Numbered from the stretch's first letter, positions 1-51,819 are shown. The stretch is DNA of 51,819 nucleotides from Alphaproteobacteria bacterium (GCA_017464685.1 JAFTYO010000008.1:1-51819), one strand, 5' to 3'. Program-made: numbers and translations. Notes: a model not told the origin generated them from the letters alone.

Positions 1-657
1 GTGTACAAAAGGCGTACACAAGCGAAAAAACACCGATTAGATGTGGCACAATTTGGAAGAAGTATGGTGGAGATGCTTGGAGTGTTAGCCATAATCGGAG
101 TTTTATCGGTTGGTGCTATTGCCGGTTACTCAAAAGCGATGTTCAAATATAAACTTAACAAACAAACCGAGCAATTGAGCCAATTATTAAATACATTATA
201 CAGACACAAAGCAAGTTGGGGGAAAAATCCACCTTCAATGAATTTGATACCTTTTTTTGAAGCATTGGGAGAAATACCCGAAGATATGATTAAGGATAAT
301 TCCGAGCATATTTATGATGTGTTTAATTATAGAATAGACCTACGCACAAATGGTTGTAATCCCTTATGTAATGAGGTTATTATCCACTATTATATAGATG
401 ATAATATTGATGTTTGTTTAAATATGATTAATACGGCAAAAAAATTTTCAGATAATTTAGGAAGCATGATATTCGCTAAAGTTACCTCTGATAATGATAT
501 TGCGCAATATACTGATTTTTACCATGGTAATAAATCTTGTACAAGCAACAAAAAATGTCTTAAGGATATGAATATGAATGATATTTATGAGCAGTGTAAA
601 TTTTTAAGTGATAGTACACGAGGTTTTATTGCATTTTTATACAATATAAGTGACTAA
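1..657 (+). CDS. Type IV pilin-like / prepilin-type protein (true start uncertain, may lie upstream of the window)
   Basis: G|RSMVEMLGVLAIIGVLSVGAIAGYSKAM class III signal-like helix with Glu at +5; Cys-containing variable C-terminus; paralog at 2731..3360. Confidence 0.85.
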   Translation: MYKRRTQAKKHRLDVAQFGRSMVEMLGVLAIIGVLSVGAIAGYSKAMFKYKLNKQTEQLSQLLNTLYRHKASWGKNPPSMNLIPFFEALGEIPEDMIKDNSEHIYDVFNYRIDLRTNGCNPLCNEVIIHYYIDDNIDVCLNMINTAKKFSDNLGSMIFAKVTSDNDIAQYTDFYHGNKSCTSNKKCLKDMNMNDIYEQCKFLSDSTRGFIAFLYNISD

Positions 658-716
658 GAATAATTCTGATTATAGCAAATTTATCCCTTCAAGGGGCATT
701 ATAACAGTTTAAATAC

Positions 717-746
717 AAAAAAGGTGGGAAAATCCCACCGTTCTTT
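717..746. terminator. Intrinsic terminator between the convergent pilin and pepF
   Basis: A6-GGTGGGA-aaa-TCCCACC hairpin with T-rich right flank. Confidence 0.75.
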
Positions 747-2558
747 TTACAGTAAGCCTTCCTCCTTGGCCAACTTTTCGATTTCATCGATATAATCGGT
801 GATAACCGAAAGGCCGTTAGCCCAAAAGTCCGGACTGTCAGCATCAATGCCGAATGGCTCAAGCAAGCTCTTGAAGTCTTCGATACCTGTATTTGACAAC
901 ATATCAATGTACAGGTCCGCAAAGCTTTCTTTGAGCTCAAACTCGCTGTTTTCTTCCCATTTCTCGTAGGCTTTGATAAGGTTGTTGACAACCAAACCCG
1001 CAAAAGCGTACGAGTAAACATAGTATGGCATACCGAAAATATGCGAGATGCCCATCCACATATGGTCTGCGTCTTCACCAACATCGAAACCTAAGCAACG
1101 AGATGCTTCTTCCCGCCAAATCTGATTCAATCTGGCAGTAGAAAGTTCACCTTTCTTGCGTTCACGATGAGTTCTCTCCTCGAACTTGTAGAACGAAATC
1201 TGCCTGTGGATAGAATTTATCATATCCCGAACATGTGAAATCAGCAGAGCCAGTTTCTCTCGATTGTTTGTAGCCTTTGAAAGCTGCTGTTTGAACAACA
1301 GATTTTCAGCAAACTCGGAAGCGACCTCAGCCAAACCCGTAGGAGTTGTATCGTTTAAGACTCCGACCTGAGCCGACAGCAGATGATGTACACCGTGTCC
1401 AAGCTCATGAGCAAAAGTGTTTGCATCTCCCGAATTACCAGTGAAGTTGAGCAGAATATAAGGCCATTCACCCCTTATACAGTATGCTCCGCTGGTCTTA
1501 CCCTTATATGTCGGCACATCAATTATGTTGGCATTGACAATCTGTGCCGCATACATTGCATATTCAGGCGAAAAATTGGCATAGGCCTCAAGCACCTGCA
1601 TTACACACTCCGGCCAAGTAATCTTCTTGTCGGCAACCTCAACCGGATTAAAGTTACGGTCCTCATACTTGATGCCGTCAACTTTTGCGAGTTTAGCCAT
1701 CAGTTTGTAGAAACGCTGTGAAATAGGCACATACGAATCCACCACCTCATTAACCATCGCAAGCAAATCTTCTTTGCTGATATGGTTGTGATGCAAACTT
1801 TCGAGTACCGGCTCATCGTGTCCGTACAGTTCGTCATCAATACCCTTATCCTTTAATATCATGTTATAGCACATGGTCAGGACACGAGCATTTTCTTTGT
1901 ACACACGATTCATCTCAACGAGCGCCTGATGTCTGTCCTCAGCCGACTTCGACCTCATTTTGGCACTGATTTCCGCCTCATTGAGTACCTTCTTCTTGAA
2001 CTTGAACTTCATACTTGCACAAGTTTCATCATACAATCTGTCCCAAGATGAAGACACCAAAGACTTCTTGTTGATGATAAAGGTTGCACCTTCGGATAAT
2101 GCCCAGTAGCCGACAAACAGCGACTGTAACCACGAAATCCAGCGATGAAGCTTAGGATGATTCAAGAATTCAAGTTTCTTGAAATCCGGCAACGCATTGA
2201 GTTCATAGTGAATAAAGCTCAATGCCTCGAAAGCCCGAGAGACATCTTCGTTTACCTTTGACTTGAACTGTGAAACCTTTTCATCTGTCTTATGCGTATC
2301 AGAATACAGAAACGCAAAATATGACAACTTGCGGCTAAGCTCAATGATGGTCTCATACTTTCTGAGCAAAATGCTGAGTTCGTAAGGCTCCATCTCAACG
2401 ATTGTACCACGATACATCGACACTTCTTTGGCCAGCTTTTCAAACGACTTCAAATCAGCTGCAATCTGCGGATCGTCCATATTAGCATAAAATGCAACAG
2501 ACAAATCCCAATTCGGCAAACTGTTTGCCAAATTGATAGAAATTGTTGAATTATTCAT
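747..2558 (-). CDS. pepF: M3B oligoendopeptidase F family
   Basis: N-terminal WDLS, HELGH zinc motif, EVASEFAE, C-terminal H..YVYSYAF; 603 aa. Confidence 0.9.
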   Translation of the reverse strand: MNNSTISINLANSLPNWDLSVAFYANMDDPQIAADLKSFEKLAKEVSMYRGTIVEMEPYELSILLRKYETIIELSRKLSYFAFLYSDTHKTDEKVSQFKSKVNEDVSRAFEALSFIHYELNALPDFKKLEFLNHPKLHRWISWLQSLFVGYWALSEGATFIINKKSLVSSSWDRLYDETCASMKFKFKKKVLNEAEISAKMRSKSAEDRHQALVEMNRVYKENARVLTMCYNMILKDKGIDDELYGHDEPVLESLHHNHISKEDLLAMVNEVVDSYVPISQRFYKLMAKLAKVDGIKYEDRNFNPVEVADKKITWPECVMQVLEAYANFSPEYAMYAAQIVNANIIDVPTYKGKTSGAYCIRGEWPYILLNFTGNSGDANTFAHELGHGVHHLLSAQVGVLNDTTPTGLAEVASEFAENLLFKQQLSKATNNREKLALLISHVRDMINSIHRQISFYKFEERTHRERKKGELSTARLNQIWREEASRCLGFDVGEDADHMWMGISHIFGMPYYVYSYAFAGLVVNNLIKAYEKWEENSEFELKESFADLYIDMLSNTGIEDFKSLLEPFGIDADSPDFWANGLSVITDYIDEIEKLAKEEGLL

Positions 2559-2607
2559 AATAGAAAAAATTAAGAATTAATTGACATAATTTTATTTTAC
2601 TATTATC

Positions 2608-2636
2608 ACAATAGCTTTATTTTATAGCAAAGTCAA
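2608..2636 (-). promoter_or_regulatory. Sigma70-type promoter of pepF
   Basis: TTGACT-17 bp-TATTGT on the minus strand. Confidence 0.55.
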
Positions 2637-2730
2637 GAAAATTTGTACATATATTTACATTTTTGGCTATTCTTATTTTAATCCACTTGAAACTTACATT
2701 TTTCTTCTCTTCTATCTATCATCTCAAAGT

Positions 2731-3360
2731 TTAAGCACTACAACTGAATAAATAAGCGATACTGCAGTGGTTTGAGTTAATGCATTTATCACACATTTCT
2801 TGTATGTTCGCTAAATTTAGGGTGCGTATACATTGACCTGAATTTACACAGTGTGCATGAAAATTACCATAATACCATTGTTGTGGATTTTCATTATCTA
2901 TTGAATTAGCATTAATACCTAATGCATAAATTTCATCACCAAACCCTTTAACCACATTAAAGATATTTATACAACTTTCATAGTTTTTGCTATCCTTATC
3001 TGAGAAACTAAAAACAAATTGCACAAAAGTATCGACCTGACGCGAAATACTTATAGGAATATTAAAAACATCATATATATAAAATTCATTAGTTCCTTTA
3101 ATCATTTCTGTCGGAATAATATTTAATGTTTTATAATAAGGGAACAAATTTTCACCGGCAATCGTAGAAGAAAAAAACGATTTATGTTCTATAAGACCGG
3201 ATAATATTGTAGTTATTTGTTCAGTTTGCTTATTAAGCTTATATTTTTCCATCGCCTTTGAGTAACCTGCAATACCACCAACAGATAAAACTCCGATTAT
3301 GGCTAACACTCCAAGCATCTCCACCATACTTCTTCCAAACTCACAAACTTTTCTCATCAA
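2731..3360 (-). CDS. Type IV pilin-like protein
   Basis: FG|RSMVEMLGVLAIIGVLSVGGIAGYSKAM; AGGAG RBS at 3365-3369; shares IPxxMIK..IYDVFN with 1..657. Confidence 0.85.
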   Translation of the reverse strand: MMRKVCEFGRSMVEMLGVLAIIGVLSVGGIAGYSKAMEKYKLNKQTEQITTILSGLIEHKSFFSSTIAGENLFPYYKTLNIIPTEMIKGTNEFYIYDVFNIPISISRQVDTFVQFVFSFSDKDSKNYESCINIFNVVKGFGDEIYALGINANSIDNENPQQWYYGNFHAHCVNSGQCIRTLNLANIQEMCDKCINSNHCSIAYLFSCSA

Positions 3361-3386
3361 CTAACTCCTATAATATATTTTGAGCT

Positions 3387-3514
3387 CATCATAAACCGTT
3401 TTTTTTTGCAATTTATACGAGTCTTCTTTGTGGATATTTAGTCATTTATGATGTGTGTCTCTCAATATCGTCATTTCTGCGCCTGATCGCTAGCGAAGAT
3501 TAAACGCCGGTATC
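3387..3514. repeat. Dispersed ~125-bp repeat shared with 38906..39029, ending in a degenerate REP-like palindrome
   Basis: Direct alignment: catcataaaccg-Tn-gcaatttatacgagtcttctttgtggata...ctctcaatatcgtcat...tagcgaagatta.acgcc. Confidence 0.92.
3388..3411 (-). promoter_or_regulatory. Poly-A spacer promoter, copy 1 (A9; 12-bp spacer)
   Basis: Minus strand TTGC-A9-CGGTT-TATGAT about 28 bp upstream of the pilin start; same core at 24400 and 38907. Confidence 0.8.
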
Positions 3515-3754
3515 AAGCAACTGTATGACTATATTGAGAAAAGCACCGCTACATCATATTATGATTCTATATATGTTACTGCTATCAAAACTGCTGAAAG
3601 AATTGACTGCGAAAACATTGATGATACTGACGGAGGAAATTGTGCTTTATCTGTTAGGCATGTGTCAGGAGATGCCGGATTAACACTTTCTATACCTGAA
3701 AATGTTGTACCTGACCATTATCAAGCTACTGTTATTCTTACTGCTACTTATTAA
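3494..3754 (+). pseudogene. 5'-truncated DUF4402/Csu-pilin-like gene fragment
   Basis: Open frame without ATG or signal peptide, ending LTLSIPENVVPDHYQATVILTATY*, resembling the 38372 C-terminus LSIPTDVKAGEYTGSFIVTYTY*. Confidence 0.7.
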
Positions 3755-3789
3755 AAAAACACTATCTTGGTGCAGTATTTAAAAATATC

Positions 3790-3817
3790 AAAAAGCCTCG
3801 CAAATGCGAGGCTTTTT
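3790..3817. terminator. Bidirectional intrinsic terminator
   Basis: AAAAAGCCTCGCA-aa-TGCGAGGCTTTTT. Confidence 0.85.
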
Positions 3818-3820
3818 GAT

Positions 3821-4330
3821 TTACCATTCAACCGGCATATCTCTTACCTTTTTAGGCATTTTGCCGGTATACAATATGCAAGTTAAGGCGTGTCTTTCAA
3901 GGTCATCATTATAGACATCCCAGACATAAGGGCTTGAGGCATAAAGCTCAAACGCAACCACCTTATCTCGCAATTCTTCAGGTATTTGGTACAACACCTC
4001 ATAAACCGAAGGCTTGATAAACAACGGATAGCCGCACTTGTGATAAGTGGTAATTTTGGCTATCTGCTTTAGGCTTGAAGCTCTGCCATACACTTCGTTG
4101 TTTGCAATGAAAGTGTAGCTCTGATTAAAAATCTTCCCGCCGTCCATCCAATATTTGAGTGGTTTCGGGTCGTTATAAATACTGAGCCTTCCGTTTTCAT
4201 CTTTGCTGGCAACAGGTCTGATGCGTTTTGCAAGCTCCAAGGCTTTTTCTTGAGGGAGTTGTTTCTCAAGATATTCAAGCTGTGCTCTGATTTGAATGAT
4301 GTTCTGGCTTTCGCCGATGGTTTTATTCAT
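3821..4330 (-). CDS. Hypothetical protein (likely start MNKTIGES at 4330)
   Basis: ORF with own terminator; the upstream ORF extension lies in AT-rich promoter DNA; no family recognised. Confidence 0.7.
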   Translation of the reverse strand: MNKTIGESQNIIQIRAQLEYLEKQLPQEKALELAKRIRPVASKDENGRLSIYNDPKPLKYWMDGGKIFNQSYTFIANNEVYGRASSLKQIAKITTYHKCGYPLFIKPSVYEVLYQIPEELRDKVVAFELYASSPYVWDVYNDDLERHALTCILYTGKMPKKVRDMPVEW

Positions 4331-4434
4331 AATTGACAGATTTATATGTTTATGAAAATAGATATACATTGGTTTTGACAAAAAAGCAAGATGTTTTTTT
4401 AAAAATTTACATACCTTACTTGTATTGTTTTTCT

Positions 4435-4462
4435 TTGACAGCAACATTATTTTATTTATGAT
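4435..4462 (+). promoter_or_regulatory. Sigma70 promoter of the mla operon
   Basis: TTGACA-16 bp-TATGAT. Confidence 0.65.
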
Positions 4463-4497
4463 AAAAATCTGTTACATCCTATCGGAGTGCTAAAAAT

Positions 4498-5604
4498 TTG
4501 GGTGATATAATTTTAACATTACAAGACAAAACCTTAACACTTACTCTCAAAGGCAATTTTATTGATTTTGAGGACGGTAAATTATACCAAAACATTGCAG
4601 GTTATTTACCTGAAAACATCATTATCAACGGACTTGAAATCAACAAATGGGATTCTTCACTTTTGCTTATATTATTTAACTTAAATAAATATGCGAATGA
4701 AAACAACATCAAAATTGAAAATTTATATATGCCGCAAGGTCTTATAAAAATGCTAAAGTTGGCTTTGGTCGTCCCCGAACATATAAACCGAGAAACTATG
4801 CCTGCAAATGAAAGTATATTGGAAAAAATCGGCGGTTTCGGTTTAAATGTATGGCAAAATACCCTAAAAGGAACAATTTTTATGATGACCTGTTTTAAGT
4901 CCTTATGGCTTTTTATAAGACGAAAAAGCTCCGCTCGTAAGACAGATTTTTTATTTGCTTTTGAAGAATGCGGACCCAACGCAATGTCTATTGTGGCTCT
5001 GATTAGTTTTATGGTCGGGCTAATTTTGGCCTTTGTCGGTGCCATACAACTTAAAAATTTCGGTGCACAGGTTTTTGTGGCCGATTTGGTAACCATCGGT
5101 ACAATTCGTATTATGGGTGCCATTATGGTCGGTATTATTATGGCCGGCAGAACAGGCGCTTCGTTTGCCGCCACAATCGGCTCAATGCAGGTAAACGAAG
5201 AAATTGACGCCTTAAAAACAATGGGTATATCGTGGGCGGAGTTTTTGGTTGCTCCTCGTATGGCATCACTTGTAATTGCCATGCCTTTTTTAACCATGTG
5301 GGCTGATTTTTTCGGTATTTCAGGCGGTGCTTTTGTCGGGATTTTGGCTCTTGATATTCCGGCAACCGAATATTTTAATCATGCTTTTAATGCTTGGAGT
5401 ATGAAAAACTTTTGGGTAGGAATTTTTCACGGATTTATCTTTGGCTTTATCATTTCGCTTTGCGGTTGTTACTATGGTATAAATTCTTCCAAAAATGCCG
5501 ATGGTGTAGGAATTGCAACAACCAAAGCGGTAGTATCCTCTGTTGTGTGGCTGATTGTAGCAACCGGTATCATTACCTTTGTTTTTGAAAGGCTCGGAAT
5601 ATGA
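4498..5604 (+). CDS. mlaE: MlaE-family ABC permease with N-terminal STAS-like domain
   Basis: AGRTGASFAATIGSMQVNEEIDAL motif; multiple TM helices. Confidence 0.9.
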   Translation: MGDIILTLQDKTLTLTLKGNFIDFEDGKLYQNIAGYLPENIIINGLEINKWDSSLLLILFNLNKYANENNIKIENLYMPQGLIKMLKLALVVPEHINRETMPANESILEKIGGFGLNVWQNTLKGTIFMMTCFKSLWLFIRRKSSARKTDFLFAFEECGPNAMSIVALISFMVGLILAFVGAIQLKNFGAQVFVADLVTIGTIRIMGAIMVGIIMAGRTGASFAATIGSMQVNEEIDALKTMGISWAEFLVAPRMASLVIAMPFLTMWADFFGISGGAFVGILALDIPATEYFNHAFNAWSMKNFWVGIFHGFIFGFIISLCGCYYGINSSKNADGVGIATTKAVVSSVVWLIVATGIITFVFERLGI

Positions 5605-6365
5605 AAAGTAAAATTGCGGCAAAAAATATGGATATCGGTTATGAAAAAAAAGTTATTATCAAAAATGCAACTTTTGAAGTAAATAATAATGATATTTTTA
5701 TCATAATGGGCGCTTCCGGTTGCGGTAAAAGTACAATGCTTAAAGTATTAACCGGTCTAATGCCGCCATTAAAAGGTAATTTTTACATTGATGATATCGA
5801 CTATATTAAAGCAGATGAACAGACCAAACTCGAAATTATGAAAAAAGTCGGTGTTTTGTATCAAAGCGGCGGGTTGTTTTCTTCCATGACTTTGGCCGAA
5901 AATGTGGCTTTACCTTTGCAAAAATACAGCTCATATTCTAAAAAAGCCATTGATGATTTAGTCAGTTTAAAACTGGCTCTTGTCGGTTTGGACGGTTATA
6001 ATGATTATTATCCGTCACAAATAAGCGGAGGAATGAAAAAACGAGCCGGCCTTGCAAGAGCCTTAGCGCTAGACCCCGAAATTGTATATTTTGATGAGCC
6101 TTCTGCCGGTCTTGACCCTTTGAGTTCGGCACGACTTGATAATTTGATGCAGGATATAAATCAAAATCTTAAAACCACATTGGTTGTGGTTACTCACGAA
6201 TTGTCATCTATTTTTGCCATCGGTACAAACTCCATTTTTTTAGATGCAAAAACTAAAACCGTAAAAGCAAGAGGAAACCCTGCTCAAATATTAAAAAATC
6301 CGCCCAATGAAGATGTTTATAATTTTTTAACACGAGGAAAATATGATGAAAAAAGAGCCGAATAA
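5601..6365 (+). CDS. mlaF: MlaF-family ABC ATPase
   Basis: GASGCGKS Walker A, ISGGMKKR, DEPSAGLDP. Confidence 0.9.
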   Translation: MKSKIAAKNMDIGYEKKVIIKNATFEVNNNDIFIIMGASGCGKSTMLKVLTGLMPPLKGNFYIDDIDYIKADEQTKLEIMKKVGVLYQSGGLFSSMTLAENVALPLQKYSSYSKKAIDDLVSLKLALVGLDGYNDYYPSQISGGMKKRAGLARALALDPEIVYFDEPSAGLDPLSSARLDNLMQDINQNLKTTLVVVTHELSSIFAIGTNSIFLDAKTKTVKARGNPAQILKNPPNEDVYNFLTRGKYDEKRAE

Positions 6366-7134
6366 AAAACGCATTGCCATGTTTATGATTTTAGGACTTT
6401 TAATCATTTCGGCCATAATCTTAAAAAGTGTTGCCGATAACTTTTTTACACATCGAACAAATTTGGCCGTTATGTATTTTAACGAATCCATTAAGGGATT
6501 AAACATCGGCTCTCCCGTGGTGTTTAAAGGGGTGCAGGTAGGAAAAGTCGTTGATATAAAAATCATCACCAATCCGGAAACTTTAGAGTTTAACATTCCG
6601 GTATATGTTCGCTTTGCCAAGGACGGTGATGTCAGCTCTTTAAGTTTTTATAAAGAAATGAACAAAAAAGATGTGTGGAAATCGCTCGTAAACAAAGGAT
6701 TAAGGGCAAAACTCATTTCTCAAAATTTGCTTACCGGTCAACTGATGATTGAGCTTCAGATGTTACCCGATACTCCGATAGAGTTAAAAAAGCCCCATGA
6801 TGATAACACTTTGGAAATTCCGACCGCTCTTTCAACCGTTGCCGGTTTATCAAAAGATTTGCAGGATTTACCGATTAAAAAAATTGTCACCAGACTTGAT
6901 AATATTTTGGGAGAGCTTGAAACAGAACTTCCGAATATATTACCTCGCTTTGCCGAGCTCGGCAAAAAGCTAAACACTTACACCGATAAATCAATACCGG
7001 CAACCAATCAGACCTTAAATCAACTGAGTACAACTTTAAAAGATGTATCAGAGGCGGCTAAATCTATCAAAAATCTGGCGGATTATTTAGAACAACACCC
7101 TGATTCGATTTTGAAAGGAAAGAATAAACCATGA
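6343..7134 (+). CDS. mlaD: MCE/MlaD-family protein
   Basis: TM helix followed by GLNIGSPVVFKGVQVGKV MCE motif. Confidence 0.88.
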   Translation: MMKKEPNKKRIAMFMILGLLIISAIILKSVADNFFTHRTNLAVMYFNESIKGLNIGSPVVFKGVQVGKVVDIKIITNPETLEFNIPVYVRFAKDGDVSSLSFYKEMNKKDVWKSLVNKGLRAKLISQNLLTGQLMIELQMLPDTPIELKKPHDDNTLEIPTALSTVAGLSKDLQDLPIKKIVTRLDNILGELETELPNILPRFAELGKKLNTYTDKSIPATNQTLNQLSTTLKDVSEAAKSIKNLADYLEQHPDSILKGKNKP

Positions 7135-7688
7135 AAAAATTTTTGTACGTTTTAAGTTTTTTATTTATTTCGGGTTGCTTTTCTACTCCGAACAGCAATT
7201 TTTATATGTTGCAATCTTTAAGTCAAAAAACGGTTTCGGATAAAAAACTCCAATTACAGATTTATGATATTTCAATACCCGAATATATTGATAAACCGCA
7301 AATTGTTTTGCAAGAAGCAGATTCACCCGAGCTTGAAATTTCCGAATTTAATCGTTGGGGCTCCAATTTAAGTTCTATGATAAAAAACACCCTAATCAAT
7401 GACTTATCCGTTAATTTGCCAAACGCAAAAATTTTGCCTCTGGCTTACGGAATAAACACACAATATGTCGTAAAAATTCAAATCGAAAAATTAAGCGGGT
7501 GGTTAAAAGATAAAGCAATTTTAAAGGCAAACTGGCAAATCTTAAATGCCAAAGGGAAAGTTTTGGCTTTTCAAACTTTTACATTTGAAGAACAAGCCGG
7601 AAAAACTTATGCCTCTTATGTTAAAGCTCAAAGCAAACTCTTGGCCGATTTATCCTTTGTAATTGCCGATAAGTTAAAAAATATGTAA
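7131..7688 (+). CDS. PqiC-family ABC auxiliary lipoprotein
   Basis: Lipobox FISGC; IPEYIDKPQIV; follows the MCE gene. Confidence 0.8.
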   Translation: MKKFLYVLSFLFISGCFSTPNSNFYMLQSLSQKTVSDKKLQLQIYDISIPEYIDKPQIVLQEADSPELEISEFNRWGSNLSSMIKNTLINDLSVNLPNAKILPLAYGINTQYVVKIQIEKLSGWLKDKAILKANWQILNAKGKVLAFQTFTFEEQAGKTYASYVKAQSKLLADLSFVIADKLKNM

Positions 7689-7689
7689 T

Positions 7690-8142
7690 TTATCGCTTGC
7701 TTTGAAAAAAAGCCTTTAACATTTTTGCCGATTGTTCGGCTAGCACCGATGATACAACTTCAGGTCTATGATGACAGGTTTTGCTTTGATAAAATTTTGT
7801 TCCGCTGACCACCGCTCCGCCTTTTTCATCAATTGCACCAAAGACAAGTTTTCTGATGCGAGCAAACGAAATGGCAGCCGCACACATGGCGCAAGGCTCT
7901 AGTGTAACATATAAATCAAGTCCCCAAAGTCTTTTAGCTTTGAGCTTTTTGCAAGCTTTACGCAAAGCTAAAATTTCGGCATGAGCGGTCACATCTTTGC
8001 CATATTCGGTTTTGTTATATGCTCTTGCAACAATTTTGCCGTCTTGCGGGTCAACTATAACGGCTCCAATTGGCACTTCATCAAAAATATAAGCTTTTTT
8101 TGCCTGCTCCAATGCTTTTTGCATATATTTAATCTCAGTCAT
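7690..8142 (-). CDS. tadA: tRNA adenosine deaminase
   Basis: EVPIGAV, HAE, TLEPCAMC. Confidence 0.9.
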   Translation of the reverse strand: MTEIKYMQKALEQAKKAYIFDEVPIGAVIVDPQDGKIVARAYNKTEYGKDVTAHAEILALRKACKKLKAKRLWGLDLYVTLEPCAMCAAAISFARIRKLVFGAIDEKGGAVVSGTKFYQSKTCHHRPEVVSSVLAEQSAKMLKAFFQSKR

Positions 8143-8212
8143 AAATATCCTTTGAAATTTTAAAAAACTTAAAGTATATTAACCTAAAAGCTAAAAAAAA
8201 GGAAGAAAAAAA

Positions 8213-8935
8213 ATGGCAGAAAGATTGGCAAAATTTATGGCTCGGTCCGGTGTTTGTTCTCGTAGAGAAGCCGAAGAATATATCAAACAACAACGAGTAA
8301 CCGTTAACGGTATAATTGTTGATACACCGGCTTTTAATGTTGAAGGCACGGAAAAAATTTTGTTTGACGGGGAAAAATTGCCGCAAATTGATAAAACTCG
8401 TTTATGGTTATATTATAAACCGGTCGGATTGGTAACAACCCATAAAGATGAGCAAAATCGTGAAACGGTGTTTAATAATTTGCCATCATATATGCCAAGA
8501 GTGGTAAGTGTGGGACGACTTGATTTGAACTCCGAAGGTTTGTTACTTCTTACCAACAATGGTGAACTGTCTCGTGAATTGGAACTGCCGAAAAATGCTT
8601 GGTGCCGTCGTTATCGGGTCAGAGTTCACGGAAGAATTGATACCGCAAAATTAGAAAGCTTGAAAAACGGAGTTAATATAGACGGTATCGAATATGGCAA
8701 AGTTAATGTTACCATTGACAGCCAAAACGGCACCAATGCATGGCTTACGGTCAGTTTGAATGAGGGTAAAAATCGAGAAGTAAGAAAATTGATGAAATAT
8801 GCCAGTCTTGATGTGGCAAGACTTATACGAGTTTCGTACGGCCCTTTCCAGTTAGGCTCGTTAAAAAAAGGCGAAGTTAAAGAAGTGGCGCAAAAAGTTT
8901 TGCAGGAACAACTCGGCTCAAGGTTTAAGTTATGA
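8213..8935 (+). CDS. rluB: rRNA pseudouridine synthase, RluB/RsuA family
   Basis: S4 domain (RLAKFMARSGVCSRREAE), GRLDLNSEGLLL. Confidence 0.85.
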   Translation: MAERLAKFMARSGVCSRREAEEYIKQQRVTVNGIIVDTPAFNVEGTEKILFDGEKLPQIDKTRLWLYYKPVGLVTTHKDEQNRETVFNNLPSYMPRVVSVGRLDLNSEGLLLLTNNGELSRELELPKNAWCRRYRVRVHGRIDTAKLESLKNGVNIDGIEYGKVNVTIDSQNGTNAWLTVSLNEGKNREVRKLMKYASLDVARLIRVSYGPFQLGSLKKGEVKEVAQKVLQEQLGSRFKL

Positions 8936-9474
8936 AAATTGTAGCCGGAAAATATAAGGGCAAACAACTTTTTGTACCCAAAGGGCTTGATGTTCGGCCA
9001 ACTCTGGAACGAACAAGAGAGGCCCTATTCAGCATTTTATATTCTATGGGTATAAATTTTGCCGACATAGATGTTTTAGATGTGTTTGCCGGTACCGGAT
9101 CCTTTGGTTTTGAGGCTTTATCAAGAGGAGCAAAAACCGTTACTTTTATTGATATAGATACCAAACCGGTGCTCAAAAACGCAGCACTTTTTGAAAAAGA
9201 AAAAAACAAAATCGAAATTATTAAATCTGATATTGCCCATATAAAGTATCGGCATAAAAAATATAATCTGATTTTTATGGATGCACCATATGGTAAAGGT
9301 CTGACCGAACTTGCCGTTCAAAGCCTGATAAAAAAAGATTTAATTGCCGAAAATGCTCTTTGTCTGATTGAAACCCGAAAAGATGAAAACATCAGTTTTC
9401 CCGAATGTTTTGAGCTTTGTGACCAAAGAATTTATGCTCTCAATAAAATTGAGTTCTTCTGGTATAAAAAATAA
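8932..9474 (+). CDS. rsmD: 16S rRNA m2G966 methyltransferase
   Basis: IVAGKYKG, RPT..R.REALF, LDVFAGTGS, DAPY. Confidence 0.9.
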   Translation: MKIVAGKYKGKQLFVPKGLDVRPTLERTREALFSILYSMGINFADIDVLDVFAGTGSFGFEALSRGAKTVTFIDIDTKPVLKNAALFEKEKNKIEIIKSDIAHIKYRHKKYNLIFMDAPYGKGLTELAVQSLIKKDLIAENALCLIETRKDENISFPECFELCDQRIYALNKIEFFWYKK

Positions 9475-9562
9475 TGTCTTTTTGGCAATAATATGTTGAT
9501 ATTTTGAATAAAGTGTGCTACATTTTGTATAAATTCTAATAATTAAAAATGGGGATTATACA

Positions 9563-11593
9563 ATGGCAAGCAATTTTTTAGAAACCGGAACAGTTAATCA
9601 TAATTTCAGGGAATACGGCTATGAACGAGTATTGGCTGAGCTAAATGCCGACATGGAAGAAAACAACAGAAAAATTGCTCATTTGCATCAGATGGCGCAA
9701 TCGGTATCCGATAAAGATACAAAATTAAGCTTAGATGCTGAGTATAAACAATGTCTTGAAATCAAGGATTACTTAAATGATGGTCTTGCTTTAATAAAAG
9801 ATTATCCCGAAGAATTTCCGGTTTTGTATTCAATGATTGCTCGTGAAGACATGAGTGAATCGGGTGTTAAGTTCGAGTTAAACGAAGTGTTGGCTCATAC
9901 TGATGAAATTGTTACCGAAGCGCAAGATGTAATGCCTAAAGGCAAACAACTTGAACTTACTTGTGAATTGCCTAATGCCGGAAAGTTCGGCATTGTGGTA
10001 ACTCCATATGACAAATCAGGTGAAAATGATGAACAGTTTAAGGCTCGCATAAACTTTGAAGAAGATACCATTGCAAAATTGAATGAAGCCAGATTAAAAG
10101 CCATTTTAGAGTTCTGTGAGAAAAAAGGAATATCTGTATATGATATGACATTTCCATATAAAGACGGCTTGGTTGATGTTGATGAAAAACTGTTTGAATT
10201 GACACAAAAGTTTTTACAAAACCGCAGAGAGGAAGATGCGCAAAATTCGGGACCGACACCTGAAGATGATACTCAAGAAAAGTTTGTAATGTTGGAAGCA
10301 GAAGTTAAGCCTTTGGAACATAGTGCCAATGATAACAAACCCAAAAAAGCAAAAAAAGAGGTTACTCTTGTCAATATGTACAATGAAATGACAGATTTTC
10401 TTGAAAATGATTTAAAGAAAACCAAAGGTTTAAGCTATTTTGTCAGAACAAAAAACATTGACGGCTTGCAAACGTATGTTTTCAGTTTGTATGATAAACC
10501 AAACCGAGATAATGAAAAATTAGACGGCAAAAAAGATAAAAATGGCGTTTATGTTCCGACATATTCATATCGTTTATATGTTGCACAAAACCCGAAAAAC
10601 GGTAAATTTTCTTTCGGATATGCAACTCCGGGAGGCAAAAAAATGGACGACACTATGGCCGGAGACTTTGTCGGAATTATGAAAAAAACAGGTGTTACGC
10701 ATCTTAATTTCCATAATGTATCAAGCACCAATAAGGGGGTTTGGATGATGGCTTGTGCCGAAAAAGGTATTGTACCGGTGGGTATTTCGCTTAACACGGC
10801 AAAGGCAAGAGCTATGGTTGAAGCCGCACGCAAAAAACTCTCCACGGAAGAATTTGTTACATTCAAATATCGTTTAGCTGAGCAAATGCTTGAAAATGCT
10901 AAAAAGAAATGCAAAGATAAGTCTGACCCGAGATTTGGTTTAAGTAAATCCGAGCACGATTTTATATCCGGATTAAAAACGGCTAAAAACTTTGATAATT
11001 TCCGCATTGCTTATGAAGACGGTTTATATGGCAGAGTTCTTGACCAGATTGACAAAGGCTCAAAGGATTCCGAAAAAGGTGCGGCAATTACCTTTGGTTC
11101 AATGAGAGCCCTAAAATCTGTCTTTGATATATACTTTGGTCACCACGATGAAACTTTCGGTCAAAGGTTAGCTGATATTAAAGAAACTTTACCTCAGGAA
11201 GAATATGAGAAGTTACTGGCGATATCACCTGATAAAAAAATGGTTGATTTAAGCACCGAAGATTTTACATTAATTTATGATACCATTTTAGACAGACATA
11301 TTCAAAATGCCGAAAAAGACATTTTACAAGCTTATGCTCGTGAATTAAAGCGCAAACCTCAACGTGCCGATGGTGTTGTTTTGGCCAGCGATTTGTTCCC
11401 GAGAGCAAAAGGTGCAGTCAATGAAATTAATATTACCTTATCTCGTAACGGTATAGACACCCTCACCTTACCGTTAGAGCACAAAGGTCTTGAATTTGCT
11501 CGTCCGGTTGAGCTAAATGCAAACGCAAATACGCAAACCAACACTAATCAGCTGCAACCGCTAGTCAATCAGGGCGCACAAAATGCAAGATAA
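9563..11593 (+). CDS. Large hypothetical protein
   Basis: 676-aa ORF, GGGGA RBS, upstream TTGATA-17-TACATT. Confidence 0.75.
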   Translation: MASNFLETGTVNHNFREYGYERVLAELNADMEENNRKIAHLHQMAQSVSDKDTKLSLDAEYKQCLEIKDYLNDGLALIKDYPEEFPVLYSMIAREDMSESGVKFELNEVLAHTDEIVTEAQDVMPKGKQLELTCELPNAGKFGIVVTPYDKSGENDEQFKARINFEEDTIAKLNEARLKAILEFCEKKGISVYDMTFPYKDGLVDVDEKLFELTQKFLQNRREEDAQNSGPTPEDDTQEKFVMLEAEVKPLEHSANDNKPKKAKKEVTLVNMYNEMTDFLENDLKKTKGLSYFVRTKNIDGLQTYVFSLYDKPNRDNEKLDGKKDKNGVYVPTYSYRLYVAQNPKNGKFSFGYATPGGKKMDDTMAGDFVGIMKKTGVTHLNFHNVSSTNKGVWMMACAEKGIVPVGISLNTAKARAMVEAARKKLSTEEFVTFKYRLAEQMLENAKKKCKDKSDPRFGLSKSEHDFISGLKTAKNFDNFRIAYEDGLYGRVLDQIDKGSKDSEKGAAITFGSMRALKSVFDIYFGHHDETFGQRLADIKETLPQEEYEKLLAISPDKKMVDLSTEDFTLIYDTILDRHIQNAEKDILQAYARELKRKPQRADGVVLASDLFPRAKGAVNEINITLSRNGIDTLTLPLEHKGLEFARPVELNANANTQTNTNQLQPLVNQGAQNAR

Positions 11594-12848
11594 TGACTTT
11601 GAGCGAGCTCGGCAGTTTTACAAAATGTTTGAAAACGAGAGAACATTTAGCAATTTTTGTTTTAGCTTATCAAAAAAGCGCATACAAAATATGACTACTG
11701 ATGAATGGATTTCGTTTTTTTACGGGCTCAATCGTTTGGGAAAAAATTTGGGATACAAAACAACCGATGAAGTGGTTAAAAATCACAGAGAACCTCTGGA
11801 GTATATGTATTCCAATTTCAGGCTTAACAAAAACGAGGCCCGAAAAATAAAAACTTTAGCTTATCAGATGGCAGATGCTTTGGCAACTTCAAAAACCTTT
11901 GCTGACTTCTATTATGCCGCAGATATAGGGGCTGCCAAAATGGACGATAGTTCTTATCAACATACGGTAAAAACAATGCGAAAATTTTTGTATGATGAAA
12001 TTTTCGGTGACGGCATAAAACATAGTATATTAGCTCCTGATATAAAAATATCTTCAGATAAAAGAAATAATACTTCCGATTGGAGTAAAAGCGGACATTT
12101 TTTACAAGACGGATTATTTACCCGTGAAGTTGATGTACATCTTGAAAGCTCAGATTTTTGTAACACAGCCGCACACGAGTTGTATCATTCGTTGCAAAGG
12201 TTATCTGATTCAAAGAGGGCAAAGTTGTTAAAAAAACTCAGGTTTGAGGTTGATGTTCCTTTTGATACCAAAACCGGTGAGCTTTATAGTTTGAATCATG
12301 CATTTTATCTTAAAGGTTTAGCAGATTGTTCAAAAGGATATCAAAAACAACCGTTAGAATACGGTGCAAGGTTTTTTGCCACTTGTTTTGAAAGAAGATT
12401 GCGCCACAATTTGCGAGCCTCTCAAAACAACTGGGGCGCAGCATATATGAGCACGCAACTTTTGCGCCATTTAGACATTTTTGAAGGCAATTTACAGACA
12501 GATAAAGTAGGAGTTGTTTTATCTTATATTGAATTACAAGAAAAAGATTTATCTTTGTTGCAAGAATTTTCGCAAAAATATGTTAAAAATCAAAATAGAA
12601 CTACATTTTTTTGTGCCGGCAATGTGAGTGTATTGGCTATTGAGCCCACCAAGAATAATATAATCAATCTTAACAGGCTATATACCAATATGCAAAAAGC
12701 CAGAAGAAACAAAACACTCAAAACCGAATTTTTAAAACAATATTTTCCTATAACCTACCAAAAATATTATGCAACCGAGCAAGAAAAACTTGCACAAAAA
12801 TCGGTCTTAAGCAGGGTTATGATAAACCGGTTACATAAAGATATGTAA
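11583..12848 (+). CDS. Hypothetical protein with zincin-like motif
   Basis: TAAHELYH (HExxH) plus downstream YQKQPLEYGA. Confidence 0.65.
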   Translation: MQDNDFERARQFYKMFENERTFSNFCFSLSKKRIQNMTTDEWISFFYGLNRLGKNLGYKTTDEVVKNHREPLEYMYSNFRLNKNEARKIKTLAYQMADALATSKTFADFYYAADIGAAKMDDSSYQHTVKTMRKFLYDEIFGDGIKHSILAPDIKISSDKRNNTSDWSKSGHFLQDGLFTREVDVHLESSDFCNTAAHELYHSLQRLSDSKRAKLLKKLRFEVDVPFDTKTGELYSLNHAFYLKGLADCSKGYQKQPLEYGARFFATCFERRLRHNLRASQNNWGAAYMSTQLLRHLDIFEGNLQTDKVGVVLSYIELQEKDLSLLQEFSQKYVKNQNRTTFFCAGNVSVLAIEPTKNNIINLNRLYTNMQKARRNKTLKTEFLKQYFPITYQKYYATEQEKLAQKSVLSRVMINRLHKDM

Positions 12849-13004
12849 AAAACCTAACCTTTAGTAAATTTTTTTTAGATTTTTTGCGTTTTGTTATTGA
12901 AAAATTTACTTTTATTACTTAAGTTAAACTTGTATTAGTTGTATTGCAATTAAAATTGTTCCTTTAATTAGGACTGTTAATTTTAACCATATGGAGAAAA
13001 TAAG

Positions 13005-13478
13005 ATGAAAAAACTTTTAAGTTTGTTCTGCGCAATGGCTTTCTTAGCCGGCTGTTCATCAGTAAATGAAAACGGCGGTTTGTTCGGCGGTACAGATTGC
13101 GAATCAAGAGAAGTACGTGACTTTATGGCAAATGCCGAAGACAGAGTGTTCTTTGCTTATGACAGTTCTTCTTTGACTGACAATGCCGAAGAAGTTCTTG
13201 ACACACAAGTAAACTGGCTCAATATGAGAAAGCACAAAAATGTAAATGTTGTAGTTCAAGGTTACTGTGACGAAAGAGGTACTCGTGAATACAACTTGGC
13301 ATTAGGTGAACGCCGTGCCAACGCCGTTAAAAACTATCTTGTATCTCAAGGTGTAGCTGCTGACCGCATTTCCGTAATTTCTTACGGTAAAGAAAGACCT
13401 GCAGTGTTGGGTAACAACGAAGCAGCTTGGGCTCAAAATCGTCGTGCAGTTACAGTTATAAGAACAAGCAATATGTAA
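13005..13478 (+). CDS. pal: Peptidoglycan-associated lipoprotein
   Basis: Lipobox LAGC; DERGTREYNLALGERRANAV; NRRA. Confidence 0.95.
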   Translation: MKKLLSLFCAMAFLAGCSSVNENGGLFGGTDCESREVRDFMANAEDRVFFAYDSSSLTDNAEEVLDTQVNWLNMRKHKNVNVVVQGYCDERGTREYNLALGERRANAVKNYLVSQGVAADRISVISYGKERPAVLGNNEAAWAQNRRAVTVIRTSNM

Positions 13479-13498
13479 TTGTTAGTTACGAAGCTTAT

Positions 13499-13532
13499 AA
13501 AATGCGTTCTTTGGTTAAAGAACGCATTTTTT
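13499..13532. terminator. Bidirectional terminator pal/uvrD
   Basis: AAAATGCGTTCTTT-ggtt-AAAGAACGCATTTT. Confidence 0.85.
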
Positions 13533-13611
13533 GTTTTGTTGCATTCGGTTATCCGATGAAGAATATAAAGAGAATTATCAAAGTGTATTATGAGATATTT
13601 ATATCTCCAAG

Positions 13612-15870
13612 CTATATACGAACAAGATAATTTGCATAAATTTTTTTGTGGCCGGATTTATCAAACACTACTTCACATTTGTTACCAACAACTGCAACAA
13701 TGGTTCCGTATCCGAACATTTGATGATACACTCTTATGCCTTTTAATATGTGTGAGGTTGCCGAATATGAATCTTCAGTTTCATAAGAATATCGGTTATA
13801 ATTGTTTTGGGTACGGTTTTTGTTATAACTGCCATAATTTTGATATCCGCCGTAATATTGCCGATTGGCACTGTTGATTATATGCAAACAATTGGTTGGA
13901 ATTTCATTTATAAATCGTGAGGGAATGTTGTTTTGCATCTGTCCGTAAACTCGGCGACTCATAGTGGTTAAGATATAAAGTTTTTGCTTGGCTCGGGTGA
14001 TGGCAACATAAGCCAGTCTTCTTTCTTCTTCCAAAGCTTCGCTTCCGCCTTCGTCCAAACTTCGTTGATGCGGAAACAATCCGTCCTCCCAACCAGGAAG
14101 GAAAACAACATCAAACTCTAAGCCTTTGGCCGAATGAAGGGTTATGAGCATAACTTTGTTGTTGTCAATGGCATTGTCATTATCCATAACCAAGCTGACA
14201 TGCTCCAAGAAAACGGCTAAATTGGGATATTTTTCTTTATCGTTTAACACTCCCAAAAGTTCTTTTAAGTTTTCAATTCGGCCTGGGGCTTCGGCGGATT
14301 TATCGCTTTTGAGCATATCATAATAGCCCGAATCTTCCAAAATTTGCGCAGCCAAGTCATCAGGGGATACCATTTGTGAAATTTTGTTCCACTCATCAAA
14401 ATTATCCATCAATTCTTGCAAAGCATTTTTGGCTTTTCCGGTTATCAGATTTTGTGAAAGCATTTGCTTAATTGCCTGGTACATACTGATGTGGTTTGAT
14501 CTGGCATAATCTTGAAATTTTTCAATGCTTTTGGCACCAATCCCTCTGGCCGGTTTGTTGATTATGCGCTCTAAAGCCAAATCATCATCAGGCTGAACAG
14601 CAACTCTGAAATAAGCGAGTAAATCTCTTATTTCTTGGCGTTCATAAAACTTCGGACCGCCGATTACCTGATATGGGATTGCCTCGTTGATAAATCGTTC
14701 TTCAAATTCTCGAGTTTGAAAAGCAGTTCTTACCAGTACTGCCATATTTGAATATTGATAACCGTCTCTTTTTAAGGTTTCGATTTGGTTGGCAACATAT
14801 TGTGCTTCTTCCGAGCCGTTATATGCGTTGACAAGTTTTATTTTGTCATTGGCGCAATTTAAGGCCGGTGAATTATCCGCAACTTTTAAGGTTTTTCCCA
14901 AACGACCGTCGTTATGGCAAATTAAGTTTGAGGCGGCTTTTAAGATGTTGGCGGTTGAACGATAGTTGCGCTCCAAACGAATCACTTTGGCATCGGTAAA
15001 ATCTTTCTCAAAACGCAAAATGTTTTTAATTTCGGCACCTCGCCACGAATATATGGATTGATCATCATCTCCGACACAACACAAATTGCGATGTTTTTGC
15101 GATAACATTCTTAAAAATAAATATTGTATGACATTGGTATCTTGATATTCGTCAACCATTATGTACTTAAATTTTTCCTGATATTTTTCTAAGATATCCG
15201 CATGTTGTTGCAAAATTTGCAAGGTGTACAAAATGATATCGCCGAAATCAACACAATTAAGTTCAATCAGCCTTTTTTGATATTTTTCATAAACACCGGC
15301 AATTAAGGTGCATTTTTGTTCGGACTTTATGCTGTCATATGATAGGCCTTTATCCTTTAACCGCTGAATTTTTTCCATAAATGCCTGCGGCGGATATTTT
15401 TTTTCATCAATACTTTCATCTTCAATAATTTTTTTAATAATGCGTTTTTGGTCGTCCTCATTTAAGATGGTAAAATTGCTTTTTAAGTTTACCAGTTCGG
15501 CATAAGTACGCAAAATTTTGACACATACGCTGTGAAATGTACCAAGCCAAACCGAATCGGCCATAGGACCAATTATATCTTTTACCCTTGATTTCATTTC
15601 CGATGCAGCCCGATTGGTAAATGTAACCACTAAGCAGTTATGAGGCGTGGCTTTCATGGTAGATAAAATGTAAGCAAGTCTAGTGGTTAAAACTTTGGTT
15701 TTTCCGGTGCCGGCTCCGGATAATACAAGAAGTGGACCATCAGTGGTTTGAACTGCTGATTTTTGTTCGGGGTTTAGTTCGTCAAGCCAAGAATAATCAG
15801 GTCTTAAAGCGCTGATGTTATCAAAAGTTTGAGCGGTTTGTTCATCTTCAAAATCAAAAATGTTTGTCAT
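13612..15870 (-). CDS. uvrD: UvrD/PcrA DNA helicase
   Basis: GAGTGKT, DEYQDTN, TLHSAKGLEF, EERRLAYVAITRA. Confidence 0.95.
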   Translation of the reverse strand: MTNIFDFEDEQTAQTFDNISALRPDYSWLDELNPEQKSAVQTTDGPLLVLSGAGTGKTKVLTTRLAYILSTMKATPHNCLVVTFTNRAASEMKSRVKDIIGPMADSVWLGTFHSVCVKILRTYAELVNLKSNFTILNEDDQKRIIKKIIEDESIDEKKYPPQAFMEKIQRLKDKGLSYDSIKSEQKCTLIAGVYEKYQKRLIELNCVDFGDIILYTLQILQQHADILEKYQEKFKYIMVDEYQDTNVIQYLFLRMLSQKHRNLCCVGDDDQSIYSWRGAEIKNILRFEKDFTDAKVIRLERNYRSTANILKAASNLICHNDGRLGKTLKVADNSPALNCANDKIKLVNAYNGSEEAQYVANQIETLKRDGYQYSNMAVLVRTAFQTREFEERFINEAIPYQVIGGPKFYERQEIRDLLAYFRVAVQPDDDLALERIINKPARGIGAKSIEKFQDYARSNHISMYQAIKQMLSQNLITGKAKNALQELMDNFDEWNKISQMVSPDDLAAQILEDSGYYDMLKSDKSAEAPGRIENLKELLGVLNDKEKYPNLAVFLEHVSLVMDNDNAIDNNKVMLITLHSAKGLEFDVVFLPGWEDGLFPHQRSLDEGGSEALEEERRLAYVAITRAKQKLYILTTMSRRVYGQMQNNIPSRFINEIPTNCLHIINSANRQYYGGYQNYGSYNKNRTQNNYNRYSYETEDSYSATSHILKGIRVYHQMFGYGTIVAVVGNKCEVVFDKSGHKKIYANYLVRI

Positions 15871-15975
15871 TTCAGGATACTTCTTGTTTTTTTCTTTGTA
15901 GCAATATATATAATAGTCTTATCAGAAATAAAAGAGTTTTTTAAAAACCGCATTGGATAATTAGAGGATAATATA

Positions 15976-16956
15976 ATGTCAGCATTAAGAGATAAAATAA
16001 TCAGGTTACAAAATCATTTACAAAGTCGTATTTTAGGTCAGGAAGATTTGGTAAGAAAACTTCTTATCACACTTTTAGCCTCGGGACACGCGTTGGTTGA
16101 AGGAGCTCCCGGTCTTGCAAAAACAAAAGCTATCAGGACACTTGCTACCAGTATCAATGCCGATTATAACCGAATCCAATTTACACCTGATTTGTTGCCT
16201 TCCGACATTACAGGAAGTGATGTATATGTATCATCAACGGGAAAGTTTGAATTTAGAAAAGGACCGGTGTTTGCTAATTTGGTTTTGGCCGATGAAATTA
16301 ATCGTGCGCCGGCAAAAGTGCAATCGGCATTGTTGGAAGCTATGGCCGAAAAACAAATCAGTGTGGGCGGTCAGGTTTATCGCTTGCCTGAATTATTTCT
16401 GGTTATGGCAACGCAAAACCCCATTGAACACGAGGGAACATATAACTTGCCGGAAGCTCAGCTTGACAGGTTTTTAATGTATATCAAAATTAATCAGCCT
16501 AATGCATATACCGAGCGCAAAATTTTGGAACTGGTAAGGGACGAAGATACTTCTTGTGCCGATGATAAAAAATGTGCGGATAAATCCGACTATAAACTTA
16601 CGGTTGATGATGTGTTGTCGGCAGGTAAAGAAGCCTTGAAAGTTTACACTTCCGAAGATGTCGTAAACTATTTAGTAGAGCTTATTATGGCAACCAGAGA
16701 TGCCGTAAAATATGACGAATCGTTGGACGGATATGTCAGGTTCGGAGCAAGCCCGAGAGCAACCATTGCTTTGGATAAATGCTCAAAAATCCACGCTTGG
16801 CTTGAAGGCAGAGATTTTGTAACTCCGGAGGATATCAATGCGGTTGTGCATGATGTTTTGCGCCATCGTATTATTTTAAGTTTTGAAGCTATGGCCGAAG
16901 GGGTTAACGCCGATGATGTAATAAGATCTTTGTTAAAAGCAGTACCATTGCCTTAA
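15976..16956 (+). CDS. moxR: MoxR-family AAA+ ATPase
   Basis: EGAPGLAKT, RIQFTPDLLPSD, DEINRA, ATQNPIE, EAQLDRF. Confidence 0.93.
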   Translation: MSALRDKIIRLQNHLQSRILGQEDLVRKLLITLLASGHALVEGAPGLAKTKAIRTLATSINADYNRIQFTPDLLPSDITGSDVYVSSTGKFEFRKGPVFANLVLADEINRAPAKVQSALLEAMAEKQISVGGQVYRLPELFLVMATQNPIEHEGTYNLPEAQLDRFLMYIKINQPNAYTERKILELVRDEDTSCADDKKCADKSDYKLTVDDVLSAGKEALKVYTSEDVVNYLVELIMATRDAVKYDESLDGYVRFGASPRATIALDKCSKIHAWLEGRDFVTPEDINAVVHDVLRHRIILSFEAMAEGVNADDVIRSLLKAVPLP

Positions 16957-16970
16957 AGGAGTATTAATCG

Positions 16971-17912
16971 GTGGTTTTAAAAAAAATCGGCAATTTATGG
17001 AAAAAAAACAACAATCCGAATTTGAGCGGATTGGTACCTGATTTTGATGAATTAACTGAAATTAAAAAATATGTTCCGTATTTGAAAGATTTTAAGTTTA
17101 ACGGCGCATCGAATCGAGCAGGGGACTTCAAATCATCATTTAAAGGTCGAGGAATGGAGTTTGAGGAAGTTCGTTCTTATACATTCGGTGATGATGTCAG
17201 AGACATTGATTGGCGAGTTACGGCTCGGAAAAATCAGCCCTATACAAAATTGTATGCCGAAGAAAAAGACAGAGTGGTTTATGTGTGGCTCGATGTATCT
17301 GCCGACATGCGTTTTGGTACTAAAAAAGAATTAAAATCGGTTACGGCGGCAAAAGTTGCGGCTCTGTTGGGGTGGTTTGCTTTATCAAACAAAGACCGTT
17401 TCGGCTTAATGGTTTATGACGGAAATAAAACGCATGTTTTCGAACCGAAAAGAGATTATAATCATTTGCTTACTATCTTGAAAAAAATTGAAAAAATTGC
17501 CAAAGAAACATTATTTGTAAAAAACGAATCGCAAGAAAAACTGAAATCTTTACAATTGGCAATAAAACGAATCGGGAAAAAAGCGATAGTTTTTTTAATC
17601 GGTGGTTTTGATGTATCAGATGATGAAAAATTAAAACATGAAATATCAGCTCTTTGTTCGGTTAACGATGTTTGCTTAATTAACATTTATGATGCTTTAG
17701 AATACATTGCTCCTCCTAAAGGACAATATTTGGCAGAATACAAGCAAAAACAACAACTTATTACAAATTATGGTACGACTTATGAGCAAGAATATGAAAC
17801 ATATTTTATTCAAAAAAGAAAAAATGTTAAAGATTTTTGTGCAAAATTTAATTGCAGGTATCGAGAAATTAGGTCGGATTTGTCAATATTTGAGCAAATT
17901 AGACCGATTTAA
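16971..17912 (+). CDS. DUF58 domain protein
   Basis: GRGMEFEEVRSY..GDDVRDIDWRVTAR; follows moxR. Confidence 0.9.
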   Translation: MVLKKIGNLWKKNNNPNLSGLVPDFDELTEIKKYVPYLKDFKFNGASNRAGDFKSSFKGRGMEFEEVRSYTFGDDVRDIDWRVTARKNQPYTKLYAEEKDRVVYVWLDVSADMRFGTKKELKSVTAAKVAALLGWFALSNKDRFGLMVYDGNKTHVFEPKRDYNHLLTILKKIEKIAKETLFVKNESQEKLKSLQLAIKRIGKKAIVFLIGGFDVSDDEKLKHEISALCSVNDVCLINIYDALEYIAPPKGQYLAEYKQKQQLITNYGTTYEQEYETYFIQKRKNVKDFCAKFNCRYREIRSDLSIFEQIRPI

Positions 17913-17998
17913 GACATTTCGAAACTTGACATAAATAATTTTAGGTGATATGCTCGGCGCATTAATTATTTTGTAACTTAAACAAAGAAGAGAAAAAA

Positions 17999-18952
17999 AT
18001 GGTAAAAATGAACGAAAATAATGCCTATAAAAGAGGCCAAGAGATGTTGGACAGCGGTATGTACAAAGAAGCTGTCGCTCAGTTTGATGTTGTAATCAGA
18101 GAACAACCGGATTCGTGGAAAGCAATGAATTCGAAGGGGTTTGCCTATCAAAAAATGAGCAAATATACCGATGCGGTTGAATGTTTTGATAAAGCATTGC
18201 AGATTAACCCGAAGTCGGTTGAGGTGTTAAACAACAAGGGGGTTACCTTGAGTATGCGCGGTCTTTACAAAGAGGCAATTGAGTGTTTTGATATGGCGTT
18301 TGCGGTAGATAAAACATCTTTAGAGGCTCTGAACGGAAAAGCAATAGCTTTGCAACATATGTTTATGTTCAAAGAAGCTTTAGATGTTTTGGAACATGCA
18401 ATGAGTGTAGATAACAAACATCCGCAGACTCTTTTAAGTATTGCTGTAACTTTGCAAAAATTGAAACAATACGATCGTTCAATTGCATTTTTCAAAAAAG
18501 TTTTGGCCTTTGATAAAGCAAATGTTAAGGCTTGGAACGGAATTGGTGTTACATATCAATTGATGGGTGATAACGACTCGGCGATTAAGTGCTTTACCAA
18601 AATTTTAAACATTAACAGCAGTGAAATTCAGGCATGGATTAGTATTGGTTTTGTTTATCAAAAAATGTTCAAATTCCAAGATGCGTTCAAATGTTATAAA
18701 AAGGCTCAAAAGTTGGTGAATGGTCGTTATCATCATAAACTTTATGACGGGTTGGCTTCTTGTTTGACTAAGTTGTCAGAGTTTGACCAAGCAATTGAAG
18801 TTTATAAACAAATTTTCCAATATGAAGAGGGTAAGAAAAAGTGGGATGCTCAACGTTCGATTAAGTTTGTAAACAAATTAAAACGCAAAAAAGCAATCGG
18901 CACTTTGCCTGATATTATGGCTTCGGCTGGTGTTGATGCAGAAGAAGAGTAG
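17999..18952 (+). CDS. Tetratricopeptide repeat protein
   Basis: Multiple 34-aa repeats (NNKG..L...G.Y.EAIECFD.A); promoter TTGACA-17-TATGCT upstream. Confidence 0.9.
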   Translation: MVKMNENNAYKRGQEMLDSGMYKEAVAQFDVVIREQPDSWKAMNSKGFAYQKMSKYTDAVECFDKALQINPKSVEVLNNKGVTLSMRGLYKEAIECFDMAFAVDKTSLEALNGKAIALQHMFMFKEALDVLEHAMSVDNKHPQTLLSIAVTLQKLKQYDRSIAFFKKVLAFDKANVKAWNGIGVTYQLMGDNDSAIKCFTKILNINSSEIQAWISIGFVYQKMFKFQDAFKCYKKAQKLVNGRYHHKLYDGLASCLTKLSEFDQAIEVYKQIFQYEEGKKKWDAQRSIKFVNKLKRKKAIGTLPDIMASAGVDAEEE

Positions 18953-18957
18953 AGTTT

Positions 18958-18988
18958 AAAAACTGCCGTTGAAATTACGGCAGTTTTT
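18958..18988 (+). terminator. Intrinsic terminator
   Basis: AAAAACTGCCGT-loop-ACGGCAGTTTTT. Confidence 0.85.
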
Positions 18989-19015
18989 AATTTATCAGCA
19001 TAAGGAAATTATAAC

Positions 19016-20944
19016 ATGTCGGTAAATTTATACAATTTTGAACCGTTTGATGAATTTTTATCATCATTTTTAAAACCCAAAAAATATAACTATACTCCTA
19101 CAATGCATTTTGCAAAAAATAATTTGTTAAAAACAAAAAGTGTATATCAAGTGGAACAGAATCGTGAATATATAGCGAGTGCCATGTTAGAACGATACGT
19201 CTATCACAATTTAAAAGCTTTTTTGCTTAGCAATGAAAAAGCACCGTATTTTGAAAAGGCCGTACATTTTGACTATTTACCTGATTGGGCAAAAGAGCGT
19301 GAAAAAGATGGTAAAGATGTTCATATTTTTTGTAAAGATAAAATATCTGATGATATAAAAGAAAACATGGAAACTGTTTGTGATTTTATGTATGACACGG
19401 CTCTAAGCTATGTCGATAAACGAATCGAATTATTTAAATCTACTCAGAAAAAAGATAAAGAAATTAAGATAAATTTGGATAGCTTAAAAACCATAAATGA
19501 GTATGCTGATTTTAACAGTTTACTAAATGCAGCCAAAAAAGGTGATGCTTACAAAAGAAAACAAGAAGAAAAAGCAATAAAAGCCGCTGAGTTCTTAAAA
19601 GATTCTCTATATGGCACCGAATCGGTAATGGCTTTTGATGATGGTATGCAAATTTTGGAATTAAAATCTAAAGTTGCGCTTGATTTTGAAAGTCGTGAGA
19701 TGTGTCATTGTGTCGGTGATGGAGAATATGACGACAATGATGGGCAAAAAATTGATATCTTTTCTTTGCGTGATGAAAAAGGACATCCGCATGTTACACT
19801 TGAATTAAGAAACGGAGTGTTAAAACAATGCAAAGCTTATGGTAATAAAAAACCCAAAGAAGAATATTTGGCATATATCAGAGAGTTTGTACAAACCAAT
19901 GACATAGAAATAAGCAGTGATATGAAGTTTTTGGGTATGTTTAAGCAGGATGGAAAATATTATACTTATGATAATTTACCTAAAGGATTTGTTTATAAAG
20001 GAATGTTGGATTTATCAGGAATCGGACTTAAAAAACTTCCTGATATGTCGCATATTGAAGTAACCGGAAGTTTTATATGTGACAGAAATCATCTTACAGA
20101 TTTAAAAGGTGCTCCTTACAAAGTCGGCGGAAGTTTTTTTGTCAGTTCTAACAGCTTAAAAAGTCTGGAAGGGGCTCCTATATATGTCGGAGAGGATTTT
20201 TATTGTTAAAATAATTATTTAGAAGATTTAATCGGTGCTCCTCGTGAAGTCGGCGGTGATTTTATTTGTTGTTGCAATGAGCTTGAAACCTTAAAAGGTG
20301 CTCCGAATAAAGTAGGCGGTGATTTTGACTGCTCCAACAATAATTTGCATAGTTTGAAATATTTGCCTGAAGAAATAGGTGGTGAGCTTATATACAAACA
20401 AAACTATGTAATATGTCAAGATGAAGAAGAATATGATTTATCTGATTTTCCTAAAGATGTTACCATTAAAGGCGATATCGATTTGTCGGGTATGGGATTA
20501 ACAGAATTGCCCGACTTAACCGGAGTTATAGTTGAAGGTGATTTCAAGTGTTCGGATAACAATCTTGAAAGCTTAAAAGGTGCGCCCGAAAAAGTTGGCG
20601 GAAATTTTGACTGTTCGGGAAACAAAATTAAGAGCACTAGAGGTGCGCCTCGTGAAATCGGCGGTGACTTTATTTTCTCAAAAAACAATATTGAACGACT
20701 TGGCATTGTGCCCGAGGTTAAAGGTAAAATTTTGTATGACGGCAATCCATTGGTTAAAGGCATAATCGAACAAAATAAAGCAACATATATGGCAAAGCAT
20801 TTTGGCTTAATTGAAGAAAGAGGTTCGACTTTGTTAAGCGAAAAAATGTTGGGCAAATTGGTTGAGGCGGCAAAAATTAAAACGGATAAGACGGGTATAG
20901 GTATCAAAGAACTCAAAGAAAGAAAATTCGGTAAATTAAAGTAA
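19016..20944 (+). pseudogene. PcfJ-like domain plus 22-aa LRR protein, interrupted by one in-frame TAA at 20207-20209
   Basis: ESREMCHCVG...IFSLRD...PHVTLE...QCKAYGN; LKGAPxxVGGxFxCxxNxL repeats continue in the same frame across the stop. Confidence 0.8.
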
Positions 20945-20986
20945 AAAAGAGACCTGTACATCTAATGCGTCGTTTTCGGAATGAAA

Positions 20987-21012
20987 TAAGGGCTCTTTGT
21001 TAAGAGCTCTTA
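20987..21012. terminator. Hairpin between convergent genes
   Basis: TAAGGGCTCTT / AAGAGCTCTTA imperfect inverted repeat. Confidence 0.55.
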
Positions 21013-21014
21013 AA

Positions 21015-22328
21015 TTAATTGCTTCTGTATTTTCGTGATTTTGCTAATTCCTTTGCAATTTCAAGGGTTTTAACTCCTTTACTAATCACCTTTCCGATTT
21101 TTGTTTTCGGTTCGGGTTCATCGGAATGTTGAGTGACAATTTTTTTAATTGCTTTAAACTTTTCGGTCTCATTTTTACCATCTCGCCAAAATTCTGTAGT
21201 TAAAACGTTGCCATTTTCATCGTAATATTTCCATATTCCATGTTTTTTATCATCTTTGTATGAACCTGATATTCTTACCTGAGAACTATTTTTGAAAAAT
21301 TCTTGATAAGGGCCATCCAGTTTGTTGTCTTTGTAATGTGCTTTTCTGCGTAAAGTAGTTTTTGGATTGTGATAATTATTATATAAAGATAATTCTCCGT
21401 TTAGTTTTCCATCCTTCATTTCGAAATTACATACTATATTGCTTCCAAGTGATAGTGTTCCATTTCTCGGTGTATAGATTACTGCGGGAAGTTTTTCTAC
21501 ATTATCAGGGGTTACAATAAAGTTTTTACCAGTTATGTAATTAACTTCTTTGTTTAATTGTTGATAGACAAGAACAGATGTGCGTGCTTCATCGCTCATT
21601 TTAGCGGTTATGTGTTGAGGCTCTTTCATAAGCTCTTCTGATAAAACAGGGGTTACAAAAGGAAATGTTCTTTGAGAAGTTTGGTACTTACCTTCGGTAC
21701 ACTCATATAGAGTAAATTCCTTCCCTTTTTCATCGCAAGTATAATATCTGCCATTATATTCTTTTCCATCTTTAAACTCCATATCGTATATAGCATTAGG
21801 AACATGTGTAAGAGAGCCGCTGTGATATAAAGGGGCAACTATTTTTAAGTGCTGTATTTGATTATCTTTAATTGTGATTTCTATCGGATTAATTAAAGAC
21901 ACACATTTCCCAGCAAGAAAAGTGGCATCTTTCATGTTTGAAAAACTCCATTCTTCTTTTTCAATATCTATATGAGACAGAATCTTTTCTAAAGGGGATC
22001 CTTTGATTTCATCTAATTTGTATGATAAATTTACTTTATGTGTCTGATTATTTTCCAAGTCGCTAATGTGTTGGACTATCCGTAATTTTTCACCAGTATG
22101 TGTAATATTAAATATTTTCGGTTTTCCAACTATTTCTCCGTCTTTCCACAGTGTTGTTGTCTCAAATTCTTTTCCTCTACTTTTACTATATTCAACCTCT
22201 ATACCATCTTTTTTGCCTTCAGAATTAAGATGATAATAACCTAAAAGTGTATGAGAGCTTGCGTTATAAGTGCTGATTTTTGTTGTCCCATCTTTCAAAA
22301 CTTCCTCATTGGTAAAAGTTTTTTCCAT
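21015..22328 (-). CDS. MORN-variant (YwqK-like) repeat protein
   Basis: YKDNKLDGPYQEFF, YKDDKKHGIWKYYDENG, WKDGEIVG repeats. Confidence 0.75.
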   Translation of the reverse strand: MEKTFTNEEVLKDGTTKISTYNASSHTLLGYYHLNSEGKKDGIEVEYSKSRGKEFETTTLWKDGEIVGKPKIFNITHTGEKLRIVQHISDLENNQTHKVNLSYKLDEIKGSPLEKILSHIDIEKEEWSFSNMKDATFLAGKCVSLINPIEITIKDNQIQHLKIVAPLYHSGSLTHVPNAIYDMEFKDGKEYNGRYYTCDEKGKEFTLYECTEGKYQTSQRTFPFVTPVLSEELMKEPQHITAKMSDEARTSVLVYQQLNKEVNYITGKNFIVTPDNVEKLPAVIYTPRNGTLSLGSNIVCNFEMKDGKLNGELSLYNNYHNPKTTLRRKAHYKDNKLDGPYQEFFKNSSQVRISGSYKDDKKHGIWKYYDENGNVLTTEFWRDGKNETEKFKAIKKIVTQHSDEPEPKTKIGKVISKGVKTLEIAKELAKSRKYRSN

Positions 22329-22500
22329 TGTACCACTCCTTATTAAAACATAAATTTTCTAATAATATTAACGTATATTATATTTATTGGGTATTTTTGT
22401 CAATTGTTTTTTTTGCAAATGTTATGAAAAATGCTTGACAGACAAGTATTTTTGCTATAGATAGAGGCTCAATGTGAATGTTTTGTATTAAATATTCACT

Positions 22501-22610
22501 CCTGTCCAAGACTGTAGGTGGTCTTTTAGCATTGCTTAAATACCTTAATTGCCTACATAGACGGAGTAAGTGAGATTTATATAATCAATTTTTTCTCCCA
22601 TCCGGACAGT
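22501..22610 (+). ncRNA. Ribosomal protein L10 leader (autoregulatory RNA)
   Basis: CCAAGACTGTAGGTG...CCTACATAGACGG core, closing stem CTGTCC/GGACAG, directly upstream of rplJ. Confidence 0.85.
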
Positions 22611-22702
22611 TTTTAGGTTGCCATTTTAAGAGCATTGCTCTTGTTATGGTTGTATTAAAGTGGTGTCATTAGCGATAATGATATCTTAATTGGAGACAAT
22701 AA

Positions 22703-23185
22703 GTGAACCGCGAAGAAAAGAAACAATTACTCAGCGACTTGAACGAGTTGTTCAATGCATCTGAATTGGTTGTGGTTTCTCACTATAAGGGATTAACCGT
22801 TGCCGAAGTTTCAGAGTTGCGTAACAATATCCGCAAAGTCGGTGCTGGGTTCAGAGTTACTAAAAACCGGATTGCTAAACTGGCTCTTAAAGGCACAAAG
22901 TTTGAAAGCTTAGCCGAGTTGTTTAACGGACCTACCGCAATTGCGTTTGCAAACGACCCGATTTCAGCTTGTAAAGCTTGTGTTGAGTTCGCAAAGAACA
23001 ATGAAAAATTGGTTGTTATCGGCGGTGCTATGGGAACAGGTGTTCTTAGCGTTGATGAAATCAATCGTTTGGCTTCCATTCCGTCTATGGACGAATTGCG
23101 TGCCAAACTCATTGGCTTGCTTCAAGCTCCTGCTGCTCAATTGGCAAGAGTTACCAAAGCATACAGCGAAAAAGAAGCTGCTTAA
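22703..23185 (+). CDS. rplJ: 50S ribosomal protein L10
   Basis: YKGLTVAE, KNRIAKLAL, GPTAIAF. Confidence 0.97.
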   Translation: MNREEKKQLLSDLNELFNASELVVVSHYKGLTVAEVSELRNNIRKVGAGFRVTKNRIAKLALKGTKFESLAELFNGPTAIAFANDPISACKACVEFAKNNEKLVVIGGAMGTGVLSVDEINRLASIPSMDELRAKLIGLLQAPAAQLARVTKAYSEKEAA

Positions 23186-23236
23186 GGTTTTTAGTAATAT
23201 AACAGAATTTAATTTTAATTTATTTGGAGAAAAAAG

Positions 23237-23605
23237 ATGGCAGATTTAGCCAAATTAGTAGATGAATTATCAGCTTTGACAGTTATGGAAGCTGCTGACT
23301 TATCAAAAATGTTAGAAGAAAAATGGGGCGTTTCAGCCGCTGCTGCTGTTGCAGTTGCTGCCGGTGGTGCTGCTGCTCCTGCTGCAGAAGAAAAAGATGA
23401 ATTTGATGTTATCTTGGCTGATGCAGGCGCAAACAAAATCAACGTTATTAAAGAAATCAGAGCTATTACTCAATTAGGTTTGAAAGAAGCTAAAGATTTG
23501 GTTGATGGTGCTCCTAAAACTGTTAAAGAAGGTGCTACAAAAGCTGAAGCTGAAGAAATCAAAGCTAAACTTGAAGCCGCTGGTGCTAAAGTTGAATTGA
23601 AGTAA
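23237..23605 (+). CDS. rplL: 50S ribosomal protein L7/L12
   Basis: [31 protein letters not shown]. Confidence 0.98.
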
Positions 23606-23626
23606 TTTCTTTATTGCTTGAATTTA

Positions 23627-23665
23627 TAAAAAACTCTCTTTGCCGATTGGTAAAGAGAGTTTTTT
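23627..23665. terminator. Bidirectional terminator after rplL
   Basis: AAAAAACTCTCTTTGCC-gatt-GGTAAAGAGAGTTTTTT. Confidence 0.88.
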
Positions 23666-23817
23666 GAATATTGTGATTACCGGTAAATAATCGCAATATT
23701 AACCTTAACAGAAAGATTGCTGTTAACTAATGTAAACATACATATCAGATGTTTAATGCTGTGATAACTCAACACATTATACCTAAATAATGTTTATTTC
23801 TGCCAAGCGGTATTTTT

Positions 23818-24330
23818 TTAAAGTGTTTCCGAAATTGTAACAGTTCCACTTACATCCGAATACCAATCCTTTCGCATATTTTCATGATCAATTCTTACTT
23901 CTCTGGCATCAATAGTAAACTTTCCGTCAGAAGAAGTAGTCCCGTCCAACCATATTTCACCTACTTTTACTCCATTAACATCCTGTAGCTCTATGGCATA
24001 GCCATCTAATACTGAGCCTGAAAAATCCGGATTACCCGGGGCATCACAGTTAGCAGCAGTATAACCTTGTACACTTATAACTTCACCAGAATTACCTTGA
24101 CTTGCAGTTCCACTTCCTGTAACAGAAAGGTTGGTACTTTCGATGTTGTTGTCGTGAATTTTATTAAAATCGAATGTTATAGTACCTAACTTCAATTCTG
24201 TACATGTAAATGTTGCAGCATATTCAACATTTCCTGTAACTTCTAGTGTACCAGTATACCTTGTGTCTGAAGCATTTGCATTTGTTGTAGCCATTAAAGC
24301 AACAGCAGATAAAAGAAAATATTTTCTCAT
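23818..24330 (-). CDS. Secreted beta-rich DUF4402/Csu-pilin-like protein (divergent paralog of 38372)
   Basis: MRKYFLLSAVALM..ANA signal peptide; CTELKLGTI vs CTDLNFGTI; C-terminal Y...SGTVTI. Confidence 0.7.
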   Translation of the reverse strand: MRKYFLLSAVALMATTNANASDTRYTGTLEVTGNVEYAATFTCTELKLGTITFDFNKIHDNNIESTNLSVTGSGTASQGNSGEVISVQGYTAANCDAPGNPDFSGSVLDGYAIELQDVNGVKVGEIWLDGTTSSDGKFTIDAREVRIDHENMRKDWYSDVSGTVTISETL

Positions 24331-24365
24331 TTTTTAATTCCTTTCTATAAAAATAGTTAAACTTA

Positions 24366-24426
24366 ATTTGAAAGGTCAAAAACTCACCTCTCATGTCGCA
24401 TCATAAACCGTTTTTTTTTTTTGCAA
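24366..24426. repeat. 61-bp perfect repeat with 38873..38933 (5' leader plus promoter)
   Basis: atttgaaaggtcaaaaactcacctctcatgtcgcatcataaaccg-T12-gcaa is identical at both sites. Confidence 0.95.
24400..24426 (-). promoter_or_regulatory. Poly-A spacer promoter, copy 2 (A12; 15-bp spacer)
   Basis: TTGC-A12-CGGTT-TATGAT. Confidence 0.8.
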
Positions 24427-24465
24427 GTTTAAAGTGTATTGATTTGGGGTTTAAATCAAATTTGA

Positions 24466-24897
24466 GGTAGGCTTAAAAGAACAACCGTTTACAGCGGTCT
24501 TGGAAAAGAAGGACCTTGGTACGGCAAACTTAAAAAAGCTGTTGATTTTACAAGACCTTGTCATGTCTATGCTGATTTAATCGAAAGTGAAAAGCCACTC
24601 ACAGGTCATGGCAGTGTTATCGGTTATCGCATTGCTGAAAATCTGGTGATTCACTCAATGGTCGGAACTAACTATCTTAGAGATGAAATTGATGAATTTA
24701 TCAGAGATTTCGGTGGAAAGTTGTTAAAAGGCGATGAAATACGTCTTGTAAGAAAAAACTTTTCCACCATCAGTAAAATGCGAAAAAAAATTGGCGACAC
24801 CGAGCTTCCGGCCGGCTTGTTTTGGGCAAAACCTTGTAGCGAAGTAATTGAAGCCACAATAATATTAAAGCCCTATGAAGATGATTTAAGAGTCTGA
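24466..24897 (+). pseudogene. 5'-truncated hypothetical gene fragment
   Basis: The frame is open 60 codons upstream of the called GTG (GRLKRTTVYSGLGKEGPWYG...) with no ATG or RBS, bounded by TGA at 24463. Confidence 0.55.
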
Positions 24898-25336
24898 ATG
24901 ACTATGATAAATGTGTGCCACAGTCTTCTTATACTGAAGAAAAATCAAGCCATTATAGTGCTGATAACAATGGTGAAGTCGCAATAACCGAAACAAACAC
25001 ACACTTACGCAGGGGAAGATTAAGAGACTTATAACAGATTAAGCAAATAATTCAAAGAGGCAACTACCGGAAATCCGGTTTTAGCTAATGCATATAATGA
25101 AATATGCTCAAAATCATCAATAAGTAAGATCAATAGAAACAATGTTACAGAACAAGTTAAGGCTTTACGAGGATTATTCCGATCAAACTAAAAATTCAAA
25201 TAAATCACATGGTGGTTTAACATATGTTATCACTCAGTAAGATATGCTAAATATGGTAAAATGGCAAAAGGGTGACACCACAAAATAAGCAACGATAAAA
25301 ACTAAAATACTCACAAATTAGAGGCTTTTAGTTTGC

Positions 25337-25365
25337 AAAAAAGACACCCTTCAGAGTGTCTTTTT
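25337..25365 (-). terminator. tRNA terminator
   Basis: AAAAAAGACAC-loop-GTGTCTTTTT. Confidence 0.8.
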
Positions 25366-25367
25366 AT

Positions 25368-25443
25368 TGGTGGGCGCTGAGAGGTTCGAACTCCCGACCC
25401 TCTCGGTGTAAACGAGATGCTCTTCCAGCTGAGCTAAGCGCCC
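25368..25443 (-). tRNA. tRNA-Val(TAC)
   Basis: GGGCGCT acceptor stem, TCTCG-TT TAC AC-CGAGA anticodon arm, GTTCGAA T-loop, CCA end; 76 nt; promoter TTGATT-17-TATAAC. Confidence 0.97.
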
Positions 25444-25574
25444 ATATCCTGTCTACGAAAGTGGTTATATATAATTTATTTCAATAAATCAAGTAAAAAA
25501 ATCATTTTTTTTATAAAATATTGCATTTTTTTGCTTACTCTTTGTTTTTACTTGCTTTTATTTTGCTTTTAAAA

Positions 25575-26630
25575 TTATATCAGCACTTTTTTCATCAGCA
25601 TCATATCAATCATACCCAAACTGTTTATATTTAATGTTCTGGTATATTCTGCCATATTTAATATGTTTTCCAGCTGTTCAGAAGATTTTGCCTCGTTAAT
25701 AGTCTGAGTTCTAAAACCATATTTATACAAATCCAAAGCATTTTCATAATTTACATAAGTTTGTAATCCTATACAATCATTGTATTTTCCTATCTCTATG
25801 GCTATTTCAAATAAAATATACAGTAATCCGACATTGTCATACTTTTTCATACCGTTAACAGACCAAAATTCTACAAAAACTTTATTTATACCATTTTCAT
25901 TGTTATACTTATATAATGGTGAGCGATCAGTAACTTTTCCGAAAAAATTTTTATATACCCCATTGTCTTTTTTATAAAAATTAAGATAAATTTTTCCTAC
26001 AATTTTATCTTCTGAAATTATGCCATATTCTTCAAGATTATGTTTATATACTTTTCTGTAAATGACAAAGCCACCTAACGCCCCAACAATATTTTGATTA
26101 TCTTTAATTTTTTCAAAATCAATTATATTCTGATTTTTAAATTTGCTTTCTGTAGCCTCAGGCGATAAATACATTAATATATTACCAGAATCAAACGTTT
26201 TATTTTTAATTTGCTCATCAACTTGTGTTCCACATACGTTTTTCTGATCTAAAATTTTAAAACCCAACCTTTTATATTGCAAAACAACATCTTGGTTCAC
26301 CACTAGTGACAATGTTTTGCAATCTGATTCTTCAAACAATTCCTTTGCGGTTTCAATTAATAAATTTTCAATATTTTCATTTTTATTAAAACAGAATAAT
26401 TCGGATAAATACATATTATCGTTTTTTATATTTAAAAGCAAATATCCCACAATTGTCCTTTTACCACTTACAAAGCGATATAATTGTCCTTTTGTTCCAA
26501 ACAAATTATCATCAGATTTATAAACATTTATTATCTTCTCATCTATTTGTTGTGTTCTAATTTTTTGACTCTTTTTAGGAAGCGGAGTTATATTAATCGG
26601 CTTAATAGGAATTTGAGATCCATGTGTCAT
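25575..26630 (-). CDS. Putative tandem GNAT-fold acetyltransferase (start uncertain)
   Basis: Two GNAT-like ends: LLIETAKE..LSLVVN..QYKRLGF and LFEIAIE..NALDLYKYGF. Confidence 0.55.
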   Translation of the reverse strand: MTHGSQIPIKPINITPLPKKSQKIRTQQIDEKIINVYKSDDNLFGTKGQLYRFVSGKRTIVGYLLLNIKNDNMYLSELFCFNKNENIENLLIETAKELFEESDCKTLSLVVNQDVVLQYKRLGFKILDQKNVCGTQVDEQIKNKTFDSGNILMYLSPEATESKFKNQNIIDFEKIKDNQNIVGALGGFVIYRKVYKHNLEEYGIISEDKIVGKIYLNFYKKDNGVYKNFFGKVTDRSPLYKYNNENGINKVFVEFWSVNGMKKYDNVGLLYILFEIAIEIGKYNDCIGLQTYVNYENALDLYKYGFRTQTINEAKSSEQLENILNMAEYTRTLNINSLGMIDMMLMKKVLI

Positions 26631-26710
26631 TTTCACAACTTTCTTATTGCTATTTTTTACTTTATCATCTACTTTATTATAGGTTTTAATGTACATAAAT
26701 GGAGAATAAA

Positions 26711-27163
26711 ATGCAAGAAAACTTTAAAATCAACGTAACACAACTTGTTGAAAAAGTTAAAACTCGCAACTTGCTTTTTTATCCGGCAATTATGCATGTT
26801 TTCGCTCAAGCTCTCAGAGTTAGCGGGTATAGAGTTGATTGTTCAGCATATTTAAATACATTAAATAAAGATAACAAAGATATTTTGTATCAGGCCTTAG
26901 AGACTGATTTTAGTACATATTTTGATACCTATATTAGAAATTGTTTTTGCAACCGCCCCACCGGAGACTTGACACAAAATACTATTTTATTTTTTCCTGC
27001 TAATTTAGGAACTGTTGATGAAAAATATAAAAATATATCGACTTTTTTAATTTATCCGGTTGAAGAAATTAATAATGAACATTTCATAAAATTTAGCACA
27101 GCAAATATACTCTTAAATGCAGATTTTACCGATTTATGCGAAGAACTTGCCGAATTATTTTAA
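26711..27163 (+). CDS. Degenerate CatA-like (chloramphenicol acetyltransferase fold) protein
   Basis: KINVTQL..VK...LLFYPAIMH resembles the CAT N-terminal region; no HHxxxDG; GGAG RBS at 26701. Confidence 0.45.
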   Translation: MQENFKINVTQLVEKVKTRNLLFYPAIMHVFAQALRVSGYRVDCSAYLNTLNKDNKDILYQALETDFSTYFDTYIRNCFCNRPTGDLTQNTILFFPANLGTVDEKYKNISTFLIYPVEEINNEHFIKFSTANILLNADFTDLCEELAELF

Positions 27164-27165
27164 TT

Positions 27166-28095
27166 TTAGAGTTTACAATTGCCATCTAAAACATCATCAA
27201 GTCGGCTTTCTTTAATTCCAAATGGATCTTGATGAATGATAATTTGCGCATTGTCAAATTCGGCTTTTATTTTATTTTCTACATTTTCGGTTAATTCATG
27301 AGTTTGAAATAAATTTAAATTACCATCAAATTCCAGATGTATTTCAAACAAATATACACCTCCTAAATCTCGACTTCTTAAATCATGAAAACCTTTCACT
27401 CCTTCACATTGTTTTATAATTCCAATAATTTTATTTCTTATTTCATCATTTAATTCTTTATCGGTTAAGGCGCCTATTGCATCTGCTGCAATTTTATATG
27501 CATTATAAATAAGATATATTGAAATTAAAGCGGCGGTCAAAATATCAAACCAATTTATATTAAAAATTTCAATAATAACCAATGATAGTATAATTGAACT
27601 ATTCGTTAAAATATCAACAACATAATGTGCGCTATCTGCACTTATGGCTACCGAATTTGTTACTTTTGCCACATATTTTTGAAACGAAATTAAAACAATT
27701 GTTATACCAAGACTTACAACCATAACCATAATTCCAAATGTGGTTTGATGTAATGGTGTCGGATTAAAAAGACGAGTAATACCATCATACAAAACAAATA
27801 ATCCCGAACCAGCAACAAAAGCAGCTTGAACAAGAGCACTTAATGATTCGGCTCTTCCATATCCGTAGCGATGTGAACAATTTGCCGGTTTTGTTGAAAA
27901 CTTAACAGCAATATATGATATAGATGAAGCAAAAACATCTGAAAGACTGTCAATAAGAGAGGATAAGACAGCCAACGATCCCGTATAAACCGAAGCAAAT
28001 GTTTTAATAATACACAACAAAGTTGACACAACAATACTTGCTGTCGCAGCAACTTTTTTTAAGTTATCTTTATTTTCATTTACTTTCTTGCGCAT
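27166..28095 (-). CDS. fieF: Cation diffusion facilitator, FieF-like
   Basis: SLIDSLSD, HRYGYGRAE, ADSAHYVVD, HDLRSR, IIHQDP. Confidence 0.88.
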   Translation of the reverse strand: MRKKVNENKDNLKKVAATASIVVSTLLCIIKTFASVYTGSLAVLSSLIDSLSDVFASSISYIAVKFSTKPANCSHRYGYGRAESLSALVQAAFVAGSGLFVLYDGITRLFNPTPLHQTTFGIMVMVVSLGITIVLISFQKYVAKVTNSVAISADSAHYVVDILTNSSIILSLVIIEIFNINWFDILTAALISIYLIYNAYKIAADAIGALTDKELNDEIRNKIIGIIKQCEGVKGFHDLRSRDLGGVYLFEIHLEFDGNLNLFQTHELTENVENKIKAEFDNAQIIIHQDPFGIKESRLDDVLDGNCKL

Positions 28096-31000
28096 GTCTT
28101 ATAAGCTCCAAACTATCCTTAGAAATCCCAAAGAAGAGTCCGTTAGCATATTTTTTGAAAAATTGCAAGTGATGTGAATTTATATGTCCTATAAAGTCAT
28201 ATTTAATCCAAATATCATCATTTAATTCATAAAAATCAATATTGATTTCGTTATAATTTTCAGCTCTGATTTTTAATGTATATATTTTTTGTGCCCCCTC
28301 TAAACTCTCTGTTGTTTTTATAAGCGGAGTATTTAAAATTACTTTCATAACATTAGCAATTGTTTTAGGATCCTTATTATCATTTACCGATTCTAAACGG
28401 CCATAGCGCAAGTTCCAAATATAAGAATAAGTCCAATCGGTTTTATTTGCCGATAAATCAACGAAATCAACTTCGGCAAGCCAAACCTGAAACATATTGT
28501 CAAATTTGATGTATGCGGCTTTAGAACCTCGGCCTAAGTCAATATCATATTTTCCTACCTCAAAAGCTTCTATTAACTTATTATCTTTATCTCGTAACTC
28601 AATACGTGTATTAGGCGAGTTAGGGATATCAATCGGCTGCAAACCAAACAATGCTAAATTTTGAGCTTTATCAGATTTTTTTTCATAAAACCTTGCTTCT
28701 AATAATGCGCTTAAAAAACTGCGTATTCTTTCTTGATAAACCGGTAAATTTTTATCCTGTGACAACTCCCAAATATTGTCGTTTTTAACAAAATTTAATT
28801 CATTTTCATTGGTTTTTATACTAATGTTTTCAATTTCATTTATCTTATCTTTTAAGTTTTCAAAAATAAGTTTACCTTCATATTTTTGAATATCTGATTG
28901 ATTACTTATATAAACTGAAATTATGCCAACAAATAAAACACTAAAGGCAAAGCCGATAAGCTTTAACAATGGTCTGTTAAAGACAAAATCTCCGTTATAT
29001 TTTACTTGTTTTCTTTTTTTAGATATTGATGATAAAATTAACAATAAACTTAAAAATAAAGGAATGGCAAATATATTAATAATTTTAATTTTTATACCTA
29101 GATTTTCAATATCTTTATGTACTTTTGTACGAACTAAACTCAATTGTTTTCTTAACCCATCCATATTCTTTCTGATTGAGCTTATAATTGCTAATTCATC
29201 AGCTGTAAAAGTTTCTCTTTCTTCAAAATTTTTCTTGTTCCATATTTCATCAAGCTGATGTTTTACCACCTCAATTTGATTAAATATTTCTTCTTCCTTA
29301 AGCTTATATTCAAACATATTAAGTTTTCTTAATCTTTCAATATCTTTAAATTCTCGATTTGTCGCACTTTTACCACGTAAATTCATTAAATCGGTATTGT
29401 TTGTTAAATAGTCTAAGCTGTTTAAAATAAAATCAGCATTATCAAAAAGATCAATGAAATGATTTTCATCCATAATCATTTCTGATTTTGCCCAAAAATC
29501 ATTATAAATAAAATCAGTATCAGCAACAACTACCATATTAAACTGATTACTTGCACTTTTACCATGCACTGTAGCTGCTATAATTTTAGGATTATTATCA
29601 GCCTTAAAATATGCCAAAACTTGTCTTGGATTCAATCCGTCATAAACCACTTTATTGGGCATTAATGACGAAATTGAACTTGCCTGTAGCAAAGGAACAA
29701 AATCAATATCAGCACTTTCTACAGGTAACACAATAGCGGCAGATGAAAATAATAAACTTTTAAGATTTTTTGTTATTATATGTTTCGGATTTAAATTTTC
29801 TTTTTTTAACTTAAATTGAATAATATCTTGAGTATATGCCGGATTATTTTTGTAATTGCTCGTAGCATCAACCATAATAGAATTATCTAAGTCGGCAATT
29901 ATGTACTCATGATAAAATCTTATACCCCAAAATGAAGACAGATCTCCCAAATCTGACGGCATAAACGGATAATTTACAGCCGAATACAATCTGGTAGCTT
30001 CAGCCGCACTATCTAATAAAAGTAAAATATTACCATAATTTTTTGAATAATTTTTTACGGCCTCAAGCATTTCTTGGCTCATCGGCTGAGGATGAACTAT
30101 CATTAAAACATCGGGCCTTTGTTCAAAATCTTGTGGTTCTTTAATAAATTTTACGTTATAAAATCGGTTAATTCTGTTCACAATTTCCCATGGCTGTAAA
30201 ACCATATTATCATCTGAACTTCCACCATTTAAAGGAAGAGCCGTAAGTATAGCAACTGTTTTTTTATGATTTGAAAGTTGATAAATTTTTGAAGTTAAAT
30301 CTTGCTCTAATGAAGCAATTCTATCTGGTGTCAAAAAGTCTATAACTTGTTTGTTTTGCAATGTATCATTTAAAACTAAACCAAATAATGCACTTTGGTT
30401 GATATCAATTAACGGAATCGGTTGAACTCCATCAGCAATAGCTCTATCTTCTACATTATCCAAACTCTCCGGATGATATATCTTAAAATCAAATCTACCA
30501 TTTGAATTTGCTTTGTATTGTATCAATAAACTTCTAACCCTGTTAAACATCTGACGCATCGCTGGATTACGTTGTTCCAAAATATTCGAAAAATAAAGTT
30601 TTGCTGTTACGGGTTCAGGAAGATTTTGCAAAATATAAACTGTGTTTTTATCTAATGTGTGTAATTTGTCTTGACTGAAATCTAGCTGTGTACCACGAGT
30701 TAAATTATTGGCCAATAAGTTAAAGCCCATGAAAATAAATAAAAGCATAAACCAAGCAAAAATATAAAAATATTTGTTAGTCGATTTTAACCAAGAAGCC
30801 GTACCTGAAGTTTTGAAACTGACAATTAAAATTGTAGTAAAATTAAACAATATAATAATTGAAACAAAAAACAAAATATCTCTTAACTCTACTAAACCTG
30901 AAATCATACTTATAAAATGAGTTAAGAAACTAAAGCTTGCAATGGTATCAATTATATAATCAGGCATGAAAAATCTGAAAAATGACAATACAAACTCAAG

Positions 31001-31534
31001 CCCGCTCCAAAAAAACATTAAATTTGCAACAACAGATAGCACTAAGGCAATCACCTGGTTTTTAGTAAGCGCTGACATTGTTTGCGATATAGCCAACATA
31101 CAACCTGCTAAGGCCAAACTGGCCAAATAGCTTAGCAAAATAACCATATTATCCGGATTTCCCAAAACGTTAACCGTTATTACAAAGGGGAAAGTAAGGA
31201 ACAATGCTAATGAGCAAAAAATCCACGAAGCAAAAAATTTACCCCAAACCAATGTTTGTAAAGAAACAGGCATTGTCATAATTTGCACAATTGTCTTATT
31301 TTTAAATTCCTCTGCCCAAAGACGCATTGAAATTCCGGAAATAAATAATAAATATAACCATGGCTGATATAAAAACATCGGCATAAGTGAAGCTTGACCA
31401 CGTTCAAAAAAATTACCGAAATAAAATGCAAACACACCATTTAAAATTAAAAACGAAACTAAATAAACATAAGCAAGCGGTGAAATAAAATATCTTAAAA
31501 GTTCATTTTTTGTTACTATAAAAAGTTTTTTCAC
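28076..31534 (-). CDS. Fused GldF-like permease + GldG-like domain + DUF4340-like domain
   Basis: ELLRYFISPLAYV, SMRLWAEE, GKFFA (GldF-like); LEQDLT, VVADTDF, LRGK (GldG-like); C-terminal TM plus periplasmic domain. Confidence 0.8.
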   Translation of the reverse strand: MKKLFIVTKNELLRYFISPLAYVYLVSFLILNGVFAFYFGNFFERGQASLMPMFLYQPWLYLLFISGISMRLWAEEFKNKTIVQIMTMPVSLQTLVWGKFFASWIFCSLALFLTFPFVITVNVLGNPDNMVILLSYLASLALAGCMLAISQTMSALTKNQVIALVLSVVANLMFFWSGLEFVLSFFRFFMPDYIIDTIASFSFLTHFISMISGLVELRDILFFVSIIILFNFTTILIVSFKTSGTASWLKSTNKYFYIFAWFMLLFIFMGFNLLANNLTRGTQLDFSQDKLHTLDKNTVYILQNLPEPVTAKLYFSNILEQRNPAMRQMFNRVRSLLIQYKANSNGRFDFKIYHPESLDNVEDRAIADGVQPIPLIDINQSALFGLVLNDTLQNKQVIDFLTPDRIASLEQDLTSKIYQLSNHKKTVAILTALPLNGGSSDDNMVLQPWEIVNRINRFYNVKFIKEPQDFEQRPDVLMIVHPQPMSQEMLEAVKNYSKNYGNILLLLDSAAEATRLYSAVNYPFMPSDLGDLSSFWGIRFYHEYIIADLDNSIMVDATSNYKNNPAYTQDIIQFKLKKENLNPKHIITKNLKSLLFSSAAIVLPVESADIDFVPLLQASSISSLMPNKVVYDGLNPRQVLAYFKADNNPKIIAATVHGKSASNQFNMVVVADTDFIYNDFWAKSEMIMDENHFIDLFDNADFILNSLDYLTNNTDLMNLRGKSATNREFKDIERLRKLNMFEYKLKEEEIFNQIEVVKHQLDEIWNKKNFEERETFTADELAIISSIRKNMDGLRKQLSLVRTKVHKDIENLGIKIKIINIFAIPLFLSLLLILSSISKKRKQVKYNGDFVFNRPLLKLIGFAFSVLFVGIISVYISNQSDIQKYEGKLIFENLKDKINEIENISIKTNENELNFVKNDNIWELSQDKNLPVYQERIRSFLSALLEARFYEKKSDKAQNLALFGLQPIDIPNSPNTRIELRDKDNKLIEAFEVGKYDIDLGRGSKAAYIKFDNMFQVWLAEVDFVDLSANKTDWTYSYIWNLRYGRLESVNDNKDPKTIANVMKVILNTPLIKTTESLEGAQKIYTLKIRAENYNEINIDFYELNDDIWIKYDFIGHINSHHLQFFKKYANGLFFGISKDSLELIRHAQESK

Positions 31535-31537
31535 TTC

Positions 31538-32263
31538 TTATTCTCCTCTAGTTTTAGAAATTGTAAGTTTTGCAAAAGCTTTTTCTAAAGTCCTGGTTTT
31601 GGTTTGCTTTAATATATCTTCTGCTGTGCCATCGGCCATAATTTTGCCCTTGTTTATTAAGACAATTCTATTACATACAGTTTGAGCTTCATCTAATAAA
31701 TGCGTTGAAATAATAATGGTTTTATTTTTTCCCATCTTGGCAATTAAATTACGCATATGTGTTTTCTGATTAGGATCAAGGCCATCTGTCGGTTCATCTA
31801 AAAGTAAAATATCCGGATTACTTAGTACGCTTTGTGCAAAACCCACTCTGCGTAAATATCCTTTTGATAAAGTTTCTATTTTTTGATGCAAAACATTTTC
31901 AATATTGGCAAGTTCTATTGATTTTTTTATTTCTTTTTTACCCACTCCTCGAATATCTGCCATATATTTTAAAAACATATTGACACTCATGTCAGAATAT
32001 ATTGGAGATCCTTCCGGCAAAAAGCCGATTTTTTCTTTTGCTTTTTCGGGATACTGTGCAATATCAAGCCCGTCAACAAATATTTTTCCGGAAGTTGGAG
32101 CTAAAAAACCGGTAATCATATTCATCAAGGTTGATTTTCCAGCCCCATTTGGACCTAAAAGCGCAATAATTTCACCTCTTTTAGCAACAAAATTAAAATT
32201 ATCAACTGCCTTAATATTAGAATAATTTTTGCTAATATTTACCAATTTTATGCTTTCACTCAT
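31538..32263 (-). CDS. ABC ATP-binding protein, GldA-like
   Basis: GPNGAGKST, LSKGY, LDEPTDGLDPNQ. Confidence 0.9.
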   Translation of the reverse strand: MSESIKLVNISKNYSNIKAVDNFNFVAKRGEIIALLGPNGAGKSTLMNMITGFLAPTSGKIFVDGLDIAQYPEKAKEKIGFLPEGSPIYSDMSVNMFLKYMADIRGVGKKEIKKSIELANIENVLHQKIETLSKGYLRRVGFAQSVLSNPDILLLDEPTDGLDPNQKTHMRNLIAKMGKNKTIIISTHLLDEAQTVCNRIVLINKGKIMADGTAEDILKQTKTRTLEKAFAKLTISKTRGE

Positions 32264-33368
32264 GCTCTATTTCCTTTTTATAAATTTCACCGCCTGTCAT
32301 AGCTGTATTTATTCCGGTTGTAGTCGGAAAAGTTATAGGTAAAGAATATATTCTTCTTGCAGTTAAAAATGCAATTGCTGCCGCATCATCAATTTGCACA
32401 TCTAATTCAGCCTCTGATAATATTGAAATGTTCATACTTTTTAGATTATTTCTTACAAAACGCAATAACGTAGGATTTTTTACTCCTCCACCACAAATTA
32501 CAGCTTGAGTAGGCACTTCAGGTAAATAAAAAGCCAACGAATATGAAATAGCCTGTGCAATAAATTCGGTTACCGTCGCTGCTCCATCTTCCAGTGATAA
32601 TCCTTCCAAGTGTTCAATTTTGTTGTTAAACTCATTCCTATCAAGGGTCTTAGGCGGATATTTTGCAAAAAAATCGTGCTTTAATAAAGTGCTTACAATT
32701 TTTTGATTAACCTTACCGGTAGCGGCGAATTTGCCATTATAATCCATTAACACTCCGCCATGTTTTGAAACCCAATCATCAATGAGAGCATTTCCGGGAC
32801 CACAGTCAAATGAAATCATTTCCCCGATTGGACCAATCCAAGTAATATTTGTGATACCGCCGATGTTTATAAATACGATGGGCTTACCTAAGTTTTGCGC
32901 CAAAGCATTGTAATATGTCGCACCAATCGGTGAACCTAAACCACCATTTAAAATATCGGCATTATGAAAATGAGTAATTACATCAATACCGGTTTTTTTG
33001 GCCAAAATTTTGCCTTTACCGAGTTGATAGGTATAACGATTGTAAGGTTCGTTACAAATTGTCGGCCCTTCCAAACCGATTGCATCAATTTGTAACTCCG
33101 TTTGAGTCTTAATTTCATTTATGATGTTGCCCAAAAACTCGGTGATATCTTTTTCAACTTCATCAATGAGATTTTTTTCTTTTTCTATACTGATTTTTTT
33201 CCCTAATACCGAGCGAATCTGCGCCCTTAATTTTTCATCAAAACCATAACGACGACTTAAAAATGTTTCATATATGTCAATACCATCGGTTGAAACCAAC
33301 GCAACCTTAACTCCGTCAAGCGAAGTTCCACTCATAAGTCCCAAAATATTAAGTGGTTTTATCATCAT
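32256..33368 (-). CDS. anmK: Anhydro-N-acetylmuramic acid kinase (divergent)
   Basis: GLMSGTSLDG, NIGGI.NIT, FDCGPGNALID; divergent from tyrS. Confidence 0.85.
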   Translation of the reverse strand: MMIKPLNILGLMSGTSLDGVKVALVSTDGIDIYETFLSRRYGFDEKLRAQIRSVLGKKISIEKEKNLIDEVEKDITEFLGNIINEIKTQTELQIDAIGLEGPTICNEPYNRYTYQLGKGKILAKKTGIDVITHFHNADILNGGLGSPIGATYYNALAQNLGKPIVFINIGGITNITWIGPIGEMISFDCGPGNALIDDWVSKHGGVLMDYNGKFAATGKVNQKIVSTLLKHDFFAKYPPKTLDRNEFNNKIEHLEGLSLEDGAATVTEFIAQAISYSLAFYLPEVPTQAVICGGGVKNPTLLRFVRNNLKSMNISILSEAELDVQIDDAAAIAFLTARRIYSLPITFPTTTGINTAMTGGEIYKKEIEHE

Positions 33369-33450
33369 TGTTAAAAAAATTCACCTCACTTCTTGCAATG
33401 TTACAAATATATGCTAATATGCGTTAAAATTTAGTATAAAGGAAAGGAAA

Positions 33451-34704
33451 ATGAGCAAATTTAAGTCTGAATTTTTCAACATAATGGTTGAACGAGGTTT
33501 TTATAATCAATGTACCAATGATACGGGGTTTGATGAGTATGTTGCCGATTGTGAACAAAAAGGCATTCCTGCGGTCGGCTATTATGGTTCAGACCCCACA
33601 GGTGACAGTTTGCATGTTGGACACATTGTGCCGATTATGATGCTTAAACATTTTCAAAACTTGGGACATAAGCCAATTATGCTTGTCGGCGGTGCAACCG
33701 CTCGTATCGGTGACCCGTCCGGAAAAGATAAGCTCAGACCGTTTTTATCCGAAGAAACCATCAAGCATAATATTGAGGGCTTAAAAACATCATATAAAAA
33801 ATTCTTAAAATTTGATGACAGTGCAAACGGAGCAATTTTGGTTGATAACTGGGATTGGTTTAAAGATATTAATTATCTTGAGTTTTTACGTGATGTCGGA
33901 ACTTGTTATTCGGTTAACCGAATGCTCACAATGGACAGTGTTAAAAGCAGGCTCGAAAGAGAACAACCGATGTCATTTTTAGAGTTTAACTATCAACTTT
34001 TACAAGGATATGATTTTTGCGTATTATACCAAAAATATGGTTGTCGTGCTCAAATTGCCGGTGCCGATCAATGGGGTAACATAACCTCTGGAACCGAACT
34101 AGGTCGTCGTCGTTACAATGTTGAGTTGTTTGGTTTTACCAGTCCAATTTTAACTGATGCCAGCGGTAAAAAAATGGGTAAATCAGAGGGCAATGCTGTT
34201 TGGATAAATGATGATAAACTTTCTTCGTATGATTATTATCAATATTTCAGAAATATCGGCGATTCGGAAGTCGGAAAATGTTTAAGAGTGTTTACCACAT
34301 TGCCGATGGAAGAAGTGCGCCGTTTAGAAACTTTACAAGATAAAGAAATCAATGAAGCTAAAAAGATTTTGGCTTTTGAAGCGACCAAACTTTGCCGTGG
34401 TGAAGAGGAAGCTAAAAAAGCGCTTGAAACTGCTACCAAAACCTTTGAACAAGGTTTAACGGGAGCAGATTTACCGGTAATAAATGCTGATTTAAATGCC
34501 GGTATCGGGGTTTTAGATGCGTTTTTGCAAATCGGTTTTGTGACATCAAAAGGTGAGGCAAGAAGACTAATTAAACAATCAGGCTTGAAAATTAATGATA
34601 AGGTTGTTACAGATGAAAATTATCAACTTACAACGACTGACTTGGTTGATGGTCAAATAAAACTTTCACAAGGAAAGAAAAAACACGGCCTTGTGAAGAT
34701 GTAA
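33451..34704 (+). CDS. tyrS: Tyrosine--tRNA ligase
   Basis: DPTGDSLHVGH, DQWGNI, KMGKS, C-terminal S4. Confidence 0.97.
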   Translation: MSKFKSEFFNIMVERGFYNQCTNDTGFDEYVADCEQKGIPAVGYYGSDPTGDSLHVGHIVPIMMLKHFQNLGHKPIMLVGGATARIGDPSGKDKLRPFLSEETIKHNIEGLKTSYKKFLKFDDSANGAILVDNWDWFKDINYLEFLRDVGTCYSVNRMLTMDSVKSRLEREQPMSFLEFNYQLLQGYDFCVLYQKYGCRAQIAGADQWGNITSGTELGRRRYNVELFGFTSPILTDASGKKMGKSEGNAVWINDDKLSSYDYYQYFRNIGDSEVGKCLRVFTTLPMEEVRRLETLQDKEINEAKKILAFEATKLCRGEEEAKKALETATKTFEQGLTGADLPVINADLNAGIGVLDAFLQIGFVTSKGEARRLIKQSGLKINDKVVTDENYQLTTTDLVDGQIKLSQGKKKHGLVKM

Positions 34705-34710
34705 AAAAAC

Positions 34711-34747
34711 AAAAAATCCGGAGATTAAAAACTTTCCGGATTTTTTT
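34711..34747. terminator. Terminator after tyrS
   Basis: AAAAAATCCGGA...TCCGGATTTTTTT. Confidence 0.85.
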
Positions 34748-34753
34748 GATGTG

Positions 34754-34825
34754 TTAGTATGTAACTAATACGGTAAACGAACCTGTATATTCTCCATCTA
34801 ATGGGAAATCGGGAAAGCTAAGGAA
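34754..34825 (-). pseudogene. 3'-end remnant of a DUF4402-like gene
   Basis: Minus strand reads FLSFPDFPLDGEYTGSFTVLVTY*; shares GEYTGSF and the DNA word cctgtatattc with the 38372 gene. Confidence 0.7.
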
Positions 34826-34848
34826 AGCTATATAATATTTAAAAACAG

Positions 34849-34875
34849 AAAAGCTTCGGGGATAAGGCCGAAGCT
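34849..34875 (-). terminator. Intrinsic terminator
   Basis: AGCTTCGG-loop-CCGAAGCT followed by a T run on the minus strand. Confidence 0.7.
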
Positions 34876-34883
34876 AATAGATT

Positions 34884-35153
34884 TTAACGATTAAGAGATT
34901 TGTTATATTCCAGAACGGTTTTATAAGCTACGCAGGAACAAGTCTCTTGCTGTACAATTTGTCCGCAATATGGACAAGTGCTCTTTTCACAACAAAAACC
35001 TATTGTTGGAAATTTTCCTGTTTTGGCATCAATAAAAATGTATGCCGGTCTGCCATCATGAAGCTTAAGTTCCTTAAGCTCTTTAGGAATAATAATTCGC
35101 TCCATAACCAAATAATATTTAAACGATTCATAATTATAAAAAATATGAGCCAT
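34884..35153 (-). CDS. Small Cys-rich putative zinc-binding protein (start 35153 or 35105)
   Basis: FCC..STCPYCG......CSC; own terminator. Confidence 0.6.
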   Translation of the reverse strand: MAHIFYNYESFKYYLVMERIIIPKELKELKLHDGRPAYIFIDAKTGKFPTIGFCCEKSTCPYCGQIVQQETCSCVAYKTVLEYNKSLNR

Positions 35154-35221
35154 TATATGTTTTTAGATTTTTGTGTAAAGAAACTAAATCAGACTATAAA
35201 CAATAAAATTTATAAACAAAC

Positions 35222-35249
35222 AAAAAAGCATCAAAATTGATGCTTTTTT
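35222..35249 (-). terminator. Terminator after rpmE
   Basis: AAAAAAGCATCAA-aa-TTGATGCTTTTTT. Confidence 0.85.
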
Positions 35250-35277
35250 ATATATCAATAACAACTAAATAAAACTA

Positions 35278-35511
35278 CTAGTTTGTACCGCTTTTGATAC
35301 CGAAAGCTGCAAACTTGCTGTTAAATTTAGAAACTTGACCACCTGTATCAACCATACGATGAACACCTGTCCATGCCGGATGAGATTTAGGGTCAATTTC
35401 CAAATTCATTCTAGCACCGGCTTTGCCCCATGTGCTGTTTACTTTGCATTCTGTGCCGTCAGTCATCACATAAGTGATTTCATGATAATCAGGATGAATA
35501 CCTTTTTTCAT
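35278..35511 (-). CDS. rpmE: 50S ribosomal protein L31
   Basis: [16 protein letters not shown]. Confidence 0.96.
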
Positions 35512-35597
35512 TTTTCTTCTCCAAATTTAAACTCTATAAACAAAATTTATGCACTTATAACCTAATCAAATAAATTTATCAAGAGTTTTTTTACCTT

Positions 35598-36395
35598 TTA
35601 TTTAAAAATTTCAAAAACTTTTTGACTAAGGTTAAAATTCGATGCTACCAAATTTTGGCTGGCAAAAATTTGTTTTATGTCTTCAACTCTTATGTCTTTT
35701 TGATCTATGGCTCTAACCGAACCGCCGGCTTCTTTAACCAAAAGTATTCCCGCTGCCATAGAAGAAATATGAGAATTTAAGCAAACAAAAGCATCAAGCT
35801 TACCACCGGCTAAATATGCCAAATCTTGTCCGATTGAACCGCTAATGCGCAAATCACCGGTTTTGGCGTTGATGGAAGTTAATATCTTTGTGCTGTTAAC
35901 AATGTTTTCACTGTCAAAATTAGAGCTTATTAAGGAACCGTTAAGTTCTTTAGTGGCCGAAACACGCAAGCGCTCATGATTGCGATATCCTTCTTTATAT
36001 GCGCCTTTGCCTTTCTCGGCAAAAAATGTTTCATCACGAGACGGATTGTAAACAACCGAACATATAATTACATCATTTTCAACCAATGCGGCACAAACGG
36101 CAAAATTTGGATTTCCATGTGCAAAGTTTGCAATTCCGTCAATGGGCGATACGGCAAAATAAGAACTGCAGGATACCTTGTCCGATGATGTAAATATCGG
36201 CAAGTCAGCTCTTATCTTGGCAAGTTCGATTTTTAAGTTTTTTTCAATTCGCGAATATGAATTAAAAACAAAGTTTTTGTTGCTCTTGATAGAATTTTGC
36301 AGTTGTTCCAACTCACAAAAATCTCTATCCAAAGATGAGGCCGATTTTTTTACGGCATTAACAAAAGCCGTTAAAAGAGGTGATACATAAGACAT
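35598..36395 (-). CDS. suhB: Inositol monophosphatase family SuhB-like (catalytic motifs degenerate)
   Basis: PIDG..NFAHG, FFAEKGKGAY, DLAYLAGG.LD, AAGILLVKEAGG; efp-suhB-rpmE synteny. Confidence 0.85.
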   Translation of the reverse strand: MSYVSPLLTAFVNAVKKSASSLDRDFCELEQLQNSIKSNKNFVFNSYSRIEKNLKIELAKIRADLPIFTSSDKVSCSSYFAVSPIDGIANFAHGNPNFAVCAALVENDVIICSVVYNPSRDETFFAEKGKGAYKEGYRNHERLRVSATKELNGSLISSNFDSENIVNSTKILTSINAKTGDLRISGSIGQDLAYLAGGKLDAFVCLNSHISSMAAGILLVKEAGGSVRAIDQKDIRVEDIKQIFASQNLVASNFNLSQKVFEIFK

Positions 36396-36958
36396 TATTT
36401 AGCTCTTTCAACATATGTTGCTTCCGATGTTCCAACCACAATTTTATCACCCGTGTTGATAAACGGCGGAACCATAACTCTTACACCGTTGTCCAAAATG
36501 GCGGGCTTGTAAGAAGATGCTGCGGTTTGACCTTTTACAACCGGCTCGGTTTCAACAACTGTACAAATAACCTGCAAAGGAAGTTGAACGGATATCGGAC
36601 GAGAATTGATATGTGAAATGCGCACATCCATGCCATCGGTTAAAAACGGACGAGAATCGCCTAAAATATCAGAAGGCATGGTAAATTGTTCAAAAGTTTC
36701 GCTTTCCATAAAAGTAAGACCGTTGGAATCTTCAAACAAAAATTGACAATCTTTGTCTTCAACCATCATTTTTTCAACTGTATCTTCGGTGCGGAAACGT
36801 TCATTGGTTTTTGTTCCTTCTTCAACGGCTTTCATTTCTACCTGCATAAAAGCACCGCCTTTACCTGGTTTAATATGATTTGCTTTGGTGATTGTCCAAG
36901 GTTTACCTTTATATTCAATTACCCAACCGATTCTGATTGATCCTGCGAGTTGTTTCAT
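36395..36958 (-). CDS. efp: Elongation factor P
   Basis: KPGKGGAF, ETEPVVKGQTA, VPPFI. Confidence 0.97.
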   Translation of the reverse strand: MKQLAGSIRIGWVIEYKGKPWTITKANHIKPGKGGAFMQVEMKAVEEGTKTNERFRTEDTVEKMMVEDKDCQFLFEDSNGLTFMESETFEQFTMPSDILGDSRPFLTDGMDVRISHINSRPISVQLPLQVICTVVETEPVVKGQTAASSYKPAILDNGVRVMVPPFINTGDKIVVGTSEATYVERAK

Positions 36959-37032
36959 ATTTTTATCTCCATATTTACAATTTTAAGTTTGATTATTTTG
37001 TTAAAAGTGAGCTCAACATACTCTAATATTTA

Positions 37033-37548
37033 TTATTTCGCAACAAAAATTTTATATTTTGTGTCATCTAAAATCACAAAATCAGTCGTAAAGCTTCTAA
37101 AATCAACATCTTCAACCGGCAAAAGTGCAGATTGAAGTAAAAACATTTCACTAAACCATGAGGTAAGCTCTTTGACTTTTTCTTGTCCGTCAATCCAAGC
37201 TCTGAAAATTACAAAATCGGGCTCACATTCACCTACAAGCATTGCCTCGTGTCGGCGATTGCGACATATGGCACCAATAAATTTATTTTTTAAGCCTTGT
37301 GTTAAAGCCCTATAATCTGAAGCAATGTTTTCTGATTTTGATAAATCAACCATTGCTCCGTCAAAATTAAATTTGGCAACGGATTTATCATCAAAGCCAA
37401 GTACGAGTTTTTGTTTTTCTTTTGCCAGTTGAACAAATTTTGTAACAAACGAATCGGGTAAATCAGGTTTTAAGATAAAACACTGTAAATCAGCTTGTTC
37501 CAAAAGTTCAAATTTTTGTTCGGTAATGTGTATAATAAACTTTTGCAT
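37033..37548 (-). CDS. Truncated thiamine-phosphate-synthase-like TIM barrel protein
   Basis: C..RRHEAMLVGE..PDFVIF, WFSEMF; position upstream of efp as in other alphaproteobacteria. Confidence 0.55.
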   Translation of the reverse strand: MQKFIIHITEQKFELLEQADLQCFILKPDLPDSFVTKFVQLAKEKQKLVLGFDDKSVAKFNFDGAMVDLSKSENIASDYRALTQGLKNKFIGAICRNRRHEAMLVGECEPDFVIFRAWIDGQEKVKELTSWFSEMFLLQSALLPVEDVDFRSFTTDFVILDDTKYKIFVAK

Positions 37549-37605
37549 AATCTTGTTTTGCTCTTGTAAAAAAAATTAAAAAATGTATTATAAAAAATAA
37601 TATAT

Positions 37606-37902
37606 ATGAACTCCTCAAAAAAAGGAAGTAAAAAATCTATGGAATTGAAAAAATTACCGCAATCGGAAAAAGCATTAAACGAGCTTGAAAGTTTGTTGCA
37701 ACAACTTCAAGAAGTTTTGCAAAGCAAAAAAAATGCTCTTTTGCAACAAAGACAGTCTTATAAACATAATATGGCTGAAAAAACAAAACAGGTCGATGAA
37801 TTGAAACAAACAATCGCCGATACCTTAAATAAGGTAACAAATGTTGCTCAAAAAATTGATATGGTGTTAAAAGAAGATGGCTCAAGTAACAATAACAATT
37901 AA
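37606..37902 (+). CDS. Coiled-coil protein upstream of zapA (ZauP/ZapB-like)
   Basis: Heptad-rich sequence overlapping the zapA start. Confidence 0.6.
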   Translation: MNSSKKGSKKSMELKKLPQSEKALNELESLLQQLQEVLQSKKNALLQQRQSYKHNMAEKTKQVDELKQTIADTLNKVTNVAQKIDMVLKEDGSSNNNN

Positions 37903-38320
37903 TTCTCGTGAATATGGCATTGCTTGTGGTGACGGACAAGAAGCGCATATTATAAAACTTTCTCGACTTTTAGATGAAAAAGCAAAGCTTTTGACTTCGG
38001 GTAACGGGCAAATTAATGAAAATATGCTCCTTGCAATGGTTGGTTTATTGCTCGCAGATGAACTTGAAGATGCCAAAAAAGGCATTGTCCCGACTGTTGT
38101 TTCTGAGCCGCAAGTAATTGAAAAGGTTGTTGAAGTAGAAAAAGTGGTGGAAAAAATTGTTGAGATAGAAAAACCGATAGAAAAAATCGTTGAGGTCGAG
38201 AAAATAGTGGAAGTGGAAAAAAATGCAGATTTGAGTGCTGTCGATGAGAAAATTTCTACAATAGTTTCCGAATTTTCAAAGCAAATCAGACATATTTCTG
38301 AAGAAATAAAAAATTTATAG
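37877..38320 (+). CDS. zapA: Cell division protein ZapA with EKIVE-repeat insertion
   Basis: MAQVTITINSREYGIACGDGQE, LLAMVGLLLADEL. Confidence 0.9.
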   Translation: MAQVTITINSREYGIACGDGQEAHIIKLSRLLDEKAKLLTSGNGQINENMLLAMVGLLLADELEDAKKGIVPTVVSEPQVIEKVVEVEKVVEKIVEIEKPIEKIVEVEKIVEVEKNADLSAVDEKISTIVSEFSKQIRHISEEIKNL

Positions 38321-38328
38321 ATATATAA

Positions 38329-38358
38329 TAAAAAAACCACCTCCAATTGGAGGCGGTA
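38329..38358. terminator. Terminator between zapA and the DUF4402-like gene
   Basis: A-run then ACCACCTCCA / TGGAGGCGGT hairpin. Confidence 0.7.
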
Positions 38359-38371
38359 AAATTTTGAGCAA

Positions 38372-38836
38372 TTAATAAGTATAAGTTACAATGAATGAGC
38401 CTGTATATTCGCCAGCTTTTACATCTGTGGGGATTGAGAGACTACCAAGAATACGAGACGCTGTAGTACCCGTATCTTGAGTGGTTAATGAAACAGTCAT
38501 AGATCCATTTGCGCCTGTTAAAATAACACTTGTTGGTATTTTAAATTTAGTAGGGTCTTCCATCCGGCATACTGCAACTGAAGCATTTGATACACTGAGT
38601 AGATCTTCTGTTAAAGTGCTCGTTACTTCTTCATCAACATTATTATAATCTAGAGTTAATACAGAATCTTTGTTATTTTGTTTCATAACAATTGTACCAA
38701 AATTTAAATCCGTACAATCAATAGTACCAGCCACCTCAATTGTGGCTTTTGCGGTAACTTCGGCATAGTCTGTGGTTGCGTTTGCTGTGCCTGAAATCAT
38801 CAAAGCAACGGCAGTAGGAAGAAAATATTTTCTCAT
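38372..38836 (-). CDS. DUF4402 / Csu-type fimbrial subunit-like secreted protein
   Basis: Signal peptide, A.ATI, DLNFGTI, C-terminal G.L.IP....GEYTGSF.V...Y; two Cys. Confidence 0.8.
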   Translation of the reverse strand: MRKYFLPTAVALMISGTANATTDYAEVTAKATIEVAGTIDCTDLNFGTIVMKQNNKDSVLTLDYNNVDEEVTSTLTEDLLSVSNASVAVCRMEDPTKFKIPTSVILTGANGSMTVSLTTQDTGTTASRILGSLSIPTDVKAGEYTGSFIVTYTY

Positions 38837-38906
38837 AATTTTATCCTTTATATAAAAATTAAGTTTAAGTATATTTGAAAGGTCAAAAACTCACCTCTCA
38901 TGTCGC

Positions 38907-38933
38907 ATCATAAACCGTTTTTTTTTTTTGCAA
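38907..38933 (-). promoter_or_regulatory. Poly-A spacer promoter, copy 3 (A12; 15-bp spacer)
   Basis: TTGC-A12-CGGTT-TATGAT. Confidence 0.8.
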
Positions 38934-38991
38934 TTTATACGAGTCTTCTTTGTGGATAATTAGTCATTTATGAGGTGTATCTCTCAATATC

Positions 38992-39064
38992 GTCATACCG
39001 GTGCCTGAGCGTAGCGAAGATTAGACGCCACAACCTGAACTCCGGCATCAAGTGCCGGAGTAAC
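38992..39064. repeat. Inverted pair of REP-like palindromic elements
   Basis: GTCATACCGGTGCC... on plus; GTTACTCCGGCA-cttga-TGCCGGAG on minus. Confidence 0.65.
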
Positions 39065-39086
39065 AAATAAGGAACGATTATACTAC

Positions 39087-39112
39087 AAAAAGGCGGCTTT
39101 AAGCCGCCTTTT
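39087..39112 (-). terminator. Terminator of the Cys-rich gene
   Basis: AAAAGGCGGCTT-t-AAGCCGCCTTTT. Confidence 0.85.
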
Positions 39113-39123
39113 AGAGTATGTGA

Positions 39124-41321
39124 TTATTTCAGGTATACATAGTAGTTGTTACCACTTGTTATCACTCCGCAGTGACTATCTACATAATGAGATATGGTTG
39201 AGATACCTGGAGGATTGCTAGTGCTGGAATAATTACATGCCGAGCTGGTACAACAATATTGTATCCATTGTTCCGTTAATGACCAAGTAGTGGCGCCGTT
39301 ACTTGTTGACTTCGTTGCAACTTTCCAACCACAAATGTCATAATTTGTTCCGCTTGCCGGATTAGATGAATCAAGTTTTGATATTGCTGAATATGACTGA
39401 TAATCACAAGTAAATGTGGTTGTTGAGCTACTACTATTACATGATGCTTCACATTCTTTTTGACGTTGACAATCAGAACTTGAATCACCATATTGTTCAC
39501 AAGCATCACCACAATCACAATCATTACTGCTTGTTTGACATATTTTGCAATATATCTCTCCGCCAGGGGTTGTTGCAACATTAAGTGAAGTTGCTTCTGT
39601 AGTACCACTCGGGCATGTGGTATATGCATCTCTATCAGCTCTACAACCGCTAAATACCGCACAGGTTGTATTACCATATTTCAGATCTGTTGTATTTATA
39701 TAATTTTCATTGTAAACTTTATATGTATCACTACATCCGTTAATTTTATAACAGGTTGTACTACCTATTGTACCGGCGTTTTCATATTTGAAATATGGTG
39801 AGTATCGACTATCATAACCGGCTGAGGTATTACAAGCTGTCGGTTCGAAGCAACCTGATGAATTGGAAGTACAAGTTGCATATGGATAATCTGTTTGACA
39901 AGCGCTTGCCGTAGAGTATTCACATTCGCATTTCATACAGTTTACCAATGATCCTGATGTGTTATAAGCACTATATTTTTCATATTCGGTAGAATATGTA
40001 GAACATGATGTAACATAACCTGTTTGGCAACCAGTTGCTACTTCACAGTCTAAATCTGCAAATGATTGAACTCTGGTTGTAAAAATATTAGTATCCAAAG
40101 CTTCTTCATTTTTACAACCTAAACCTGATAACATTTATTGTAACCAAATGTTGCCAAAGCTTCAGAATACACGTGAGATCCCGGGCCGCCATTTATCATA
40201 TAGCCATTGCCCGATTTACAAGCACTAGGAGCCCAACAAGTTGTTTCCGTATTTTCGGAGCATAATGCATAATGAACTTCTGTTTCACACAATTCTTGTG
40301 TAGCATATTCACCTTCCGGGCAAACTTTTTCAGGCTCATTTTCATCAACCTCAGGTTGTCCCCCCCCCGAAATACAAACCAAAGCGCTTGCATCAAACGG
40401 ACAAGCTAAATAATCATCCTCACAAGAAGTTTCTGTGTAACCAAGATCAGCACAAACCGTCGCTGCAGTTGTACCACAAGTAACGGTATAATCCCAATAT
40501 CCTGCAGAACAACGGCAATTGTTACCGCAAATGCCGGTGTTTGCAATGTTAAACTTAGAATCATCACATGTTACATTGGTGCTTGACCCTTTATAATTAT
40601 AGTTGCCGTCAGTACAACCGTCCACACATGCAGGTTTTCCGCTTATATAAGTGTAGCCGCAAGTACAATTCGGAGCAACCCATGACTTACATTTATAATA
40701 CTTAGTTCCGCCAGGGCGTTCTGTACATGTCTCAGAATATCCTCTGCAACAATCAGATCCTGTATCTTCCCAAACATCTACAGTTAATGCCGGACAAGTA
40801 CATGTAGGATAATACGTGCCCGTGCTGTCAGTACATTTAACACCGCCCGGTGTAGCAGTAGAATCACACTTAAAATACTTGGTGGTATCACAGCGACATT
40901 CGGCATATAGTCCGTCACAAGACGGTCCATAACCTATCATACCCAGATCTTCACAATCTTTGTTATATTCCGGCTTACACTTACATTGATCTTTTTCACA
41001 TCTTGTAACTTCTATATTGGTGGAGCTTTTACCTGTACATGAACTACCCTCACATCTTTGGGTTGCATTGCAAGTTTCCCAATATTCATCATTCGAACAA
41101 CACTCTTGCGGTTTATACAAAGTATATCCGCCTTCTTGACATTTTTTCGCGTTTTCACTCGGGATTTCACATTGTTCTTGATCCGGACAATTTGTGCGCT
41201 TTACATAATCAGCACCAACATTACACTGACCGCCACCTAAAAAGCAAACTTTAGCTTCTGAAACACCGCTTAAACACAGCAACAACCCCAGAACAAATAA
41301 AGGAAACTTAACCTTGCACAT
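39124..41321 (-). pseudogene. Secreted cysteine-rich repeat surface protein, split by a 1-nt frameshift near 40121-40123
   Basis: Signal peptide MCKVKF...SEA; dense Cys; CADLGY...CPFD...C; adding one T joins NKCYQV to LGCKNE. Confidence 0.75.
40360..40368 (-). repeat. G9 homopolymer tract within the coding sequence
   Basis: C9 on the plus strand; the longest G/C run noticed in this AT-rich window. Confidence 0.9.
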
Positions 41322-41358
41322 AATATCCCCCATAGGCAAAATAAACTTATTTGGGATT

Positions 41359-41387
41359 ATTGTACCTAAAAAACTCCGAATTGTCAA
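41359..41387 (-). promoter_or_regulatory. Sigma70 promoter of the Cys-rich gene
   Basis: TTGACA-17 bp-TACAAT. Confidence 0.75.
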
Positions 41388-41409
41388 CAAGGCTTTTGAA
41401 ACAACTTAC

Positions 41410-41431
41410 TAATGTAACATTAATGTAACAT
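41410..41431. promoter_or_regulatory. 11-bp tandem direct repeat, candidate response-regulator site
   Basis: TAATGTAACAT x2. Confidence 0.5.
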
Positions 41432-41433
41432 TA

Positions 41434-42030
41434 CTATTTGCTTTTTTGACGCAAATCTTCAATTAGATCGGCAATGCCGTTTTTAGATTTTTTAATATAT
41501 GCCGTATATTCATTTCGGGCAGTTATGGCAAGACTTACATTTTCAATGATGATATCGACAACTTTTAATGTTCCGTTTGTATCTTTTACTCTCCATACAA
41601 CTTTTGCCGGTGCACCTTGCTTCATAGGAACGGTGGTGTTTACAAAAATCTGATTTTTAGAATTTGATGCTGATGTTCCGTTAAAAATAAATTTTTTACC
41701 CTTAAATTCATCAAAACGTTTGGACCATGTTTTTATATTCATCTGACGATAAACATCTATAAATTCGGTGCGCTCAGTTGCTGTGGCGGTGTTCCAATAA
41801 CGGCCTAAAACAAATTTGCCGATAAAATCCAAATCAAGATATTCATTAAAAAGCTTTTCAAAACGTTTGTCTTTTTCTTCTTGCGAAACATTTGCATTTA
41901 TTATTTGTTCAATACCTTGTGTGGTTACTTTTTTAATAAAATTTTCCGCCTTTACCGAGTCTAACTGAGCATAAGAAGTCATTGCATAAAACATAAATAC
42001 ACCAAATACAACAGCAAATATTTTTTTCAT
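41434..42030 (-). CDS. mlaC: MlaC/Ttg2D phospholipid-binding protein
   Basis: FVLGRYW, VVDIIIENVSL...RNEY. Confidence 0.9.
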   Translation of the reverse strand: MKKIFAVVFGVFMFYAMTSYAQLDSVKAENFIKKVTTQGIEQIINANVSQEEKDKRFEKLFNEYLDLDFIGKFVLGRYWNTATATERTEFIDVYRQMNIKTWSKRFDEFKGKKFIFNGTSASNSKNQIFVNTTVPMKQGAPAKVVWRVKDTNGTLKVVDIIIENVSLAITARNEYTAYIKKSKNGIADLIEDLRQKSK

Positions 42031-42058
42031 TTTTTATACCCTTTCTAAAACCTGTTCT

Positions 42059-42811
42059 TTAAAAATCCGCCTCAAAATCAAAATCATAATTTGGGATATT
42101 ATCATCACTGTTATCAGCCTGCGAGCATAAACTTACAAATTTTTTCCTGTTTTGTAAAAAGGCTGATTTTGTAGCCTCATAATAATCAACCGAGCCTTGC
42201 TCCAAACTATCCAAAAGTTCCATGTTTTCAGCTCTCAAATTGATATATTTTAATCCGGTAGCACTCCAAACGATGACATTTGATTTTTCATCATCCGAAT
42301 TCGCAAGTGACCAATATAGCGGGCTTGTGTAAGAATCAGCCACCCAACCGGTTAAATGTCTGGGTGTTGACGGACCCACTACCGGCAAAACCACAAACGG
42401 ACCGTCAGGCACGCAATATTTTGCCATTGTGGCATCAAATGTATTTTTCTTTTTTTCCAAGCCCCAAGATGTTGCAATATCAAATGTTCCCAACAAGCCC
42501 AATGTGGAATTTATAACAAAACGACCTATTGAAACACCGCTGTTTTTAACTTCGCCTTGAAGCAAATTATTAACCATATATTGCGGCTCTTCTAAATTAT
42601 TGAAAAAAGAACTGACTCTGTTTCTGACAAATTGATTGGTAACTTTTTTATATCCCTTTGCTACCGGCTTAATTATATTTTTATCCAGTTGATAGTTAAA
42701 TTCAAACATTGCTTTATTATACGATTCAAGAGCACTTGTATCTTGCGTATTTACCGACGAACAAGACGCAAGCGTCAAAACCGTCATTAAAAGCAAACAT
42801 TTTTTATACAT
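42059..42811 (-). CDS. mlaA: MlaA/VacJ lipoprotein
   Basis: Lipobox LASC, RFVINSTLGLLG, GPFVVLPVVGPST. Confidence 0.92.
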   Translation of the reverse strand: MYKKCLLLMTVLTLASCSSVNTQDTSALESYNKAMFEFNYQLDKNIIKPVAKGYKKVTNQFVRNRVSSFFNNLEEPQYMVNNLLQGEVKNSGVSIGRFVINSTLGLLGTFDIATSWGLEKKKNTFDATMAKYCVPDGPFVVLPVVGPSTPRHLTGWVADSYTSPLYWSLANSDDEKSNVIVWSATGLKYINLRAENMELLDSLEQGSVDYYEATKSAFLQNRKKFVSLCSQADNSDDNIPNYDFDFEADF

Positions 42812-43006
42812 CAGGCTATCCTTTAGTTTTATTTTTTATTTATTCAATGTTATAAATATAGCAATTTTCTTTATTAAATCAACAAAAATATCTCTGATTT
42901 TGGTATGGTTTTGTTACAAACAAGAAATTTTTTGTGTTTTGCATATTGATTGTTATTGGCATATTATTTGCCTCAGTTGAAAACTTTTAAAAAGGAAAAC
43001 TTTAAA

Positions 43007-44167
43007 ATGATTACTAAACCAGAAAAACCTATCAATTTATTTGATTGTGCCGCCTCACAAAAAATTATCGGACAAGACAAATTTTTAGATGCTTTTAAAA
43101 AGATTTTGGATCATGGTGCATATTGCCAAGGTCATGAAACCAGAGAATTAGATGAAAAACTTGCTCAATATTCCAAGACAAAATATTGTGCAACTTGCGG
43201 TTCCGGTACCGATGCTTTAACGTTGGCCTTAATGGCTTGGGATGTTAAACCCGGTGATGCCGTATTTGTTTCTTCGTTTACATTTGTTGCTTCAGCCGAA
43301 GCTCCGGTTTTGCTCGGTGCAACCCCCGTGTTTATTGACTCAAAACCTGACACATTCAATATGGACCCGGAAGACTTAAAACGAGCTATTGCTGAAGTTA
43401 AAGCCGAAGGCAGACTCAATTTAAAAGCCGTTATTCCGGTTGATATTTTCGGTTCTCCGTGTGAATATGACGAAATTATCAAAATCGCACATGATAACGG
43501 TATGAAAGTTTTGTCTGACTCTTGCCAGTCTTACGGTTCGGTTTATTATGGCAAAAAAGCCGGATCAATTGCCGATATGAGCGCAACTTCTTTCTATCCG
43601 ACAAAACCGTTAGGCGGATATGGTGACGGCGGTGCTGTATTTATCAATTCCGATGAAGAAAATGAGCTTGTTAAATCGGCTCGTGTTCATGGTATGAGCC
43701 CATCTGACAGATACGACAATGTACGTTTGGGTATGACCGGTCGTATGAACACTTTCCAAGCTGCCGTTTTGCTACAAAAACTTACCGTTTTTGAACAAGA
43801 ACTCAAAGACAGATACACCATTGCATCTCGTTATGACAATGAATTGAGTTCATATTTCGGAAAACAAAAAATTTTGGATAATTGCAGTTCTTCTTATGCT
43901 TTATACACCATCACTTGTGAGAATCGTGATGAATTGATGGCTTTCTTAAAAGAAGCAGGTATTCCGTGCGGTGCATACTATCCTCGTCCGGTAAATACTC
44001 AAACCGCATATGCAAAATGGAACACTCGCAAACTTCCGGTTTGCGAAAAATTATCAAAAACTGTTTTAAGTATTCCTATGCACCCATACTTGGAAGCAGA
44101 TGTTCAATCCTACATCATTGCCAAGATGAATGAATTTGCTTCCAGATACGAGGCAAAAGCTGCTTAA
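43007..44167 (+). CDS. DegT/DnrJ/EryC1/StrS aminotransferase
   Basis: SGTDAL, SFYPTKPLGGYGDGGA; start moved to the ATG after the AAGGA RBS. Confidence 0.92.
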   Translation: MITKPEKPINLFDCAASQKIIGQDKFLDAFKKILDHGAYCQGHETRELDEKLAQYSKTKYCATCGSGTDALTLALMAWDVKPGDAVFVSSFTFVASAEAPVLLGATPVFIDSKPDTFNMDPEDLKRAIAEVKAEGRLNLKAVIPVDIFGSPCEYDEIIKIAHDNGMKVLSDSCQSYGSVYYGKKAGSIADMSATSFYPTKPLGGYGDGGAVFINSDEENELVKSARVHGMSPSDRYDNVRLGMTGRMNTFQAAVLLQKLTVFEQELKDRYTIASRYDNELSSYFGKQKILDNCSSSYALYTITCENRDELMAFLKEAGIPCGAYYPRPVNTQTAYAKWNTRKLPVCEKLSKTVLSIPMHPYLEADVQSYIIAKMNEFASRYEAKAA

Positions 44168-44183
44168 TTTTCTTGATTTTATT

Positions 44184-44209
44184 AAGGCTCTCACATGAGA
44201 GCCTTTTTT
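44184..44209. terminator. Terminator between convergent genes
   Basis: AAGGCTCTCA-ca-TGAGAGCCTTTTTT. Confidence 0.85.
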
Positions 44210-44215
44210 GTAAAG

Positions 44216-46720
44216 CTAAAATAACAAGCTGTTAGTGTCCGCCGAAACATAAACATCTGAATTATCTTTTATTTCCGAGTTTAAGATTTTTAAGGCCAAA
44301 ATATTTTCTATTTCTTGTTGAATAAGCCTCTTTAACGGTCTTGCACCAAACTCACTGTCATATCCGTTCTGGGCTAAATAATTTAAGGCTTTATCATCAA
44401 TTTTAAGATTTATATTATGATTTTGCTTTAATCTTTTTTGCAATTTTTCAAGCTGAATTTTTGCAATATTTCCGATATGCTCTTTTGTTAAGGGCTCAAA
44501 AATAAGTATTTCATCTAAACGATTGATAAATTCCGGCTTGAAGAAATTTTTTAAACTCTCTCTTACATCTTTTTGATTGGTATTTGTGACTAAATTTGAT
44601 GTCATAATTAAAAAGGTATTTTTAAAATCTACCGTTCGGCCTTTACTATCGGTTAAACGCCCGTCATCTAGCACTTGCAACAATATGTTGAACACATCGG
44701 GATGTGCTTTTTCCACCTCATCAAACAAAATTACCTGATAGGGTCTGCGACGCACAGCTTCGGTCAAAACTCCGCCTTCATCATATCCGACATATCCGGG
44801 AGGTGCACCGATTAAGCGAGAAGTTGCGTGTTTTTCCATATATTCTGACATATCAATACGCAAAATTGCCTTTTCATCATTAAATAAAAACTCGGCCAAT
44901 GCTTTGGCAAGTTCGGTTTTACCAACACCCGTAGGTCCTAAAAACAAAAACGAACCGATTGGTCTGTTCGGGTCATTAAGCCCCGAGCGAGAGCGTCTTA
45001 CCGAATTTGAAACCGCTATAACGGCATTTTCTTGGCCGATTACACGACGAGATATCAATTTTTCCATATCAACAAGTTTTTGTCTTTCGTTGCTTATAAG
45101 CTTGTCAACCGGAATTGCCGTCCATTTTGAAACCATCAATGCAATTGTATCTGCCGTAACCGTTTCGGTGTTTTTGTTTTCTTGCTCATTTTTATTCAAT
45201 ATTTCGAGCTTTTTTTCAAGTTCGGGAATATCTTTATATTGAATTTTTCCGGCTTTATCATAATCGCCTAAACGCAAGGCTTTATCCATTTCTATTTTTG
45301 CATTGTCAAGCGCTTCTCTTAATTTTGAAGCTACTTTAATACTGTTTTTATGTATATTCCATTTTTCGTTTTCTTGAGCAGATGTTTTTTCTTTTTGCAA
45401 AATTTGTTCTTCGATTTCTGCCAATCGTTCCTTGGAAGAAATATCGATTTCTTGCCTTAAAGCCTCTCTCTCAATTTTGAGTTGGATAAGATTGCGGTCA
45501 AGTTCGTCTAAATATTCGGGTTTAGAATCTATACTCATACGCAAATAAGCAGCTGCTTCGTCAACCAAGTCTATGGCTTTGTCGGGCAAAAAGCGGTCGT
45601 TTATATATCTGTCGGACATCACCGCTGCCGACACAAGAGCCGCATCGGAAATACGCACTCCGTGATGAAGTTCATATTTTTCTTTTAAGCCTCGCAAAAT
45701 TGAAATTGTTTCTTCAACTCTCGGCTCTCCTACATATACCGGCTGAAATCTTCTGGCAAAAGCTTGGTCTTTTTCAATATATTTTTGATATTCGGATAAG
45801 GTTGTGGCTCCGATACAATGAAGTTCACCTCTGGCAAGAGCCGGTTTTAACAGATTTGAGGCATCCATAGAACCCGAAGTTGCGCCCGCTCCGACAACCG
45901 TATGCATTTCATCAATGAACAAAATTATCTGTCCGTTGGCAGCTTTCACTTCATCTAAAACCGCCTTTAATCTTTCTTCAAATTCGCCTCTGTATTTTGC
46001 ACCGGCAATAAGTGCTCCCATATCAAGCGCCATTAAGCGCTTGTATTTTAAGCTTTCAGGAACATCAGAATTGACAATTCTTAAAGCCAAACCTTCAACA
46101 ATGGCCGTTTTACCGACACCGGGCTCACCGATAAGAATCGGATTGTTTTTTGTTCGGCGAGACAATACCTGAATTGTATGTCTGATTTCATCATCTCTGC
46201 CGATAACGGGGTCAAGCTTGCCTTGCAGAGCTCGTTCGGTAAAATCGGTTGCATATTTTTTCAAAGATTCAAAAGTATCTTCGGCAGTGGCGCTTTGAGC
46301 CGTTCTTCCTTGGCGTATATTGTTGATGACTTCATTTAGTTTTTTAACATCAACGCCATAAGATTTATACGCAAGCAAGGCCTGTAAAATACGCTCAACC
46401 GTAACAAACGAATCTCCCGATTTTATAGCCGCTTGTTCAGCACTATCCAAAATTTTCAATAAACTTTGCGAAGCTGAAACTTGCACTGATGAGCCTTCAA
46501 TTTTGGGCAACTTTTCAATATCTGTCAACACATCTTGCAAAACTTTATCAGCATTAATACCGGTTTGCGAGACGAGACTGTAACCAAGTCCGTTTTTATC
46601 TTCCAAAAATGTTTTTAACAAATGTTCGGGTGCAATAAATTGATTGGAATTTCTCGCTGCCAAACCTTGTGCCGCCTGAATAAAACCCTTGCTTCTGTCT
46701 GTAAAATTTTCCATATTCAT
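44216..46720 (-). CDS. clpB: Chaperone ClpB
   Basis: Two AAA modules ([16 protein letters not shown]), coiled-coil middle domain; start MNMENFT. Confidence 0.95.
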
Positions 46721-46745
46721 CTTCAATTTCCTTTCCATAGTTTAA

Positions 46746-46774
46746 ATATAGTAATGAAAAACTTTTACCGCAAG
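46746..46774 (-). promoter_or_regulatory. Possible RpoH (sigma32) promoter of clpB
   Basis: CTTG-N19-CTATAT resembles the alphaproteobacterial RpoH consensus. Confidence 0.45.
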
Positions 46775-46831
46775 GGCACATATTTTTTTTACTAGCTAAC
46801 AAAGGCGGTTTAGAAAAACAATAAGTAACAG

Positions 46832-46865
46832 AAAAAGACCGTCTCTTAAAAAAAGAGACGGTCTT
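46832..46865 (-). terminator. Intrinsic terminator
   Basis: AAGACCGTCTCTT-loop-AAGAGACGGTCTT with a T run on the minus strand. Confidence 0.85.
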
Positions 46866-46875
46866 AAATTTTAAT

Positions 46876-47056
46876 CTACGTAAACAATTCTTCTTTTCGA
46901 TTCTTCATACAAACAAGAACATAATAAAAAAACAATATAACCATACCAACTATAAAAGTGTAGTTTTTGGTAAAAAATTTTTCTAAATAATCTTCAGTTT
47001 GGTTACCGGCAAAAAATTGCTGCTAAAAGAAACATAAAGATAATAAACTTTTTCAT
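46876..47056 (-). pseudogene. Small two-TM membrane protein with a +1 frameshift in a T6 run
   Basis: MKKFIIFMFLLAAIF/AGNQTEDYLEKFFTKNYTFIVGMVILFFYYVLVCMKNRKEELFT*; span is 181 nt (3n+1); followed by a terminator. Confidence 0.55.
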
Positions 47057-47181
47057 AAGCATAATTTTTTAAATGACATAATAATACAAAACTATCATGA
47101 CAATATAAAAAATTTTAAAAAAGTAAATAAGAATTTTTTAAGCTTATTGATGTATGAAACCTAATAATTGAGGTGAAAAAT

Positions 47182-47847
47182 ATGCAAGAGAAATTGATAA
47201 TTTGGGATTTTGATGGTGTAATAGCCGATACTGACAGTCTATGGATGAAACTCTTCTATCAAAAAATGGTAAAAGAATGTAGCTATACACAAAATTTTGA
47301 AGATTTTTATAATATGTGCAGCGGTATGTCTGCTATAACCATGCAAAATACTTTTGCAAAAATCGGTTATAAATTAAATCTTAGTTTTTTTGGTCAAGTT
47401 CGAGACGAATTTAACTATATAATCAGTCAAAATTTTCCTTTAATCGAAAATGCTGATACAACTATTAAGAACATTACAAAAAAACAATGTTTAGCTACAG
47501 GAACACCAATTTCAAAAATTGCATGGAAAGTAAGCTTGAGCAATTTATCAGGTGTTTTTAATGAAAAAAACTCTTTTTCTTCAGAATTAGTTACAAACGG
47601 AAAACCAGCACCGGATATATTTTTATATGCCGCTCAAAAAATGGGGTTCGAACCGCAAAATTGTGTTGTAATCGAAGATTCATTGGTTGGTTTACAAGCT
47701 GCAATTAATGCATCTATGATGCCGATTGCATTTGTCGGTTGTCAGATAAACAATACTCAACAACGTATCGAAAAAATAAAAAGTTTAGGGGTGAAACATA
47801 TATTTTTCGATTTTAAAAATTTGGAAAAATTTATTTCTTCTTTATAA
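47182..47847 (+). CDS. HAD-superfamily hydrolase (CbbY/beta-PGM-like)
   Basis: DFDGVIAD, KPAPDIF, IEDS..G. Confidence 0.9.
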   Translation: MQEKLIIWDFDGVIADTDSLWMKLFYQKMVKECSYTQNFEDFYNMCSGMSAITMQNTFAKIGYKLNLSFFGQVRDEFNYIISQNFPLIENADTTIKNITKKQCLATGTPISKIAWKVSLSNLSGVFNEKNSFSSELVTNGKPAPDIFLYAAQKMGFEPQNCVVIEDSLVGLQAAINASMMPIAFVGCQINNTQQRIEKIKSLGVKHIFFDFKNLEKFISSL

Positions 47848-47936
47848 AATTTTATTTGACAAGGAGCATTTTTAAAAGTACAAAAAAGATACTGTCTCTT
47901 ATTGTAAAATTATTAACCTTAAAAATCCAAATTCAT

Positions 47937-48152
47937 ATGGGAAAGAAAAATGAAGAAGATGGCTGGCTTTGTGCGGAGTTCGCAAAGATGGCTTTTGACA
48001 AGGAAGAAGATTACGGTTTCGGATGTCGTTGTTTCCTTGTAACTTTGGCTGCCGGAACTGCTGTTATTGAGCCTCTTGTAAAGGCTGCCAAATCACTTGG
48101 TATAGACAGTGGTCCGAGAAATGATGATTATAATCCTATGTTGGACTCGTAG
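47937..48152 (+). CDS. Small hypothetical protein
   Basis: ORF with TTGACA-17-TACAAA upstream and a terminator downstream. Confidence 0.6.
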   Translation: MGKKNEEDGWLCAEFAKMAFDKEEDYGFGCRCFLVTLAAGTAVIEPLVKAAKSLGIDSGPRNDDYNPMLDS

Positions 48153-48159
48153 CTTTCAG

Positions 48160-48194
48160 AAAAAATCCACCCGTAAAAACCGGTGGATTTTTTT
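48160..48194 (+). terminator. Intrinsic terminator
   Basis: AAAAAAATCCACC-loop-GGTGGATTTTTTT. Confidence 0.85.
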
Positions 48195-48256
48195 GCATTA
48201 TTGAAAATATATATTTTATACATATCTTATTGAAGTATTTATAAAGGAGAATAGCT

Positions 48257-48553
48257 ATGAAAAAACAAATTTTATGTACTGCATTACTTATAGGATTAGG
48301 CGTAATATTATCTTATAATGTAGCAAATGCCCAAGGTGCTTGGGAAAACACAAAAGAAGTAACATCAGATGTCTGGGAAGGAACAAAAGATGTTGCATCT
48401 GATGTTTGGGATGGGACTAAAGAAGTTACTTCCGATGTTTGGGACGGAACCAAAGAGGTTGCATCTGATGTAAAAGATGGTGTCAGTGGTGATAATGATG
48501 CAAAACCTGTTGCAACAGACGATAAGGCAATATCTGAACCTACAAATAATTAA
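48257..48553 (+). CDS. Secreted protein with 11-aa tandem repeats (LEA/apolipoprotein-like)
   Basis: Signal peptide then W(E/D)(N/G)TK(E/D)V(T/A)SDV x4; AGGAG RBS. Confidence 0.8.
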   Translation: MKKQILCTALLIGLGVILSYNVANAQGAWENTKEVTSDVWEGTKDVASDVWDGTKEVTSDVWDGTKEVASDVKDGVSGDNDAKPVATDDKAISEPTNN

Positions 48554-48570
48554 TATTTACAATAATTATA

Positions 48571-48617
48571 AGATTCCGGTGCCTGTTTCGAATTTAAAAC
48601 TTGGGCACCGGTATGAT
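48571..48617 (-). repeat. REP-like palindromic element
   Basis: Minus strand ATCATACCGGTGCC-loop-GGCACCGGAATCT; TCATACCGGTGCC is identical to 38993..39005. Confidence 0.7.
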
Positions 48618-48667
48618 AGTATAGAGAGAAATAACTCACTACCTCAAATACTTTTAATGGATTGTTT

Positions 48668-49390
48668 TTATTTATACACTCTGGCAATGGTTAAAAAATC
48701 GACCGATTTTGCGCCGGCTTTTAACAAAACTTTTGCACATTCGTTCAAAGTTGAGCCGGTTGTTTGTACATCATCAATCAGTACGATGCGTTTATCTTTT
48801 ATATTTTGAGGACATCTTACTTCAAAAGCACCTTTAATGTTTTTTACTCTGGCGTTACCTGAAAAGCTAACTTGCGGTTTGGTTGATTTGTGTTTTACCA
48901 AAGACTTAAAATCGGTTGGGATATTTACCAAAAACTTAAGTTCATTAGCCAATAGTGCTGATTGATTATATCTTCTTTTTATCAATCTCTTATAATGCAA
49001 AGGTACAGGTATCAATACATCAACACCGGAGCTGAATATATCCGCACCGGCCATTTTAAGCCACTTGGCAAAAACTTTGGCATTTTCGGTTTTATCCATA
49101 AATTTAAATGCCAAAATCATATTTTTTGATACATCTTCATATTTTATGGCGGCTCGTGCATATCGAAACAATTTTTTCTTATTCTTAATACAATTCGGGC
49201 AGAGCATATGCCTATTTGCACCGACGACATCAATAAAAGGCGCACCGCAACATTTACAATAGGGCTCGGAAATAAATGTAATTTGGTTAAAACAATCGGC
49301 GCAAAGGCCGTTTTCATCAGTAATGATTTTTCCGCAATTTATACAACGAGGCGGTAATAAAAAATTTAAAATATCCTTAAAGATACTCAT
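48668..49390 (-). CDS. comF: ComF-family amidophosphoribosyltransferase-like protein
   Basis: Double zinc ribbon, PVPLH..R...R.YNQS, IDDVQTTGST. Confidence 0.92.
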   Translation of the reverse strand: MSIFKDILNFLLPPRCINCGKIITDENGLCADCFNQITFISEPYCKCCGAPFIDVVGANRHMLCPNCIKNKKKLFRYARAAIKYEDVSKNMILAFKFMDKTENAKVFAKWLKMAGADIFSSGVDVLIPVPLHYKRLIKRRYNQSALLANELKFLVNIPTDFKSLVKHKSTKPQVSFSGNARVKNIKGAFEVRCPQNIKDKRIVLIDDVQTTGSTLNECAKVLLKAGAKSVDFLTIARVYK

Positions 49391-50259
49391 TTTAAGTTTT
49401 CCAACAGTTGATGTATTCGGTTAATACTGTCAGCCACCATAATTCCGGCTTTTTGCAATGTTTCTTTTTTGCTTTCGGTGGTAATTTTTCCTCTGGTAAT
49501 AATGTCGCCAGCATATCCCATTTTATCTTGTGTTGAAATGGTTGAACCGGCAATGTAACCTATTATAGGTTTTTTATATTTTAAACCGGCATAATATTCG
49601 GCGCCGGTTTCTTCATACATTCCGCCTTGTCGCCCAATCATCAAAATGGCTTTGGTGTTGTTATCTTCGTGAAATTTTTTAATTATCTCAACAAAATCCG
49701 TTCCCACAATCATATCATCACCAAGTCCGATAACCGTCGATTGTCCCATACCGGCTCTTGTTGTTTCAATTACGGCCTCATAGGTCAAAGTAGATGAGCG
49801 AGACACAACACCGATGTTTCCTTTTTTATGAATATTTTCCGGAAAAATGCCCAAACATGCTTCATCAGGGGTGATAATTCCGGGGGTATTAGGTCCGATT
49901 AACAATGTCTTAGACCCTTTTAGCATAGCCTTAATTTCCATCATATCCTTAATCGGCACTCCTGATGCAATGACAACAACGGTTTCAAGCTCAGCCTCAA
50001 CAGCCTCTTTAATGGCATCTTTAACAAAGCGAGCCGGAACAAACATCACCGAAGCGGTTGCTTTTGTTGCTTTTACGGCTTCAATGGTTGAGTTATAGAC
50101 ATCAACACCAAGGTGTTTTGTGCCGCCTCGGTTGGGCGAAACACCAGCCACAATTTTTGTGCCGTAAGCAACCATTTTTTGCGTATGAAATGAAGCTTGC
50201 GTACCTGTTATGCCTTGCACCAAAACTTTTGTATTTTTATTTAAGAAAACAGACATCAA
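49387..50259 (-). CDS. sucD: Succinyl-CoA synthetase alpha-like (catalytic His absent)
   Basis: VLVQGITG, GPNTPGII, SRSSTLTYE, MGYAG. Confidence 0.9.
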   Translation of the reverse strand: MMSVFLNKNTKVLVQGITGTQASFHTQKMVAYGTKIVAGVSPNRGGTKHLGVDVYNSTIEAVKATKATASVMFVPARFVKDAIKEAVEAELETVVVIASGVPIKDMMEIKAMLKGSKTLLIGPNTPGIITPDEACLGIFPENIHKKGNIGVVSRSSTLTYEAVIETTRAGMGQSTVIGLGDDMIVGTDFVEIIKKFHEDNNTKAILMIGRQGGMYEETGAEYYAGLKYKKPIIGYIAGSTISTQDKMGYAGDIITRGKITTESKKETLQKAGIMVADSINRIHQLLENLK

Positions 50260-51458
50260 TCACTCTCTTTCATGGCTTTTAACAGTTTGGCAACACCGTC
50301 TTGCATTGTATCAGCCATTAAAACCGGCAAGTTTGAACTAAGCAAAATTTCTTGCGCTTCGTCTTTGTTTGTTCCCTCAAAACGAACAACCAACGGAACA
50401 TTTAACCCCACTTCTGATGCGGCGGCAATGATACCGTCAGCTACCAAATTACATCGCAAAAAACCACCCAAAATATTAATTAATATACCTTCAACTCTGG
50501 GATTTGTCATAATTATCTTAATGCCGGCAGATATTTTATCTTTATCAACACCGCCTTTAACATTTAAGAAACAATCCATTTTTTCATCGGTCTCAAACAA
50601 CATATCCTTAATTGACAGAGCCACCCCTTCACCATTTACAATGCAACCGACACTGCCATCGTTAAATTCCCGGTACTGAAAGCCATATTTCGCGGCCTTT
50701 AAAACTCGATCTTCATCTTCATAATCATCATGAAGTCTTAATATGTCGTTATGTCGATAAAGGGCATTATCATCAAACGAAATTTTTGCATCAAGAGCAA
50801 TAAAATTGCCTTTTGCATCTATCCCGACCGGATTAATTTCTATCATGGTCGAATCAAGTTGAATAAATGCTTTATGTATACCGCAAACAAATTGTTTTAA
50901 GTTTTTGGCATATTTTTTATCAATTTTCAAAAAATTAATTATGCGATTAATCTGATTATTATTGATTTGTTCATTTATATCCAAATTAATACGCAAAATT
51001 TTTTCAGGTTTGTTTATCACCGCATCAACAATGTTGGTCGTTTCTTCCGTAACCAAAAGTGTGATACATGGTATCATTCTGTCAATTACCAAGCTAATAT
51101 AAAAAGTTTGTTTTACCGTTAAATGTTGTTCAACATAAACTTTACTTACCGATTTTCCCTTAGAGCCGGTTTGTTCGGTTACAAGGGTTGAACCGAGCAT
51201 TTTTTCGGCTTCTTCAAAAATATCTTTACGACCGGTAATATACCTGATACCGCCAAGTTTTCCGGCATTTTTTTCAACAAATTTTCCGTTGGCTCTGGCG
51301 CCCGATTGAATTTGTGCTTTTAACATCCACGGACCTTTTGGCGAAATGTTAACCGCCACTCGTTTGGCTTCGGCCGGAGTATAAGCAATTGCACCAACGG
51401 GTATGTTTATACCATAGCGGTTTAAAATTTTTTTTGCCTGATACTCATGTATATTCAT
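50256..51458 (-). CDS. sucC: Succinyl-CoA synthetase beta-like (divergent)
   Basis: MNIHEYQAK, EINP, LDAK..FDDNALYRH, VPLVVRFEGTN. Confidence 0.9.
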   Translation of the reverse strand: MNIHEYQAKKILNRYGINIPVGAIAYTPAEAKRVAVNISPKGPWMLKAQIQSGARANGKFVEKNAGKLGGIRYITGRKDIFEEAEKMLGSTLVTEQTGSKGKSVSKVYVEQHLTVKQTFYISLVIDRMIPCITLLVTEETTNIVDAVINKPEKILRINLDINEQINNNQINRIINFLKIDKKYAKNLKQFVCGIHKAFIQLDSTMIEINPVGIDAKGNFIALDAKISFDDNALYRHNDILRLHDDYEDEDRVLKAAKYGFQYREFNDGSVGCIVNGEGVALSIKDMLFETDEKMDCFLNVKGGVDKDKISAGIKIIMTNPRVEGILINILGGFLRCNLVADGIIAAASEVGLNVPLVVRFEGTNKDEAQEILLSSNLPVLMADTMQDGVAKLLKAMKESD

Positions 51459-51477
51459 ATTTAGTCACTTTATTTTT

Positions 51478-51819
51478 TTAAGCCTTATCTGCATAGTGGC
51501 GGATTTTATCAACCATAGACATCATACCATTTCTGCGACTTAAGCTCAAATGTTCACCTAAACCCAGTTTAGCAAAAAAATTTTCGACTTCAATTTCTTT
51601 TATTTCTTTTGCAGATTTATTTGCATAAATTGCCATTAACACGGCAATTATACCTTTGACCATAATGGCATCACTATCGGCTAAAAAGCTAAATTTTTCA
51701 CCATTAAATATCGGCACAAGCCAAACTTGCGATTGGCAACCGCTGACCTTAAACTAATCGGTTTTATACTTTTCATCTAAAGGCGGCAACTTTTCGCCAA
51801 GCTCAATAAGATATTGATA
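51478..51819 (-). pseudogene. sufE: SufE Fe-S sulfur acceptor with in-frame TAG at 51754-51756 (5' end outside the window)
   Basis: YQYLIELGEKLPPL...KTD*FKVSGCQSQVWL...ADSDAIMVKG...LSLSRRNG. Confidence 0.85.

Follow-up and report, generated by a model that had tools for sequence, protein, structure and literature searches.

Three copies of a promoter-like cassette

The window, that is, the whole 51,819-nt stretch of DNA analyzed, carries three exact matches to the pattern TTGC-A(n)-CGGTTTATGAT, at 3388-3411 (A9), 24400-24426 (A12), and 38907-38933 (A12), all on the minus strand. The pattern gave 0 matches in 100 dinucleotide-preserving shuffles. The exact pattern search together with gene calls places each copy upstream of a correctly oriented gene, as the initial annotation had it, and its hexamer spacers of 12, 15, and 15 bp hold as well. 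The features are as follows.

1..657, plus strand: further prepilin-like paralogue; the stretch coding for its N-terminus (52-189) shows 86% complementarity to 3202-3339
2731..3357, minus strand: prepilin-like gene, copy 1 (P0001), 208 aa; leader MRKVCEFG, then RSMVEMLGVLAIIGVLS, Glu at +5
3358..3387, minus strand: pilin-type 5′UTR, copy 1; 30 nt, GAGCTCAAAATATATTATAGGAGTTAGTTG, with an AGGAG ribosome-binding site
3388..3411, minus strand: promoter core, copy 1; TTGCAA, A-tract (A9 in all), CGGTT, TATGAT; 12-bp spacer, off-length
3412..3456, minus strand: upstream module type 1, copy 1; conserved, ends ..ACATCATAAATGACTAAATATCCACAAAGAAGACTCGTATAAA
3419-3423, minus strand: GANTC site (GACTC), copy 1; 7 nt upstream of TTGC
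23818..24330, minus strand: DUF4402-family-like secreted protein (P0002), 170 aa; signal peptide MRKYFLLSAVALMATTNANA
24331..24399, minus strand: DUF-type 5′UTR, copy 2; 69 nt, predicted stem-loop at ~24369-24393, starting ~7 nt past the -10 hexamer
24400..24426, minus strand: promoter core, copy 2; A12, 15-bp spacer, canonical
24427..24471, minus strand: upstream module type 3, copy 2; ends ..ACCTCAAATTTGATTTAAACCCCAAATCAATACACTTTAAAC; a minority type in which TACAC replaces GANTC
38372..38836, minus strand: DUF4402-like secreted protein (P0003), 154 aa
38837..38906, minus strand: DUF-type 5′UTR, copy 3; 70 nt, predicted stem-loop at ~38876-38900
38907..38933, minus strand: promoter core, copy 3; A12, 15-bp spacer, canonical
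38934..38978, minus strand: upstream module type 1, copy 3; 91% identity to the copy 1 module, despite the different downstream family
38941-38945, minus strand: GANTC site (GACTC), copy 3; within the type 1 upstream module

The distance from TATGAT to the ATG is 30 nt for the gene at 2731-3357, 69 nt for that at 23818-24330, and 70 nt for that at 38372-38836, all three being on the minus strand. Copies 1 and 3 share an upstream module and head different genes; copies 2 and 3 share a UTR and carry different upstream modules. The C-terminal domain of the protein encoded at 2731..3357 is variable and contains Cys. The paralogue at 1..657 appears without a promoter because the contig begins there.

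Spread of the cassette

The assembly of this genome (G000; 1.38 Mb, 85% complete, from a small gut alphaproteobacterium) contains 56 exact copies of the cassette and 73 when the core is slightly loosened, with 0 matches to reversed-pattern controls. The dispersed module proposed from three copies in the window is thus real, and on a larger scale. Genome-wide, 52 of the 63 A/T runs of at least 10 nt are exactly 12 nt long. A species of the same genus (G003) has 146 copies, and 10 of the 12 genomes searched in a sister genus carry the cassette, with 4-111 matches each. Since independent assemblies of other species have the same cassette, an assembly artefact can be discounted. In G003, the one same-genus species with the cassette, a search for syntenic orthologous copies yielded none. 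Many contigs terminate inside the cassette, and the Logan contigs of 4 runs containing the organism break at each one; a scan of metagenome contigs for the cassette gave 0 matches. From these sequences we read the cassette as a lineage-specific promoter-plus-leader unit whose copies evolve in concert.

The types of upstream module are mixed between the two kinds of gene: modules of type GTATAAA precede 19 pilin genes and 6 DUF genes, and those of type TTTTTAC precede 29 DUF genes and 3 pilin genes. This mixing, the mixed combinations of modules and UTRs among the window copies, the differing cassette loci of two species of one genus, and the frequent ending of contigs in the cassette would all fit a core that is a recombination substrate and not a promoter, serving as a junction for exchanging upstream modules and gene cassettes. 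We regard this as very improbable, as position, orientation, and hexamer conservation are promoter-like at every copy; moreover, homologous exchange among repeated promoters is expected anyway and is compatible with promoter function.

The genes behind the cassette

At least 68 of the 73 copies in G000 head a secreted-type gene, made up of 25 prepilin-like, 42 DUF4402-like, and 1 cysteine-rich secreted product. In one further copy the gene is cut by a contig end after 9 codons, with a start resembling the prepilin family, and the remaining four are remnants. Tabulated in this way, the motif does not lie mostly before non-surface genes, and the idea that one promoter module is common to two unrelated secreted-protein families stands. 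In both families the secretion leader is conserved and the mature part is highly variable. The start codon, preceded by a Shine-Dalgarno sequence, lies 30-33 nt past the hexamer in complete pilin-type copies and 64-75 nt past it in DUF-type copies.

The prepilin-like proteins have the features of a class III signal peptide (MRKVCEFG, then RSMVEMLGVLAIIGVLSVGGIAGY), namely a short basic leader with Gly as its last residue, Glu at +5 of the mature protein, and an N-terminal helix of about 20 hydrophobic residues. The block from G8 to M36 is invariant across 8 aligned paralogues, and the structure model has 7-64 as a helix, with an alpha/beta domain after it. P0001 gave no match to Pfam and NCBIfam profiles, and the N_methyl profile scores the 1-657 paralogue at E 0.033 (14.2 bits, below the cut-off of 21.2). 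A Foldseek search of the model against the PDB returned no pilin among the best 50 chains (best E 0.03, query TM ≤0.25). The genome encodes pilus machinery, including a prepilin peptidase A24 (E 1.9e-17), a GspE/PilB-like ATPase (576 aa), proteins resembling PilC/GspF and PilP, and a PilT-like ATPase. Calling this family pilins is reasonable.

Members of the second family have Sec signal peptides. Pfam DUF4402 (PF14352) matches P0003 at E 6.7e-05 and 24.0 bits, just below the 25.2 cut-off; P0002 by itself has no significant Pfam match and aligns with the DUF4402-like family, and 11 of 17 aligned paralogues match the profile at E ≤ 0.01 (best 1.8e-08). The P0003 model is a beta-sandwich (pLDDT 83) with Caf1 as its best Foldseek match (E 0.027, TM 0.44-0.51), then CsuA/B (E 0.19, TM 0.33), none reaching E ≤ 0.001. 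The usher profile PF00577 found nothing in the 85%-complete G000 assembly or in any of five genomes (G003, G013, G123, G153, G101), and the PapD_N chaperone profile (PF00345) nothing in G000, G003, G013, G123, and G153 (0/5); the E. coli control matched in both searches. Given a weak Caf1/Csu-like fold match and no usher or chaperone found, a pilin role for this family is unproven. The initial annotation's label of pilin consequently suits the prepilin-like family, in the type IV sense, and does not carry over to the DUF4402-like one. In the sister genus, pilin-like genes follow the cassette in 19 of 20 sampled cases, and a search of two genomes of that genus detected no member of the DUF4402-like family.

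Anatomy of the predicted promoter

The cassette reads GANTC-N7-TTGCAA-spacer-TAnnAT and is followed by a family-specific 5′UTR. Its canonical geometry is TTGCAA-[A10 + CGGTT]-TAnnAT, and in 73 of 73 copies the tract lies inside the predicted promoter, between -35-like and -10-like hexamers, where the initial annotation had put it. The invariance of TTGC among copies is imposed by the definition of the search pattern. The second hexamer is TATGAT in 58 of the 73, TAAGAT in 10, TAGAAT in 4, and TATAAT in 1, with T1, A2, A5, and T6 always kept. From the hexamers alone we infer a sigma-70-type promoter. The 85%-complete assembly yielded no RpoD; the sigma factors found in it are only two RpoH-like and one ECF.

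Transcription probably starts ~7 nt past the -10 box. A start ~6-7 nt past the hexamer fits because the DUF-type stem-loop begins there: of 37 unique UTRs, 29 have it starting 6-7 nt past the hexamer, and the mean MFE of DUF-type UTRs is -10.4, compared with -5.0 ± 2.3 for shuffles. Counted from that predicted start, GANTC, a CcrM-type methylation site, lies in the ~45-nt upstream module at about -45 to -41. The site occupies this fixed place in 62 of 73 G000 copies and 39 of 47 copies from other MAGs; in G013, where it reads GACTC or GAATC, 19 of 20 copies have it. Among the proteins encoded by the genome are an orthologue of CcrM at full length (E 7e-151 to PDB 6pbd) and GcrA (E 1e-39).

Spacers of 15 bp are not typical of sigma-70 promoters. 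The promoters with which the cassette was compared in the window are TTGACA-16-TATGAT at 4435, TTGACA-17-TATGCT at 17926, and, on the minus strand, TTGACA-17-TACAAT at 41359. Across the genome, the commonest spacing for TTGACA-N-TAnnnT is N=17 (65 vs about 22-37 at other spacings), and that for TTG[AC][CA]A-N-TA[TAG][GA]AT, with cassette copies left aside, is N=16 (55 vs 18-39). Ordinary promoters thus have spacers of 16-17 bp and the cassette a shorter one, as had been claimed, the canonical 15 bp being 1-2 bp less. Sensitivity of the cassette to hexamer spacing is plausible, other promoter-like pairs of the genome peaking at 16-17 bp.

Length and purity of the A-tract

A12 is the mode in G000 (51/73; the other 22, or 30%, are off-length), in G013, which belongs to another genus (43/61), and in G003 (70/89 among the matches listed), a share of 70-79% across the three genomes. 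Promoters of pilin homologues in other MAGs have a 15-bp spacer in 34 of 48 cases, the mode being A12 with a 5-nt linker (12/18) and A10 with a 7-nt linker (22/30). The latter corresponds to a second cassette variant, of a sister lineage, with A10, a CGCGAGC linker, and a 15-bp spacer. Because this combination of A10 and a 7-nt linker gives an equal spacer, 15 bp is the conserved geometry. The tract is also pure, with 0 non-A in 836 positions; adjacent linker and -10 sites vary by 0-19%. The predicted variability of tract length among copies is evident both in the 22 of 73 that are not A12 and in pairs with flanks at least 97% identical, 4 of 11 of which differ in length, as slippage predicts. 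Gene conversion by itself could account for the sharp A12 mode, and the pure A-tract could be kept for structure (rigidity, protein binding), not mutability.

The same data bear on the view that the cassette is a strong constitutive family promoter in which the A-tract is a structural spacer, best at this length, and off-length copies are slightly impaired or decaying. One length in 70-79% of copies of three genomes, a total spacer kept in the second variant, and a 5′ stem-loop with a strong Shine-Dalgarno sequence, as suits highly expressed mRNAs, are what this view expects. So is the finding that five short-tract copies, among them the two with A6, are followed by a broken gene or none. Over all off-length copies, broken genes are only mildly enriched (5/22 vs 3/43 assessable A12 copies). 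However, an intact gene still follows in 17 of the 22 off-length copies, and interrupted tracts, which would be tolerable and stabler if only length or A-richness counted, are absent from the 836 sites. That ~47 paralogues of two families should all be strongly on together would also be unusual for pilins. On balance we consider a constitutive promoter quite unlikely.

Proposed model: a slippage-tunable promoter

The reading that we favor, with a probability of roughly 0.55, is of a concertedly evolving promoter cassette that is tunable by slippage, as at a contingency promoter. Slippage at the 12-nt homopolymer of the spacer would alter the hexamer spacing, and because the spacer is such a homopolymer the shift would come one base at a time. 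As a result, it is proposed, transcription of each gene would be individually, heritably, and reversibly adjustable. At present, ~30% of copies are off-length. We infer that a change in tract length alters expression reversibly. As to direction, an active A12 with off-length copies turned down and an A12 poised low with A13-A14 high are about equally likely.

The initial annotation went further, taking A12 (15 bp) as OFF and A13-A14 (16-17 bp) as ON, with a mostly silent repertoire. In that case, most of the ~70-150 genes would be silent, one or a few being expressed per cell. Ordinary promoter-like pairs in the genome do favor 16-17 bp, and copies with such spacers would make a sensible ON number: 4 of 73 for G000 (A13 in three and A14 in one, with a pilin gene behind three of the four), 7 of 61 for G013, and, among the matches listed for G003, 1 of 89. 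All four A13/A14 genes in G000 are intact, tract purity suggests selection for switching, and large surface families usually express few members at a time. Nevertheless, an OFF length conserved over two variants and two genera needs recurrent selection by way of the ON state or gene conversion, and A15, expected when A14 copies switch off, was not seen in G000, G013, or the matches listed for G003. This version is somewhat unlikely. It is doubtful, too, whether slippage and methylation act as two layers of variation on a 15-bp spacer poised low, a single slip short of ON, so that each cell displays a stochastic, heritable subset of type IV pilins and DUF4402 proteins.

Should this two-layer reading be borne out, the cassette may be the largest homopolymer-controlled contingency system known, in genome-reduced gut alphaproteobacteria whose genomes of 1.4-1.6 Mb would each have 70 to 150 genes under one promoter, with an A-tract dial and a conserved CcrM methylation site 7 nt ahead of the -35 box. 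The DUF4402 beta-sandwich family would then be a second, co-opted displayed family in the present species, and the outcome would be antigenic or phage-receptor variation in a commensal.

Comparison with known systems

In Neisseria meningitidis porA and opc and Haemophilus influenzae hifA/hifB, repeats in the promoter spacer set expression through hexamer spacing. Van Ham et al. reportedly described, in 1993, the divergent promoters of H. influenzae hif. Unlike the present cassette, these are single loci without a multi-gene cassette or shared leader. The vlp genes of Mycoplasma hyorhinis are switched by a run of A between -35 and -10, a single length of which is ON. Tracts of silent vlp genes are longer and of several lengths, whereas here 70% of copies have one length. 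The vlp genes form a surface-gene family in which each gene has a highly conserved 5′ region and combinations are phase-varied (PMC4198240); the family and the conserved 5′ region per gene are the likeness to the present case. The vlp genes number three to seven, clustered in a wall-less Mollicute, and those here are dozens, dispersed in a Gram-negative alphaproteobacterium.

GcrA-responsive sites of Caulobacter match YGAKTCK and are located either near -20 or between +2 and +30 (PMC4647560). CcrM, GcrA, and a fixed promoter GANTC are common to both organisms. A GcrA/CcrM promoter by the Caulobacter rule was considered and rejected, since the cassette site reads AGACTCK or GGAATCT, with C or A at N, and lies at about -45 to -41.

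In Bordetella, the promoter common to fim2, fim3, fimX, and fimN contains a C-stretch; strains differ in the length of this stretch, and transcript abundance changes with it (PMC1891110). The likeness lies in dispersed paralogous fibre-subunit genes under one homopolymer-bearing promoter element (PMC1891110). Bordetella has four genes of one family and a C tract between the BvgA site and -10, in contrast to 73-146 copies, two families, and an A tract between -35-like and -10-like hexamers here; function was shown there by experiment, and the present cassette is known from its sequence. The cassette is a candidate homopolymer (simple-sequence-repeat) phase-variable promoter.

Structure of the cassette

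The initial annotation claimed three copies of a core, TTGC-A(n)-CGGTTTATGAT, with tracts of nine, 12, and 12 A's (A9, A12, and A12). All three are present, each before a minus-strand gene, and the core pattern did not occur in 100 dinucleotide-preserving shuffles.

3388-3411, minus strand: cassette core, copy 1, A9
2731-3357, minus strand: gene after copy 1, prepilin-like protein; the leader ends with Gly, then RSMVEMLGVLAIIGVLS, with Glu at +5
24400-24426, minus strand: cassette core, copy 2, A12
23818-24330, minus strand: gene after copy 2, Sec-signal-peptide protein, 170 aa
38907-38933, minus strand: cassette core, copy 3, A12
38372-38836, minus strand: gene after copy 3, Sec-signal-peptide protein, 154 aa
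3419-3423: GANTC site of copy 1
38941-38945: GANTC site of copy 3

The repeat extends beyond this core. Copies 1 and 3 are 91% identical over 91 nt upstream of the tract, while copies 2 and 3 have the tract, the 5′ UTR, and the gene start in common. Read 5′ to 3′ on the gene strand, the cassette opens with an upstream module of ~45 nt that begins (T/C)ACCTCA and exists in three homologous types; GACTC is followed by TTGCAA, the remaining A-tract, CGGTT, and a second hexamer. Among the 73 copies found in the source genome (G000), this hexamer is TATGAT in 58, TAAGAT in 10, TAGAAT in 4, and TATAAT in 1. Hence, T1, A2, A5, and T6 are constant, as in a sigma-70-type -10 box, and because these are the invariant letters, sigma-54, sigma-28, sigma-32, and ECF readings of the motif were rejected on visual comparison with known consensus sequences. 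The T12 run of the opposite strand was also considered as a terminator; this was rejected on reading copies 2 and 3, since the hairpin lies ~17 nt from the run. A promoter/terminator scan of the window gave 81 hits, barely higher than in shuffles (66.1 ± 8.3), and was used only to confirm two named sites.

Downstream of the hexamers, the 5′ UTR is family specific. In the DUF4402-like (DUF) type, a stem-loop starts 6-7 nt after the second hexamer in 29 of 37 unique UTRs, with a mean MFE of -10.4 kcal/mol versus -5.0 ± 2.3 in shuffles. Since the predicted transcript start would fall there, we infer that it forms a 5′-terminal stabilizing hairpin. The UTR of the pilin type carries AGGAG and measures 30-33 nt where the copy is complete. 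The upstream module type correlates with the gene family, yet the two are mixed: GTATAAA precedes 19 pilin and 6 DUF genes, and TTTTTAC precedes 29 DUF and 3 pilin genes. This mixing indicates exchange between cassette copies.

Other repeats were seen in the window. Positions 48604-48660 hold a remnant of the cassette-flanking repeat joined to 10 nt from the start of the upstream module (TACCTCAAAT), without tract or hexamers, resembling a cassette edge that has decayed or been truncated. An 87-nt coding repeat (63-nt period) occurs five times at 20059-20679 and encodes a leucine-rich repeat of the LKGAP..VGG.F.C..N type; a 33-nt coding repeat (W-E/D-G-T-K-E-V) was recorded at 48337-48468, near the repeat at 20059-20679.

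Copy number and target genes

The G000 assembly comprises 1.38 Mb in 52 contigs (35% GC, 85% complete), with the window as the first 51.8 kb of contig C39. Its sigma factors include two RpoH-like sigma-32 paralogues (C45:1996-2895 and C25:63000-63875) and one ECF sigma factor; RpoD was not found in this 85% complete assembly. The genome search suggested in the initial annotation returned 56 exact copies of the core pattern (none for the reversed-pattern control) and 73 when the observed linker and second-hexamer variants were allowed. Many lie within a few hundred bases of contig ends, and as the assembly breaks at cassettes, 73 is a lower bound. Tract lengths are A12 in 51 copies, A11 in 7, A13 in 3, A14 in 1, A10 in 3, A9 in 4, A8 in 2, and A6 in 2. 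Of the 63 A/T runs of at least 10 nt that the genome contains, 52 measure exactly 12 nt.

That one promoter module precedes two unrelated families is borne out at this scale. The first downstream gene encodes a DUF4402-like protein (MRKYFLL...ANA signal peptide) after 42 of the 73 cassettes and a prepilin-like protein after 25, some of these with leaders extended by ~45 residues. A cysteine-rich secreted protein follows one cassette, an ORF ended by the contig end after 9 codons follows another, and four are remnants without an intact gene. Conversely, a tblastn census placed a cassette before 40 DUF-type loci (3 more at a contig end, 5 without a cassette within 260 nt) and before 22 pilin-type loci (13 at a contig end, 13 without a cassette within 260 nt); the cassette-less loci include some short fragments.

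Five cassette pairs are divergently oriented, ~190 bp apart, at the following positions in the source genome:

Contig C3: 65461/65686
Contig C28: 23771/23959
Contig C32: 59/258
Contig C40: 13050/13237
Contig C41: 22246/22445

A further repeated element (..GGCGTCTAATCTTCGCTAGCGCTCAGGCGCAGAAA..) lies between divergent cassettes and is also found upstream of window copies 1 and 3.

Spacer geometry and probable tract slippage

The A12 tract dominates in each of three genomes: 51 of 73 copies in G000, 43 of 61 in G013 (another genus), and 70 of 89 among the matches listed for G003 (same genus), the latter two shares being hand counts from the loosened-pattern listing. Upstream of pilin homologues in other MAGs, we identified 48 distinct promoters of the cassette design, the hexamer spacer being 15 bp in 34. 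A 5-nt linker (CGGTT) is most often combined with A12 (12/18), and a 7-nt linker (CGCGAGC and similar) with A10 (22/30). The two compositions have an equal total; it is therefore the 15-bp spacing, and not the number of A's as such, that is conserved. In the source genome, non-cassette TTGACA-N-TAnnnT pairs peak at 17 bp (65 versus about 22-37) and other promoter-like hexamer pairs at 16 bp (55 versus 18-39). The cassette spacer is thus 1-2 bp below the local norm, in keeping with the earlier claim that it is shorter than the ordinary 16-17 bp.

The tract itself is pure, without interruption at any of 836 positions in the 73 copies; variability next to it is 0-19% at linker and hexamer positions and 1-50% in the upstream module. 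Tract length differs in 4 of 11 copy pairs with ≥97% identical flanks (86 nt) and is decoupled from flank divergence. An intact gene follows 17 of 22 off-length copies; in both A6 copies and three other short-tract copies it is broken or missing, as it is in 3 of 43 assessable A12 copies. Both the purity of the tract and its length patterns look selected, and gene conversion among copies could sharpen the A12 peak.

Of 20 DNA runs listed as containing window sequence, four metagenome runs from one study contain at least half of the sampled window words and were compared as Logan contigs; the listing included no RNA run. Over G000:C3:19500-37800, which holds cassettes with A12, A10, A9, and A11, the long Logan contigs end ~70-100 nt before each cassette. 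The cassettes themselves are covered only by short multi-copy pieces from paralogues, so that the indels listed in these pieces are not assignable to a locus.

Taken as sequence evidence, these features favor reading the cassette as a slippage-tunable promoter, in which slippage in the A-tract would tune the promoter of each cassette-bearing gene. The direction of the switch can be read in two ways, at roughly even odds. A12 may be the active state, the length peak then reflecting purifying selection and the 30% off-length copies being turned down. Alternatively, A12 may be a poised low state adjacent to ON, with the copies of 16-17 bp expressed; these putative expressed copies would number 4 of 73 in G000 (three before pilin genes), 7 of 61 in G013, and 1 of 89 among the G003 matches listed. 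The static data fit both, and gene conversion would act under either direction.

A conserved GANTC site

GACTC starts exactly 12 nt before TTGC (N7 between) in 62 of the 73 copies in the source genome. A GANTC site 7 nt upstream of TTGC occurs in 39 of 47 cases in other MAGs and in 19 of 20 in G013; the G013 sites read GACTC (13 copies) or GAATC (6 copies), and hence it is the GANTC pattern itself that is conserved. Both GcrA and a full-length CcrM orthologue (E 7e-151 to PDB 6pbd) are encoded in G000, and GANTC is approximately two-fold underrepresented in this genome (2177 observed versus 4473 expected from base composition). The site is recorded here as a conserved candidate methylation site. 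GcrA-activated promoters of Caulobacter place their sites around -20 or between +2 and +30, with the motif YGAKTCK (PMC4647560). The cassette GANTC (~-45 from the predicted start), however, lies outside this rule in both position and motif.

The two protein families

In eight aligned paralogues of the pilin-like family, the N-terminus from G8 to M36 is invariant and mean column identity in the C-terminal domain is 40%; the mean for the DUF family is 33%. Two ORFs downstream of copy 3 (37882-38346 and 37033-37548) were rejected as members of the latter (15-17% identity), and the family alignment was made without them.

The initial annotation took both families to be pilins. This stands for the pilin-like proteins insofar as a class III signal-peptide signature is evident, and G000 encodes a prepilin peptidase, a GspE/PilB-like ATPase, PilC-like and PilP-like proteins, and a PilT-like ATPase. 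In the AlphaFold model (pLDDT 78), residues 7-64 form a helix, which is followed by an alpha/beta head; curated profiles gave no match to the protein, and no pilin was among the best 50 Foldseek chains. The DUF4402-like proteins are pilin candidates at most. Pfam DUF4402 matches 11 of 17 members, and the predicted structure (pLDDT 83) is a beta-sandwich; its top-ranked Foldseek matches, Caf1 and CsuA/B subunits, are weak (E 0.03-0.2, TM 0.33-0.51). An usher was not found in G000 (85% complete) or in the relatives' genomes G003, G013, G123, G153, and G101, nor was a PapD-type chaperone in G000, G003, G013, G123, or G153. The family is secreted and variable.

Some pilin paralogues that lack the cassette have a conserved structured leader of ~90 nt (GGCGGATGTCGG...ACATCCGCC), followed by a hairpin and T-run, an arrangement resembling a riboswitch with terminator; Rfam gave a sub-threshold sRNA-Xcc1 match (29.4 bits versus a gathering score of 53, E 0.025). 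Others have a second conserved leader (..CTGGAAGG..CTTCCAGTCGCTTTT..) with a terminator-like end, which had no Rfam match above threshold and is common to MAGs of other genera.

Contig C3, about 40900-41400: ~90-nt leader (L138)
Contig C36, about 3700-4250: ~90-nt leader (L139)
Contig C51, about 24000-24560: ~90-nt leader (L140)
Another MAG: ~90-nt leader (L094)
Contig C12, about 6900-7450: second leader type (L141)
Contig C23, about 26350-26900: second leader type (L142)
Also of the second leader type: L087, L102, L105

Many pilin homologues in other MAGs carry long N-terminal extensions preceding the Gly cleavage site (L033, L035, L043, L047, L055, L085, L097, L104, and others). Short palindromic sequences, such as TCGGGTCAAGCCCGA and CTCCGGTCAAGCCGGAG, abound in the DNA coding for these extensions, as would be the case if the leader region harbored REP-like elements.

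Distribution among relatives

The pilin homologues come from MAGs of uncultured gut Alphaproteobacteria, and the runs that contain window sequence are animal gut metagenomes; a scan of metagenome contigs gave no cassette matches. In a survey of 41 relatives, the loosened pattern was found 70 times in G000, 146 in G003, 61 in G013, and once in G002, and not in the remaining genomes. A linker-independent pattern, GACTC-N7-TTGC-A7, was searched in 201 family genomes. It is present in 62 copies in G000, 153 in G003, and 4 to 111 in 10 of 12 genomes of the sister genus g8, and was multi-copy in no other genome searched; six others had one match each, and the control had one. Pilin homologues lacking an A-tract occur in other genera.

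A pilin-like gene follows 19 of 20 sampled cassettes in G013, and neither G013 nor G123 yielded members of the DUF family. In G003, the DUF-type cassette region has several dozen matches and the pilin-type region 14. The cassette is therefore primarily a putative pilin promoter, serving a second family in the G000/G003 lineage.

Individual copies were followed at their loci. In G001 and G004-G006, which belong to the same genus, the BLAST alignment at the copy-2 locus is limited to rplJ-rplL and the tRNA-side part; the gene and promoter are unaligned, and no cassette was seen in the rplL loci retrieved from these genomes. G003 carries an A8 cassette there, followed by unrelated sequence. Sequence flanking copies 1 and 3 is retained in G003; no cassette is present there at the copy-3 site, and on the copy-1 side the flank runs into a contig break within a cassette. 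Hence, no syntenic orthologous cassette copy was found in G003, the one comparable genome, and the comparison gave no usable orthologous pairs.

Significance and comparison with known systems

A cassette occurs roughly every 10-20 kb of a reduced genome and is conserved in two genera of uncultured gut commensals. If tract length sets expression, a repertoire encoded at little cost and very large in size would let these organisms vary their pili and further surface proteins against host immunity or phages. In practical terms, cassettes break short-read assemblies, with many contigs of the G000 MAG ending in one, and they make the lineage easy to recognize by sequence. Moreover, the natural A6 to A14 series suits spacer-length and A-tract tests on alphaproteobacterial RNA polymerase. 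We found no description of the poly-A cassette in the literature on gut Alphaproteobacteria, their pili, or DUF4402.

Homopolymer tracts in promoter spacers are a classical pathogen switch for single surface genes or small families, and the principle is established for Mycoplasma hyorhinis vlp, Neisseria porA/opc, and Haemophilus hif. The Bordetella fim genes are an established case of a homopolymer within the promoter of paralogous surface-protein genes (PMC1891110). The cassette differs from all of these in its 73-146 copies in 1.4-1.6 Mb, its uniform resting length, and its 15-bp geometry across two variants. It also differs in serving two unrelated families, in the GANTC site alongside, and in its host, a gut commensal alphaproteobacterium with a reduced genome.
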